From NCBI GenBank assembly GCA_963823665.1, contig CAWGMQ010000001.1, forward strand, positions 1-47,131: 47,131 bases of DNA, written 5' to 3'. Shown here one piece after another: positions 1 through 47,131 of this stretch. The position numbers and the translations under genes were made by a program. The stretch is from an uncultured Planctomycetota bacterium (GTDB lineage Bacteria > Planctomycetota > Planctomycetia > Isosphaerales > Isosphaeraceae). The notes beneath the pieces were generated by a model, which did not search any database, was not told where the DNA came from, and saw only the letters and a list, made by a program, of their open reading frames with translations. How positions within the stretch are numbered: the stretch's first letter is position 1; every line of letters starts with the position of its first letter.

Positions 1-94
1 TTCCGGTCGTCCGGACGTGACATGCACGCTTCAACACTGAATAACTATTTCCCGATCATTGATTCATTTTGGGATGATCAAGTGGCACAAGTAG

Positions 95-179
95 CGATTA
101 TTCCTGCGCCACACGTATCGAGAGAGCCAGCATCGAGTTGCGTTCGATTCGTGCGCGCCCGATTATTCCTGCGCCACAC
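95..179. repeat. 20-bp perfect direct repeat (2 copies)
   Basis: CGATTATTCCTGCGCCACAC at 95-114 and 160-179; partial inverted copies TGTGGCGCA at 202-210 and 211-219. Confidence 0.85.
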
Positions 180-279
180 CTAAACCCAATTGCCGCAAGG
201 CTGTGGCGCATGTGGCGCAGAAAATGGGGTGTCGCAAAAGTTTTCACGCCCGCTGCCGGGGGCGATCGGGAGTGAAGAG

Positions 280-321
280 GGGGTCGGAAGTCCGAGGTTG
301 GAGGTCGGAGGTCGGAGGGCC
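280..321. repeat. heptamer tandem repeat (GAGGTCG-like, 6 degenerate units)
   Basis: GGGGTCG GAAGTCC GAGGTTG GAGGTCG GAGGTCG GAGGGCC. Confidence 0.7.
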
Positions 322-474
322 GGACTAAGAGGCCGAGTACGAGCAAGAGTAGGAGTCAGTGGGCTGCCGGGAGTTCATGAGGGACGGGGACTGGGTTTTT
401 GAAATGGCGGTTGCGTGGCTATGATTCGAACCGCACGTTCTTCAGCGATCTTGCCGAGATGCCAGGGGCGATGG

Positions 475-3220
475 ATGAGCGAATTGACTGGAACACAACG
501 GGAACTGAGTCGCACAGGGCGATCTGCTTCGCGCTCGGGCCTCGACGCGATCTTTGCGCCGCGGACCGTGGCCGTTGTTGGGGCGACTGAGAAAGCCGGG
601 AGCGTGGGGCGGTCGGTTTTCTGGAATTTGCGCAGCGGGGCGTTTGCCGGGAATGTGTTTCCTGTGAATCCGAAACGGGCTGAGGTGCTCGGGGTCGTCG
701 CTTACCCGACGATCGCGTCTGTCCCCGAGCCGGTGGACCTCGCCGTTATTGTCACGCCCGCGCCTAGCGTGCCGGGGTTGATTGGTGAGTGTGTCGATGC
801 GGGTGTGAAGGGGGCGGTGATCATCTCGGCGGGGTTCAAGGAGATCGGGCCCGAGGGGGCTGAGCTCGAACGCCGCATCCTTGAACAGGCCGGGCGCGGC
901 GGCATGCCGGTGATCGGGCCCAATTGCCTGGGGGTCATGCGGCCGGGGTCTGGGCTCAACGCCACTTTTGCCACGCAGATCGCTCGACCGGGAAACGTCG
1001 GTTTTCTCAGCCAGAGCGGGGCCCTGTGCACTGCGATTCTGGACTGGAGCCTCCGGGTCGAGGTCGGGTTCAGCGCGTTTGTCTCGATCGGCTCCATGCT
1101 CGATGTGGGCTGGGGCGATCTGATCGATTACCTGGGCGACGATCCGGAAACCAAGTCGATCGTGATCTACATGGAATCGATCGGCGATGCGCGGTCGTTC
1201 CTCTCGGCCGCGCGCGAGGTGGCGCTGGCCAAGCCGATCATCGTCATCAAGGCGGGACGCACCGAGGCGGCTGCCAAGGCCGCTGCGTCACACACCGGCT
1301 CGCTGGCAGGCAGCGACGAGGTGCTCGATGCGGCGTTCCGGCGCGTGGGCGTGCTGCGCGTTGACTCGATCTCGCAGCTCTTCGACATGGCCGAAGTGCT
1401 CGCCAAGCAGCCGAGGCCGCGCGGGCCCAAGCTGGCGGTTGTCACCAATGCCGGAGGGCCAGGAGTGCTGGCGGCCGATGCCCTCATCGAGAACAGCGGA
1501 CAGCTCGCAACGCTATCCAAGGAGACCATCGAACAGCTCGATGCGTTCCTGCCGGGAGCGTGGAGCCACAATAACCCCATCGACATCCTCGGGGATGCCA
1601 ACCCCGATCGGTATGCTCGCACGCTCTCTGTGATCGCACACGACTCCCAGATCGATGGCTTTCTCGTCATCTTGACGCCGCAGGCGATGACCGACCCGAC
1701 CGAAACGGCCCGGCAACTGCTGCCGTACGCCAAACTTCCCAACAAACCGGTGATCGCGAGCTGGATGGGCGGGGCGGCGGTCGAGCCAGGAGAGCAAATC
1801 CTCGATCGCGCGGGGATCGCGACGTTTCCTTATCCGGATAGCGCCGCGGAGGCGTTCACGTTCATGTGGAGGTCGTACTACAACCTTCAAGCGATCTACG
1901 AGACGCCAAGCTTGCCGGATGCGTTCGATGCGCTTGGGGGCGGGCGCGAGGCTGCTCTGGCGATCATCACGGCGGCCAGGGAAGACGGACGCAGCGTGTT
2001 GACCGAGGTCGAATCGAAGCAGATCCTCGCGGCGTACAAGATTCCCACGATCGAGACGCGGGTTGCCGCGGACGAGGAAGAAGCGGTGGCGGCCGCGTGC
2101 GCGATCGGGTTCCCGGTTGTGATCAAGCTTCATTCCTACACGATCACGCACAAGACTGATGTGGGTGGTGTGCAGCTCAACCTGGCGGATGCGGACGCCG
2201 TGCGGCAGGCGTATCGGGCGATCGAGCAATCGGTAGCGGCGCGGGCGGGTGCGGGGCATTTCCGTGGGGTGAGCGTGCAGCCGATGGTGAAGCTCGACGG
2301 CTATGAGCTGATCCTGGGGAGCAGTCTCGACGTGCAGCTCGGGCCGGTGCTGCTCTTCGGCGCGGGGGGGCAGCTTGTGGAGGTTGTGAAGGATCGAGCC
2401 CTGGGCCTGCCGCCGCTCAACACCACGCTGGCGCGGCGGATGCTGGAGCAGACGAAGATCTACAAGGCGCTTCAGGGGGTGCGCGGGCGGCCGCCGGTGG
2501 ACCTGGAGGGACTCGAGCGTCTTCTGGTGGTGTTCAGCCGACTGGTTGTCGAGCAGCGGTGGATCAAGGAGATCGACATCAACCCCCTGCTCGCCTCAGC
2601 GGAGCGGCTGCTGGCGCTGGACGCGCGCGTGATTGTTCATGGCAAAGGGGTGAATGAAGCGGAGCTTCCGCGGCTGGCGATCCGTCCGTATCCGTCGCAG
2701 TACATCAGCTCGTGGACGGCCGGGACGGGACCGCAGCTCGAGGTGAGACCGATTCGTCCCGAGGACGAGCCGCTGGTCGTGGCGTTCCATGCAACGCTTT
2801 CGGACCAGACGGTCTCGTTTCGCTACTTTCATGCGATGAAGCTGAGCACGCGGGTGGCGCACGAGCGGCTGACGCGGGTCTGCTTCAATGACTACGACCG
2901 GGACCTGGCGCTGGTGGCCGTGAGAGCGAACCCGCAGACCGGTGACCATGAGATTCTGGGCATCGGGCGGTTGTGCAAGATCCGGGGAACGGAGCAGGCG
3001 GAGTTCTCGCTGGTGGTGGCGGACCGGTTCCAGCGGCTGGGGCTGGGGACGATGTTACTGAGCCGGCTGATGCAGATCGGCCGCGATGAGAAGATCGACC
3101 CGGATCTTCGCTCTGATCCTTCCCGAGAACGCCGGGATGAAACGAATTTGCGAGAAGTTCGGATTCCGGCTGGTGCATCGTCCGGAGGACTCGGCGATTC
3201 ACGGTGAGATCAACCTTTGA
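475..3220 (+). CDS. ADP-forming acyl-CoA synthetase / GNAT acetyltransferase fusion (Pat/YfiQ-like); apparent +1 frameshift near 3100
   Basis: CoA-binding motif VAVVGA...[28 protein letters not shown]-grasp HKTDVGGV and DINPL, then C-terminal GNAT RPIRPED...[17 protein letters not shown]. Removing one C at 3099-3101 restores [22 protein letters not shown], stop 3218-3220. Confidence 0.9.
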
Positions 3221-3228
3221 AAATGATC

Positions 3229-3258
3229 TTGACTTCTGGGCTGGCCGCGCGATATTTT
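3229..3258 (+). promoter_or_regulatory. sigma70-like promoter of attenuator A
   Basis: TTGACT (3229-3234), 18-nt spacer, TATTTT (3253-3258). Confidence 0.5.
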
Positions 3259-3260
3259 AC

Positions 3261-3345
3261 AGTCGTTGGGTGCTCAAGAAGGGCACTCAGACCTGTCGGC
3301 TACGGCGGCCTCGCCATGCGAACCAGCATGAGCGGGGTTTTTTTT
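3261..3345 (+). promoter_or_regulatory. dual-hairpin attenuator A (putative ANTAR target) upstream of hsp20
   Basis: P1 GGGTGCTC-AAGAA-GGGCACTC, P2 GGCT-ACGGC-GGCC; the P2 3' arm overlaps terminator GCCTCGCCATGC..GCATGAGCGGGG followed by T8. Confidence 0.8.
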
Positions 3346-3510
3346 CGCCCTGCCTGTCCGATGGCCGGACAATCGGGAGGAGCCGAGGTTTCTCCCACAA
3401 GTTTCTGCGGTGATGGCTGCCGCTCCCGGAGGTTGTGGGTTCTTCGCCCACCGGACGTCTGGGTGAAACGTGTGCATCGTGTGCACAACATCTCACGAAA
3501 GGAGACAGCC

Positions 3511-4099
3511 ATGACTGAGGTCAAAGAAGCTCCCAAGGTGAAGACCACCAATGGTCAGGGGCAGGTGAAAGCGCCTGCTGCTCAGACACCTGCCGAGATG
3601 CGGAACACGGAAGCTGCACCATTCGAGATGGTGCGCCGGTTCGCGGAAGAGATGGACCGGGTGTTCGAGGACTTCGGGCAAGAGAACCGGCTGGCATCTG
3701 CCAAGGTTCCTCGCTCGCGGCCGCAAGCTGTTCCGCCGCGGAGTCGGAGCGATGGCGACGGGATGGTCGCCCCGCGTTGACGTCGTGGAACGGGAGGGAG
3801 AGTTTGTGGTGCATGCCGATCTGCCGGGCATGACCAAGGAGGACGTGAACGTTGCGGTGACGGATGGAATGCTGACCATCGAGGGAGAGCGCAAGTGGGA
3901 CAAGAAGGAGGAGCGGCAGGGCTATGCGTACAGCGAATGCCGGTACGGGTCGTTCTATCGCTGCATCCCTCTTCCCGAAGGCGCAGACACCACGAAGGCT
4001 ACAGCCGAATTCCGCAAGGGCGTGCTGGAAGTGACGATGCCCACGGCACCGCGCCCGGAGCAGAAACTGCACCGGGTGGAGGTTCGTGAAGCTAGCTGA
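3511..4099 (+). CDS. Hsp20/alpha-crystallin small heat shock protein; apparent +1 frameshift near 3677
   Basis: RBS AAAGGAG before ATG 3511; PFEMVRRFAEEMDRVFEDFG in one frame, then WSPRVDVVE...DLPGM...YGSFYRCIPLPEG...GVLEVTMP in the next. Confidence 0.9.
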
Positions 4100-4126
4100 T
4101 GTTGCGATTCCTCTCTGCCGGGGGGC

Positions 4127-4166
4127 ATCGGGCGGGAACGTGCGATGCCTCCCGGCTCGACCTGGG
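4127..4166 (+). terminator. 14-bp GC-rich stem-loop between hsp20 and usp (terminator or mRNA stabiliser)
   Basis: GCCGGGGGGCATCG / CGATGCCTCCCGGC; the T-rich tract is displaced about 10 nt downstream. Confidence 0.45.
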
Positions 4167-4217
4167 CTTTTCTTGGTCCCGTGGCTGGCATATTTGCCCA
4201 TTTGGGGAGAACCTCCC

Positions 4218-5186
4218 ATGAAACCGTTTCGTACCATTCTGTTTGCAGCCGACTTTTCGGAGAACTCGAAAGAGGCTTTCAGCGTGGCTTGCTCGCTGGC
4301 GAAGGAGGACAAGACCCGGTTGCATGTCCTCTCGGTGGCCGGGCCCGACTGGGTGGCCGAGGACCCTGTGTTCCTCGCGCAAGCCAGCGCTCAGTTTTAC
4401 AAACAGCCGCCGGATGAGCACCGCCTCATGCTGCTGAAGGAGAGGCTGCGAGATGAGTACGCGCCCGACCATGCCGTCGACGTGGAGTACCATGCGGTGG
4501 CGGGCGATGTCTCCGAGCAGGTCCTTGCGATGGCCCGCGAGATCGGGGCGGACCTGATTGTGATGGGAACGCACGGAAAAACGGCCGTGAGCTGGCTCAT
4601 TTCCGGCAGCGTTGCCACCGCGGTGCTGCGGAGGGCGCATTGCCCGGTGCTGGCTCTACGGACTTCGGTTCATACCCGCAAGGGTGATGTGCCGCGGGTG
4701 ATCATGCACCCGACCGACTTTTCGGAGAATTCGCGAGCCGCGCTGGAGGTCGCGCGATTGCTGGCGCGAGACCACGGCGCGCGACTGGTCATCATTCATG
4801 TGACCGAGCCGGCGATCATGACGGACGGAACCGTGCTGGGCGAGGTCGATCCGGCGGCCTACCGCGCGAGCCTCGATGACCTTCGAACCGAGCTTGATGG
4901 ACCTGACCTGAAGTACCCGATCGAAACGCGGTTGATCCTGGGATATCCGCGTTATGAGATTCAGTCGACGGCCGAGGAGATCGGGTGCGACATGATTGTC
5001 ATGGGCACGCACGGGCGAAGCGCGCTGGGGCGGGTCTTGTACGGGAGTGTGGCGGAATCGGTTCTGTCGCGGGCTGCTACTTGCCCGGTGATGGTCGTGA
5101 AGCGTGCTGCTCCGGCGGCAGCGCCGTCGCGTTCCGAGAACGAGGGATCATCGGCCGCCGAGAAGAAAGCGGTGATTGTTTACTAG
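4218..5186 (+). CDS. universal stress protein, tandem USP domains
   Basis: two repeats of DFSENS...D(L/M)IVMGTHG...GSVA..VL..A.CPV; RBS GGGGAG. Confidence 0.95.
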   Translation: MKPFRTILFAADFSENSKEAFSVACSLAKEDKTRLHVLSVAGPDWVAEDPVFLAQASAQFYKQPPDEHRLMLLKERLRDEYAPDHAVDVEYHAVAGDVSEQVLAMAREIGADLIVMGTHGKTAVSWLISGSVATAVLRRAHCPVLALRTSVHTRKGDVPRVIMHPTDFSENSRAALEVARLLARDHGARLVIIHVTEPAIMTDGTVLGEVDPAAYRASLDDLRTELDGPDLKYPIETRLILGYPRYEIQSTAEEIGCDMIVMGTHGRSALGRVLYGSVAESVLSRAATCPVMVVKRAAPAAAPSRSENEGSSAAEKKAVIVY

Positions 5187-5359
5187 CCTTGTGGCCCCGG
5201 CTCACGCTGGGGCGGTCATCTTGAGGGGAGGGCCTGGTCATGAGCGTTTCAACCATCGCATCAATCGAAAGTACCTCCGTCGATTCGCACGCTCTGGCCG
5301 GCCGACCAGGTCATGGCTGTGAGTTGAGGTGAGCCGTCGATGCAAGTGCCTGGAAACTG

Positions 5360-5435
5360 GGGTGCCACGGGCCCGCGAGGCCGTCCTTATATTGGGCAGG
5401 GTTTGACAAGCGGCTCGCGATGGACCGTGGCACCC
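5360..5435. repeat. REP-like imperfect inverted repeat
   Basis: GGGTGCCACGGGCCCGCGAG ... CTCGCGATGGACCGTGGCACCC. Confidence 0.6.
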
Positions 5436-5537
5436 AATTTCTCTCATGGCGGTGGCTGTGCGCTCGGCGCTGTTGCAGACGGCCGGTCTGGCTCATTAGG
5501 ATGTCCGCATGCCGGAAACCCGCGAGGAGGACCCTGC

Positions 5538-6056
5538 ATGGTGGATAGTACCGCCCAGATCGCCGCGACCGGCCATCCAAGCGGCGACGAGCGGTTCCTG
5601 ATGCTCGACGCGGCGATGAAGCGCGTGCGGTATGCGCCTGAGGCGCTGATCGAGGTGCTGCACGTTGCCCAGAAACTCTTCGGGTGGCTGGATCACGGCC
5701 TTTTGCACTACGTCTCGCACGGGCTGAAGCTGCCTCCCAGCCGGGTCTACGGTGTCGCGACTTTTTACCACCTCTTCACCTTTGCGCCCCGGGGAGAGCA
5801 CACCTGCGTCGTGTGCACGGGGACGGCTTGTTACGTGCAGGGCGCGGGGCGGCTGATGGCCGCGGTTCGAGAATGCCTGGCGATCGATCCCGGGGAGACG
5901 ACGGCTGACGGCAAGGTCTCGCTGCTTGGCGCGCGATGCGTGGGAACGTGTGGGCTGGCCGTGGTCGTTGTTTACGACGGCGAGGTTGCCGGGGGCCAGG
6001 ATGCGGAGACAGCATGCGAGCGAGTGAAAGGATGGCTTGGCGATGGAGCTTGCTGA
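5538..6056 (+). CDS. hoxE: bidirectional hydrogenase diaphorase subunit HoxE
   Basis: [25 protein letters not shown], 2Fe-2S motifs CTGTACYV and RCVGTCG; RBS GAGGAGG. Confidence 0.92.
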
Positions 6057-7647
6057 TCTGGAGATGATCGCCGAGAGAGAGCGACTGGCCAGGAAGCCGG
6101 TGCGGATCCGATGCTGCACGGCCACGAGCTGTGTTCTGTCGGGGTCGCTACGAGTGGGAGAATCGTTGCGCGCAGCCGCTGGCGATGGCGGTCTGGGCGA
6201 CCAGGTTCAAGTGTGCGACGTCGGTTGCATGCGGCTTTGCTGCGAAGGACCGCTGGTGCAGGTCGATCCTGCGGGAGTGCTTTACGAGAGGGTTGATTCT
6301 GTTGGCGCGGCTACTATTGTGGCCGCCGCTGTGGGCGGGTCGGAGGCGACGGCGCGGCGGGGCGACCCACACCAGGCGTTCTTCGCCCGGCAGACGAGTA
6401 TCGTTCTCGAGAACAGCGGCCATGTCGAGCCGGGGCGAATCGAATCGTACATCGAGGCCGGGGGATATCGCTCGCTGCACCACGTGCTGCGGAATATGCG
6501 CTCGGGGCAAGTTGTCGACGAGATCATCAAGAGCGGCCTGCGCGGCCGGGGTGGGGCGGGCTACCCGACCGGCCTCAAGTGGGCCACCGTCGCCAAGCAG
6601 CCGCACGGACGGAAGTTCGTCGTTTGCAATGCCGACGAGGGAGATCCTGGCGCCTTCATGGACCGCAGCATCATGGAGAGCGATCCGCATCGGGTGCTGG
6701 AGGGAATGGCGATTGCTGCGTACGCAGTAGGCGCCGAGCGCGGCTACATTTATATCCGGGGCGAATATGCTCATGCGATCGAGCGGCTCGACGCTGCGAT
6801 CAAACAAGCGAGAGGCCTGGGTCTTCTGGGCAGCCAGATCTTTGAATCGCCGTTCGACTTCAGGCTTGACATTCGCATTGGGGCGGGGGCGTACGTGTGC
6901 GGCGAGGAGACTGCTCTCTTGCATTCGATCGAGGGCCTGCGGGGTGTTCCGCGGCCTCGCCCCCCCTACCCCGCCGAGAGTGGGGTCTGGGAATCTCCCA
7001 CGCTGATCAACAACGTTGAAACGTTTGCCAACGTGCCGCCGATCATCCGGGATGGCGGCGAGTGGTTTGCCGCGATCGGCACGGCGAAGAGCAAGGGGAC
7101 GAAGGTCTTCGCGCTGGCGGGGACGATTCGGCGGTCGGGGCTGGTTGAGGTTCCGATGGGCATGACCGTGAGGCAAATCGTGGAAGAGATCGGGGGCGGC
7201 CCTCCTCACGGAACGATCAAGGCCGTGCAGACCGGCGGGCCATCGGGAGGGTGTGTGCCGGAGGAGCACCTTGATACGCCGGTCGACTACGAGTCGCTCA
7301 CTGCACTCGGCTCGATGATGGGCTCGGGAGGGATGATCGTGATGGATCAAGATACGGATATGGTGGACATCGCGCGGTTCTTCATGGAGTTCTGCATGGA
7401 AGAATCATGCGGCAAGTGCATCCCCTGCCGCGCGGGGACGGTGCAGCTTCATCGTCTGCTTTCGCGGATCGGCGGGGGGCACGGCACGCGGCATGACCTC
7501 GAGACACTCGAAGCCCTGTGCGACATGGTGAAGCACACGAGTCTGTGCGGCCTGGGCCAGGCGGCGCCTAACCCCGTGCTCAGCACGTTGCGCTTCTTCC
7601 GTCACGAATACGAAGCAAAGATTCGCGAGGGCCAGCCATGTCTGTGA
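6043..7647 (+). CDS. hoxF: diaphorase flavoprotein subunit HoxF (NuoF-like)
   Basis: [10 protein letters not shown]-terminus, [53 protein letters not shown]. Confidence 0.95.
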
Positions 7648-8354
7648 AGACGTTGACTGTGAACGGCGCCGCGCTCTCGGCCCGCGAAGGTGAGACGATC
7701 CTTGAGACAGCGCGCGAAGCGGGGATTTCGATCCCGACGTTGTGTCACATGGAGGGAACCTCGGACGTGGGAGCGTGCCGGCTCTGCCTGGTCGAAGTCT
7801 CCGGCTCGGGACGCCTTGTGCCCGCTTGCGTCACGCACGTCGAGGAGGGCATGTCGCTCCAGACCGAGACGCCGCGGCTGCGGGACTATCGGCGGATGAT
7901 CATCGAGCTGCTGCTTGCCGAGCGGAACCACGTGTGCTCGGTGTGCGTGGCCAACAACAACTGCGAGCTTCAGGAGCTGGCGATCTCGCTGGGGGTGGAC
8001 CACGTGCGCTACGATTACTTGCACCCGCAATGCGAGGTTGATTTGACGCATTCGCGGTTCGGCATCGATCACAACCGGTGCGTCCTGTGCACGCGTTGCG
8101 TACGGGCGTGTGATGAGATCGAGGGGGCGCATACGTGGGACGTTTCGGGCCGGGGCACCAAGTCGCGCGTGATCAGCGATATGAACCAGCCCTGGGGCAC
8201 GTCGCCCACGTGCACGTCGTGCGGCAAGTGCCTGCAAGCTTGCCCGACGGGCGCCATCTTCGCTCAGGGCTCGACGGTCGCCGAATCGCGGCGCGACCAC
8301 GGCGTGCTGGCGTTTCTGGTGAACGCCCGGGAGAAGAAGCAATGGGACGTCTAA
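7638..8354 (+). CDS. hoxU: diaphorase Fe-S subunit HoxU
   Basis: [55 protein letters not shown]. Confidence 0.95.
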
Positions 8355-8882
8355 AGCTCGCGACCGTCTGGCTGGGGGGCTGTTCGGGATGTCATATGTC
8401 GTTCCTCGACATGGACCTCTTCCTCATCGATCTCGCCGCGCGCGTCGACCTCGTTTATTCGCCGCTGATCGATGTGAAGACTTATCCCGAAGGTGTCGAT
8501 GCCGTTCTCGTCGAGGGCGCCGTGGCCAACCGGGATCATCTTGAGATGATCCGGTCCGTGCGGCGCAACAGCCGCGTCCTTGTTTCGTTTGGCGATTGCG
8601 CGGTGACGGGAAACGTGACGGCGCTGCGAAATTCGCTTGGCTCGGCGGAGCCCGTGCTGCGCCGCTCGTATCTCGAGCAGGTCGACATCCAGGCGCAGAT
8701 CCCGTGCGAGGCAGGGATTGTCCCGCCGCTCCTGGACCGAGTGCAACCGGTGCACGCCGTTGTCAACGTTGATGTTTACCTGCCGGGTTGTCCTCCGCCG
8801 GCTGCGCATCCGCGCCATACTCGAGCAGCTTCTCGCAGGCGAACCAGCGCACCTCGAGGGCCGGAACATCAAATTCGGGTGA
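8342..8882 (+). CDS. hoxY: [NiFe] hydrogenase small subunit HoxY; apparent frameshift near 8805
   Basis: [34 protein letters not shown]; the C-terminus [14 protein letters not shown]...IKFG lies in another frame ending at 8882. Confidence 0.92.
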
Positions 8883-8949
8883 TATCAAGTAACGTCCCAC
8901 TGTCATTCCGGCGAGTGACGGTCTTCCATTCTCCCTTGAGGCCACCCTT

Positions 8950-10371
8950 ATGGGCCAGCGAATCGTGATCGATCCGGTGACGCGGATTGAAGGTCACGCG
9001 AAAATCACGATCGAACTGGGCGACGACGGCAAGGTAGCCGACGCGCGATTCCACGTGGCGGAATTTCGCGGCTTCGAGCGTTTCTGCGTCGGCCGCCCGG
9101 TGTGGGAAATGGCGGGCATCACGGCGCGTGTGTGCGGGATCTGCCCGGTCAGCCACCTGGTGGCATCGGCCAAGGCGGGTGACGAGATCATGGCGGTGAC
9201 GCCGCCTGACGGCGCGATCAAATTGCGGCGACTGATGAACCTGGCGCAGATCATTCAATCTCATGCGCTCAGCTTCTTTCACATGAGCTCGCCCGACTTG
9301 ATTCTGGGATTCGACAGCGATCCGGCGAGGAGAAACCTGTTCGGCCTGCTGGGAGCCGAGCCGGAGCTGGCCCGCGGCGGCATTCGCCTGCGTCAGTTCG
9401 GCCAGGAAATCATCGAGCAGCTTGGCGGCAAGAAGATCCACCCCGATTGGTCCGTGCCGGGAGGTTGCCGCGGGCCGCTCACCGAAGTGGGCCGCCAGGC
9501 CATTCGGGCGAGGATTGCCGAATCGCTCGCCATTTCGCTGGACGCATTGGGGCGATTCAAGGCGCTCGTGGGCCGGTATCAAGAAGAAGCCGATTCATTC
9601 GGTCAGTTTCCCTCGCTCTTCCTGGGATTGGTCGGACACGATGGGACGTGGGAGCATTACGATGGCAAGATCCGCCTGGGCGACTCGGCCGGCCATCTGG
9701 TTGCGGATGGTCTCGACGCCCAGCGCTACATGGATTGGATTGGCGAGGCTGCCGAGCACGATTCGTACCTGAAGTTCCCGTATTACAAGCCGCTCGGGTA
9801 CCCCGCGGGCATCTACCGCGTTGGACCGCTGGCGCGGCTCAACATCTGCGAGCGCATGCCGACGCCGGTGGCCGATCGCGAGCTGCGCGAGTATCGGGAC
9901 CGATTCGGAGTTGCCACATCGTCATTTCTCTATCATTATGCGCGGCTGATCGAGATCCTGGCGGCTGTGGAGGGCGTGGCGCTGGCGATTGAAGACCCCG
10001 ACGTCCTCTCGGAGCGTCTGCGTGCTCACGCCGGGGTGAATCGTCTCGAGGGCGTCGGTGTCAGCGAGGCGCCGCGAGGTATCCTGTTTCACCATTATCA
10101 GGTTGATGAGGACGGCAAGCTGACTCGAGTGAATCTCATCATTGCCACCGGTCAGAACGCCCTGGCGATGAACGGCACCGTCAAGCAGATCGCCGAGCAT
10201 TATATCGAGGGCCCCGAGATACCCGAGGGGATCTTGAACCGGCTGGAGGCGGGCATCCGGGCGTTCGACCCGTGCCTGAGCTGCTCGACGCATGCGGCCG
10301 GCATGATGCCTTTGCATGTGCAGTTGATCGACGGAAAGGGCCGAGTGAAGAGCGAGGTGTGGAGGAATTGA
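8950..10371 (+). CDS. hoxH: group 3d [NiFe] hydrogenase large subunit HoxH
   Basis: [13 protein letters not shown]1 motif [11 protein letters not shown]2 motif DPCLSCSTH plus cleavable C-terminal extension. Confidence 0.96.
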
Positions 10372-10892
10372 GGGTGATCGAGAGTAATGAATCATCAGCC
10401 GGACGCATCCTTGTGATCGGCTACGGCAACACGCTCCGGGGTGATGACGCGGTGGGACAGCGCGTGGCGGCGGCGGTCGCGAAGTGGCAGGTGTCCGGCT
10501 TGAGCGTAAGGGCGGAGCACCAATTGACGCCTGAACTTGCAGAGCCGGTGTCTCGGGCCGACATGGTCATTTTCGTGGACGGGAAGCTTGCGGGAGAGGA
10601 GGATGCCGTTACGGTGCGTGGTCTGGAGCCGTCGACTCACACGGACTTCGTTGGGCATACGAGCGACCCGCGGGGCGTGCTTGCGCTTGCACAGGCTGTG
10701 TACGGTCGTCATGCACCGGCGTGGCTGGTTCTGGTGCCGGGGCTGGACTTCTCGCTGCGCGAAGATCTATCGGCCGCCGCTGACCGGGGTGTTGCCGAGG
10801 CGATTGGACGAATTGCCGCATTGATCGGCGCGCAGGCGAGCAGATCAACGTTTAACTGCGGCCCGGGATGTCCAGAGCTTCTTCAGCCGTGA
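10368..10892 (+). CDS. hoxW: hydrogenase maturation protease HoxW
   Basis: [33 protein letters not shown] start overlaps the hoxH stop, RBS GGAGG. Confidence 0.88.
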
Positions 10893-11451
10893 GGATGATC
10901 TGGGCGATATCGATGAGCTTGCGATTCTTGTCGCTCGCCAGTTTCTGGAGGCGCCGGAAGGCGTCGTGTTCGTCGAGTCCAGTCTTTTTCATCAGGATGC
11001 CCTTCGCCTTTTCGATGACCTTTCGGTCTTCGAGAGCCTGCTTCAGGTCGGTGGTCTCCTTGCGGAGTGCTTGAAACTGTTCAAACCGACGCATTGCGAT
11101 GCCGATGGCGGGCTCGAGGTCCGACTGCTTGATAGGCTTGACCAGGTAGGCAAGGATGTGGTCCGCCTCGGCCCGGCGAATGAACTCCGGATCGTGATAT
11201 GCCGATACCAGGATAACCGGAATCGGCCCATTGTGGTAGATCTTCATGGCTGCATCGATCCCGTCCATGTCGGGCATCTTGATGTCCGTGATCACCAGGT
11301 CGGGGTGCAGTTGAGCGCAGAGTGCGATCAGCTCCTTGCCGTTCTGGGCCGCGCCGACTACCTGGTGGCCCAAGAGGGGGAGGATTTGCTGGAAGTAATC
11401 GCGCATGTCGCGCTCGTCATCGGCTACAGCGATCTTGAGCGAACGGGTCAT
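10852..11451 (-). CDS. response regulator with RNA-binding ANTAR output domain (NasT/EutV/PdtaR type)
   Basis: REC domain VADDE...ITDIKMPDMDG...YLVKP; ANTAR signature LEDRKVIEKAKGILM...EHDAFRRLQKLASDKNRKLIDIA. Confidence 0.95.
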   Translation of the reverse strand: MTRSLKIAVADDERDMRDYFQQILPLLGHQVVGAAQNGKELIALCAQLHPDLVITDIKMPDMDGIDAAMKIYHNGPIPVILVSAYHDPEFIRRAEADHILAYLVKPIKQSDLEPAIGIAMRRFEQFQALRKETTDLKQALEDRKVIEKAKGILMKKTGLDEHDAFRRLQKLASDKNRKLIDIAQIILTAEEALDIPGRS

Positions 11452-12905
11452 GACGGTCCTTTCGGCAATGTAATGAGGAAGCAGGCGCCGGGCTCATCGG
11501 CCTCGCCGAGGTCGATCCGGCCGCCGTGGGCCTCGACGATCCGCTTGGCGATGGCCATTCCCAGGCCGGTTCCCTTGGCCTTGGTGGTGAAGAACGGGTC
11601 AAAGATCTTGTGGCGTTGCTCTGGGCTGATGCCGTGGCCGTTGTCATGCACGCGGACGCAGATTGCCGGTCGGCCATCGACGAGAGTATCCTCCGCGCCG
11701 ATGTCGATGGCCACAGGAGGCGAGCCGGCGGCCAGAGCATTATCGAGGATATTGCGGAAGACCTGCCCCAGTCGAAATGGGTCTGCTGTGCACCGGAGGT
11801 CGACGCCATCAGTCGACTCGTGCAGCTTGGCGTGCTTCTCTCTAGCAGCGGGGTCGAGATGGGCCCAGGCCTCGCGCCACACCTGCTGCAAACTACAGGG
11901 TTTTTTGTCGAGGTTGATCGGCGCGGCGTAGCCGCGCACATCTTCGTAGAGAGTGTGGAGGTGATCCTGTGCGTCCTGGAGGCGCTTGATCAGGTCGAGT
12001 GCTTTGGGCTGATCGCGCACGCATAGGGCAAGCATTTCCAGGCAAGCCTGGCCGCGCTGCAATGCGTTGCGGCTTTCATGCGCGAGGCCCGTCACCATCT
12101 GGCCGATCGCGGCGAGCCGCTCGGATTGGAGCGCCCGCTCCTGCGCCTTGCGCAGGAACGTGATGTCCAGGCCGACCTGCAAGATCGCCGGCCCTTCTTC
12201 GTAGTCCGAGAGATAGCGAGCATTCCATGTCATCCATCGCAGCGACTTGTCGCGGCAGATTATGGGGTTCTGGAACCCGCGGATTGGACTGCCGGCGACG
12301 ACCCGATCGAACTCATCTGCGACGGCGCGCCGGTCGCCTTCCTGAACCAGCAGCTCGAAGTAGTCGCGTCCGCGAGCCTCCTCGGCGGAGTATCCCGAGA
12401 GCTGCTCGGCGAACGGGCTGAAGTACACGATTCTGTGATCGTCGGGCCTGAGAATCACGATCACGCAGTCAGCCGCCTCGACCAGATGACGGAAGGCAGC
12501 CTCGCTACGCTCCTTGGCAAGTGAGAGTTGCCTGCGTTCCGCGATGCGGCTCAAGGTCTTGCGGAGGAGGTCGACATTCAGCGGTTTGAGGAGATAGTCG
12601 GTTGCTCCCTGACGCAGCGCGGCGATTGCTCCCTGAATGTCGGAGTAGCCCGTCACGACAATGACGGCGGCGTCGGGAGCGGCTGCCTTGAGGCGGGGCA
12701 TGAGCTCTTCGGCGGACGCATCAGGAAGCCGGCGGTCCAGGATGATCGCAGCAAACCGTTCCCAATCGCGGCGTTTGAAGGCCTCGGCGCCGCTGCCTGC
12801 TGAAGAAACCCGGTGATCGTCGAGCTCGAGGATGTCGCACAAGTTGTCCCGAGTGTGTGCGTCGTCCTCGATGACCAGGATGTCGAGCGCTGCCAGAGAT
12901 TTCAT
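11448..12905 (-). CDS. hybrid histidine kinase, REC-PAS-HisKA-HATPase
   Basis: REC ILVIEDD...ILDRRLPD; PAS FSPFAEQLSGYSAEE; H-box GLAHESRN; NILDNA, DNGHGI, FDPFFTTKAKGTGLG. Confidence 0.93.
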   Translation of the reverse strand: MKSLAALDILVIEDDAHTRDNLCDILELDDHRVSSAGSGAEAFKRRDWERFAAIILDRRLPDASAEELMPRLKAAAPDAAVIVVTGYSDIQGAIAALRQGATDYLLKPLNVDLLRKTLSRIAERRQLSLAKERSEAAFRHLVEAADCVIVILRPDDHRIVYFSPFAEQLSGYSAEEARGRDYFELLVQEGDRRAVADEFDRVVAGSPIRGFQNPIICRDKSLRWMTWNARYLSDYEEGPAILQVGLDITFLRKAQERALQSERLAAIGQMVTGLAHESRNALQRGQACLEMLALCVRDQPKALDLIKRLQDAQDHLHTLYEDVRGYAAPINLDKKPCSLQQVWREAWAHLDPAAREKHAKLHESTDGVDLRCTADPFRLGQVFRNILDNALAAGSPPVAIDIGAEDTLVDGRPAICVRVHDNGHGISPEQRHKIFDPFFTTKAKGTGLGMAIAKRIVEAHGGRIDLGEADEPGACFLITLPKGPS

Positions 12906-12909
12906 GAGC

Positions 12910-13671
12910 TCAATCCGCTCCGATGCCGGCCGCGCCGTGTTTCCTGGCGAGTTCATCGAGCGTCCGGAGCAGTTCCGGTACGTCGAAGGGTTTATAGCAG
13001 ACGGCGTCGGCTCCCTCGGCAAGCGTCTGCGCGACAAGGCTGTCCACTTCGGCTGAGAACCCCGTGATCAGGATGGTGTGCGCCCGTGGATTGGTCTGGC
13101 GGACCGCGCGGAACACGCCTGATCCATCACCGTCGGGAATTCGCATGTCGATCAGTACAACCTGGAATTCGGTGTTCTGGAGCTGCTCAGCGGCTTCGCG
13201 GTTTCCGTGCGCCAGACTGACGCGGAAACCTCGCTCGCGGAGCAGATCCCAGAGTGAGGTGCAGAGGTCACGGTCATCGTCTACGATCAGCACCAGTGGC
13301 TGTTCGAGCGCTTCGTCCACCAGGGATAGCAGCTCGTCGAAATCCACAGGTTTCGGGATGACCTTCCACGCACCGGCGGCCAGTGCTTCCTCGGCTGTGG
13401 CGGGTGTGGCGTAGGCCGTGACCAGGAGCGACACGGTTTCCGCGCGCCGTTTCTTGATTTCGCGGTAGAGGGTGAGCCCGTCCATTCCGGGCATTTTCAG
13501 GTCCAGCAGCGCGACATCGTAGGGCTGGCGGCTTATCAGCTCAAGCGCGCCCCTCCCATCGTGGGCGCAATCGACGTGAAAACCGAGGTCGGTCAGGATG
13601 TCGCTCAAATTGCGACAGATGTCCGGATCGTCGTCTACGACGAGTATCCGAGCCCGCTTTTCCGCAGTCAC
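12910..13671 (-). CDS. response regulator with two receiver domains and no output domain
   Basis: ILVVDDD...LLDLKMPGMDG...PKP and LIVDDD...LIDMRIPDGDG...YKP. Confidence 0.93.
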   Translation of the reverse strand: MTAEKRARILVVDDDPDICRNLSDILTDLGFHVDCAHDGRGALELISRQPYDVALLDLKMPGMDGLTLYREIKKRRAETVSLLVTAYATPATAEEALAAGAWKVIPKPVDFDELLSLVDEALEQPLVLIVDDDRDLCTSLWDLLRERGFRVSLAHGNREAAEQLQNTEFQVVLIDMRIPDGDGSGVFRAVRQTNPRAHTILITGFSAEVDSLVAQTLAEGADAVCYKPFDVPELLRTLDELARKHGAAGIGAD

Positions 13672-14846
13672 AGCGATGCTCCGTCGGCTTTTGCGGCAGT
13701 AAGTCGAATTGTGAACACGCTGCCCCGGCCCAGCTCGCTGGCCACGCGGAGCACACCTTGGTTCTTTTCCACGATCGCACTCGAGATCGCAAGCCCCAAC
13801 CCCAAACCACGGGCTTTGGTGGAGTAGAGCGGCTCCGTCACGCGGGACAGGATTTCGGGCGGTATTCCGGATCCGGTATCGGTCACCGACACGTCGACAA
13901 ATCCGTCGATCGCTTGTCCTGCGATGACAATCCGCCCGCCGTCCGGCATGGCGTCCTTCGCGTTGCGGACCAGGTTGCCGAGCGCGATGCGGAGCTGATC
14001 GCTATCCCCGAGGGCATCAGGCAGCCCTTGCGGGCACTCGATCGAGACCTCGACCCCGTCGCCCAAGGGGTTGATATCCAGCGTGTCGTGAATGAGTGAT
14101 TCGACTGTGAACGGCCGCAGGTTCTGCACGGGAACTCTGGCGAAATTCGATAGGGAGGTGACGACCGCGTTGGCGACATCGACATTGTGCTCGATCCGCT
14201 TCAGGTGCTCGGCTGCTTTCTCGGGGCTCAGGTTGCGGGCGTTTCGAAGGTAATAGACCGACGTCTTGAGCACGTTGAGCGGGTTGCGTATCTCGTGTGC
14301 AACCCCGCCGGCGACTTGCCCAAGAGTCGCCAGTCGCTCGTTCGCCTGCAATCGAGCCATGTACTCAGATTGATAGGCGTCTTCGATGATTGCCAGGTCC
14401 AGATCGAGCAGCTTGTTGAGTGCCCTCACCGTCTCTTTGAGACCCAAGGGCTCGCCTTGCCAGGCCTCGTGCAGCGAGCGAACGAGACCGGTACGCAGCC
14501 GGGCGAGCGCGACATTGGTATAGACCTGCTCGAGGCCGATTTCGACGTGCCGCCAGCCGACTCGCCACCGGCGGGCGACGTAATCCTCATCGTAACGCCC
14601 TGCGAAGAGGTCTCGAATCCATTGCACCAGGGTACCCTTCAGCCGCTCGATCTGAGCTGTACCGCCTGTGATTACTTTGCGAGCGTTCGGGTGGCGCTCG
14701 ATCTCGGCGTAGAAATCGTCGATGAGATCGTGAAGATAGGGGTCCACGAGTGACGCAGCGCCAACAATGCGCTCGCGATCGCTCTCGACCCAACCCACGT
14801 AGAGCTGCAGCTCTCGATATCGTTCGAAGAGCCGGGCCACGTCCAT
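13668..14846 (-). CDS. globin-coupled (protoglobin-domain) sensor histidine kinase
   Basis: sensor globin LIDDFY (B10 Tyr), IERLKGTL, RVGWRHVEIGL (proximal His); H-box GVAHEIRNPL; NLVRNA, DTGSGI, GLGLGL; RBS AGGAGG before ATG 14846. Confidence 0.9.
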   Translation of the reverse strand: MDVARLFERYRELQLYVGWVESDRERIVGAASLVDPYLHDLIDDFYAEIERHPNARKVITGGTAQIERLKGTLVQWIRDLFAGRYDEDYVARRWRVGWRHVEIGLEQVYTNVALARLRTGLVRSLHEAWQGEPLGLKETVRALNKLLDLDLAIIEDAYQSEYMARLQANERLATLGQVAGGVAHEIRNPLNVLKTSVYYLRNARNLSPEKAAEHLKRIEHNVDVANAVVTSLSNFARVPVQNLRPFTVESLIHDTLDINPLGDGVEVSIECPQGLPDALGDSDQLRIALGNLVRNAKDAMPDGGRIVIAGQAIDGFVDVSVTDTGSGIPPEILSRVTEPLYSTKARGLGLGLAISSAIVEKNQGVLRVASELGRGSVFTIRLTAAKADGASL

Positions 14847-14875
14847 CTGCGACCTCCTGACTCCGGCTGAATTCC

Positions 14876-14970
14876 AAAAAAAATACCCACGTTCCACCGC
14901 CTGGTGGTAACGCGGGCCATCTCAACCCGTCCGGACAACCCAATCACGAGCTATCCGGGCAATCGACTTG
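14876..14970 (-). promoter_or_regulatory. dual-hairpin attenuator C upstream of the sensor operon
   Basis: minus strand: P1 CCGGATAGCTC-GTGATT-GGGTTGTCCGG, P2 GGGTT-GAGAT-GGCCC overlapping terminator CCCGCGTTACCACC-AGGC-GGTGGAACGTGGG then TA-T8; -10 TAGAAT at 14976-14971. Confidence 0.78.
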
Positions 14971-15091
14971 ATTCTACACAACAAGAAAAGCGGATGGGAA
15001 GGGCTTACCGACGATACGTAACCTGCTTCGAGCTGCTCCCGATGATTCGGTCGCGGGAGAGCTTGCTGTTTCGAGTTTGAGCAAGTAGGGG

Positions 15092-15120
15092 TTGACCGAT
15101 TGCGTCACTGCGGGTATGAT
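15092..15120 (+). promoter_or_regulatory. sigma70-like promoter of attenuator D
   Basis: TTGACC, 17-nt spacer, TATGAT. Confidence 0.75.
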
Positions 15121-15124
15121 TCCT

Positions 15125-15206
15125 GAGTCCTTGCTCACGACGGGCGAGTGATCGTCGGCTAAGGCGGCCCCGACATGCGAACATTCGCGCGTTGGGGTTT
15201 TTGTTT
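15125..15206 (+). promoter_or_regulatory. dual-hairpin attenuator D upstream of csrA-usp-adh
   Basis: P1 CTTGCTC-ACGAC-GGGCGAG, P2 GGCT-AAGGC-GGCC overlapping terminator GCCCCGACATGCGAA..TTCGCGCGTTGGGGT followed by TTTTGTTT. Confidence 0.82.
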
Positions 15207-15384
15207 GCGCCTCGCCGTCCATCTGTCTGGTGACCGGGGAACCAGGAAGCTCAGTCTTCCCGGACGCTTCGCGGTAATGGCTGCCGCACCCGTGCTTCGT
15301 TGGTGGTTCCCTCTATCCCTCGACGCAACCGACACAACGTACTACTGCCTTTCTTCACCTCGATGATCAAGGGAGTGCTCAGCC

Positions 15385-15603
15385 ATGCTCGTGCTTACCC
15401 GCAAAGTGAATGAGTCAATTGTGATCGACGGAGACATCACAATCAAAGTGGTCGGTGTCCGGGGCAACCAGGTTCGGCTCGGAATCACCGCACCGCCGTC
15501 ACGCTCGATCTACCGCTCCGAGCTTCGCGAACGCGCTGGCGGCAAATTCGCAGCGCGGCCAGCCGCAGTTCAGACCGAGACGCAGCACGCGATCAGCCGA
15601 TAG
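15385..15603 (+). CDS. csrA: carbon storage regulator CsrA family RNA-binding protein
   Basis: MLVLTRKVNESIVIDGDITIKVVGVRGNQVRLGITAP...IYRSEL. Confidence 0.92.
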   Translation: MLVLTRKVNESIVIDGDITIKVVGVRGNQVRLGITAPPSRSIYRSELRERAGGKFAARPAAVQTETQHAISR

Positions 15604-15653
15604 AGTAGCGTCCTTCATTATCCGAGAAGGCAACTGAATGGGAGGGAGTCGCC

Positions 15654-16505
15654 ATGCTCGCCAGCATCTTGATCGGCCTCGACCCGTTCTACTACAACGA
15701 TGAACGTCTGGATGCGATTATCGGCTGGGGAAAGCGCTCGGGCGCCACCTTGGTTGGTCTGGCCGCAATTGACGAGCCCGGTGTGCGCGCGATCGAGCCA
15801 GCCTCGCCCGTCGGCGGAACACCGGGCGTGGACCCGGTTCTTTACCAAGGCTACGAAGGTCGGCTGGCCGAGCTCAACCGCGAAGCCGACCTCGTCCTGA
15901 AGCGATTCGCCGCCCGCTGCGGCGAGGTGGGTGTCAGCCATTTGGAGCTGAAAGCATCCGGGGCACCGCACGAGCTCTTCGAGCGAGAGGCTCAATCTTG
16001 CGACTTGATCGTTTTGGCCCGAGGTGCCCGTTTCCGATTCCAGGCCCGCGACGATGAAGTTGACGACACGATCCAAAGAGTGTTGAAGAACGCACCTCGG
16101 CCGCTTCTCATCACGTCCGATGGCGAGTTAGCGTCAGGCGCTGTCGTCGTCGCCTATGACGGTAGCCTCCAGGCCGCTCGAGCTCTCGCGGCCTTCCAGG
16201 CGACCGGCCTCGGCGCGTTGGAGCAGGTGCATGTGGTCACGATGGACAGCAACACCCTCGACGCGACACGCCACGCTGATCGCGCAGTCAAGTTCCTTGA
16301 CTTTCACAAGATCGAAGCGATTCCGCACGTCTTACCGTCATCGCCCGATCCGGCCCACACAATCCTCGACCACGTTCGCCGCCTGGGAGCCGGCATGCTC
16401 GTGATGGGCGCCTACGGGCAGCCAATGTTGCGCGAATTCTTCGTTGGGTCCGTCACCCGTACCATCTTGACGGAGTGCCCGATTCCGGTCTTTTACTACC
16501 ACTGA
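15654..16505 (+). CDS. universal stress protein
   Basis: ASILIGLD, DLIVLA, VVVAYDGSLQAARAL, LVMGAYG...FFVGSVTRTIL. Confidence 0.9.
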   Translation: MLASILIGLDPFYYNDERLDAIIGWGKRSGATLVGLAAIDEPGVRAIEPASPVGGTPGVDPVLYQGYEGRLAELNREADLVLKRFAARCGEVGVSHLELKASGAPHELFEREAQSCDLIVLARGARFRFQARDDEVDDTIQRVLKNAPRPLLITSDGELASGAVVVAYDGSLQAARALAAFQATGLGALEQVHVVTMDSNTLDATRHADRAVKFLDFHKIEAIPHVLPSSPDPAHTILDHVRRLGAGMLVMGAYGQPMLREFFVGSVTRTILTECPIPVFYYH

Positions 16506-16557
16506 CCAATAACTTGAAATCGGCGACCGCGGTTGCTTCGGCGGGAAGGGCCAACAT

Positions 16558-17586
16558 TTGCGTGCGATGATTCTGAGTGCTCTGGGTGCGCTGGCTGACA
16601 ACCCGGCGCCACTCCGGCTGGCCGAGCTTGCCGATCCGTTACCGGCCAGTGGCGAGCTGCTGATCAACGTACACTCATGCGGAGTTTGCCACACGGAGCT
16701 GGATGAGATCGAAGGTCGGATGCCGCCGTCCCGATTGCCGATCGTGCTCGGCCATCAGGTCGTCGGGCGGGTCGTGGACTCGGGCGCGGGGACGAGTGTC
16801 TTTCGATCCGGTGAGCGGATCGGCGTCGCCTGGATCTTCTCCGCATGCGGAACATGCGACTTCTGTCGCCGAGGCGAAGAGAACCTGTGCGAACAGTTTC
16901 GGGCCACGGGCCGCGATGTTAACGGCGGCTATGCCGAGCTCATGACCGTGCCCGAGGCGTTTGCTCATCGAATTCCCGATGCCTTCACGGATGCCGAAGC
17001 CGCACCTCTCCTCTGCGCCGGCGCAATCGGATACCGGTCGTTGCGCCTGGCGGGCTTGCGCGATGGCCAAGACCTGGGATTGACTGGTTTCGGCGCCTCG
17101 GCGCATCTCGTGCTCAAGATGGTGCGATACCGTTATCCCCACGCCCGGACCTTCGTCTTCGCTCGCGCCGAGGCGGAGCGTGCCTTCGCACGTGAGCTCG
17201 GCGCAGCCTGGGCCGGTGACACGTTGGCGGAATCGCCCACGAGGCTCCACGCCATCATCGACACGACCCCCGCGTGGACGCCAATCGTCGAGGCGCTCAA
17301 GAATCTCGAGCCTGGCGGCCGGCTCGTGATCAACGCGATTCGAAAGGAGGATCGTGATCAGGATGCGCTGCTTCGCCTGAGTTATCCGACTCACCTCTGG
17401 AAAGAGAAGGAGATCAAGACGGTCGCCAATGTCACCCGCCAGGACGTCCGTGAGTTCCTCCAACTGGCCGCCGAGATTCCCATGAAGCCCGAGGTGCAGG
17501 AGTATGCCCTCGAGGACGCCAACGAAGCCCTCGTGGCACTCAAGTCGAGCAGCATCCGCGGGGCGAAGGTCTTGAGGGTCACTTGA
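16558..17586 (+). CDS. zinc-dependent alcohol dehydrogenase family protein
   Basis: CGVCHTEL, LGHQVVG, structural Zn motif CGTCDFCRRGEENLC, APLLCAGAIGYRSL, GFGASAH. Confidence 0.92.
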   Translation: MRAMILSALGALADNPAPLRLAELADPLPASGELLINVHSCGVCHTELDEIEGRMPPSRLPIVLGHQVVGRVVDSGAGTSVFRSGERIGVAWIFSACGTCDFCRRGEENLCEQFRATGRDVNGGYAELMTVPEAFAHRIPDAFTDAEAAPLLCAGAIGYRSLRLAGLRDGQDLGLTGFGASAHLVLKMVRYRYPHARTFVFARAEAERAFARELGAAWAGDTLAESPTRLHAIIDTTPAWTPIVEALKNLEPGGRLVINAIRKEDRDQDALLRLSYPTHLWKEKEIKTVANVTRQDVREFLQLAAEIPMKPEVQEYALEDANEALVALKSSSIRGAKVLRVT

Positions 17587-17615
17587 TGCCATTAGCGGCC
17601 TGAACAAAATAGCCT

Positions 17616-17644
17616 TTGGATTTTTGATCGCAGTTGATTATGCT
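17616..17644 (+). promoter_or_regulatory. sigma70-like promoter of attenuator B
   Basis: TTGGAT, 17-nt spacer, TATGCT. Confidence 0.6.
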
Positions 17645-17650
17645 GGAAGG

Positions 17651-17733
17651 GAGTCGAGTCGCTCACGATGGGTGATCAGATAGTGGCTATGGCGGCCCCG
17701 CCTTGCGTTTTATCGCAGGGATGGGGTTTTTTT
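17651..17733 (+). promoter_or_regulatory. dual-hairpin attenuator B upstream of a 100-aa gene
   Basis: P1 GTCGCTC-ACGAT-GGGTGAT, P2 GGCT-ATGGC-GGCC overlapping terminator GCCCCGCCTTGCG..CGCAGGGATGGGG followed by T7. Confidence 0.82.
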
Positions 17734-17783
17734 ACGCGCATCGGTTGCGGTGCACTAACGGTCGAACGGCAAGGAGCATTTCC

Positions 17784-18086
17784 ATGACGCCCAACCCGAG
17801 TGAAGTGATCGTGATCGCCGAGAATCATTCGTTCCATTCGGTGCACGGCTCGTCCGTCCACCATCGAGATTTTCCAGAGGTCAGGGGCGAGGGAAACTCG
17901 CCTGAGGATGCTGCCGAGCGCCTGGCCCAGCAGTTGTTCCGCACGCTTGACAGTGCGCCGAGCGACTGGCGCAGGGAGATCCTCAACCGGGCGATCGACG
18001 ACGTCCGCGCCTTTGCGAAACGAGAACACGCGGCATCCGCCTGCAGTCGCCCGGCCACCCCTGGATCCACGAGCGGCCAAAACTGA
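17784..18086 (+). CDS. hypothetical protein, possible HicB-like N-terminal fold
   Basis: RBS AAGGAG; HHRDFPEVRGEGNSPEDAAERL resembles the PDLPG...GxTxEEA pattern. Confidence 0.7.
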   Translation: MTPNPSEVIVIAENHSFHSVHGSSVHHRDFPEVRGEGNSPEDAAERLAQQLFRTLDSAPSDWRREILNRAIDDVRAFAKREHAASACSRPATPGSTSGQN

Positions 18087-18137
18087 TTAGAACGTACAAT
18101 CTTGATGAAGGACCCGGGTGCTTCTTCGGCGCCTCGC

Positions 18138-19130
18138 TCAGCGAGCCAGCTCGCTCAGCAACGTCAAGAGCGAGGTCGGAACGACCTTCGGCTGGGTCCA
18201 GGTCTGCGAGAACGGCGTGAGCACAAGCTGCCCCTGGATCTCACCCACCATTTTATTCGTTTGACCCTCGTGTAGTGCGTCAATTGCGAAAGCCCCCATC
18301 CGGCTCGCAAGCACTCGGTCGCGAACGGCCGGGGCGCCGCCGCGCTGCAAGTGCCCGAGCACGAGCAGCCGCGTGTCGAACGCCGCGCCGCGCTCTTTCA
18401 ATTCCTGTCCGATTCGATGCACACCTCCGGCGATGGCCCCCTCGGCGACGATCACGATCCACGACGTCTTTCCGCAGCGATGTTCTTCGATCAGGCGTGC
18501 GATCACGTCATCGACGGTGAAAGGGGATTCGGGTATGAGCGCCGCATCGGCGCCAGTCGCGAGCGCCGTGTAAATGGCGATCTGGCCGCTGTGACGGCCC
18601 ATCACCTCGACGAGGAAGAGGCGCTCGGTTGCATCGGCGGTGTCGCGAATCTTGTCCACGGCTTCTGCGGCCGTGCTCACCGCGCTGGTGAAGCCGATGC
18701 TGACATCCGTTCCGGCAAGATCGTTGTCGATCGTCCCTGGGCAACCGATCACCTCCCCTTCCCAGTACCGTGAAAGCTCGACGCAGCCACGAAACGTGCC
18801 GTCGCCGCCGATCGCCACCAGGTGGTCGATCCGGTGTCGTCGCAATACGTCGGCCGCCGCTCGCATGCCTTCTTCGGTTCTGAATCGCTCACAACGGCTG
18901 GTGTGCAGGATCGTACCTCCGCGATGAATGATGCCCGAGACACTCCGGAGGTGCATCTGCCGATCATTCCGATGAAACGAATAGTAGAAATCCTCCTCGA
19001 GCATCCCCTGGTAGCCACGACGGATGCCGATGACTTCGTCACCAAGCGGGAGCGCGGCCCGAACAACCGCGCGGATGCACGCGTTCATACCTGGGGCGTC
19101 GCCGCCGCTCGTGAAAACTCCGATACGCAA
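18138..19130 (-). CDS. pfkA: ATP-dependent 6-phosphofructokinase
   Basis: RIGVFTSGGDAPGMNA, GGTILHT, IGGDGT, PGTIDND, VEVMGRH, LGHLQRGG; TTG start after GGAGGAG. Confidence 0.95.
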   Translation of the reverse strand: MRIGVFTSGGDAPGMNACIRAVVRAALPLGDEVIGIRRGYQGMLEEDFYYSFHRNDRQMHLRSVSGIIHRGGTILHTSRCERFRTEEGMRAAADVLRRHRIDHLVAIGGDGTFRGCVELSRYWEGEVIGCPGTIDNDLAGTDVSIGFTSAVSTAAEAVDKIRDTADATERLFLVEVMGRHSGQIAIYTALATGADAALIPESPFTVDDVIARLIEEHRCGKTSWIVIVAEGAIAGGVHRIGQELKERGAAFDTRLLVLGHLQRGGAPAVRDRVLASRMGAFAIDALHEGQTNKMVGEIQGQLVLTPFSQTWTQPKVVPTSLLTLLSELAR

Positions 19131-19212
19131 TGTCCTGCTCCTCCCGTAGCGTCGCACCTGCCCTTTTCGCCGTTCGCGTGTTGCCGAGCCCTGACAGGAC
19201 ACGCAGCAACGC

Positions 19213-19992
19213 CTACTTGCCTTTGAATGCGGGTTTCCGCTTCTCCAGAAATGATTGGATGCCCTCCTGATAGTCCTCACTATCATAAACCTGCCGCCGC
19301 ATGCCTTGGAGCCGCTCAAATGTCTCCGGGCTCTGAGGACGTGCCTCGGCCAGCACCCTTAGCTCCTCTTTGAAAAGCGCGATGCACAGCGGCGATGTCT
19401 CCGCGATCCGGGCGGCAATCTCCCGCGTCACATCTTCAATCTCGGTCGCGGGAACGACGGCGTTGACCATTCCGACTCGGGCAGCCCGCTCAGCCGGGAT
19501 TGGCCGAGCCGTGAACAGCATCTCCTTGAGCAGCGGCACCCCGATCGATTTCATCATATTCAAGATGCCCACCATGTTATAAGGCACGCCCAGCTTGGCC
19601 GGAGTGAACGCGAAGGTCGCGGAGGGCGCGGCGATGACGATGTCGCAGGTAATCACGACCTCGCAGGCGCCGCCCCAAACGCTCCCCTCGACCAGCGCGA
19701 TGATCGGCACGGGTGTCGACTCGATCGCGCGCACGACGCGGCGCAGTGGGTCGTCGTACGCGAGCGGATCACGCCCATGCGCGGGCAGCTCCGATACATC
19801 GTGTCCCGCCGACCACACCACCGCGCCGGCCTTCGCCCGCAAGATCACGGATCGCACACCGGAGGCTGTCATTTGGTCGAGAGCCGAAATCAACTCCTCG
19901 ATCACCACTCTGGAGAGGGCATTGCGCTTCGCTTCGTGATTGAGCGTGATCGTGCCGGTGGCGCCTTCAATCGTCGTGAGCACAAGCGGCAC
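19213..19992 (-). CDS. scpB: biotin-independent methylmalonyl-CoA decarboxylase (crotonase family)
   Basis: SAGHDVSELP.HGRDPLAYDDPLR, EGSVWGGA, LGVPYN, FERLQGMRRQVYDSEDYQEG closely follow E. coli ScpB/YgfG as I recall it. Confidence 0.88.
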   Translation of the reverse strand: MPLVLTTIEGATGTITLNHEAKRNALSRVVIEELISALDQMTASGVRSVILRAKAGAVVWSAGHDVSELPAHGRDPLAYDDPLRRVVRAIESTPVPIIALVEGSVWGGACEVVITCDIVIAAPSATFAFTPAKLGVPYNMVGILNMMKSIGVPLLKEMLFTARPIPAERAARVGMVNAVVPATEIEDVTREIAARIAETSPLCIALFKEELRVLAEARPQSPETFERLQGMRRQVYDSEDYQEGIQSFLEKRKPAFKGK

Positions 19993-20050
19993 AAGATCCT
20001 CCCCCTGGATGTTCCACCGAAGTGTCAAAGCACCCCGGTGACCGGCCGGC

Positions 20051-21709
20051 CTATGAATGATACTCGCCAAATACCTCGCGCAGCACCCCGCAAATCTCAC
20101 CGGTGGAGCAATACGCTCGCACGGCGTCAAGGATCGGCGGCATCAGATTTCGTGACTCCTCCGCGGCAACGCGACGCAGCGCCGCGAGCGAGGTCGCGAC
20201 CGCGCGACTATCCCGCTGCGATCTCACTTGATTGAGCCGGTCGATCTCGCGCTGACGAACCTCTTCGCCGACCTCAAACATGTGCATGTGCGGCGCCTCG
20301 TCGTCAGTGTGGTCGTTCACTCCGACAACGATCCTCTCCTTCTTGTCAATCCCGCGTGACCATTCAAACGCGGTGCGATCGATTAATTCTCTCACGATTC
20401 CGCCTTCGATCGCCGCGACCATTCCGCCCATCTCGTCGATCTGCTTGATGAGCCGCTCGGCCTCCGCTTCGATCGCATCGGTCAGATGCTCCACATAGAA
20501 GCTTCCGCCTAGCGGGTCCACGGTGCTGGTGACACCCGTTTCATAAGCAATCACTTGCTGCGTGCGAAGCGCCAGTCGCACCGATTCTTCACTCGGCAGC
20601 GCGAGCGCCTCATCCTTGCTGTTGGTGTGCAGGCTCTGCGTTCCTCCGAGCACGGCGGCCAGCGCCTGGAGGCTCACCCGCACGACGTTGTTCTCCGGCT
20701 GCTGTGCCGTCAGTGTGGCACCGCTCGTCTGCGTGTGGAACCGCAGCATCATACTCTCGGCCTTCTTGGCCTGAAACCTCTCGCGAATGATTCGGGCATA
20801 AAGCCGGCGAGCCGCACGGAACTTGGCGATTTCTTCGAAGAAATCCGAATGTGCCGCGAAGAAGAACGCCAGCCGCGGCGCGAAGTCGTCGATGTGCAAC
20901 CCTGCCTTGAGGGCTGTTTCGATGTAGCAGATCGCATCCGCGAGTGTGAACGCAAGCTCCTGCACCGCCGATGCACCTGCCTCGCGAATGTGATATCCGC
21001 TGATCGAGATCGTATTCCAGTGCGGCACATTCCGGCTGCAGTACTCGAACGTGTTCTCGATCAGACGCAGGCTCGGCTTGGGTGGAAAGATGTATGTGCC
21101 GCGCGCGATGTACTCCTTGAGAATGTCGTTCTGGATCGTACCCCGCAGTTGCACCGGATCGATCCCCTGCTTTTCCGCGACAGCCACGTACATCGCGAGC
21201 AGAACAGCGGCAGGGGCGTTGATGGTCATCGACGTCGAGACCTGGTCGAGCGGAATGCCGTCGAAGAGGGCCTCCATGTCGGCAAGCGTGTTGATCGCCA
21301 CGCCCACCTTTCCGACTTCACCGACACAGAGAGCATGGTCCGAGTCGAGACCAATCTGCGTGGGCAGGTCGAATGCGATGCTGAGCCCGGTCGATCCCTG
21401 GGCCAGAAGATATCGATTGCGTTTGTTCGATTCCTCGGCGGTCGAATACCCTGCGTACTCGCGCATAGTCCAGAGCCGGCCGCGGTACATCGTCGGATGG
21501 GCACCGCGGGTAAACGGAAACGTCCCGGGAAACCCAAGCCGGTCACGATAGCGATCGACGCCATCCTGGTCGGGCAGGTAGAGCCTCTCAACCGGCAGCC
21601 CCGACGCCGTCGTGAAGCTCTCACTCCGCTCCGGGAAATGGGCGAGGGAATCCTTGAGCGCGCCCTCCGACCACTTCGCCGCGTCGTCTTCAATGTCCCG
21701 CGGAATCAT
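20051..21709 (-). CDS. methylmalonyl-CoA mutase, substrate-binding (large) subunit
   Basis: [64 protein letters not shown]; no fused B12 domain. Confidence 0.93.
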
Positions 21710-21781
21710 CGAGCTACTGCCCTCTCTTGGTCGTCGACCTTGGACTTCAAAGCCGCCGCAATCGCGGCTTCGAGCGTGAAT

Positions 21782-22195
21782 TCATTCGACGCTTGCATGG
21801 CTCCGTTCCTCGAGCATTCGTTCGATCGAGGTCAAAATCGAATCCGCCGAGGCGCCAGGTGTGAAGATCGCTTTCACGCCAATCCCGCTCATGTAGGCAA
21901 AATCGTCCGGGTGGATCAGCCCGCCGCCGAACACCAGAATACTCTCGGCCCCTCTTTCCGCAAGCAGGTCGATCACGCGTTTGAAATGGACCTTGTGCGC
22001 TCCGCTCATCACCGAGAGCCCGATCGCGTCGACATTTGCCTCGATCGCCATATTCACGATCTCTTCCGGGCTGCGGCGGATGCCCGTGTAGAGCACCTCA
22101 TAGCCCGCGTCGCGCAGCAGTTGGACGATGTACTTCGCCCCGCGGTCGTGTCCGTCAAGGCCCGGTTTACCGATCAAGATGCGTCCCTTGGCCAT
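21782..22195 (-). CDS. cobalamin-binding (small) subunit of the mutase
   Basis: KPGLDGHDRGAK (DxHxxG), IGLSVMSGAH, FGGG. Confidence 0.93.
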   Translation of the reverse strand: MAKGRILIGKPGLDGHDRGAKYIVQLLRDAGYEVLYTGIRRSPEEIVNMAIEANVDAIGLSVMSGAHKVHFKRVIDLLAERGAESILVFGGGLIHPDDFAYMSGIGVKAIFTPGASADSILTSIERMLEERSHASVE

Positions 22196-22207
22196 CACAT
22201 CAGCCCT

Positions 22208-22408
22208 TCACGTGGACATCCACCAGATGCAAAGTCCCACCAGAACGGTGCCCGCGATCACCCACAACGTGATCCGCACGACCAGCCGATAACCCGGATC
22301 AATCGGTCGAACGTGATGGGTGTGCGTGGGATGATGGGCCGGCTGGACATGCTTCGCATGATGCGGTTGCTTCGGCGGCTGTTCCGAGCCACTCGGCTGT
22401 GTGTCCAT
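22208..22408 (-). CDS. 66-aa His/Pro-rich protein with a C-terminal transmembrane helix
   Basis: ATG 22408 after GGGGGTGA, directly downstream of attenuator E; PHHAKHVQPAHHPTHTHH then ITLWVIAGTVLVGLCIWW. Confidence 0.6.
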   Translation of the reverse strand: MDTQPSGSEQPPKQPHHAKHVQPAHHPTHTHHVRPIDPGYRLVVRITLWVIAGTVLVGLCIWWMST

Positions 22409-22421
22409 TTGAGTCACCCCC

Positions 22422-22510
22422 AAAAAAACGCCCGCGTGACCGCTCACTGGCGATCGCACGGGCTGCCGCAACCCCGGTTTGCCCGCCCCTCGTGAGCAAG
22501 CAAATGACCC
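22422..22510 (-). promoter_or_regulatory. dual-hairpin attenuator E upstream of the mutase-scpB-pfkA operon
   Basis: minus strand: P1 TTTGCTTGCTC-ACGAG-GGGCGGGCAAA, P2 GGGTT-GCGGC-AGCCC overlapping terminator GCCCGTGCGATCGC..GCGGTCACGCGGGC then G-T7. Confidence 0.82.
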
Positions 22511-22514
22511 CCAC

Positions 22515-22543
22515 ATGCTAGACGCCGACCGCGCCACAAGCAA
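22515..22543 (-). promoter_or_regulatory. sigma70-like promoter of attenuator E
   Basis: minus strand: TTGCTT, 17-nt spacer, TAGCAT. Confidence 0.65.
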
Positions 22544-22572
22544 GGGCCTCCTGCGCTCACGCAAAATCGTCG

Positions 22573-23556
22573 TCAACACCTGCCTGCCCGCCGCTTTTCC
22601 CCGGCTGCGCGACCACTGCCCGCTGCGGCGTAATACTCTGCGCACTCGTCTTCACGGCCGCGAACGATTCGTCGCCCCGTCAGCGAGCCGTATCGCGCCG
22701 TCACGACAGTCCACTGACCGTGGCCGCCGTCATCGTCTCGGTAGATGATCACCCAATCATGCGTCGTGCCTAGCTCGTGAGCTCTCGCGGTGTTCGAATA
22801 GAGTGCTGTGTAATGGTTGGCTCCGCGCTGCATATGCATGATCGGCAGCCATGATTCATGAGTGGGATTGAATCGCAAAGGGGCGATCCGCGGCAAGCGG
22901 CCCGCCTTGGCTTGCTCCCGATATTCCCGATCCATCTCCAGCAGGTCCGACACGGACGGCTCCCGGGCCCCCAGGTGCACAGGAACAGGAACAGAAACAG
23001 AAAAAGCCGCGGCACTGACCAGCTTGGTCGGGCGGCGGAAGCGACCGGCGAGCGCCTCGCGAATGCCTCTGATGCGCTTCGGCCCCATGCCCTGCACGCG
23101 GGTCAGGCGCCCATCATTCGCCGCGGCTTCCAGTTCCTGCAACGATTCGATTCCAAGCTGCTCGTGAATGCGGCATGCCGTTTCCAGACCGATTCCCGGC
23201 AGAGTGCGGAAATCGTGCTCCGGCCCAGCCTGGCCGCGCAACCGCATGAGCAGCCCGGATCGGCCGGTGCGCGCCAGCCGCTCGATTGAGCGGCCCAGCG
23301 ACTCGCCAATGCCCGGCAGGCGCAAGAGGCCTTCCAAGCCCTCACGGTCCAGAATCTCGTGGACCTGGTCCGGCCGGTCCCGCAGAATCTGAGCCGCCGA
23401 TCGGTAGGCGCGAACCCGAAAAACGTTCGCTCCCTGGGATTCCAGCAGCCCGGCGACCTCGTCGAGGCACACGGCAATTTGCTGGTTGTCCAGCGGAAGC
23501 GCCAGCTCAGAGGTTTTATCGTCGCGTTTGGACAATGGGGAGGTCCTCCACTTCAT
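22573..23556 (-). CDS. helix-hairpin-helix protein with PolX-like N-terminus and an uncharacterised C-terminal domain
   Basis: DNQQIA..LDEVA.LLE.QGANVFRVRAYR.AA; HhH motifs LPGIGE, LPGIGL, VQGMGPKR; no polymerase palm or PHP domain; start uncertain. Confidence 0.8.
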   Translation of the reverse strand: MKWRTSPLSKRDDKTSELALPLDNQQIAVCLDEVAGLLESQGANVFRVRAYRSAAQILRDRPDQVHEILDREGLEGLLRLPGIGESLGRSIERLARTGRSGLLMRLRGQAGPEHDFRTLPGIGLETACRIHEQLGIESLQELEAAANDGRLTRVQGMGPKRIRGIREALAGRFRRPTKLVSAAAFSVSVPVPVHLGAREPSVSDLLEMDREYREQAKAGRLPRIAPLRFNPTHESWLPIMHMQRGANHYTALYSNTARAHELGTTHDWVIIYRDDDGGHGQWTVVTARYGSLTGRRIVRGREDECAEYYAAAGSGRAAGEKRRAGRC

Positions 23557-23777
23557 TCTACCCGGAATTCCTGGAATGCGACGTCAATCGGTGGAACCAA
23601 TCAACGCGGTGGCCATCTCACTCAGCAACATTCGCGCAACATCGCTTGGAATCGAAATCGCAGAGCGTGCGATAATCTGATCCACGCGGTGCTCGGTGCA
23701 ACGCCTGCGTGAAGACATTCTCGAGGCAGGATGCCCCGCGCTGACCTCCTTCGATCGATCACCGGGAGCATCTCCGC

Positions 23778-26700
23778 ATGTCGAAGGTCGAGGTTGACCG
23801 CAACCTGCTCTTCGGGCTGCTCGCGATCCAGACCGGCCTGGTCGGCCAGGGAGCGTTGTTCGCGGCTTTCAACGCCTGGACTCGCGACAAGACTCGATCG
23901 CTCGCCGAAATCCTCCTCGAGCAGGGCGAGCTCGACGCGGGTCGCCGTTCGATACTCGAGGGTCTGCTCGACGTGCACCTCAAGGTTCACGATGATGCCC
24001 CGGAGAAGAGCTTGGCTGCCATCGAGACAGGCCCTTCGATCCGCGAACAACTCTCTCGAATCCGCGATAGCGATCTGAATGCCAGCATCGCCTTGATCGG
24101 GGCAAACCATCGTCCGGAGACGGCGGTCGCCGACGACTCTCCGCCTGTCGTCGTGCCTCCCTCGTCCGTTGGCATCCGCTTCGATCGAACGGAAGAGCAC
24201 CTTGCTGAACAGGTCCGCCGCTGGGGCCAGGGCGAGCGCGTGCCTGTCGAGGAATTCCTGGAACGCGAGCCCGGGCTGAGTAACGATTCCGACGCCCTTC
24301 TCGACTTGATCTACAACGAGGTCGTGCTGCGCGAACATCGAGGAGAGGCACCCGCCGCCGACGAATACGTCAGCCGTTTTCCGGCGCTCGGCGACGAGAT
24401 TCGCAGGCAGTTCGATATCCACGATATGTTCTCGCACGAGGAAGCTCCATCGAGCGCGGCCGTTGCCGGGGGGGCGTCGAGTTTCGCCGTCGGCACATCG
24501 TCGTCTCGCGGTTCGCGGTTCCGCGTTCTCCGGCCGCACGCCAGAGGCGGCTTGGGCGCGGTTTTCGTCGCGCTCGACACCGAGCTGCACCGTGAGGTGG
24601 CGCTCAAGCAGATTCACGACGAGCTCGCCGACGACCCGGTGAGCCGCCGGCGCTTCCAGATCGAGGCCGAAATCGCCGGCGGACTCGAGCACCCCGGCAT
24701 CGTCCCGGTCTATGGGGTCGGAACCTACGCGAACGGACGCCCGTTCTACGCCATGCGCTTCATCAGGGGTGAAAGCCTCAAAGAAGCCATCGCCGCATTT
24801 CATTCCGACGAAGCCTTGAAGCGTGATCCCGGCCGGCGCTCGCTCGAACAGCAAAAGCTCCTGCGCCGCTTCCTGGACGTCTGCAACGCGATCGAATATG
24901 CGCACAGCCGCGGCGTCCTCCACCGCGACTTGAAGCCGAGCAATATCATCGTCGGCAAACATGGTGAGACCCTCGTCGTCGATTGGGGCCTGGCCAAGTC
25001 CGTGGGCCGGGCCCAACCCGACGTGGTGCAAGAGGAGCGAACCCTGGTTCCTTCCTCGGGCAGCGGCAGCTCCGAGACGCTGCCCGGCTCGGCGCTGGGA
25101 ACGCCGGCATTCATGAGTCCCGAACAAGCCCACGGCGACCTCGAGTGGCTGGGGCCACGATCAGACGTCTACAGTTTGGGGGCGACGCTCTACGCACTGC
25201 TCACCGGCCGCCCGCCGTTCCAGGGCGACAATGTTGGCGCGGTGCTGGACGCCGTCTGGAGGGGCGACTTCGAGCGACCCAGGAAGCTCAATCCGTCGAT
25301 TGCCGCGCCGCTCGAGGCGATCTGCCTGAAGGCGATGGCGCGAATCCCGCTTGATCGCTACGCATCATCGCGCGCGCTGGCCGACGACATCGAGCGCTGG
25401 ATAGCCGATGAACCGGTCTCAGCTCGACCAGAGCCCCTCTCCGAGCGCGCCCGGCGGTGGGCGCGGCAACACCGCTTGTCCGTCACCGCGGCCGCCGCTT
25501 CCTTGCTCGTTGCGCTCGTCGCTTCGATCGCGATCGCCGCGCTCTCGGCCATGGCCGCCCGCCGTGAGCGCCTCCTGGCCGGAAAGGAGCATGACGCGAG
25601 CTCCTTGGCCAAGGCCCGTCTCGAACAGGTCGAAAGGGGCAACGAGCTGCTCGCCTCGGTATTCAGGGACCTGGATCCGCGCTCGGAAAAACGTGAGCAC
25701 AAGCCCCTCCGCGCCATCTTGGGCGAGCGTTTGACTCAGGCCGCCGCGGCTCTGGACGGCGAATCGGTTGGTGACGCGCTCACGGTCGCGAAACTCCAAG
25801 AGGTCCTCGCGCAGAGCCAGGCTAACCTCGGCAATACCGCCGAGGCCATCACCCTCGAGCTTCGTGCTTACCAGACGCATCACGCCCGTCTCGGGCCCAA
25901 CAATCCCCGGACGCTCGCCAGCCGAAGCAGCCTCTTCGCGCTCTATCACGCCGCAGGCCGTGCCGCTGAGGTGATCAAGCAGCATGAAGCGACGCTCAAG
26001 ACCCAGCAGGCGACACTTGGCCCCGCTCACCGCGACACACTCCAGAGCAGAGGCAACCTCGCCACCGCGTACCTGTCGTTCGGCCGTCCGTCCCAGGCGG
26101 CCGCGGAGTTCGAGGCGGCGCTCAAGTTGAGCGAACAGGCTCTCGGCCAGGAAGATCCATTGACTCTCAACCTCCGCGGCGGTCTGGCCGAGGCGTACCG
26201 CGCACTTGACCGGCCCGACGAGGCGGCGACGCTGCATGAGCAGAATCTCCGCGTGCAACAGCGGAGGCTCGGGCCGGACCACATCGAGACTCTGAACGGT
26301 ATGGAAAACCTCGCCGCGACACATTTTGATGCGGGTCGCCTGGAACAGGCGCTCGCACTCTATGAACAATCCCTCAACCTCTACCGATCCAGCCTCGGCC
26401 GTGACCATCCCGACACACTCCTGAGCAGCCAGAACCTCGGGGTCATTTTCGAACGGGTCGGCCGCACGCAAGAGGCCATTGATCTGCTCGCGGAGACGCT
26501 CAGCTTGATGGAGGCGAAGCTCGGATCCGTTCACCCCAGCACGCTCGTCTGCCGCTCGAGCCTCGCCCGCGCCTACCGGAGTGCCGGGCGCCTCGATGAG
26601 GCGATTCGTCTGTTCGAGGTGAATGCCAGAGCCGAGGAAGCGACACTCGGCGCCAACCACTCCGGCACCCTCCGGACCCGCTCGAGCCTCGCCGCCACAT

Positions 26701-27173
26701 ACCTGGCAGCCGGCCGCACCGCCGACGCAATCGCCTTGTTCGAACCCACCTTGCTCGCGCTCGAGGCCAACCTGGGCGTGGACAATGGTATCGCGATGCC
26801 GTGCCGCTACAACCTCGCCGCGGCCTACCGCTCCGCCGGCCGCACGGACGAAGCGATGGCGCTGCTTCAAAAAGACCTGAAGATCATGATTCCCAAGCTC
26901 GGCCCGGACGATCCGGAGACCCTCTGGGTCAGGGCGAACATCGCCGAGACCCTGCGCGTCACCGGGCACGCGGTCGAGGCAATCCCTCTCTTCGAAACAG
27001 TTCTCGCAGCGCTCGAGCCCAAGCTGCGCAAAGACCATCCCCGAATATTCGAAATCCGCACCAACCTCGCCGCCGCTCGCCGGACGGCGAAGCCCGAACA
27101 GCCTGGCAAGCCGCACTCGAAAGCCCCACCCGCCGACCTCCCCGCCGACCTGTTCGCCCAGCCGCGTCCCTGA
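23778..27173 (+). CDS. Ser/Thr protein kinase with kinesin-light-chain-like TPR repeats
   Basis: HARGGLGAV, VALK, HRDLKPSN, DWGLAK, GTPAFMSPEQ, SDVYSLG; TM segment; about 42-aa LGPDHP.TL...NLA..Y repeats. Confidence 0.95.
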   Translation: MSKVEVDRNLLFGLLAIQTGLVGQGALFAAFNAWTRDKTRSLAEILLEQGELDAGRRSILEGLLDVHLKVHDDAPEKSLAAIETGPSIREQLSRIRDSDLNASIALIGANHRPETAVADDSPPVVVPPSSVGIRFDRTEEHLAEQVRRWGQGERVPVEEFLEREPGLSNDSDALLDLIYNEVVLREHRGEAPAADEYVSRFPALGDEIRRQFDIHDMFSHEEAPSSAAVAGGASSFAVGTSSSRGSRFRVLRPHARGGLGAVFVALDTELHREVALKQIHDELADDPVSRRRFQIEAEIAGGLEHPGIVPVYGVGTYANGRPFYAMRFIRGESLKEAIAAFHSDEALKRDPGRRSLEQQKLLRRFLDVCNAIEYAHSRGVLHRDLKPSNIIVGKHGETLVVDWGLAKSVGRAQPDVVQEERTLVPSSGSGSSETLPGSALGTPAFMSPEQAHGDLEWLGPRSDVYSLGATLYALLTGRPPFQGDNVGAVLDAVWRGDFERPRKLNPSIAAPLEAICLKAMARIPLDRYASSRALADDIERWIADEPVSARPEPLSERARRWARQHRLSVTAAAASLLVALVASIAIAALSAMAARRERLLAGKEHDASSLAKARLEQVERGNELLASVFRDLDPRSEKREHKPLRAILGERLTQAAAALDGESVGDALTVAKLQEVLAQSQANLGNTAEAITLELRAYQTHHARLGPNNPRTLASRSSLFALYHAAGRAAEVIKQHEATLKTQQATLGPAHRDTLQSRGNLATAYLSFGRPSQAAAEFEAALKLSEQALGQEDPLTLNLRGGLAEAYRALDRPDEAATLHEQNLRVQQRRLGPDHIETLNGMENLAATHFDAGRLEQALALYEQSLNLYRSSLGRDHPDTLLSSQNLGVIFERVGRTQEAIDLLAETLSLMEAKLGSVHPSTLVCRSSLARAYRSAGRLDEAIRLFEVNARAEEATLGANHSGTLRTRSSLAATYLAAGRTADAIALFEPTLLALEANLGVDNGIAMPCRYNLAAAYRSAGRTDEAMALLQKDLKIMIPKLGPDDPETLWVRANIAETLRVTGHAVEAIPLFETVLAALEPKLRKDHPRIFEIRTNLAAARRTAKPEQPGKPHSKAPPADLPADLFAQPRP

Positions 27174-27188
27174 GCTGTTCACCATCCC

Positions 27189-27215
27189 GGGAGCGCGAGG
27201 CTCCCGCGCAGCCGC
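27189..27215. repeat. REP-like palindrome after the kinase stop
   Basis: GGGAGCGCGAGGCTCCC hairpin followed by GCGCAGCCGC. Confidence 0.45.
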
Positions 27216-27342
27216 GCAAGCGTTGGCCTGCACGAGAAGCGAAACCGCGCCGACCTGGACCACTCTCCGTCTCCCCCGCCGAGTCCAACCCACTGCGGAT
27301 TTCGTTTTGATCATTCGACGATGCACCTTGCTCTATAAGCAC

Positions 27343-29478
27343 TTAGCGCCGCCGTTTCCCCGCGGTGAGCTGAAGAATCACAACCGTCGCCACCGCGGCC
27401 GCCAGCGCATGCAGCAGGATGACCAGAAGTGCCACAACCCATTCCGCTTTTTCTCGCTTGAGCAGCATTCGATCAGTATCCGAAAGCAATCGTTCAATCG
27501 CTTGCTGGCCCCAGTAGACGGTGATGAATCCTCGCGCCAGATACTTGACGAATCCCTTGAGCGGGACGACGAGCCCCGCCAGGATGATCTGCGGGATTAC
27601 GGCAATCGGCACCAGAGCCGTTGCCACCTCTTCCGTCCGGGCCACCGCCGAGATAAGCAGCCCGACGGCGGTTCCCGCGACCGCTAAAGCGGCGAGCGTC
27701 GCCCACTGCGCTGCCGCCTGCCCCGGCGGATGGCACCAGGGCCGAACGATGCCGAAGAGCATCGTCGCCTGAAGAGTGCCAACCAGGGCGAGCACCAGCA
27801 GCTTTGAGACGAAATAGCTCATGATCCGAAGGTTGTAGTCCCGCTCGCGCTGGAAGATCACGCGCTCCTTGACTAGCTCCTTGGCCGCCGTGTTGCACCC
27901 GAACCAGAAACACGACACAACCATCAGGTTGAACAGGTTTACGGTATGCGCAAGCCGGTCGCGCAAATCGGACTCCTCGTTCACGTTTCCGAACACCATC
28001 CCAAGCAAGATCGATACCAGGAAGCTCTGCGCGAGCAAGGCCAGCAGCGCCTGGTGATCGCCTCGCCAGATCGCGACATACCGTCGGATCAGCACCCAGG
28101 TTTGCCGCATTGCGCCGGGTCCGCCCGGCGCCGGACCAGCCGGCGCCACGTGCGCCACCCGTCCCGGGACCGCCGCCGAAGGCAGTCTGTCCGTCACGTA
28201 GTGCTTGTAAAGTGGGCTCGATCGAAAGCGGTCGTGCCATTCGTCCGGCGTTCGTTCGGCGAGCTTCAAGTACACGTCGCCAAGCCGCGCCATGCCGAAA
28301 TAGCTCTTGGCTTCCTCCGGCGTTCCCACGAACGCCAGTCGGCCGCCCTCGGTCAGGATCACGACCAGGTGACACGTCGCCTCGACATTGGCCAGACTGT
28401 GCGTGATGCACACGACCGTCTTGCCCCCGTCAGCCACCTGCCGGAACAACCCCATCACCTCGCGGTCGGTCTGCTCGTCGAGCCCCGACGTCACTTCGTC
28501 CAGGAACAGCAGGCTCGGCCGCGCAACCAGCTCATTGGCCAGACTCGCCCGCTTCACCTGCCCGCCGCTCAGGTGCCTGATCAAGATGTCGCGCCGGCTG
28601 GAAAGGCCAACCACTTCCAGGATGTCGGCAACACTCGCTTCGAGCTCATCACGCGTGAGATCCGACGGTAACCGCAGCTCCGCCGTATAGCCAAGTGCGG
28701 CTCCCGTGGCCAGCGAGTCGTGCAAGATGTCCTTCTGGGGCACGACTGCGATGTCCCCCTTGAGGGCCTCGAAATCGGCGTAGAGGTTTTCGCCGTTGAG
28801 TGTCACGACCCCGCGTGACGGCGGGTTCCGTCCACTCAGGATTTCCAGCAGCGTTGACTTCCCCGAACCGCTCGGCCCGAGCACGCAGACGAACTCCTTG
28901 GGACGAACCACCAGGCTGATGTCGGTCAGAAGCGCCACAGGCTTGCCCGTAACGCGGTCCTGTACAACTCGCTGCAGTCCGTTCGCGGCAAGCTCGATGT
29001 TGTTCGACCGCGACCTGCTCACGAGCGCCGTGCCGTCAAACTGACTGGAAAATGGCCCGATGTCGATGCGATCGCCCGGTACCAGGGTCGTCGCCTTCGT
29101 GATCTGACGGCCATTCACAAATGTGCCGTTCGAGCTATCCAGGTCCGCAATCACGACCCGTCGGCCTTCCACCGTCACACTGGCGTGCCGCCGCGAGACG
29201 TGAGGATGATCGAGCAGGAATTGGACCGACTCCGCGCCGCGGCCGATCAATCCGCCCTCACCGACCACGAACCGCTCCGAGCTCTCCGACCCTCGAAGCA
29301 AAGCACGATGTCGCACGTCGGCCCGGAAAGTCTGCGAGCGCTCGCGAGGGAGCATTGACTCGTCGGTCGGCGTCAAATCATCCGCACCGTCGGCCCCGGC
29401 AACTCGTTCCTCCCCTTCCGGTCTCTGTTCCAGGTGCTTGGCCAGTTCCTCCGGGGTAGGGTCGTCAAGTTCGTTCAT
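27343..29478 (-). CDS. FHA-domain ABC transporter (FHA, NBD, ABC-2 permease; Rv1747-like architecture)
   Basis: FHA IGRG...VSRRHA...DLDSSNGTFVNG; Walker A GPSGSGKST; LSGGQ; LFLDEVTSGLD; hydrophobic C-terminus; likely start ATG 29478. Confidence 0.92.
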   Translation of the reverse strand: MNELDDPTPEELAKHLEQRPEGEERVAGADGADDLTPTDESMLPRERSQTFRADVRHRALLRGSESSERFVVGEGGLIGRGAESVQFLLDHPHVSRRHASVTVEGRRVVIADLDSSNGTFVNGRQITKATTLVPGDRIDIGPFSSQFDGTALVSRSRSNNIELAANGLQRVVQDRVTGKPVALLTDISLVVRPKEFVCVLGPSGSGKSTLLEILSGRNPPSRGVVTLNGENLYADFEALKGDIAVVPQKDILHDSLATGAALGYTAELRLPSDLTRDELEASVADILEVVGLSSRRDILIRHLSGGQVKRASLANELVARPSLLFLDEVTSGLDEQTDREVMGLFRQVADGGKTVVCITHSLANVEATCHLVVILTEGGRLAFVGTPEEAKSYFGMARLGDVYLKLAERTPDEWHDRFRSSPLYKHYVTDRLPSAAVPGRVAHVAPAGPAPGGPGAMRQTWVLIRRYVAIWRGDHQALLALLAQSFLVSILLGMVFGNVNEESDLRDRLAHTVNLFNLMVVSCFWFGCNTAAKELVKERVIFQRERDYNLRIMSYFVSKLLVLALVGTLQATMLFGIVRPWCHPPGQAAAQWATLAALAVAGTAVGLLISAVARTEEVATALVPIAVIPQIILAGLVVPLKGFVKYLARGFITVYWGQQAIERLLSDTDRMLLKREKAEWVVALLVILLHALAAAVATVVILQLTAGKRRR

Positions 29479-29815
29479 GGCGTGTGAGCAAAGACTCTCG
29501 GCATCCAAGTGCTGGCGATTGGGCAATTTCCATCGGCACGGGGCTCTCCCGAGCAGGCTCGTCCCCGTCGAGCGTGGCCAACGAATATCGTAGGGCCCCC
29601 ACCCCCCCGGCACAATGCCTCCGAATCCGCGGGCCCCGTCTATGGCTCCTGAGCTAAACTCCCCTTGAGGCGTTCCGCCAACGTTGCTTGGAATCGCGAT
29701 TGGACTCATGCGATAATGCAGGTCTTCCGTATCACGAATGAGGAACGCCTCGGCATCCGTCTCGCGGCCGACTTCCTCATCCCGACTCTTCGCCCGGCCA
29801 CCGAGGGTCCTATCT

Positions 29816-32800
29816 ATGTCCAAGGTGAGTGGTGACCAGAACTTGCTCTTTGGACTCCTCGCGCTCCAGACCGGCCTGATCAACCAGGGGGCGTTGTTCG
29901 CAGCCTTCTCCGCCTGGACGCGCGACAAAGCTCGCTCCATGGCCGAGATCCTGGTCGCGCAAGGAAATCTCGACGCTGCCCGGCGCTCGTTGCTCGACGG
30001 ACTCGTCACCGAGCACGTTAAGTTGCACGGAGACGACGCCCAGCAGAGCCTCGCCGCCATCGAGGCCGGCCAGTCCACCCGCGAGCGGCTGGCGCAGCTC
30101 AACGATTCCGAGCTGTCCTCGAGCGTCGCCTTGATCGGGGCGAAGCATCGCACGGACGACTCGGCAGCCGACCACCCTCCGGAAGGCGCCGCGCCCACTC
30201 CCTCGACCGACGGCCCCTGGTCTCCTCACCGCGCGGAGCTCTTGGCCGAGCAGCGCGATTGCTCGGCGCAAGGCCGGCGCGTCCCCGTCGAGGAATACCT
30301 GGAACGTGAACCGGATCTGTCGGACCATCCCGAATGCATCCTCGACTTGATCTACAACGAGGTCGTTCTGCGCGAACAGCAAGGAGAGTCTCCCACCGCC
30401 GAGGAATACATCCACCGCTTTCCCGAGCTGAGCGCCGCGATCCGTGAGCAGTTCGAAATCCACGGTATGTTCGCCGAGCAAGGATCGTCGTGGGATAGCC
30501 CGGTTGATGCCGGCCGCTCGACCGTTTCGGTCGGTACATGTTCCTCGAACGGACAGCGGTTCCGCGTTCTCCGGCCGCACGCCAGAGGCGGCCTGGGCGC
30601 GGTTTTCGTCGCGCTCGACACCGAGCTCCACCGCGAGGTCGCGCTCAAGCAAATCCACGACCGGCTTGCCGACGACCCGTCGAGCCGCCGCCGGTTTCTG
30701 GTCGAAGCCGAGATCGCCGGCGGTCTCGAGCACCCCGGCATCGTCCCGGTCTATGGAGTAGGCACCTACGCCAACGGCCGGCCGTTTTACGCGATGCGGT
30801 TCGTCCGAGGCGATAGCTTGAAGCAGGCCATCAATCGGTTCCACGCCGATAGCTCGCTGAAGCGAGACCCCGGCCGGCGCTCGCTCGAGCTGCAAAAGCT
30901 GTTGCGGCGATTCCTGGACGTCTGCAACGCGATTGAATACGCGCACAGTCGCGGCGTGCTCCACCGCGACGTGAAGCCGGGCAACATCATCGTCGGCAAG
31001 CATGGCGAGACCCTTGTGGTCGATTGGGGCCTTGCCAAGTCCGTTGGCCGGGCCGGAAGCAATGTGCCGCAATCCGAACGAACGTTGATTCCAACGGCCG
31101 GCAGCGGCAGCTTCGAGACCCTGCCGGGCTCGGCGATGGGCACGCCGGCCTTCATGAGTCCCGAGCAAGCCCACGGCGATCACAGCCGGCTCGGCCCCCG
31201 GTCCGACGTCTACAGCCTGGGGGCAACGCTCTTTGCCCTGCTCGCGGGCAGTCCACCGTTTGATGCGGAACCTGGTGCCGCCGTCGCCGCCATGCTTGAC
31301 GCGGTCTGGCGGGGAGAGTTCCTCCGGCCCAGGTCTGTCAATCGTTCGATCGATCGGGCGTCGAGGCAATCTGCCTGAAGGCGATGGCGCGAAGTCCCGA
31401 GGACCGCTATCCCACCGCACGCGCGCTCGGCGACGACATCGAGCGCTGGATCGCAGACCAGCCGGTGACCGCGTTTCGAGAGCCCGTCGTTCGGCGGATG
31501 CGGCGGTGGGGCAAGCGCAATCGCACGGTCGTGACGGCGGCTGCCGTGGCCATCGTGGCGGCGTTCATCGGCACCGCCGCCGTGCTCGCGGTGCAGACGC
31601 AAGCCAACGCGGACCTGACCATCGCCAACGGTCTGCTCTCCGCCTTGAACGCCCGCGAGCGCAAGAACAACGCCGAGCTGATCGCCTCCAACGAGCGCGA
31701 GCGCGCCCGTTTCGAGCTCGCGATGGCCGCCATCAAGCTCTTCCACGGCGAGGTGGCCGAAGACTTGCTCCTCAAAGAAAGGCAGTTTGAGGACCTGCGC
31801 AACAAGCTTCTCCGCGGCGCAGCCGACTTCTACGGCAAGCTCGAGGCCCTGCTCAAAGCCCAGACGGACCGGGCGTCGCGGATCGAGCTGGGCCGGGCCT
31901 ATTACGAGCTCGGGGAGCTCACGGCCAGGATCGGCAACAAGCCCGAGGCACTGGCCGTTCACCGTAAGTCGCTCGCGGCTCGCCGCGAGGAGGCGGCCCG
32001 GCCCGATGCGCCGCCGGCTTCGGTGCTCGACCTGGCGCAGAGCCTGCTCTCGGTGGGCTACCTCTACACCGAGACGGGAGACACCGCCCGTGCCCAATCG
32101 ACCTACCGCGAAGCCCGAGACCTCGCCGAGCGCCTCATCGCTTCGGGCGCCGTGACTGACGAAGCGCGGGATTCGCTCGGCCGGATCGAGAGCGCCATCG
32201 GCAATCTCCAGGCACTCGCCGGCGACACCGGTGCCGCTCTCGAGTCGTATCAACGAGCGCTGGCGATCGAGGAGAAACTCGCGCACGCAAACCCTGCCGA
32301 TACCCAGTTCCAGAGCGATCTCGCAGATACCCACACCAGCATCGGCACCGCGCGAATGGTCACCGGCGACGTGGCCGGCGCGCTCGACCGGCATCGCCGG
32401 GCGCTCGCAATTCGCCAGAAGCTCGCCAGCTCGAATCCCACCGCCACCGCAGCTCAATTCAGTCTGGCCGCCAGTCACGTCTATATCGGTAACGTTCTTT
32501 CGGAGGCCGGCGACATCTCCGGCGCGCTCGAGTCCTACCGCAGAGGGCTCGCGATTCACGAGAAGATGGCCGCCGCGAACCCCGCAGTCACGCAGTTCCA
32601 GAACGACCTGGCCGGCAGCCTGTACGGCATTGGTGAGCTCCTCTGGAAACACGGCGACCCGGGCGCCGCGCTCGAGTCGTGCCGCCGCGCCGCGGCGATT
32701 CAGTCGAAACTCGCCGAGTCGAACCCCACCGTCGCCGGTTTCCAGCACGACCTGGCCTGGACCCTGGAAGTCATCAGTCACGTGCTGGCGCAGACCGGCG

Positions 32801-33995
32801 ACTCCGCCGGCGCATTCCGCTCGCTCGGCCAGGCTCTGGACGTCCGTCAAAAGCTGGTTGAGTCGAACCCCTCCGCCACCGAATACCAGAGCACATATGT
32901 GAACACGCATAGCGCCATCGCGAGCGTGCAGCTCTCGACCGGTGACCTGGATAGAGCGGCCGCGTCCTACCGCCGGGCCGCCGCCGGCCAGTCGAAGCTC
33001 GCCGCCGCCAATCCCGCAATCACGCATTTGCAGGGCGACCTTGCCTGGAGTCTCGACGGCATCGGCCACGTGCAGTCGCGAAAGGGTGATCCAACCGGCG
33101 CGCTGGCTTTTCACCAGCGCGCCCTGGCAATTCGCGAGAAGCTCGTCGACTCGAACCCCCTTGTCACAAACGTGCAGACTGGCCTTGCGGCCAGCCACAA
33201 CAGCATCGGTAGCCTGCGGCTCGCCGCCGGTGACGCCGCAGCCGCGCTCGAATCGTTTGAGCGAGCCGTGGCCGTCCTCCAGAAACTCGTCGACGCTCAC
33301 CCCGCCGACACCCAGTTCAAGAGCGACTTGCTGTGGTACCAGAACGGCGTCGGCCTCGCTCTGGTAGGAAAGGGCGATACGAAGCGGGCGCTCGAGTCGT
33401 TCCGCCGTATCGTGGGGGGCCAGGAGAAGCTCGCCGCCGCGAACCCCGCCGTTCCAGACTTCCAGGTTCGCCTTGCCTCGAGCCTCACCAACCTCGGCAA
33501 AGCACTCACGACCGCCGGCTCGCCGGCCGAAGCGCGGCCGCCCCTCGAACGTGCGGTCGCTATTCGCGAGGCACTCGTGCGCGCCCACCCGGCGACCGCG
33601 CTCTTTCGGGGTGATCTCGCTTATAGCCTGACCCAGCTCGCGGCCGCACTTGTACCGCTGCAATGCCCCACGAGTGCGGTGGCGGGCCTGCGCCGCGCAA
33701 TCACTCTCTTGGAGGGCCTGTCGAATCCATCCGGCGAGGATCTCGTCACGCTGGCCACGGCACACGCCGGCCTCGCCGCTCTCGCGGCGCGCAAGATTCC
33801 ACGCTCGATGCCGGCGCGCGACCGGCCGAGACCCGCAAAGCGATCGAGTGCCTGAGCCGGGCCGTCGCCGCGGGCTATCGCAACCCCGACATCCGCACCG
33901 ATGCCGCGTTTGACTCTCTCAAGGCCCGAACCGACTTTCAGTTGCTGTTGCAAGACGTTGTTTTCCCGGTCAATCCCTTCGTCGCCACGCCGTGA
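29816..33995 (+). CDS. Ser/Thr protein kinase with TPR repeats; apparent frameshifts near 31360 and 33790
   Basis: kinase motifs as in the paralog; adding one C at 31360/31361 restores ALEAICLKAMA; C-terminus AVAAGYRN...FDSL..R.DFQLLL.D..FP.NPF ends at 33995. Confidence 0.9.
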
Positions 33996-34043
33996 TCGCA
34001 CTGACTTTTTGATGACTGGCTCCTTGTTTCACGAGGTTTCGAG

Positions 34044-34638
34044 ATGGGTGAAGAAACCCCTTTCCCTGATTTGCTGCGTCGCGTCCGTGCGGGCGACCAG
34101 GACGCGGCCGTCGAGCCTCGTTCGCCGGTACGAGTCGGCGATCCGCCGCGCCGTTCGCATCAAGCTGCTCGACTCGCGGCTCACCGGAGCGCTCGAGTCG
34201 ATGGACATCTGCCAGTCGGTCATGGGCAGCTTCTTCTACCGCGCCGCGCTCGGTCAGTACGAAGTGGAGAAGCCTGAAGATCTCGTCCGGCTTCTGGTGA
34301 CGATGGCCCGCAACAAGCTCACGGACCAGGTTCGCCGCCAGACGACCGAGCGTCGCGGCCGAGGATTGACGCGCAGAATGGACCTCGCCGCAATCGATCC
34401 CCCCGGCGCCGAGCCGACCGCCAGCCGCGTCGCCGCCGCCCGCGAGCTCCTGCAAGCCGCATGGGGCCGCCTCAGCCCCGACGAACGCTGGATCGCCGAA
34501 CAACGCGCCTCGGGCCGTGCCTGGGCCGAGCTCGCCGCCGAGGCCGGCACCACCCCCGAAGCCCTTCGCAAGAAACACGCCCGCGCCGTCGACCGCGTGT
34601 CCAAAGAACTCGGCCTCGACGGCGCTTCCGCCGGCTAA
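34044..34638 (+). CDS. ECF sigma factor, Ser/Thr kinase-associated type; apparent +1 frameshift at 34116
   Basis: FPDLLRRVRAGDQDAAVE then LVRRYESAIRRAVR...ESMDICQSV...MARNKL...WAELAAEAGTTPEALRKK. Confidence 0.88.
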
Positions 34639-34721
34639 TCTCGCGATCACCCCGAGGTCGAGTTCGTTTTGTACATTCGTCGCGCGTCCTTACCCCACAA
34701 GGACTACGGGAACGCACTCGT

Positions 34722-34743
34722 GTAGCAGGCACACTCCGTGTGC
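34722..34743 (+). repeat. GTAG-type REP palindrome
   Basis: GTAGCAGGCACACTCCGTGTGC; related copy on the minus strand at 44301-44325. Confidence 0.65.
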
Positions 34744-34803
34744 AATCCGCGGAGAGGGTCGAACGGTGCGTGTCGCCCGCGCTCCCCGAGCGAACGCGTT
34801 CCA

Positions 34804-34841
34804 TAATCTTAATCTTAATCCTAATCCTAATCTTAATCCTA
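34804..34841. repeat. (TAATCY)n hexamer microsatellite interrupted by the IS
   Basis: TAATCT TAATCT TAATCC TAATCC TAATCT TAATCC TA; continues as ATCCTAATCT at 37477. Confidence 0.85.
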
Positions 34842-37476
34842 CTGACGTTCCGCACATCTGCCCTTGATTATCCCGGAATATCGCCCGGCGGTAAATCGGG
34901 CAGGCGCTGGGGGTCTCTCACGCAAGTCAGCAGTCGATTACCGCTCGCAACCCATGGTCGATTTGAGGGCTCGACTGCTTGACTATCGCAAGAGTTGTTA
35001 TCCGCTCACGCTTATGTCTTGCGGTTCAGCGCCGTCGAGAACAGTCGCACGCTGGCTGACCAAATCAGCCATCGTAGACTTTCGACATACCAAGCAGACG
35101 CAGCACTCGCCGTTGCAGCCGGCTCAATTGAGTTGTGAAAACCACTGACGGTCGCCGTCCGACTTGCAGCGAGTGCCGTTGCACATCCTCAAACAGGTCG
35201 ATCAGCCGACGAGCTGTGGGATGGCGACACTTCCGACTTTCTGGATACAGAGGCAGGCTTTCAATCGCCTCGCGGTCCATGGCACGACGCAGCTCGCGTT
35301 CGAGTAGCGATTCAGCCAGGAGCACCAGAAAATAGACACAGAGCAACGCCTGAATCCGGCTGGCCTCCTTAAGATAAACCGGGGCGACTTCGAAGTCCGT
35401 CTTCAAGTGCGAAAACCGTTTCTCCAGCGCCGGCTGGCCCTTGTAGGCCAGCAACATTTCCAAGCCCGACAGTGAATGGTCGTTCGTGATCAAAGGGAAG
35501 ACTCCGTCACCCGCCGTTTCCGCGACGAGTCTCTCGTGATCGATGTGATACGCCAGCTCGAAGCGAGTGCTCGTCTTCCTGACGTATCGCGTTTGATCAT
35601 TCGGTCGACCTCGCCGGTCCTGGCGGAACCTCTCCTCGGTTCGCTCTTTGATCTCCGTGACGATCCAATTCTCAGCGCCCGCGCCCGGAGGATTTCCTGA
35701 ACGGCATCCACAACCTTCGCCTCTTGTCGAAACCGCGTCCGCGGAGATGAGAGCTTCAAACGCAGCTCCGACAATTCGATCAAGGCTCTTTCGACCTGTT
35801 GATGACGCGCATGGGAATCCTGCTCGGCTTTGCGCGTACTGTGGTACCAAACCAGTCGGTATCCTTCGACGCTCAGCGAACCCGGCTCGGAGATCGAGTA
35901 CTTATCCACAATCTTGCCGTCGTCATTTCGCTTGTCATGGATGTGCCGCCACTGGATCTGGCCACTGCCGAGTGAGTCTCGGAAGATGCCGTCCTCTGAC
36001 CGAGTCCGCGGCAGCACGGTTAAAAACCGGCCTTGGCGTTGATGGATATGGGCCATGTTCTCGGCGCTGGCCAGCTTGCAGTCCGCGACGTAGAGGAAAT
36101 CTCGCCTTCCCGTCAGGCGACAGAGAAGATCCCAGGTAGCGCGGTGGGTTTGATCGTCCGCCACGTTGCCGCTGGCAACCTGGAAGTACAACGGAACGGC
36201 ACCGTCCTTGGCCACTGTGAGGATGTAAAGTAGTTGCTTAAGGTCTGGGCGATGATCCTTGTTGTAACCCCAGGTGATCGCCATCCTGGTCCGTTTGCCC
36301 CGCATTTCTTCCTTGGCCGCGTCAGCGTATGCACCATGGAAGGTGATGGTGGTGGAGTCGTTGTGGAGCTCGTCGAGGTCCACGTCGAATTCTTTGATCA
36401 CATGGGCCACCAGCGCCAGGACCAATGAGGTGATATCGCTTTGGAACAAGCGATCGAGACAGCGTCCTATCCGGTCGTCGTTGAGAGAAGGCAGTTGGCT
36501 GTCGTTGAAGCCGAGTGCCTCAGGAGCAAACCTCGCCGCCCATTCTCCGATGCCGTACAAAGGCTCGCGGGAGAGGAGAACATTTTTGAGCAGGAGCGAG
36601 ATTCCCAGCGTAGGAGCGATTCGGCAGCGGCGGTCGGCGCGTGGGAGATACGATCGGAGAAATTCGTCGAGGCGCATGCGTGCGAGGAGTTGATTGACGA
36701 TTGGGAGGGCGTCGATGCGGTACGAGCTAAGAGCCTGCCCCTTGGCGCGAGCGATCTCACCGGGACGTGGGGGAGTAGTCGAAGAAGGAACGTGTCGTTT
36801 CTTGGGCTTCTGCATCCGTGTTGCTCCTTAGGAACTCGTGTGGTCGGCATAGACAAGATACGCTGGGGCCGCTCTGGACACATGAAGCAGAGCGACTGTC
36901 TCGCCGAGATTCCTGCGGACATGATTGTCCTGGAGGAGAAATCTTCAAGGCATCCACGGATTCCGCCACCTTAAGTATGATGTTGTAATTTGACGTAAGT
37001 CGCGTCGAATTGGACCTACGTCGGGACTCGATTTCGACAAACGGTTGGTCAAATCGCGCTTGGTGATTTCGAGAAGCGCTTTTTCCCGAGAAAAACAGCT
37101 CTTTCTCTGGGGGAAGGACAAAGATGTTCTCGACTGGCTACTTGGGTTGTCACACTCGGCGAGACTTACGTCGAAGATCGGCCAACTGAAGAATTACAGA
37201 AATTTCTGGCTCGTGGAATTGGACACTGCGGTTAGGCTTGACTTGACGAGAAGATGTCGATGTCAGGCAGGGAGTCTTGGCGTAGTGGCCTACCGGCGAG
37301 CGGGCGCGAACCGCGGCGATCACACCGGACGCGTGCGCGAGGCAATGGCCGTGCGGCCGCGAGTCACATCGCGTCCCTGGGCCAGCCTCGGTGTAATCGG
37401 CGCTGCCCAGCCCTCGTCGACTGACTTGGGCGGCGGTAATTCGGAGATAATCAGGGGCAGATGTGCGGAACGTCAG
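34842..37476 (-). mobile_element. complete IS1634-family insertion sequence, 2635 bp
   Basis: 31-bp terminal inverted repeats CTGACGTTCCGCACATCTGCCCYTGATTATC (30/31 identical) at 34842-34872 and 37446-37476; 6-bp target duplication ATCCTA at 34836-34841 and 37477-37482. Confidence 0.92.
35065..36815 (-). CDS. IS1634-family DDE transposase; apparent 1-nt deletion near 35678
   Basis: LNDDRIGRCLD.LF, HNDSTT, GYNKDHRPDLKQ, YVADCKL, YKGQPALEKRFSHLK, RIQALL. Confidence 0.9.
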
Positions 37477-38482
37477 ATCCTAATCTCAATTACTACTAAT
37501 ATGTGCCAGATTTTCGGCCTCGACCATCGCACGAGCATCATGAGTGCCAATCTCGTGCGGCATGCCGATGACTTCGTGCTCCCGACACGCTTTGTTTCCC
37601 CCACCCAAAACCATGCCCCGCGCCCACTCCCATCGTGCGAGCATGAATCTCGTTGGAAAATGGCCCGAGAAAAAAGGCCCAAAACATAGTGTACAACACC
37701 CTCGATTTGTTGTGGCAGTTTTTCGTGGCATATGCCACAAGCTTTTGTCACGGCACCAGCGTGCCGACCGCTCTGGGCTTCCCACCCCCAAAGCAGGCGG
37801 CACCGAGCACACCGGATGCACTTGCAATCGGTCACGCCATGGACCGATGCGTTCCAGACGGCTCCGCGCCCGCGACTGGATTGGCTTGCTCTGCACAAGT
37901 GCAGGAGCGACTTGCGCTTTCGTCCACGGTTCAGGTTCCTTGACCCTGGATCAAAATGATCACTTTTGATAGCAAAACAAAGGTCTCTCTCGATCCCCCG
38001 CTCGCGGCTCTCAGCCCGGAGCGCAGACCACCCGATGCACCCCGTGTGGACAGGTAAATGGCGCGATCGACTCCTGCCGTCAACGGATCGAATGACGTTC
38101 ATCTGGAATGACGAAAAAGACATCTCGCGATGTGGAAATAAATGAGGTGAGATTCGAGCCACGGACCAACCAGCATGGTCGCCCAGCCTACGGTCAGCTT
38201 CGCGACGCCTCACCGGCCATCCGCGCCGACCACGCACTTTCCCCCTGGTAATATTATGCGCCGGTTTCTGGCGTTGGCGATCTCTCGATCGGACCGTTCG
38301 ATTTTTCTGAAAATCGCAACTTCAATCGCAATAGGGGATTAACTGCTGTTTTCGGGTGGACATTTACACAACAGATGAGCCGGTTCAAAGCGCATTGAAA
38401 AGCCCCGAGAACAACTTTGCCGAACGGCTCAACCCGATCGAGGTTTTCGTGCATGAGCGCGGCATCGACGACCCAACCTCCG

Positions 38483-39226
38483 TTACCCGCGCCCCTCACG
38501 CCAAGCCGCTCGCGCCCGTTTGGCAAGGTACGCGACGGTCGCCAAGCCCAGAAGTGCCAGCGGAGTGGGCTCCGGTGCCGGCACGGGCGCGCCCGGCGAG
38601 AGTGGGGGGACCCACAAGATCCCATAATAAACCCCTTCAACACCACCCCCCATGTCGGGCAGGATCTGATACTGGCCGGGCGTTGTCAGAAGCGCAAGCA
38701 GGGACTGCGGGATGCCGCTGATGGAAGAAAATTGCGCGAGCGCGACGGCGCTGAGCATCCCGTTGGGCCCCTGAATGGTGGCCGACACGACTTGATTGGT
38801 TGCCGGATCGAGCCCGTTGATGGTGATTGTGTTGATCGTGCCGCTTCCGATTACGCCGGGATCACCAGTCCCGCTGCCCGGGGCATCCGCCGGGACAAAC
38901 TGCCCGGTGAGCGATCCCGTCAGAGACAGTGTCAGGCCCTGCGAGCCGGCCAAGGCAGTATCGGTGAGGCCAATGGTCAGGGAGATTGGCGCATTGATCG
39001 GGCCGGCCGGCAACGGCCCGACGATCCTGCTTCCCAGGGTGCCACCAGGGGGGTTGCTATAGCCGACATCGACGGTGTCGTCAGGCAGAACCTGGGAATA
39101 GTTGACCGGTCCAAAACCCGCGTTGCCCGAAATGGTCATCCGGATAGGATCAGCCCGCACTTCGAGACCGAGCGGAACAAGGAGAGCGATGCAAAACGAG
39201 AAGCATGATGCACATGATCGATACAT
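38483..39226 (-). CDS. PEP-CTERM sorting domain protein
   Basis: RBS GGAGG; signal peptide ending VRA-DPI; C-terminal APEPTPLALLGLATVAYLAKRAR. Confidence 0.85.
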   Translation of the reverse strand: MYRSCASCFSFCIALLVPLGLEVRADPIRMTISGNAGFGPVNYSQVLPDDTVDVGYSNPPGGTLGSRIVGPLPAGPINAPISLTIGLTDTALAGSQGLTLSLTGSLTGQFVPADAPGSGTGDPGVIGSGTINTITINGLDPATNQVVSATIQGPNGMLSAVALAQFSSISGIPQSLLALLTTPGQYQILPDMGGGVEGVYYGILWVPPLSPGAPVPAPEPTPLALLGLATVAYLAKRARAAWREGRG

Positions 39227-39373
39227 CGTTGTCCTCCGTGACCAGCACCGGTTCTTTGTGACGTGACGATCGCAGGGTACGGCCGTGCGGTCAAGTAGAA
39301 ACTCTGACATTTCCAGATGGTCGGCGGGGCGGGACGCTGATCTGGGGCGATCGCTGGCGGGGGCGCGGGTCGG

Positions 39374-39589
39374 ATGGGCATTGTCGAAAAAGACGCGGCT
39401 GAGTCTTGGGCAGTCCATCGCCAAGACGACAACGGCAATCAATTCGTCGTCCGCACCGGACTCGACCGGGAGGAGGCGATTCGCTTGGCCTCCGAGCTCG
39501 AGGCGAGGGGGCACAAGCAACTCTACTGGATCGAGGCCGACCCTGCGGCCGCACTGGACCCGGCCCGTCTCGAGAGTGATCAGCAATGA
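39374..39589 (+). CDS. small conserved protein (RQDDNGN / GHKQLYW family, often labelled SPOR-like)
   Basis: WAVHRQDDNGNQF...LEARGHKQLYWIE. Confidence 0.75.
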   Translation: MGIVEKDAAESWAVHRQDDNGNQFVVRTGLDREEAIRLASELEARGHKQLYWIEADPAAALDPARLESDQQ

Positions 39590-40320
39590 ATCAGCGAAGA
39601 CATCAGACTGTCGCTCCGGCAATGAGAGTGCCACATGTCCGACTGAGTGTGCGGGCGTTCCTGCTGGTTGTATTGCTTGTCGGGGGCGGCTCCGGTTGGG
39701 CGGTCCGCAGCGTTGTCCTGCAGCGTGACGCAATCCGGGCCATCGAGAAGGCGGGAGGTCGTGCCGAGTACCAATGGCGATGGTCCGGCGGCCGATACCT
39801 GCCCGCCGGCAGGCCGCCTGGACCTCGCTGGCTTCACGCCTATGTCGTGCCCGATCTCGTTGGTCACGTAACCGCTGTATGGCTTTATCACTGCGAGGCC
39901 GGTGATTCGTTGATGCCCCACCTTGGACGGCTCCGGAGTATAGAACATCTGTTAATTTGCTGGTCTCATATAAGTGATCCCAGCTTGGCTCACCTGGCGG
40001 CCCTCAAGCAACTCGAATGGTTAGACCTCGGATTCTCGACGGTGGGCGACGCAGGGATGGCACATCTGGCGGGCTTGACGCAACTTGAGTCGCTGGATTT
40101 GGGTTTCACGCAGGTAGGCGATTCCGGCTTGGCTCGCCTCGCGGGCCTCAAGGGACTCGAGGAATTGAACCTTGCTGGCACCAGGATCACTGACGCAGGT
40201 CTGGTTTATCTGACGGGCATGAGACGACTCAAGAAATTGGATCTGTCAGTGACGAGCGTTTCCCCGCACGGGCTCGAGTCTCTCAGAGCGGCCTTGCCAA
40301 GCATCGAGATCCGCCACTGA
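39586..40320 (+). CDS. leucine-rich repeat protein with N-terminal membrane anchor
   Basis: RLSVRAFLLVVLL leader; 24-aa repeats L..L..L..LDLG.T.VGDAG; start 39586 or 39622. Confidence 0.88.
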   Translation: MNQRRHQTVAPAMRVPHVRLSVRAFLLVVLLVGGGSGWAVRSVVLQRDAIRAIEKAGGRAEYQWRWSGGRYLPAGRPPGPRWLHAYVVPDLVGHVTAVWLYHCEAGDSLMPHLGRLRSIEHLLICWSHISDPSLAHLAALKQLEWLDLGFSTVGDAGMAHLAGLTQLESLDLGFTQVGDSGLARLAGLKGLEELNLAGTRITDAGLVYLTGMRRLKKLDLSVTSVSPHGLESLRAALPSIEIRH

Positions 40321-40406
40321 TACAGATAGTGCCGAGGGCGGCTTGGCCCCCACGAAAGGTCACGTGTCCGGCATCCCCAACTCCTGATTCGGCCTCTTCG
40401 CATCGA

Positions 40407-41014
40407 TCACCGCGCTGAGGATGAGTCCACGGGCCAGACTCTGCCAATCGCGCGCGTCAGGTTGGCGGATCGCCGCGCAATATAGAGGCTGGTCGTCATA
40501 TTTCGAATAACGCGACCCTGGAATTCATCGCGGGCAATGCGCCCTATTTCGTTAAGAACCGTCTGCCGATCTTGGCGAGCATTGATCTCCGAGAACGTCG
40601 CATACAGGCCCACCGTCTGTTCGGGATCGAGGTCCAGCGTCCAGGCGCTGGTGCGCTGCTCGATGAGATCAAAGGCACCCGTTCGCCTGAGCGCCTCGAC
40701 ACGCGCCGTGCTGTCCAATGCGAAGGGAACGCCACGCGTCCCGGCTGAGGGCCCGCGCGGCCCCTCAAGCAGCAGAAGCGCGGGTCGGGTTCGATGGCGA
40801 TCAGAGGCCTCGCACCAAGCTCAAGCAGTCGTCGGGTGGCTGTTCCCGTTCCTGGCCCAATCTCGAATAAAGTCTTTCCATCGGATAGGCCGCACTGCAC
40901 TACCAATGCCGTGAAAACCCAGTCCGGATACTGCGGCCGAACAGAATCGTAGCTCGCAGGATCAGCTCCGAATGCTCTCCGGCCAAAACTGCGATCGATT
41001 CCGAATTCAACCAT
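40407..41014 (-). pseudogene. class I SAM-dependent methyltransferase with internal deletion and frameshift
   Basis: AFG.DPASYDSVRPQYP, FEIGPGTG, AIEPDPR joined out of frame near 40770 to C-terminal LYATFS...LYIARR; the central motifs are missing. Confidence 0.7.
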
Positions 41015-41312
41015 CCGCGGGGCCTCCCCGGGACGAGGACCTGCTTCACGTAAGATGATCCGTCGATTGGATTCCAGTGATGCAAACAGTGTAGCCGAAC
41101 GCTACCATCGGGAGGATCGACCGTGCTGCAGCCTTGATCTTCAATCGTGACTCAAGGGACTCTCGTGCGGTTGCCCAATCTGTAACGGGTGAATATCCGC
41201 GTCGCATCAGCGGAATTCGAGACGAAGGTAAAGGGCTTACGTCAGACTTCCAATGTAAAGCCTGGACTAGAGATGAGAGTTGACAGTAATCGATGCAGTA
41301 GAGGAGGCCAGC

Positions 41313-41643
41313 GTGGTTAAAAAGGGAGTCTTGCTCGTTCTGCCGACACCCCTCCAAAGAGACGGGTCCCATTGTTGAAGGAGCCGGCATTGGGAGCTCG
41401 CGCATATTCATTCGCAGGCCCTGTGCCGAGTTGGTGATCGAGATTCTCGACCAAGAAGTTAGCCGGCGGAGCGGGAAACCAGCCAAGCTGCCAAAGTTAA
41501 CGAGCGAAATGATCGACATCTGCACGAAGGCATTGGAACACTTCGAGACGCTATCCAAACAAAGAGAACTTACAGAGACCGAACTGGAGCGTAAACAACG
41601 CGTCGAGGCTGAGCTAAAGACGCGAAGGTCCGAAGGCTCATGA
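41313..41643 (+). pseudogene. stand-alone ClpX C4-type zinc-finger protein, disrupted
   Basis: RBS GAGGAGG and GTG 41313; one extra A in 41319-41323; CSFCRHPSKETGPIVEG...IFIRRPCAELVIEILDQE with the third Cys read as Arg (CGC at 41413). Confidence 0.7.
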
Positions 41644-41903
41644 GGTGGCTCGGATGATCTATATTTGGCGCGGACATTCGGGCGCGGGACGATACTGGGA
41701 CGTGGAAAGGGTGATCCAGTATCGAGAGTTGCCAGATGATCGGTGCGGGAGATCCGCCATGCGGTTGCCGCGAATGAGGACGCGGCGGTGGATGGTCGTG
41801 GAGGCGATCGTCGGGCCCGTGACGAGAGACGTGTCCCCTGACTCGAATGCAGGTCGGGTTCGGGGAACCGCCCGGAGACGGCGGTGCTTGGGGCGCGGGA
41901 CGA

Positions 41904-42314
41904 ATGGGGGATGCCATGATTCCGGTCGGCGAGTGGCGGGAGCTTGTGATCCGGGTCCGTGAGGGTCTCCGGCTGGCGCTCGGGGCTATGCTGTCCTGGC
42001 GTGAATCGCTGGCCACGCTGGCGATCGGGACGCTCTCCACCGCGCTCGGGGTCGCGGCGCTGGCAGTGCGCCACCCGCGATTCGACTTGGTCTACGCGGC
42101 GTTCGTCGGCCACTGGCTGGGGATCGGCGGCGTCTTCTCGGCCCTCCGGATCGGGCGCGGCATCTCGCTGCTCTCGGTGCTCGGCACGGCGCTGTGCCTC
42201 GCGGTGGTGGGGCCGATCTACGCGCTGGCGGCCCTCGGGCTGCTGGGTATCGCGGCGTGGATGGTGCTCTCCGTGTGGGCCGTGCGCGGGGTGCTACGCG
42301 TCCTCGGCGGATAG
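41904..42314 (+). CDS. hypothetical membrane protein
   Basis: about four hydrophobic segments and high third-position GC; start uncertain. Confidence 0.6.
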   Translation: MGDAMIPVGEWRELVIRVREGLRLALGAMLSWRESLATLAIGTLSTALGVAALAVRHPRFDLVYAAFVGHWLGIGGVFSALRIGRGISLLSVLGTALCLAVVGPIYALAALGLLGIAAWMVLSVWAVRGVLRVLGG

Positions 42315-42466
42315 CCGTACTGCTAGCACCCCGTCGAGGCCGATCCGCCGGAGCCGGAATGAATTTCTTCGGGCGCAAACGATGGATAATAGTTGGCGCG
42401 GCCAGGTGGGCGCAGGACGATGACCGGACATGTAACGGGTGATTCACGACCTTTGGAGGCATTCCC

Positions 42467-43748
42467 ATGCGAACGATCTCGACGGGATTCCTCGCCTGTG
42501 CGGTGTATGTCCTGGCCCCGCCCTTGGCTTTCGGCCAACCCCAGGCTCCCCCTCGTCCGGACGGTGAAAGGGACCAGCCCCCCACGGCGCACGAGCTCGC
42601 GCACCTCTTACAACGACACGCCCCGCCTTCTCTGGAGGGTGACAGGGAGATCGCCGGCCTATCCGCGAGCAGTCATCCCGAGGTTCTGAACTGGGAACGC
42701 GTCTACGCGCTGGCCCTGGTGCGCGCCCGTGGCGGCCCCGGGCCGCGCGCCGAGGCCCTCGACCCGAAGGCAGTTGCAGAGCAGGCCGCGCGGAATGGGT
42801 TCGATGACTTTGGCAGGTTCCGCAAGGAGTTCCTCGCCGCACGTCTCCAGGGCGGTGGGGGTTTCCACGACCCGAGCGGCGAATTCCTCGCGCTCCTGGA
42901 CCAGCTCGAGAGGATCGACCATGCGCAACGGAATGCCGCATTTTACGAGAACACATTCACATTGCTTTCAGAACTCATCAAAGGTGAGTCCGCAGGATTG
43001 AGCCAGCTCCATCTTGACCAGGCCGAGGCCATGTTGATCCGGGCACGCCAGGACCTAGCCGAGGCGATTGGCGATTACCGCGATCGATTGGAGAGGTTCA
43101 AGATTACGATGGGCCTATCTGTTCGCGCCGGTGGTCCTGGACCGGGAGATTGTGGCGTCCTTCGGCAGGGTGTTCGATCAGGCCCGGAGCTGGCAAGAGC
43201 GACCCGAGCATGGTCTCCCCGAGCTCCCCCGAATCATCAAGGGACTGCCGGCCCTGGGGGAGGTGGTGGTCGAGGGTCGCTCCATCCTCGCCCTGATGGG
43301 AGGGAGTACCGACCAGCAGGAAGAAGCGCTGACCCGCGCGGCGCGGCTCGCGATCCAGAATCGGAGCGATCTCGACAAGGGGCAGGCTCCCGGAGATGCC
43401 GCCGCCGCACTCGAACTGGACATCCGGCGCCGGATCCGTCGGCTGTTCGAGATGCGTCGCGCTTATGAGGCGCAGCAGCGAATCTACGAGGTGTCCATCC
43501 GGCTGATCGATCAAGGGCTCGAGCAAATCGCCGCACCGTCCAGGATCAGCGCACTCGCGCGCCCGGCGATGATCGCCAGTGGCATCACCGGCCTTCTCGC
43601 GCCGGAGGCTCAGCGGCTGAACGCGGAGGACCGGCTCGTCACGATCTGGACGTCCTTCCAGACGGAGCGGCTGGCCCTCTATCGGGAGCTCGGCATCCTC
43701 CCTTACGACGATTGGAAGTCCCTCTTCAACGATCTCTCGGCCCGATGA
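42467..43748 (+). CDS. exported protein, distant TolC-like helical family; apparent frameshift near 43125
   Basis: RBS GGAGG; signal peptide; DRLERFKITMGL then PVVLD...AIQNRSDL...ERLALYRELGILPYDDW; family call tentative. Confidence 0.6.
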
Positions 43749-43908
43749 GGCCGAGGATTCGTCACCGCCCGCGACGGCGCTCGCTGATTCGCGCTTTCCG
43801 GCAATTCGGCTGATCCCGACCGCTTACGCTTCGTCGCCGGGCCGCAGCCCGGGGTGGAAAGTCTCATCCATAGTTGGCGCGAACGCCTCGGCGCGGGACG
43901 CTGCCGGA

Positions 43909-44150
43909 ATGGGACGTAGCTGGACCGAGAGGCCGGAACCCCCTGAGATCACGACCCCACGCGAAGGGCCCGTCTGCGGTTCACGATCGGCCAATTGATG
44001 ATCCTGATAGCCGTTGTCGGCGTACTCCTGGGTATCGGGGCGAGGGCATACTCGAACCCGCATTTGATTGTCGTGGCTCTGGTCTCTCTCATCGTGCTTG
44101 GGCCGGTCGGCCTTCAGCTCTACGCGATCTTCTGGCGGGATCAGCCATAG
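43909..44150 (+). CDS. small two-TM membrane protein (absent from the ORF track); probable frameshift near 43957
   Basis: RLRFTIGQLMILIAVVGVLLGIG...LIVVALVSLIVLGPVGLQLYAIFW, stop 44148-44150. Confidence 0.55.
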
Positions 44151-44300
44151 CGTAACAAGCCGTCCGAATGGAACCGCTGATTCATAGTTGGCGCGAACAC
44201 TCAAGCGCGGGACGACGTGACTTAAGGAGCAGGCCGCGAATAACTTCCCGATTTAGCGTTTTCCAACGTAGCGGTCTACGACTTGCGTTTTTCACTGGTT

Positions 44301-44325
44301 ACGGCACACGGCGTGTGCCTACTAC
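44301..44325 (-). repeat. GTAG-type REP palindrome
   Basis: minus strand GTAGTAGGCACACGCCGTGTGCCGT. Confidence 0.65.
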
Positions 44326-44444
44326 AATGATTCGCCCGGATTCGAAATCGGGAAGATGATTCAGGCGCGTTTCTAAGAGTAAAGCGAATGGCGGCACCGA
44401 TTTCAGTCGCCCCAAGCCCCAAGGTGCTGTCGCCCGATACTAAC

Positions 44445-44603
44445 ATGTTCATCACCGACGGGCCGTTCCTGGAGACCAAGGAGCACATCGGCGGTTTTTG
44501 GATTCTGGAAGCTGCTGACATGGACGGGGCGCTGGCGTAGGGGCGCAAGGCCGTCGTCGCCTGTCGGGTGCCGGTTGAGGTGCGCCCGTTCCACCGACGA
44601 TAG
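44445..44603 (+). pseudogene. YciI/DGPFAETKE-family remnant
   Basis: ITDGPFLETKEHIGGFWILEAADMDGALA*GRKAVVACRVPVEVRPF; 5'-truncated, internal TAG at 44538. Confidence 0.8.
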
Positions 44604-44624
44604 ATTACAAGTTATGCAGCTTCC

Positions 44625-45470
44625 TCATTGCTTTTTTTGCGGCTCTGCATCGAAAAAGTCGTTCACCATCGGGACGATGACGTCCATACGCTGCATCAGC
44701 GTGACGTGCGTAGTGTTGGGCAAGATGGCCAATCGCGATTCAGAGCGAGTCTTCATGTCGCCGTGAACCTCGCCACCTTTCAGGCGAAACATTTCCGCAA
44801 CATGTTCGAGTCGCACGCCATCAGCGTCGCCGTGGATGAAAAACATCGGCGCCCTGGTGGCCTTGAGCTTATCGGCACCGAGGTCGTCCGGTTTCGCTTC
44901 CGCCGCGAGGAGGTGCTTGACGAGATTCGGAAATTCGTTGGGCGTCGGACTCAGCTTTTTGTATTCGACTTCAATGGGCGAGCCTTTGAAGTCCTCCGCC
45001 GTGAGTTTCGGTAACGCATCGATCGCTTCCTTCACCCCGCCGTCACGGCGGAACATGGACGAAATGACGACCACCTTTCGCACTTTGTCCGGATGGCGGA
45101 TCGCACACTGCATCGCGACGCCGCCGCCCATGCTGTAACCGATCACGTCGGCGCGTGGGACCTTGAGATGATCGAGCAGCGCCGCCACATCGTCGGCGAG
45201 GTTTGCAGAGCTGATATCGCGGTCGATGTCGGCCGTGCGCCCGTGGCCCTGGAGCTCGACGGCAATCACTTTCCGCGTTTTGGAAAGTTCGCCAATCCAC
45301 CCGGTCCAGTTGTTGGTGATGGTCATGAACGCGCCGTGCAGCAACACCACAGGATCGCCGCTGCCGTGCACCTCATAGTACATTTTCAGTCCGTTGACCG
45401 GCGCGTAGCCCGTCGTTGGTGTTTGCTGCGCGGATGCGAACATCGTCAGGACAAAAGCGATTGTCGTCAT
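44625..45470 (-). CDS. alpha/beta hydrolase
   Basis: [13 protein letters not shown], nucleophile elbow GYSMGG, HGDAD, PNTTH. Confidence 0.92.
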
Positions 45471-45602
45471 GTGTGATTCCTAGGCAACTGTTTGGTGGCG
45501 ACTCTCAAGTGAATCGAATGGAGCTCGTCGCAATCGACAACTAGACTAGTGTTGGCCGTTCAGTCGAAAGCGAGCGAACGTGCGTGAGCAATGCAACGCG
45601 AC

Positions 45603-46091
45603 CTAACCCGCCAGTACTCCGTCGAGCTGCTTGTAGCTCATTTCCATGCCGTCGGTCATGCCTGTTGAGAACGCGGCGTCTCGGTCGGCTTGCGAGGCGA
45701 ACTTGATTGAGGTCGCCACGTTTGTCATTCCGTTGGCCTCATTGAATGTGACGGTGACGATGTATGGTTCACTTCCCATCGATCCACCCAAGTCGCCCGG
45801 GTCGTAGATTTGCGTATGCACGATCTTCGAATGCAACGCGACCTCCAGCATCTCTCCCGTGAACCCAAACTCCTGGCCGTTCTCGTTATCTCGCCAGCGC
45901 CAGCGATACTTCCCACCCACATGAGTAGCCATCTCGCACACCGGCATCGACCATCCGGGCATGGCCGTTAGCCAACGACGCATCAACGCGGGATCCGTAT
46001 ACGCCTGCCACACCAGATTGACCGGCGCATCAAAGCTCCGTTTCACCAGCACTTCTCGATCTGACGGCGTGCTCACTTCAGCAGGTTTCAT
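45603..46091 (-). CDS. SRPBCC/AHSA1 family protein
   Basis: TPSDREVLVKRSFDAP..LVW.AYTDP.LMRRW, GGKYRW, GMTDGMEMSY.QLD. Confidence 0.9.
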   Translation of the reverse strand: MKPAEVSTPSDREVLVKRSFDAPVNLVWQAYTDPALMRRWLTAMPGWSMPVCEMATHVGGKYRWRWRDNENGQEFGFTGEMLEVALHSKIVHTQIYDPGDLGGSMGSEPYIVTVTFNEANGMTNVATSIKFASQADRDAAFSTGMTDGMEMSYKQLDGVLAG

Positions 46092-46429
46092 TTGTTTCGC
46101 TCCTCTTTCTGTGCTTGCTTCAACTCGGCGAGCAACGCGTCGAGTCGCTTGTAGTTGCCTTCCCAAATCTCTTGCACTTTCTCCAGCCAATCCGTGACCG
46201 CTTTCAATTGCTCCGTCTCCAGCTTGCAGGGCCGCAACTGGGCCACTCGACTACGCGAAATCAGCCCCGCCGATTCCAACACCTTCAGGTGCGACGAGAT
46301 CGTAGGTTGCGTCAACGAGAAGAGGCCGACCAAGTCGGATACGGATGCCTCGCCTCGAGCCAGATGCACCACGATTCCACGTCGAGTGGGGTCGGCAAGA
46401 GCGGCAAATGCTTGGTCCAGTCGGTTCAT
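46088..46429 (-). CDS. ArsR/SmtB family transcriptional regulator
   Basis: LDQAFAALADPTRRGI, QPTISSHLKVLESAGLI, RVAQLRPCKL. Confidence 0.93.
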   Translation of the reverse strand: MNRLDQAFAALADPTRRGIVVHLARGEASVSDLVGLFSLTQPTISSHLKVLESAGLISRSRVAQLRPCKLETEQLKAVTDWLEKVQEIWEGNYKRLDALLAELKQAQKEERNK

Positions 46430-46436
46430 CTACTAT

Positions 46437-46465
46437 AGAATATCGTCTATATAGATCGTCGTCAA
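46437..46465 (-). promoter_or_regulatory. sigma70-like promoter, probably giving a leaderless arsR transcript
   Basis: minus strand: TTGACG, 17-nt spacer, TATTCT, then 7 nt to the ATG with no RBS. Confidence 0.65.
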
Positions 46466-46495
46466 TATACGAATTTCGAATTCGCTGGAAATTAG

Positions 46496-47131
46496 GAACG
46501 GGCCGGGAATAAACTCCCGGCGTGCTTTTGGTATATTATCCGGCCGGACTAACGGAGTGTAACATCGGGAGGATGGCATGGACGCCTACGGGACGGAGGT
46601 CGAGCGCGTGATGAAGCGATTGTTCGATTCCTTGGCTGAGAAGGATCGGCGGCGCTATGCGGCGGTTGAGGCTACGAAGCTGGGCCACGGTGGGGTTGAG
46701 TACATCGCCGGTCTCTTCGGCTGCCACCCCAAGACAATCCGCCAAGGGCAAGCGGAGTTGGAGGGCACGGACGACCTGGACACTGGTCGCGTCCGAAAAA
46801 AGGGGGTGGACGGAAACGGCGGATCGTCATCGAGCCGGCCCTAGCCGAGAACTTCCTGAAGGTTCTCGAGAACCACACCGCAGGTGATCCCATGCGGGGC
46901 GACATCAAGTGGACCAATCTGTCGCGGCGCCAGATCGCCGAGCGGATGGGCGCCCTGGGTACTCCGGTGAGCCGCGACGTAGTGTCCCAACTGCTTCGGC
47001 AGCACGGCTACCGCCGGCGTAAGGCACAGAAGAAGAAGACCATGGGCCATCATCGCGATCGTAACGTGCAGTTCGAGAAGATCGCCCGCCTGAGGAAGAA
47101 GTACCTGAAGGCTGGATTGCCGGTGATCAGC
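46496..47131 (+). mobile_element. ISAzo13-family IS, left part (runs off the window)
   Basis: putative left end GAACGGGCCGGGAATAA after TAG; transposase follows; right end not in window. Confidence 0.7.
46578..47131 (+). CDS. ISAzo13-family transposase, partial, with -1 shift at AAAAAAGGGGG (46796-46806)
   Basis: LAEKDRRRYAAVEA.KLGHGG, RVRKK then GGGRK, HTAGDPM...WTNLS, DRNVQFEKI, PVIS. Confidence 0.88.

Follow-up and report, generated by a model that had tools for sequence, protein, structure and literature searches.

Leader RNAs around a protoglobin relay suggest a low-oxygen antitermination regulon in Planctomycetia

Around an operon encoding a globin-coupled kinase and a REC-ANTAR response regulator, this planctomycete DNA carries five similar leaders, and it raises the question of whether gas sensing by heme is converted there into transcription antitermination, as an earlier note on the same DNA had proposed. 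The window (the whole stretch of 47,131 nucleotides) was analysed together with relatives across Planctomycetia. The results suggest a low-oxygen response that overrides transcription stop signals at stress and fermentation genes, and a probability of roughly 70% is assigned to a low-oxygen regulon controlled through transcription antitermination, with the full relay as proposed.

Pfam and NCBIfam scans matched the gene identities first described, confirming the sensor operon and the hsp20-usp-hox, csrA-usp-adh and mutase-scpB-pfkA groups. The source is a soil-type planctomycete. On the forward strand, an hsp20 small heat-shock protein gene (3511–4099), split by a frameshift near 3750 that is probably a read error, precedes a tandem-domain universal stress protein (USP) gene (4218–5186; both Pfam) and the hoxEFUYH genes of a bidirectional [NiFe]-hydrogenase with a maturation protease (5538–10892; Pfam, with HoxE and HoxU above the NCBIfam cut-off). 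The hox genes would be cotranscribed from leader 1 across a 350-nt gap. The sensor operon lies on the reverse strand and encodes an NmpU/AfGcHK-like protoglobin-histidine kinase (13668–14846), an NmpT-like dual-receiver (REC-REC) protein (12910–13671; Pfam), a REC-PAS-histidine kinase with a HESxN-type H-box in the NmpS-like position (11448–12908) and a REC-ANTAR response regulator (10852–11451; Pfam), of which the hybrid kinase is the likely partner. Forward again are csrA (15385–15603; NCBIfam), a usp with a zinc alcohol dehydrogenase gene, adh (15654–17586; Pfam, NCBIfam), and a conserved 100-aa ORF (17784–18086) that is repeatedly the first gene past a leader in relatives; a family search with this ORF returned no known family, and its HicB-like leads were weak, all under 0.9. 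The B12 mutase subunit genes mcmB and mcmA, the methylmalonyl-CoA decarboxylase gene scpB and pfkA (18138–22195, reverse; Pfam, NCBIfam) follow a His-rich ORF of 66 aa whose C-terminus is hydrophobic (22208–22408, reverse), the first gene past leader 5.

The five leaders align with one another, and their anatomy is as first noted, each comprising a sigma-70-type promoter, two hairpins (P1 and P2) and an intrinsic terminator. Leader 1 (3229–3345, forward) has its promoter at 3229–3258, P1 at 3266–3290 (loop 3276–3280), P2 at 3298–3310 (loop 3302–3306), a terminator starting at 3308 and a U-tract at 3338–3345. In leader 2 (14876–15000, reverse), which is presumably autoregulatory, the promoter (15000–14971) is followed by P1 (14958–14931), P2 (14927–14915) and a U-tract (14883–14876). 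The corresponding parts of leader 3 (15092–15206, forward) are found at 15092–15120, 15130–15148, 15157–15169 and 15198–15206. Leader 4 (17616–17733, forward) has a promoter-like sequence at 17616–17644, P1 at 17658–17676, P2 at 17685–17697 and a U-tract at 17727–17733, and leader 5 (22422–22543, reverse) has them at 22543–22515, 22504–22478, 22473–22461 and 22428–22422. The sites before leaders 1, 2 and 3 made up three of the seven sigma-70-like sites in a promoter scan, one of them in two registers, while the promoters of leaders 4 and 5 fell under its threshold and were read off the sequence. Each leader folds better than its shuffled versions (z −4.56, −5.05, −3.83, −2.76 and −3.10 for leaders 1–5), and folding recovered the long bulged terminators that a simple terminator scan of the window had missed. 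Of the window's five leaders, a relaxed two-hairpin pattern recovered four; in 200 simulated sequences it averaged 0.015 matches. This control is lenient because the pattern was derived from these same leaders. None of the leaders matches an Rfam family at gathering score; a snoRNA identity, the single Rfam hit (E 0.13, in four loci), was dismissed as chance. The leaders do head nearly every transcription unit, namely five of the seven between 415 and 23556, with none detected upstream of the acyl-CoA synthetase or PolX-like gene. As a correction to the earlier description, leader 4 comes before the separate 100-aa ORF.

The element is kept across Planctomycetia with compensatory changes, as two hairpins in tandem whose stems have three or more pairs. 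In a MAFFT alignment of 50 leaders, paired cells amount to 84.3% (75.5% in shuffled alignments) and two-sided changes to 57 (22 shuffled); covariation is strong in P1, and two-sided changes in P2 are few (4 cells). In all five leaders of the window the terminator's first three bases double as the 3′ arm of P2, and these three bases are all that P2 and the terminator have in common. Of the 47 leaders that have a U-tract, 44 pair the whole P2 3′ arm within the terminator fold, and the median cost of forcing P2 is 5.5 kcal/mol in this set (zero in 3/47); the lowest-energy fold of leader 1 places a slipped P2 alongside the terminator. A terminator follows 75 of 97 non-seed hits of the covariance model (control 44/1940) and overlaps P2 in 68 of these 75 (68/97), and a promoter-like site lies immediately upstream of 62 of 101 model hits (control 35/3030). 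Three hits near E 0.02–0.04 (L160, L161 and L162) lack a terminator and probably arose by chance. The model was seeded mostly on one family and is weak outside it: genomes G003, G095, G449 and G451 gave zero hits at E 0.05. In five clade-positive genomes at the family's edge or beyond it, a strict pattern of P2 plus terminator gave no match; leaders are nonetheless visible locally in two of these five (at L082 and L033), and also in G436.

The covariance-model search bore out the expected co-occurrence of motif and regulator. Within the family, 23 of the 24 genomes carrying the ANTAR clade have a model hit, against 4 of the 12 without it; among near-complete genomes of the class, the counts are 17/34 for clade-positive and 3/107 for clade-negative genomes, related genomes not being independent in either comparison. 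The other 17 of the 34 clade-positive genomes gave no hit, with 42 candidates scored per genome and a seed drawn mostly from one family. Occurrence of the motif without the regulator, which the earlier note took as counting against its proposal, is rare across the class but reaches 4/12 in the family. It includes G431 (99% complete), where two hits are present without clade ANTAR, globin or partner kinase; the U-tract of the one inspected is weak. Covariation, the terminators and promoters at new hits and the co-occurrence with the ANTAR clade together support a putative antitermination regulon in which ANTAR control is linked to the globin kinase.

The loops differ from the A1/G4 hexaloops typical of ANTAR targets. 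They are 5 nt long in the window, apart from a 6-nt loop in P1 of leader 2, and have G at position 3. A canonical hexaloop register is possible in 0 of 103 leaders, in either loop, and all 103 of the 103 rows aligned to the model have G as the third loop base. The window protein has an ANTAR domain (PF03861, E 1e-21) and a receiver (PF00072) with Asp56 retained. The EutV RNA contacts R142, K143, K147, K149 and E160 are kept, whereas Y164 is replaced by F, R168 and N173 are changed, M172 corresponds to S173 and R175 to N. Met172 is indispensable to EutV for binding RNA, and Walshe et al. proposed that it sets the loop size accepted by the ANTAR domain; this proposed size gauge is Ser in the clade with smaller loops. 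A link between Met and loop size was not confirmed. A metagenome scan with a hexaloop-associated outgroup ANTAR as query returned 80 mostly short loci, in which Met was found in 6 of 79 mapped proteins, none with a leader, and L062 has the Met with no leader nearby. Among 150 distant representatives, Arg or another non-small residue frequently occupies this position.

The best PDB match of the globin domain is AfGcHK (5ohe, E 9e-28), and by homology the kinase is predicted to bind heme and O2. Of 36 orthologues, 35 retain Tyr46 and 35 retain His100, the putative heme ligand as in AfGcHK. Upstream of the ANTAR gene lie three genes that share order and domains with Myxococcus nmpU-nmpT-nmpS, an order kept in relatives; the AfGcHK globin domain is the sole myxobacterial sequence compared directly, NmpS and NmpT being likened by order and domains. 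The earlier note likened the gene set to the DosR regulon; the nearest known system upstream is the Myxococcus relay. N-L-x-D-I-L is common to the first receiver of the dual-receiver protein and the hybrid-kinase receiver (32 and 31 orthologues), whereas ANTAR receivers have Y-F-x-x-x-L (in 62). The same pattern of residue sharing has been reported for Nmp, in which low O2 turns the last kinase on and activates the output in vivo, and the 2018 Nmp paper mentions nmpSTU homologues in Planctomyces sp. SH-PL14 (PMC6211767, PMC11841059). The fourth gene encodes REC-ANTAR where NmpR, an NtrC-like sigma-54 activator, would be expected. It is only in the ANTAR-less G118, G447 and G442 that a sigma-54 activator sits next to the globin kinase; the candidate broken ANTAR of G442 proved to be a receiver-only protein adjoining the activator. 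Beside the ANTAR gene, the globin is fused straight to the partner kinase at L059, L067, L082, L083 and L310, and at L090, L035 and L232 the partner kinase carries a FixL-type PAS. A plasmid search with the dual receiver gave no match at 1e-30.

The regulon is not confined to an island, since five more leader copies lie on other contigs of the same genome; up to 25 model hits occur in one genome. Targets in relatives include Hsp20, USP, BON and CBS proteins, PFOR, NO reductase (qNor), [NiFe]-hydrogenase, FBPase and cytochrome c′. No Pfam family was found for 35 of the 84 downstream proteins scanned, and some targets have no obvious oxygen link.

In the proposed mechanism, each target would have its own sigma-70-type promoter, and transcription would stop by default at the intrinsic terminator after about 80 nt. 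With O2 bound, the protoglobin kinase would be active and phosphorylate receiver 1 in the dual-receiver protein along with the hybrid-kinase receiver, keeping the hybrid kinase off; as O2 falls, the hybrid kinase would phosphorylate REC-ANTAR on Asp56. The globin kinase being active in the presence of O2, the earlier model needed a sign inversion, and it gains one from the Nmp relay, on which both the order and the sign of these transfers are modelled by homology. A REC-ANTAR dimer is then predicted, by homology with EutV, to bind both G3 pentaloops and stabilise P2, so that the terminator would lose its bottom three pairs and be read through. Leader 2 would provide positive feedback on the sensor operon. 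The globin-kinase fusions have no two-step inversion, and their sign is not accounted for by the proposed relay.

The same ANTAR-leader switch might instead have the opposite sign, being on with O2, or respond to NO, CO or redox state, which we consider unlikely. AfGcHK autophosphorylation increases with O2 according to PMC8697598, the fusion variants lack a receiver that could invert the signal, the targets include qNor and cytochrome c′, and PdtaS/PdtaR gives a precedent for NO input to an ANTAR protein. The window operon, however, has the complete three-gene Nmp layout in which low O2 is activating, and PFOR, hydrogenases and adh suit oxygen lack. A FixL-type PAS, moreover, takes the globin's place in some relatives, and FixL-type PAS kinases are active when deoxygenated. 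It is less likely still that the regulon is real with its main input elsewhere (the hybrid-kinase PAS, or general energy stress) and the globin a modulator. Upstream globin is lacking in 14 of the 44 clade loci with room for it, several of these loci use other PAS kinases, the partner kinase elsewhere has varied PAS or extracellular modules, and Hsp20, USP, BON and CBS belong to families of general stress proteins; against this, the globin is kept in 30/44 loci in two architectures, and no heme or flavin PAS structure matches the window PAS strongly (best E 6e-9).

Reading of the leaders by CsrA, by the genome's second ANTAR or by a metabolite, as in a riboswitch, would be compatible with loops that are non-canonical for ANTAR, yet is improbable. 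CsrA sites have the consensus GGA in hairpin loops, which these loops resemble minus one G, and at 23 of 61 loci csrA is the operon's neighbour. GGA is present in only 2/101 and 4/101 loops, however, and 6–8 CsrA copies were found in each of five tested genomes without the leader, so CsrA was rejected as reader. The second REC-ANTAR (contig C8, 36% identical) was rejected likewise, as seven family genomes with paralogue-level ANTAR only (G402, G405, G410, G414, G419, G424 and G425) have no hit. Against a riboswitch, only the two small loops are conserved and an aptamer-like core is lacking. A reading of the elements as short units transcribed constitutively, either decoy sRNAs or leaky attenuators, fits their own promoters and terminators, the expected RNA of about 80 nt and the short P2/terminator overlap. 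This is highly improbable given their location 60–200 nt before co-oriented genes of a recurring set, the fixed register of the overlap and the two P2-terminator units stacked within one leader at L082, L090, L091 and L092.

If the low-oxygen antitermination reading is true, a heme O2 sensor is coupled to RNA antitermination, for which no description was found in the literature searched, in keeping with the earlier note. It would also define a low-oxygen regulon for Isosphaeraceae and relatives, cultured strains included (L053, L054 and L097), with Singulisphaera sp. PoT and Tundrisphaera lichenicola P12 among the cultured carriers, and present the Nmp relay with a swapped output. A natural Met-to-Ser clade with smaller loops makes the size-gauge proposal directly testable. 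Hexaloop-based searches would miss such targets, and therefore other ANTAR proteins with no RNA target assigned to them may likewise use variant loops. A broader reading, held tentatively and at slightly less than an even chance, is of a genome-wide RNA-level hypoxia regulon in Planctomycetia. Its ANTAR clade would read G3 pentaloops, with Ser replacing the Met size gauge, and be insulated from hexaloop ANTARs of the same cell; the heme relay would have had its output swapped between sigma-54 activator and antiterminator and its input between protoglobin and FixL-type PAS, with csrA and ECF sigma genes as a second tier.

Among known systems, the DosR/FixLJ-type hypoxia regulons share heme sensor kinases and Hsp20, USP, phosphofructokinase, erythromycin-esterase and phosphoribosyltransferase-type targets, but their regulators bind DNA and act at transcription initiation. 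NmpRSTU of Myxococcus xanthus, with AfGcHK of Anaeromyxobacter, resembles the window in its protoglobin-histidine kinase, dual receiver and receiver-first hybrid kinase, encoded in that same order, and in having receiver residues that match, an autoregulated sensor operon, and USP and CBS targets. It differs in that the output here is REC-ANTAR acting on RNA from sigma-70-type promoters, while NmpR is a sigma-54 activator, and in the PAS domain of the hybrid kinase here; the word ANTAR appears 0 times in the main texts of the two Nmp papers (PMC6211767, PMC11841059). PdtaS/PdtaR of Mycobacterium tuberculosis likewise places an ANTAR response regulator under gas (NO) control through a soluble kinase, and PdtaR is the closest solved ANTAR structure (E 3e-38), but that system has no globin and no multi-step relay, and the RNA targets described for it are hexaloops that act at the level of translation. 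EutW/EutV, NasR, NasT and AmiR share the REC-ANTAR architecture with a phospho-Asp, two hairpins of which the second overlaps an intrinsic terminator, an invariant loop G and a multi-locus regulon. Unlike these, the system described here has a G3 pentaloop in place of the A1/G4 hexaloop, Ser in place of EutV Met172, a heme-sensor input, and stress and fermentation targets rather than ethanolamine, nitrate or amide use.

The window is one entire 47-kb contig of a 16.5-Mb assembly, and close homologues of its REC-ANTAR regulator carry the Isosphaeraceae label. Pfam and NCBIfam bore out the genes as named in the earlier note, and the five leaders that it had called homologous all align with each other in one common layout: a promoter, hairpin P1, a short linker, hairpin P2, a terminator starting inside P2, and a U-tract. 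They fold better than shuffled sequence (z −2.8 to −5.1), and no Rfam family matches them. They head five of the seven units between 415 and 23556. A whole-genome model search (E ≤ 0.5) returned ten matches, namely these five and five on other contigs. By inspection, a promoter-like site and a terminator accompany four of the latter, the U-tract being weak in one. The fifth has lost its U-tract and lies back to back with a broken heavy-metal P-type ATPase gene (contig C6, L006:9633-9704).

Scanning genome contigs with an ANTAR alignment gave at least 80 loci; among those listed, about 60 are from Planctomycetota and the others from Nocardiopsis, Bacillota and one deltaproteobacterium. An HMM built from 22 seed leaders made 60 matches at E up to 1 in the listed loci, none of them in Nocardiopsis or Bacillota, and the best E in its reversed-sequence control was 1. 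The seed set was then defined as 50 leaders from 28 loci with both hairpins parsable, leaving out weaker matches, one hexaloop leader and those tandem leaders in which P1 was not parsed. In their MAFFT alignment 84.3% of paired cells could pair (75.5% when shuffled), with 57 two-sided changes against 22 in shuffled alignments and at most 27 in slid controls; P1 holds nearly all of these changes. A covariance model comprising P1, P2 and five bases was run on 65 genomes, and a second search of 90 loci around its matches (the top 30 loci and 60 regions hand-picked from the listed matches) yielded 103 leader matches. Paired cells reach 94.9% in the alignment of covariance-model matches, which is fitted to the model itself.

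Because both the terminator's 3′ arm and the promoter lie outside the model, these two features serve as independent checks. A hairpin with a U-tract follows 75 of 97 non-seed matches, compared with 44 of 1940 random positions, and it overlaps P2 by at least two bases in 68 of the 75; a TTG-spacer-TAnnnT site lies directly upstream of 62/101 matches versus 35/3030 in the control. Of the 47 seed leaders that have a U-tract, 44 form the terminator's bottom pairs from the three 3′ bases of P2, and forced formation of P2 has a median cost of 5.5 kcal/mol (zero in three). In Planctomycetaceae, some leaders have a single P1 ahead of two tandem P2-terminator units; these lie directly 3′ of the ANTAR gene (L082:10700-10860, L090:10680-10810, L091:790-940 and L092:10660-10810). 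The presumably autoregulatory leaders ahead of the globin kinase gene (leader 2 and its orthologues) make up a subclass in which the P1 loop has 6 nt and the P2 loop starts with a base other than A, possibly a tuning for basal expression.

The earlier note had suggested a covariance-model search for co-occurrence of motif and operon. Genomes were grouped by ANTAR presence before the RNA was searched. In the window's family, the model matched 23 of 24 genomes with the clade ANTAR (the window's REC-ANTAR and its close relatives) and 4 of 12 without; among 141 near-complete genomes of the class the figures were 17/34 and 3/107, related genomes not being independent and some test genomes having supplied seeds. 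Clade-positive family genomes have 1 to 25 matches, one single match probably being due to chance. The four family exceptions include two genomes that are 76% and 81% complete in roughly 800-1100 contigs and one with a single weak match, and G431, 99% complete, is a real exception with matches but no clade ANTAR. In half of the class carriers (17/34) the model found nothing. Regions around 20 selected genes contained weak leaders in four ANTAR-bearing genomes and none in most, so either variants escape the model or some members act on other regulons. Two other readers of the RNA were considered. Genomes with only the paralogous REC-ANTAR (36% identical) mostly lack the RNA, and so do genomes with six to eight csrA genes. 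The leaders are very probably attenuators read by the clade ANTAR. The paralogue, common in the family, is located in the window's genome on contig C8 (L038:9829-10485), where no adjacent kinase or hairpin leader was found. A locus labelled Alcaligenaceae (L055), whose operon groups with planctomycete sequences, is probably a mis-binned contig.

The RNA targets of EutV, NasR and AmiR have hexaloops with A1 and G4 (PMC3369931), whereas the planctomycete loops are mostly shorter: of the seeds' P1 loops, 37 have 5 nt and 13 have 6 nt, both loops have G at position 3 in 103/103 rows, and the canonical A1/G4 register is possible in none of the 103. In the EutV-RNA structure, Tyr164 stacks on G4, A1 is without contact, and Met172 is an essential loop plug proposed as the size determinant against smaller loops (PMC8934654). 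The window's ANTAR keeps the G-reading residues and has Ser at the plug position. Among 57 locus rows at least 50% identical (one a duplicate), the plug is Ser in 45, Ala in 6, Asn in 4 and Met in 2, and all ten Nocardiopsis ANTAR proteins have Met. One of the two Met proteins, that of G182, has EutV-like Tyr, Arg and Met, and downstream of its gene lies a leader whose two loops are both canonical hexaloops, a single case; more distant ANTAR members commonly have Arg at the plug. The G182 locus runs from a cbb3 oxidase cluster through a partner-type kinase and the ANTAR gene to this leader (L032:9780-19900).

The best solved-structure match of the window's globin domain is AfGcHK, the activity of which increases with O2 (PMC8697598). 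Taken alone, this sign is wrong for a low-oxygen island; the layout of the Myxococcus relay NmpRSTU resolves it. According to PMC11841059 and PMC6211767, the protoglobin kinase NmpU phosphorylates NmpT, which has two receivers, and the receiver of the hybrid kinase NmpS, and so keeps that kinase off; once O2 is low, NmpS in turn phosphorylates NmpR, a sigma-54 activator, and hypoxia raises a target reporter 6.5-fold. Those authors caution that in vitro work has not shown receiver phosphorylation to regulate NmpS directly. The same three genes stand in the same order in the window, followed by the ANTAR gene where the Nmp output is NmpR. Among 44 planctomycete loci whose upstream sequence extends for at least 4.5 kb, a partner kinase is present in 37, a globin in 30 and a dual receiver in 28. 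The motif N-L-x-D-I-L is common to receiver 1 of the dual-receiver protein and the hybrid-kinase receiver and absent from the ANTAR receiver, matching what has been reported for Nmp.

A tree built from 51 kinase cores (33 loci plus the window) places the partner kinases in a single clade (100/99), separate from NmpU-type cores (100/98). This clade includes direct globin fusions (L059, L067, L082 and L083; L310 is also a fusion) and FixL-type PAS proteins with the aligned His kept (L090, matching FixL at E 1.7e-31, and L035); L232, outside the tree, is another FixL-type protein. Three planctomycete genomes (G118, G447 and G442) have the globin kinase next to a sigma-54 activator gene and no match to an ANTAR query that found ANTARs in other searches, and the model search found there no leader RNA or one match without a terminator. 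Loci L323, L327 and L328 carry globin kinases flanked by sigma-54 activators in planctomycetes without ANTAR; L323 retains a receiver-only protein related to the ANTAR protein.

BLAST comparison of 276 candidate ORFs behind leaders with the window's proteins, csrA being outside that scoring, identified 11 globin kinases, 9 hsp20, 7 copies of a 100-aa ORF and 6 USPs; csrA is present in the ORF list. A Pfam scan of 84 of the best 140 remaining candidates assigned families to 49, including BON (15), ECF sigma (3), and CBS, FBPase, release-factor-like and HlyD (2 each). Single cases comprise PFOR, qNor, the [NiFe]-hydrogenase small subunit, cytochrome c', a multiheme cytochrome, a Crp domain, an erythromycin esterase, an H+-pyrophosphatase and others. 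The target set resembles hypoxia regulons such as that of DosR. USP and CBS genes belong to the NmpR regulon (PMC11841059). Some targets have no evident link to oxygen. The 100-aa ORF (17784-18086, forward strand) is conserved, and in several genomes it comes first behind a leader; it has no Pfam family, in the Atlas it neighbours unnamed Planctomycetota clusters, and the HicB-like leads are weak.

Frameshifts affect hsp20 (3511-4099), the C-terminus of the acyl-CoA synthetase (415-3219) and the end of hoxY (8342-8890), and are likely read errors because several related assemblies have many such breaks. Upstream of the acyl-CoA synthetase gene, 97-230 and 295-330 contain a directly repeated 17-mer, along with a related copy in inverted orientation, and a short run of tandem heptamers. 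A reverse-strand PolX-like protein (22573-23556) carries PolX's helix-hairpin-helix part at its N-terminus, followed by a C-terminal part that is not recognised. Planctomycete-typical genes follow (23778-34638), with Ser/Thr kinase-TPR genes, an FHA-ABC transporter and an ECF sigma factor; one Ser/Thr kinase (29738-33855) is split into two ORFs.

If the leaders are attenuators read by the clade ANTAR, the signal is quite probably O2, with low O2 switching the system on. The whole low-oxygen antitermination reading, in which every biochemical step would be as in homologues, is given a probability of about 0.7. In mainly open-access literature no description of an ANTAR protein with a globin-coupled histidine kinase was found, though planctomycete nmp loci in S2 Fig of PMC6211767 might show the gene; searches for an ANTAR RNA motif in Planctomycetes or an ANTAR pentaloop gave only unrelated matches, and among the matches listed for ANTAR with genus names none contains ANTAR. 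ANTAR with hypoxia or oxygen sensing led to PdtaS papers. The portion seen of a 2025 review of ANTAR antiterminators mentions neither heme nor Planctomycetes (PMC12591593), and the supplements of PMC3369931, in a perhaps incomplete text form, name no planctomycete. The coupling of heme relay to ANTAR antitermination, the loop type and the regulon appear undescribed; each half is of a known kind.

Follow-up and report, generated by a model that had tools for sequence, protein, structure and literature searches.

The closest described systems are the RNA targets of the ANTAR regulators EutV, NasR and AmiR. The excerpts of Ramesh et al. 2012 (PMC3369931) present canonical ANTAR targets as dual hairpins whose second hairpin overlaps a terminator; in eutP, the loop adenines lie at 29 and 53, i.e., 24 nt apart. 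According to the excerpts of Walshe et al. 2022 (PMC8934654), EutV contacts the guanine through R142, E160 and Y164. The actinobacterial ANTAR RNAs, as outlined in the excerpts of Mehta et al. (PMC8164766), were found with covariance models specific to the lineage and have a less uniform form of the motif; some of them act on translation, covering the RBS or the start codon.

We analysed a 47,131-nt stretch of an Isosphaeraceae genome of 16.5 Mb (hereafter, the window), the host being a soil planctomycete. A first-pass annotation had claimed five copies of an ANTAR-like motif there, and all of them are present where it placed them, with the loops that it read. The first hairpin (P1) has the consensus GCUC-RNGAN-GGGY with a variable outer stem, and the second (P2) the consensus GGYU-RNGRY-RGCC. 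Each copy follows the same order, i.e., a promoter-like region, P1, P2, a terminator, and then an operon on the same strand. The loop starts are separated by 24 nt in copies 2 to 5 and by 26 nt in copy 1, the outer P1 stems vary in sequence among the copies while keeping their pairing, and a hairpin with a T-run comes after each copy, all as had been noted. The RGTC that had been reported near the start sites is found 8–17 nt before GCTC in the five copies; the 5′ flank is unconserved in relatives, so we draw nothing from it. Promoter scoring found sigma-70-like sites upstream of copies 1, 2 and 3, but not of copies 4 or 5.

Copy 1, on the forward strand, is preceded by such a promoter at 3229..3258 (TTGACT, 16–18 nt spacer, TATTTT; 9/12). 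Its P1 (3266..3290, pattern core 3272-3284) has 10 bp and the loop AAGAA at 3276-3280, and its P2 (3298..3310) reads GGCU-ACGGC-GGCC. The terminator (3309..3345) is made of a hairpin at 3309-3337 and a T-run at 3338-3345, and the CC at 3309-3310 is common to this hairpin and to the P2 3′ arm. In long leaders, the terminator is followed by two more pentaloop hairpins, which in copy 1 are P3 (3355..3371, UGUCCG-AUGGC-CGGACA) and P4 (3407..3423, GCGGUG-AUGGC-UGCCGC). The genes behind it (3511..10371, forward strand) are a small ORF, HSP20, Usp and then a bidirectional NiFe-hydrogenase-like cluster.

Copies 2 and 3 lie on opposite strands. Copy 2, on the reverse strand, has its promoter at 14971..15000, an 8-bp P1 (14934..14955, core 14951-14938) with the sole 6-nt loop among the window copies (GUGAUU), a P2 at 14913..14929 (core 14927-14915, CGGGUU-GAGAU-GGCCCG) and a terminator at 14871..14916 (hairpin core 14916-14880, T-run 14879-14871). 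The first three genes of the operon behind it (11448..14846, reverse strand), in which the stop and start codons of neighbouring genes overlap, encode a protoglobin histidine kinase (14846-13668), a REC-REC protein (13671-12910) and a REC-PAS hybrid kinase (ending at 11448); the last gene (10852..11451, reverse strand) encodes the 199-aa REC-ANTAR response regulator P0001. Copy 3, on the forward strand, has a promoter at 15092..15120 (10/12), P1 at 15130..15148 (core 15133-15145, loop ACGAC), P2 at 15157..15169 (loop AAGGC) and a terminator at 15167..15206, whose hairpin (15167-15198, followed by the T-run) has GCC in common with the P2 3′ arm. It also carries P3 (15226..15238, loop GUGAC) and P4 (15271..15287, GCGGUA-AUGGC-UGCCGC), upstream of csrA, Usp and a zinc alcohol dehydrogenase (15385..17586, forward strand). 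In such leaders, P4 may stand in a relation to the start region akin to that of the actinobacterial ANTAR RNAs that cover the RBS or the start codon.

Copy 4, on the forward strand, comprises P1 at 17658..17676 (core 17661-17673, loop ACGAU), P2 at 17685..17697 (loop AUGGC) and a terminator at 17694..17733 (hairpin 17694-17728 plus T-run), which in the MFE fold takes up the whole P2 3′ arm (4 nt); a 100-aa ORF (17784-18086) comes after it. Copy 5, on the reverse strand, has an 11-bp P1 (22478..22504, core 22497-22485, loop ACGAG), a P2 at 22460..22474 (core 22473-22461, GGGUU-GCGGC-AGCCC) and a terminator at 22422..22463 (hairpin 22463-22430, T-run 22428-22422). The genes behind it (18138..22408, reverse strand) are a 66-aa ORF, a B12-binding subunit with methylmalonyl-CoA mutase, an enoyl-CoA hydratase and a phosphofructokinase.

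This clustering exceeds what chance would give. In the window, the P1 pattern has 16 matches for 7.67 expected (a number reached by none of 100 shuffles), and the P2 pattern 8 for 2.62 expected (reached by 1 of 100). A search of the entire 16.46-Mb genome gives 7 matches to the joint P1-linker-P2 pattern and 3 to its reversed form, and 5 of the 7 matches fall within 20 kb, in the window. The host genome holds 10 credible copies.

In alignments fitted to a covariance model, which biases these and the following counts towards its structure and loop length, the loop has 5 nt in 72 of 76 P1 and 73 of 76 P2 instances, and every one of these 5-nt loops has G at position 3 (72/72 and 73/73); at position 4, 65 of the 72 P1 loops have A and 70 of the 73 P2 loops have a purine. 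Over 66 instances, 94.5% of the cells are paired, compared with 85.8 ± 0.7% after shuffling (94.5% is attained by 0 of 500 shuffles), and this value drops to 32–59% when the partners are slid. Compensatory changes affect 5 of 11 pairs (72 cells, same instances), RNAalifold gives the same P1 and P2, and the covariation check that had been called for supports P1, its loop-closing pair included (CG 59, UA 3, AU 1, GC 1 and UG 1 of 66). P2 is highly conserved and shows one-sided changes only, so that its pairing is backed mainly by its 98.5% of paired cells; its closing UG changes to UA or CG with pairing kept. The fallback offered by the first-pass annotation, in which the closing pair opens to yield a 7-nt loop with G4, is disfavoured, because the P1 closing pair covaries and that of P2 stays paired. 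Since the closing pairs vary and yet are kept, the loops are best taken for true pentaloops with G3. In no register does the motif follow the canonical ANTAR loop rule (6 nt, A1, G4), as had been anticipated: a hairpin that follows it occurs in 7 of 66 instances, and two of them in 1 of 66. No Rfam family matches the motif, permissive thresholds included.

In 70 of 76 instances, a hairpin of −10 kcal/mol or better ends at most 3 nt from a T-run, and 68 of these 70 hairpins extend into the P2 3′ arm by 1–4 nt (by 2 nt in 44 cases and by 3 nt in 17). The dual hairpin is real and conserved, and it both adjoins a terminator and overlaps it.

Of 36 further genomes of the family, 26 yielded the motif in a covariance model search. 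Among the 36, the 24 that encode a P0001 orthologue (at least 55% identity) include 22 with the motif, and the 12 that do not include 4; the weight of this co-occurrence is overstated by the kinship of these genomes, which are not independent. G032 and G036 have the orthologue and no motif match; the four motif genomes in which no orthologue was found are assemblies 72–87% complete. A second ANTAR paralogue (32–43% identity) is found in 11 of the 12 genomes without a P0001 orthologue. In other families of the class, where P0001 orthologues have 57–62% identity, the motif gives no match at E ≤ 0.01 under strict filters, only weaker ones, which lie in ANTAR-centred loci. P0001 itself matches PF03861 at 76.8 bits and aligns over its full length with Rv1626 (E 2.9e-38) and EutV (E 1.2e-32). 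Of 56 planctomycete loci, 31 have a protoglobin kinase upstream of the ANTAR gene and co-oriented with it, a layout seen in 0 of 24 loci from other phyla, and in many such planctomycete loci motif copies stand at the head of this operon and divergent from it. The EutV guanine-contacting residues R142, E160 and Y164 correspond to R143, E161 and F165 in P0001, invariant in 49 of 49 orthologues. At the EutV R175 position, P0001 has N and all 49 orthologues have N, S or G. EutV shares its R there with Rv1626, the paralogue and 7 of 9 homologues from other phyla. The first-pass interpretation is thus supported in part: the dual hairpin, the terminator overlap, the departure from the loop rule, the lack of an Rfam family and the genetic link to a REC-ANTAR protein speak for it, while the 7-nt G4 loop is disfavoured. 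The support for the ANTAR reading is strong but circumstantial.

The first ORF starts 21–460 nt after the motif, on the same strand for all the window copies and nearly all relatives. Among 81 ORFs downstream of motif matches, Pfam identifies BON (15), CsrA (9), protoglobin kinase (7), Usp (3), PFOR (3), HSP20 (2), CBS (2) and the NiFe hydrogenase small subunit (1). The BON, CsrA, Usp, HSP20, hydrogenase and PFOR genes suggest an oxygen or stress regulon.

We consider, with a probability of about 0.7, that each copy is a cis-acting ANTAR-type transcription-attenuation leader with an altered loop code. The leader RNA would start at a sigma-70-type promoter and form P1 first, followed by either P2 (as GGYU-ANGRY-RGCC) or the full intrinsic terminator, whose bottom 1–4 bp would use the P2 3′ arm. 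Without the regulator, the terminator would be completed and transcription would end about 75 nt past the start. The phosphorylated REC-ANTAR regulator (11451-10852) would bind both pentaloops through the flipped central G and hold P2 closed, and the polymerase would read through because the terminator would be deprived of the G-C pairs adjoining the U-tract; we infer both this binding and this direction of regulation. The regulator would be the output of a phosphorelay headed by the haem (protoglobin) histidine kinase of the same operon, which bears its own leader copy, and because the relay starts with such a kinase, the signal is probably O2, NO, CO or the redox state. The regulon would be a stress and low-oxygen set, i.e., BON, CsrA, Usp, HSP20, NiFe hydrogenase, PFOR and CBS proteins and fermentation enzymes.

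The attenuator could instead be read by another RNA-binding protein, a CsrA paralogue or other factor, the ANTAR gene being merely a member of the regulon. We hold this to be unlikely. Its appeal is that few genes follow the motif directly as often as csrA (9 of the 81 ORFs, plus window copy 3), that the host genome has 10 CsrA-family matches, that the P2 and P4 loops read ANGGY, and that the canonical ANTAR loop rule fails. However, CsrA proteins recognise GGA, which occurs in no loop, and the P1 and P3 loops (RYGAN) do not even contain GG. Moreover, CsrA does not track the motif, being present in all 61 genomes searched, including the 34 without a motif match, while the ANTAR orthologue does. 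Searches of the host genome for DUF3842 and CooT as alternative readers found neither, the DUF3842 result being weak, since that search matched no control genome.

That the promoter-to-terminator units of about 75 nt are multicopy trans-acting sRNAs, for instance decoys titrating an RNA-binding protein, seems to us improbable, even though each has its own promoter-like site and strong terminator, and one genomic copy (C6:1481631) has neither a convincing gene behind it nor a clean T-run. A precedent is EutX, which titrates EutV according to the excerpts of PMC8934654. Against this, the five window copies, and relatives with few exceptions, have a co-oriented gene directly downstream, with conserved gene families, and a constitutive sRNA would not need the P2-terminator overlap kept in 68 of 70 instances. 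Least probable of all is a riboswitch or other protein-independent sensor, of a small molecule or of temperature, controlling the terminator by itself: a conserved structured leader adjoining a terminator and the heat-shock and stress genes downstream would suit it, but conservation is centred on the two 5-nt loops and their adjoining pairs, the motif alignment has no conserved internal loop, junction or pseudoknot fit for a ligand pocket, the P1-P2 linker varies in sequence and length (9–16 nt, occasionally more), and Rfam gives no match.

Read as an ANTAR-type leader, the motif resembles the EutV/NasR/AmiR systems (PMC3369931; Walshe et al. 2022, PMC8934654) in its two small 5′-leader hairpins, its conserved loop residues including an invariant G, the 24-nt loop-to-loop spacing of eutP, a second hairpin competing with an intrinsic terminator, a REC-ANTAR regulator encoded in a regulated locus that bears its own leader copy, and several targets per genome. 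In the canonical systems, the loops have 6 nt with A1 and G4 and P2 is embedded in the terminator arm, whereas here they have 5 nt with G3 and a purine at positions 1 and 4, and only the bottom 1–4 pairs, mostly 2–3 nt, are shared. Further differences are the conserved U-G wobbles (the closing pair of P2 and, in P1, the pair next to the closing one), the two extra pentaloop hairpins after the terminator in long leaders, the cognate protein lineage with N where EutV has R175, and a regulon of stress and low-oxygen genes instead of nitrogen or ethanolamine genes. Rv1626 (PdtaR; E 2.9e-38) is the solved protein nearest to the window regulator. Unlike the actinobacterial ANTAR RNAs, the motif has pentaloops, and terminators in 70 of 76 instances. 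The mycobacterial DosS/DosT-DosR system also relies on haem-based sensor kinases, and Usp, Hsp20 (alpha-crystallin), CBS-domain and fermentative or redox genes abound in the regulon that they control. Its output is a DNA-binding activator, whereas here it would be an RNA-binding antiterminator, and the two are alike in function alone.

We found all five copies of the motif that the first-pass annotation had claimed in the window, exactly as described: c1 (+ strand, near 3266), c2 (−, near 14955), c3 (+, near 15130), c4 (+, near 17658), and c5 (−, near 22504). They share one order of parts, i.e., a promoter-like site (scored as sigma-70-like for c1, c2, and c3), a first hairpin (P1), a linker, a second hairpin (P2), a terminator hairpin with its T-run, and a co-oriented gene beginning 30–200 nt beyond the terminator. 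The inner part of P1 reads GCUC-loop-GGGY under a variable outer stem, while P2 has 4–6 bp and reads GGYU-loop-RGCC. The linker is 10–13 nt long in these copies and mostly 9–16 nt across the motif instances, and the spacing of the loop starts is indeed 24 nt in every copy but c1, where it is 26 nt. In the folds, a strong hairpin followed by a T-run abuts P2 directly. The window has a G+C content of 62%, and the nearest public relatives of its genes belong to the Isosphaeraceae, phylum Planctomycetota. The assembly (G000) amounts to 16.46 Mb in 12 contigs, with 91.9% completeness and 3.5% contamination; together with its genus-mate (16.1 Mb), it is very large compared to the 2.4–14.3 Mb of most family members searched.

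Searching the whole genome for the joint P1-linker-P2 pattern gave seven matches, five of them in the window, whereas reversal of the pattern gave three. The other two, at C4:1223732 and C6:1481639 (contigs of the same genome), show the same hairpins and a terminator hairpin, and a promoter-like site and T-rich tail are found at C4 only. The C6 locus (L013, G000:C6:1481631-1481687) scores high, at 54 bits; its terminator hairpin lacks a clean T-run, and no ORF within 340 nt of it looks convincing, so that it may be either a copy in decay or an RNA that stands alone. We trained a covariance model (R1) on the seven matches, and it retrieved ten places in this genome at 27.5–58.7 bits. Three of these were new, and all three showed a promoter-like site together with a terminator. 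Matches below about 26 bits (13 of 23) fell in coding-like sequence, had neither promoter nor terminator, and were dropped as chance. With the same model, the motif was found in 26 of the 36 other genomes of the family, at 1–22 copies each, and in none of 24 genomes from eight other families of the class. An improved model of 66 sequences (R2), applied across the phylum with strict filters and 37 candidates scored per genome, gave single weak matches in three of 150 sampled genomes. One relative has a NiFe hydrogenase small-subunit gene preceded by two tandem copies (L038:1501-1557 and 1589-1652), the second with a 12-nt insertion in its P1 loop. Among the sequencing runs listed for the locus there was no RNA run, and DNA runs from soil and rhizosphere metagenomes contained small shares of it only.

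The pairing of the two hairpins is well conserved. In the 66-sequence alignment, standard pairs occupy 94.5% of the cells, against 85.8 ± 0.7% after shuffling (none of 500 shuffles reaches 94.5%), and this value falls to 32–59% when the partners are slid by 1–3 columns. RNAalifold returned the same two helices, P1 and P2. The covariation that had been proposed as a check of the motif is present: compensatory changes occur in 5 of 11 pairs (72 cells), in an alignment that was fitted to the model and is biased towards its structure. The slid controls and the varied pair types of the outer P1 stem, a stem which differs in sequence between the window copies as had been annotated, are hard to explain by model fitting. 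P2 is nearly invariant, with 98.5% pairing and one-sided changes only (C-G to U-G, and the closing U-G to U-A or C-G). Each hairpin also contains a conserved wobble, i.e., a U-G as second pair from the loop in P1 (64/66) and the closing U-G in P2 (50/66). Conserved wobble pairs are typical of protein-recognition helices.

Loops and terminators were counted on 76 motif matches (43 and 33 from two sets). Loops of 5 nt are found in 72 of the 76 for P1 and 73 of the 76 for P2, and all of these carry a G at position 3 (72/72 and 73/73). Position 4 is A in 65 and G in seven of the 72 P1 loops, and a purine in 70 of the 73 P2 loops (G 49, A 21); position 1 is a purine (A or G) in 70 of 72 for P1 and A in 64 of 73 for P2. 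Calling loops by the longest stem returned many 3-nt loops, since positions 1 and 5 often can pair (A-U, G-U). We kept the pentaloop reading because loop position 5 shows no constraint (P1 counts: T 27, C 22, A 14, G 9). The first-pass annotation had held in reserve an open closing pair, which would place the invariant G at position 4 of a 7-nt loop. This fallback is not favored, nor are loops wider than 5 nt in general, because the P1 closing pair covaries (C-G 59, U-A 3, A-U 1, G-C 1, and U-G 1 of 66).

A terminator hairpin of −10 kcal/mol or better, ending at most 3 nt from a T-run, is found in 70 of the 76 matches, and in 68 of these 70 its 5′ arm takes 1–4 nt of the 3′ arm of P2 (2 nt in 44, 3 nt in 17, 4 nt in four, and 1 nt in three). 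Hence P2 cannot form together with the G-C pairs at the base of the terminator. Since intrinsic terminators require the pairs next to the U-tract for release, P2 held closed should defeat termination.

A second module is present in long leaders. In 19 of the 76 matches, including c1 and c3, two further pentaloop hairpins lie 3′ of the terminator, with variable hairpins between and after them: P3 (GUCCG-RYGAY-CGGAC, window positions 3355–3371 and 15226–15238) and P4 (GCGGUA-AYGGC-UGCCGC, 3407–3423 and 15271–15287). The other 17 of these 19 matches lie outside the window, and RNAalifold on 18 long leaders returned exactly the P3 and P4 helices. P4 is almost invariant and carries a U-G as second pair from the loop, as in P1, and the loop types repeat the order of P1 (GA) and P2 (GG). 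The loop and 3′ arm of P4 have their complement in the start regions at 3497–3514 and 15371–15388, in a stretch that runs up to and through the start codon and reads CAGCCAUG in the window and CGGCAGCAUG in many relatives. For 17 of 18 leaders, the predicted P4-start duplex has a better energy than at least 70% of the background windows, and for five of the 18 it lies in the best 5% (median background fraction, 0.106). This complementarity between the 3′ half of P4 and the translation start hints at a possible further layer of control, at translation, with P4 held by a protein so that the start site would be freed.

The genome encodes two ANTAR-domain proteins, one of them in the window at 11451–10852 (−). 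This protein, P0001, is a REC-ANTAR response regulator (Response_reg, 85.2 bits; ANTAR PF03861, 76.8 bits against a cut-off of 27.3), which matches Rv1626 (E 2.9e-38) and EutV (E 1.2e-32) over its full length. Its gene is the last of a four-gene operon with overlapping stop and start codons, which encodes a protoglobin histidine kinase, a REC-REC protein, a REC-PAS hybrid kinase, and the REC-ANTAR protein. The operon is headed by c2, and c3 precedes the divergent csrA operon. Among 56 planctomycete ANTAR loci, 44 of which contain at least 3.5 kb upstream, 31 have a protoglobin kinase (at least 50% identity) upstream on the same strand, against none of 24 loci from other phyla. At planctomycete loci, motif copies are found both at the head of the protoglobin-kinase operon and divergent from it. 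Weaker but recognizable copies adjoin the orthologous ANTAR operons in Pirellulales and other planctomycetes (e.g., loci L099, L082, L083, and L093). In the cultured Singulisphaera sp. PoT and Tundrisphaera lichenicola, the protoglobin kinase lies upstream of the ANTAR orthologue, and a motif copy lies upstream of the operon on the opposite strand.

We also compared the distribution of the motif with that of P0001 orthologues (55% identity or more) in the 36 other genomes of the family; these genomes are relatives and not independent, and the counts are given without a statistic. Where the orthologue is present, the motif was found in 22 genomes and gave no match in two. Where the orthologue was not found, four genomes have the motif (assemblies 72–87% complete) and eight gave no match. 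Another ANTAR paralogue (32–43% identity) is kept in 11 of the 12 genomes without the orthologue, and the motif thus follows the P0001 lineage in particular.

In the part of the EutV study drawn on here, the single base-specific contact is a flipped-out loop base, assigned as G4 and held by R142, E160, and Y164, and alanine changes at N173/R175 drastically reduce binding (Walshe et al. 2022; PMC8934654). In our alignment, where the chain numbering equals that of the paper plus 2, the EutV residues R142, E160, Y164, N173, and R175 align with R143, E161, F165, D174, and N176 of P0001. All 49 planctomycete orthologues keep R143, E161, and F165, as do the nine homologues from other phyla and the paralogue. 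At the R175 position, 44 of the 49 orthologues have N, four have S, and one has G. R, absent there from all 49, is the residue in seven of the nine other-phyla homologues as well as in the paralogue, EutV, and Rv1626. Two positions further, the orthologue lineage has K or R, against P in the paralogue and in seven of the nine other-phyla homologues; EutV has R and Rv1626 has T. A kept guanine pocket together with a changed backbone-contact residue is a correlation in aligned sequences, such as would be expected if the loop had lost one base. Canonical dual hexaloops with a T-run were looked for in the flanks of Chloroflexi ANTAR homologues, which have R at the R175 position, and none was found, against three in reversed controls.

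In the window, a NiFe hydrogenase cluster of HoxEFUYH-like type lies behind c1, after a small ORF and genes for HSP20 and Usp, and the sensor-relay-ANTAR operon lies behind c2. Copy c3 is followed by csrA and by genes for Usp and an alcohol dehydrogenase, c4 by an ORF of 100 aa, and c5 by one of 66 aa and genes for methylmalonyl-CoA mutase, enoyl-CoA hydratase, and phosphofructokinase. Pfam assignments of 81 candidate ORFs behind the relatives' matches gave BON (15), CsrA (9), protoglobin kinase (7), Usp (3), PFOR (3), HSP20 (2), and CBS (2), with single occurrences of a NiFe hydrogenase small subunit, a sigma-70 factor, DUF2339, PRPP synthetase, and MerR-B12. The predicted regulon is a stress, dormancy, and fermentation set, which resembles the mycobacterial DosR regulon in content only. 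Because a haem-globin kinase stands at the top, the signal is likely O2, NO, CO, or redox state. Directly upstream of c1, the window also encodes (415–3207, +) a 930-aa fusion of an ADP-forming acyl-CoA synthetase and a GNAT acetyltransferase, whose domains (CoA-binding, succinyl-CoA-ligase-like, ATP-grasp, and GNAT) have the architecture of a Pat-type protein acetyltransferase. CsrA-family matches number ten in G000, and each of the 61 planctomycete genomes covered has 2–17 of them, which is unusually many for a global regulator; the csrA paralogue at 15385–15603 belongs to the regulon of the motif.

The boldest reading, to which we give a probability of about 0.35, is that in a planctomycete ANTAR lineage the recognition code has changed from a hexaloop with A1 and G4 to a pentaloop with a central G, together with a lineage-wide change of the EutV R175 position to N, and that a haem-globin-kinase phosphorelay would drive an oxygen/stress regulon at two levels, by P1/P2 antitermination and P3/P4 start-codon unmasking. 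That an RNA-binding protein other than the ANTAR regulator reads the leader is less likely. CsrA, as one such protein, is present in 61 of 61 genomes and hence does not track the motif, whose loops, moreover, lack GGA. The copies are also unlikely to form a family of trans-acting sRNAs, given that co-oriented genes constantly lie behind them and that the competition between P2 and the terminator is conserved. A ligand riboswitch is also unlikely for a motif whose conservation is confined to two tiny loops.

If an ANTAR lineage does read these pentaloops, the consequences extend beyond this genome. Searches for ANTAR targets use models demanding six-base loops with A1 and G4, and a well-conserved lineage with five-base loops would mean that whole regulons are missed by them. 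Such a lineage would also offer a natural test of how the ANTAR domain selects for loop size, as its G-contact residues are kept and the R175 position is changed. The circuit pointed to would be a globin-coupled kinase relay acting via RNA antitermination on hydrogenase, PFOR, Usp, HSP20, BON, and CsrA genes. To our knowledge, almost no gene regulation has been characterized in Planctomycetota. The model is open to bench work in Singulisphaera sp. PoT and Tundrisphaera lichenicola, because both carry the orthologue, the protoglobin kinase, and a motif copy.

Rfam 15 gave no match over the window at gathering score and, on the copies at E ≤ 5–10, chance matches only (one lncRNA and one snoRNA model), so that the comparison with Rfam called for at the outset revealed no relevant family. 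The genes downstream are BON, CsrA, Usp, HSP20, hydrogenase, and PFOR genes and not the nickel/cobalt uptake genes of NiCo-AnGGAG. A profile search with PF12953 (DUF3842) and PF10133 (CooT) gave no match in the genome, and PF12953 gave none in the control genomes either. Our literature searches returned no relevant paper joining ANTAR with pentaloops and, for ANTAR with Planctomycetes, Isosphaeraceae, or Singulisphaera, no ANTAR system among the matches listed. The one source to bring ANTAR and globin-coupled kinases together was a listing of domain architectures for photoglobins. Ramesh 2012 lists no planctomycete in its supplements, and the actinobacterial survey of ANTAR RNAs, in the part considered, still demanded hexanucleotide loops (PMC8164766).

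With canonical ANTAR-target RNA, the motif shares the tandem short hairpins with a short linker (RNAalifold and pair counts, 66 instances), a second hairpin that excludes the intrinsic terminator, and an ANTAR-domain protein in the genome, often adjacent, here the REC-ANTAR gene in the operon behind c2. The loop spacing of 24 nt is also that of eutP, whose loop A residues lie at 29 and 53, 24 nt apart, in the part of the published description used here (PMC3369931), although the P2-terminator overlap is shorter than that described for eutP. On the contrary, canonical loops are hexanucleotides with A1 and G4, whereas those of the motif are mostly 5 nt long with the invariant G at position 3. 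Indeed, an A1/G4 hexaloop hairpin in any register is found in seven of the 66 instances, at scattered positions, and two of them in one instance, while the same simple rule finds a dual NNGRN pentaloop in 59 of 66. Because neither the canonical loop length nor the A1/G4 rule holds when tested, the motif lies outside the canonical ANTAR-target RNA family as currently defined. It is a related variant which, by analogy, would work like an ANTAR antiterminator.
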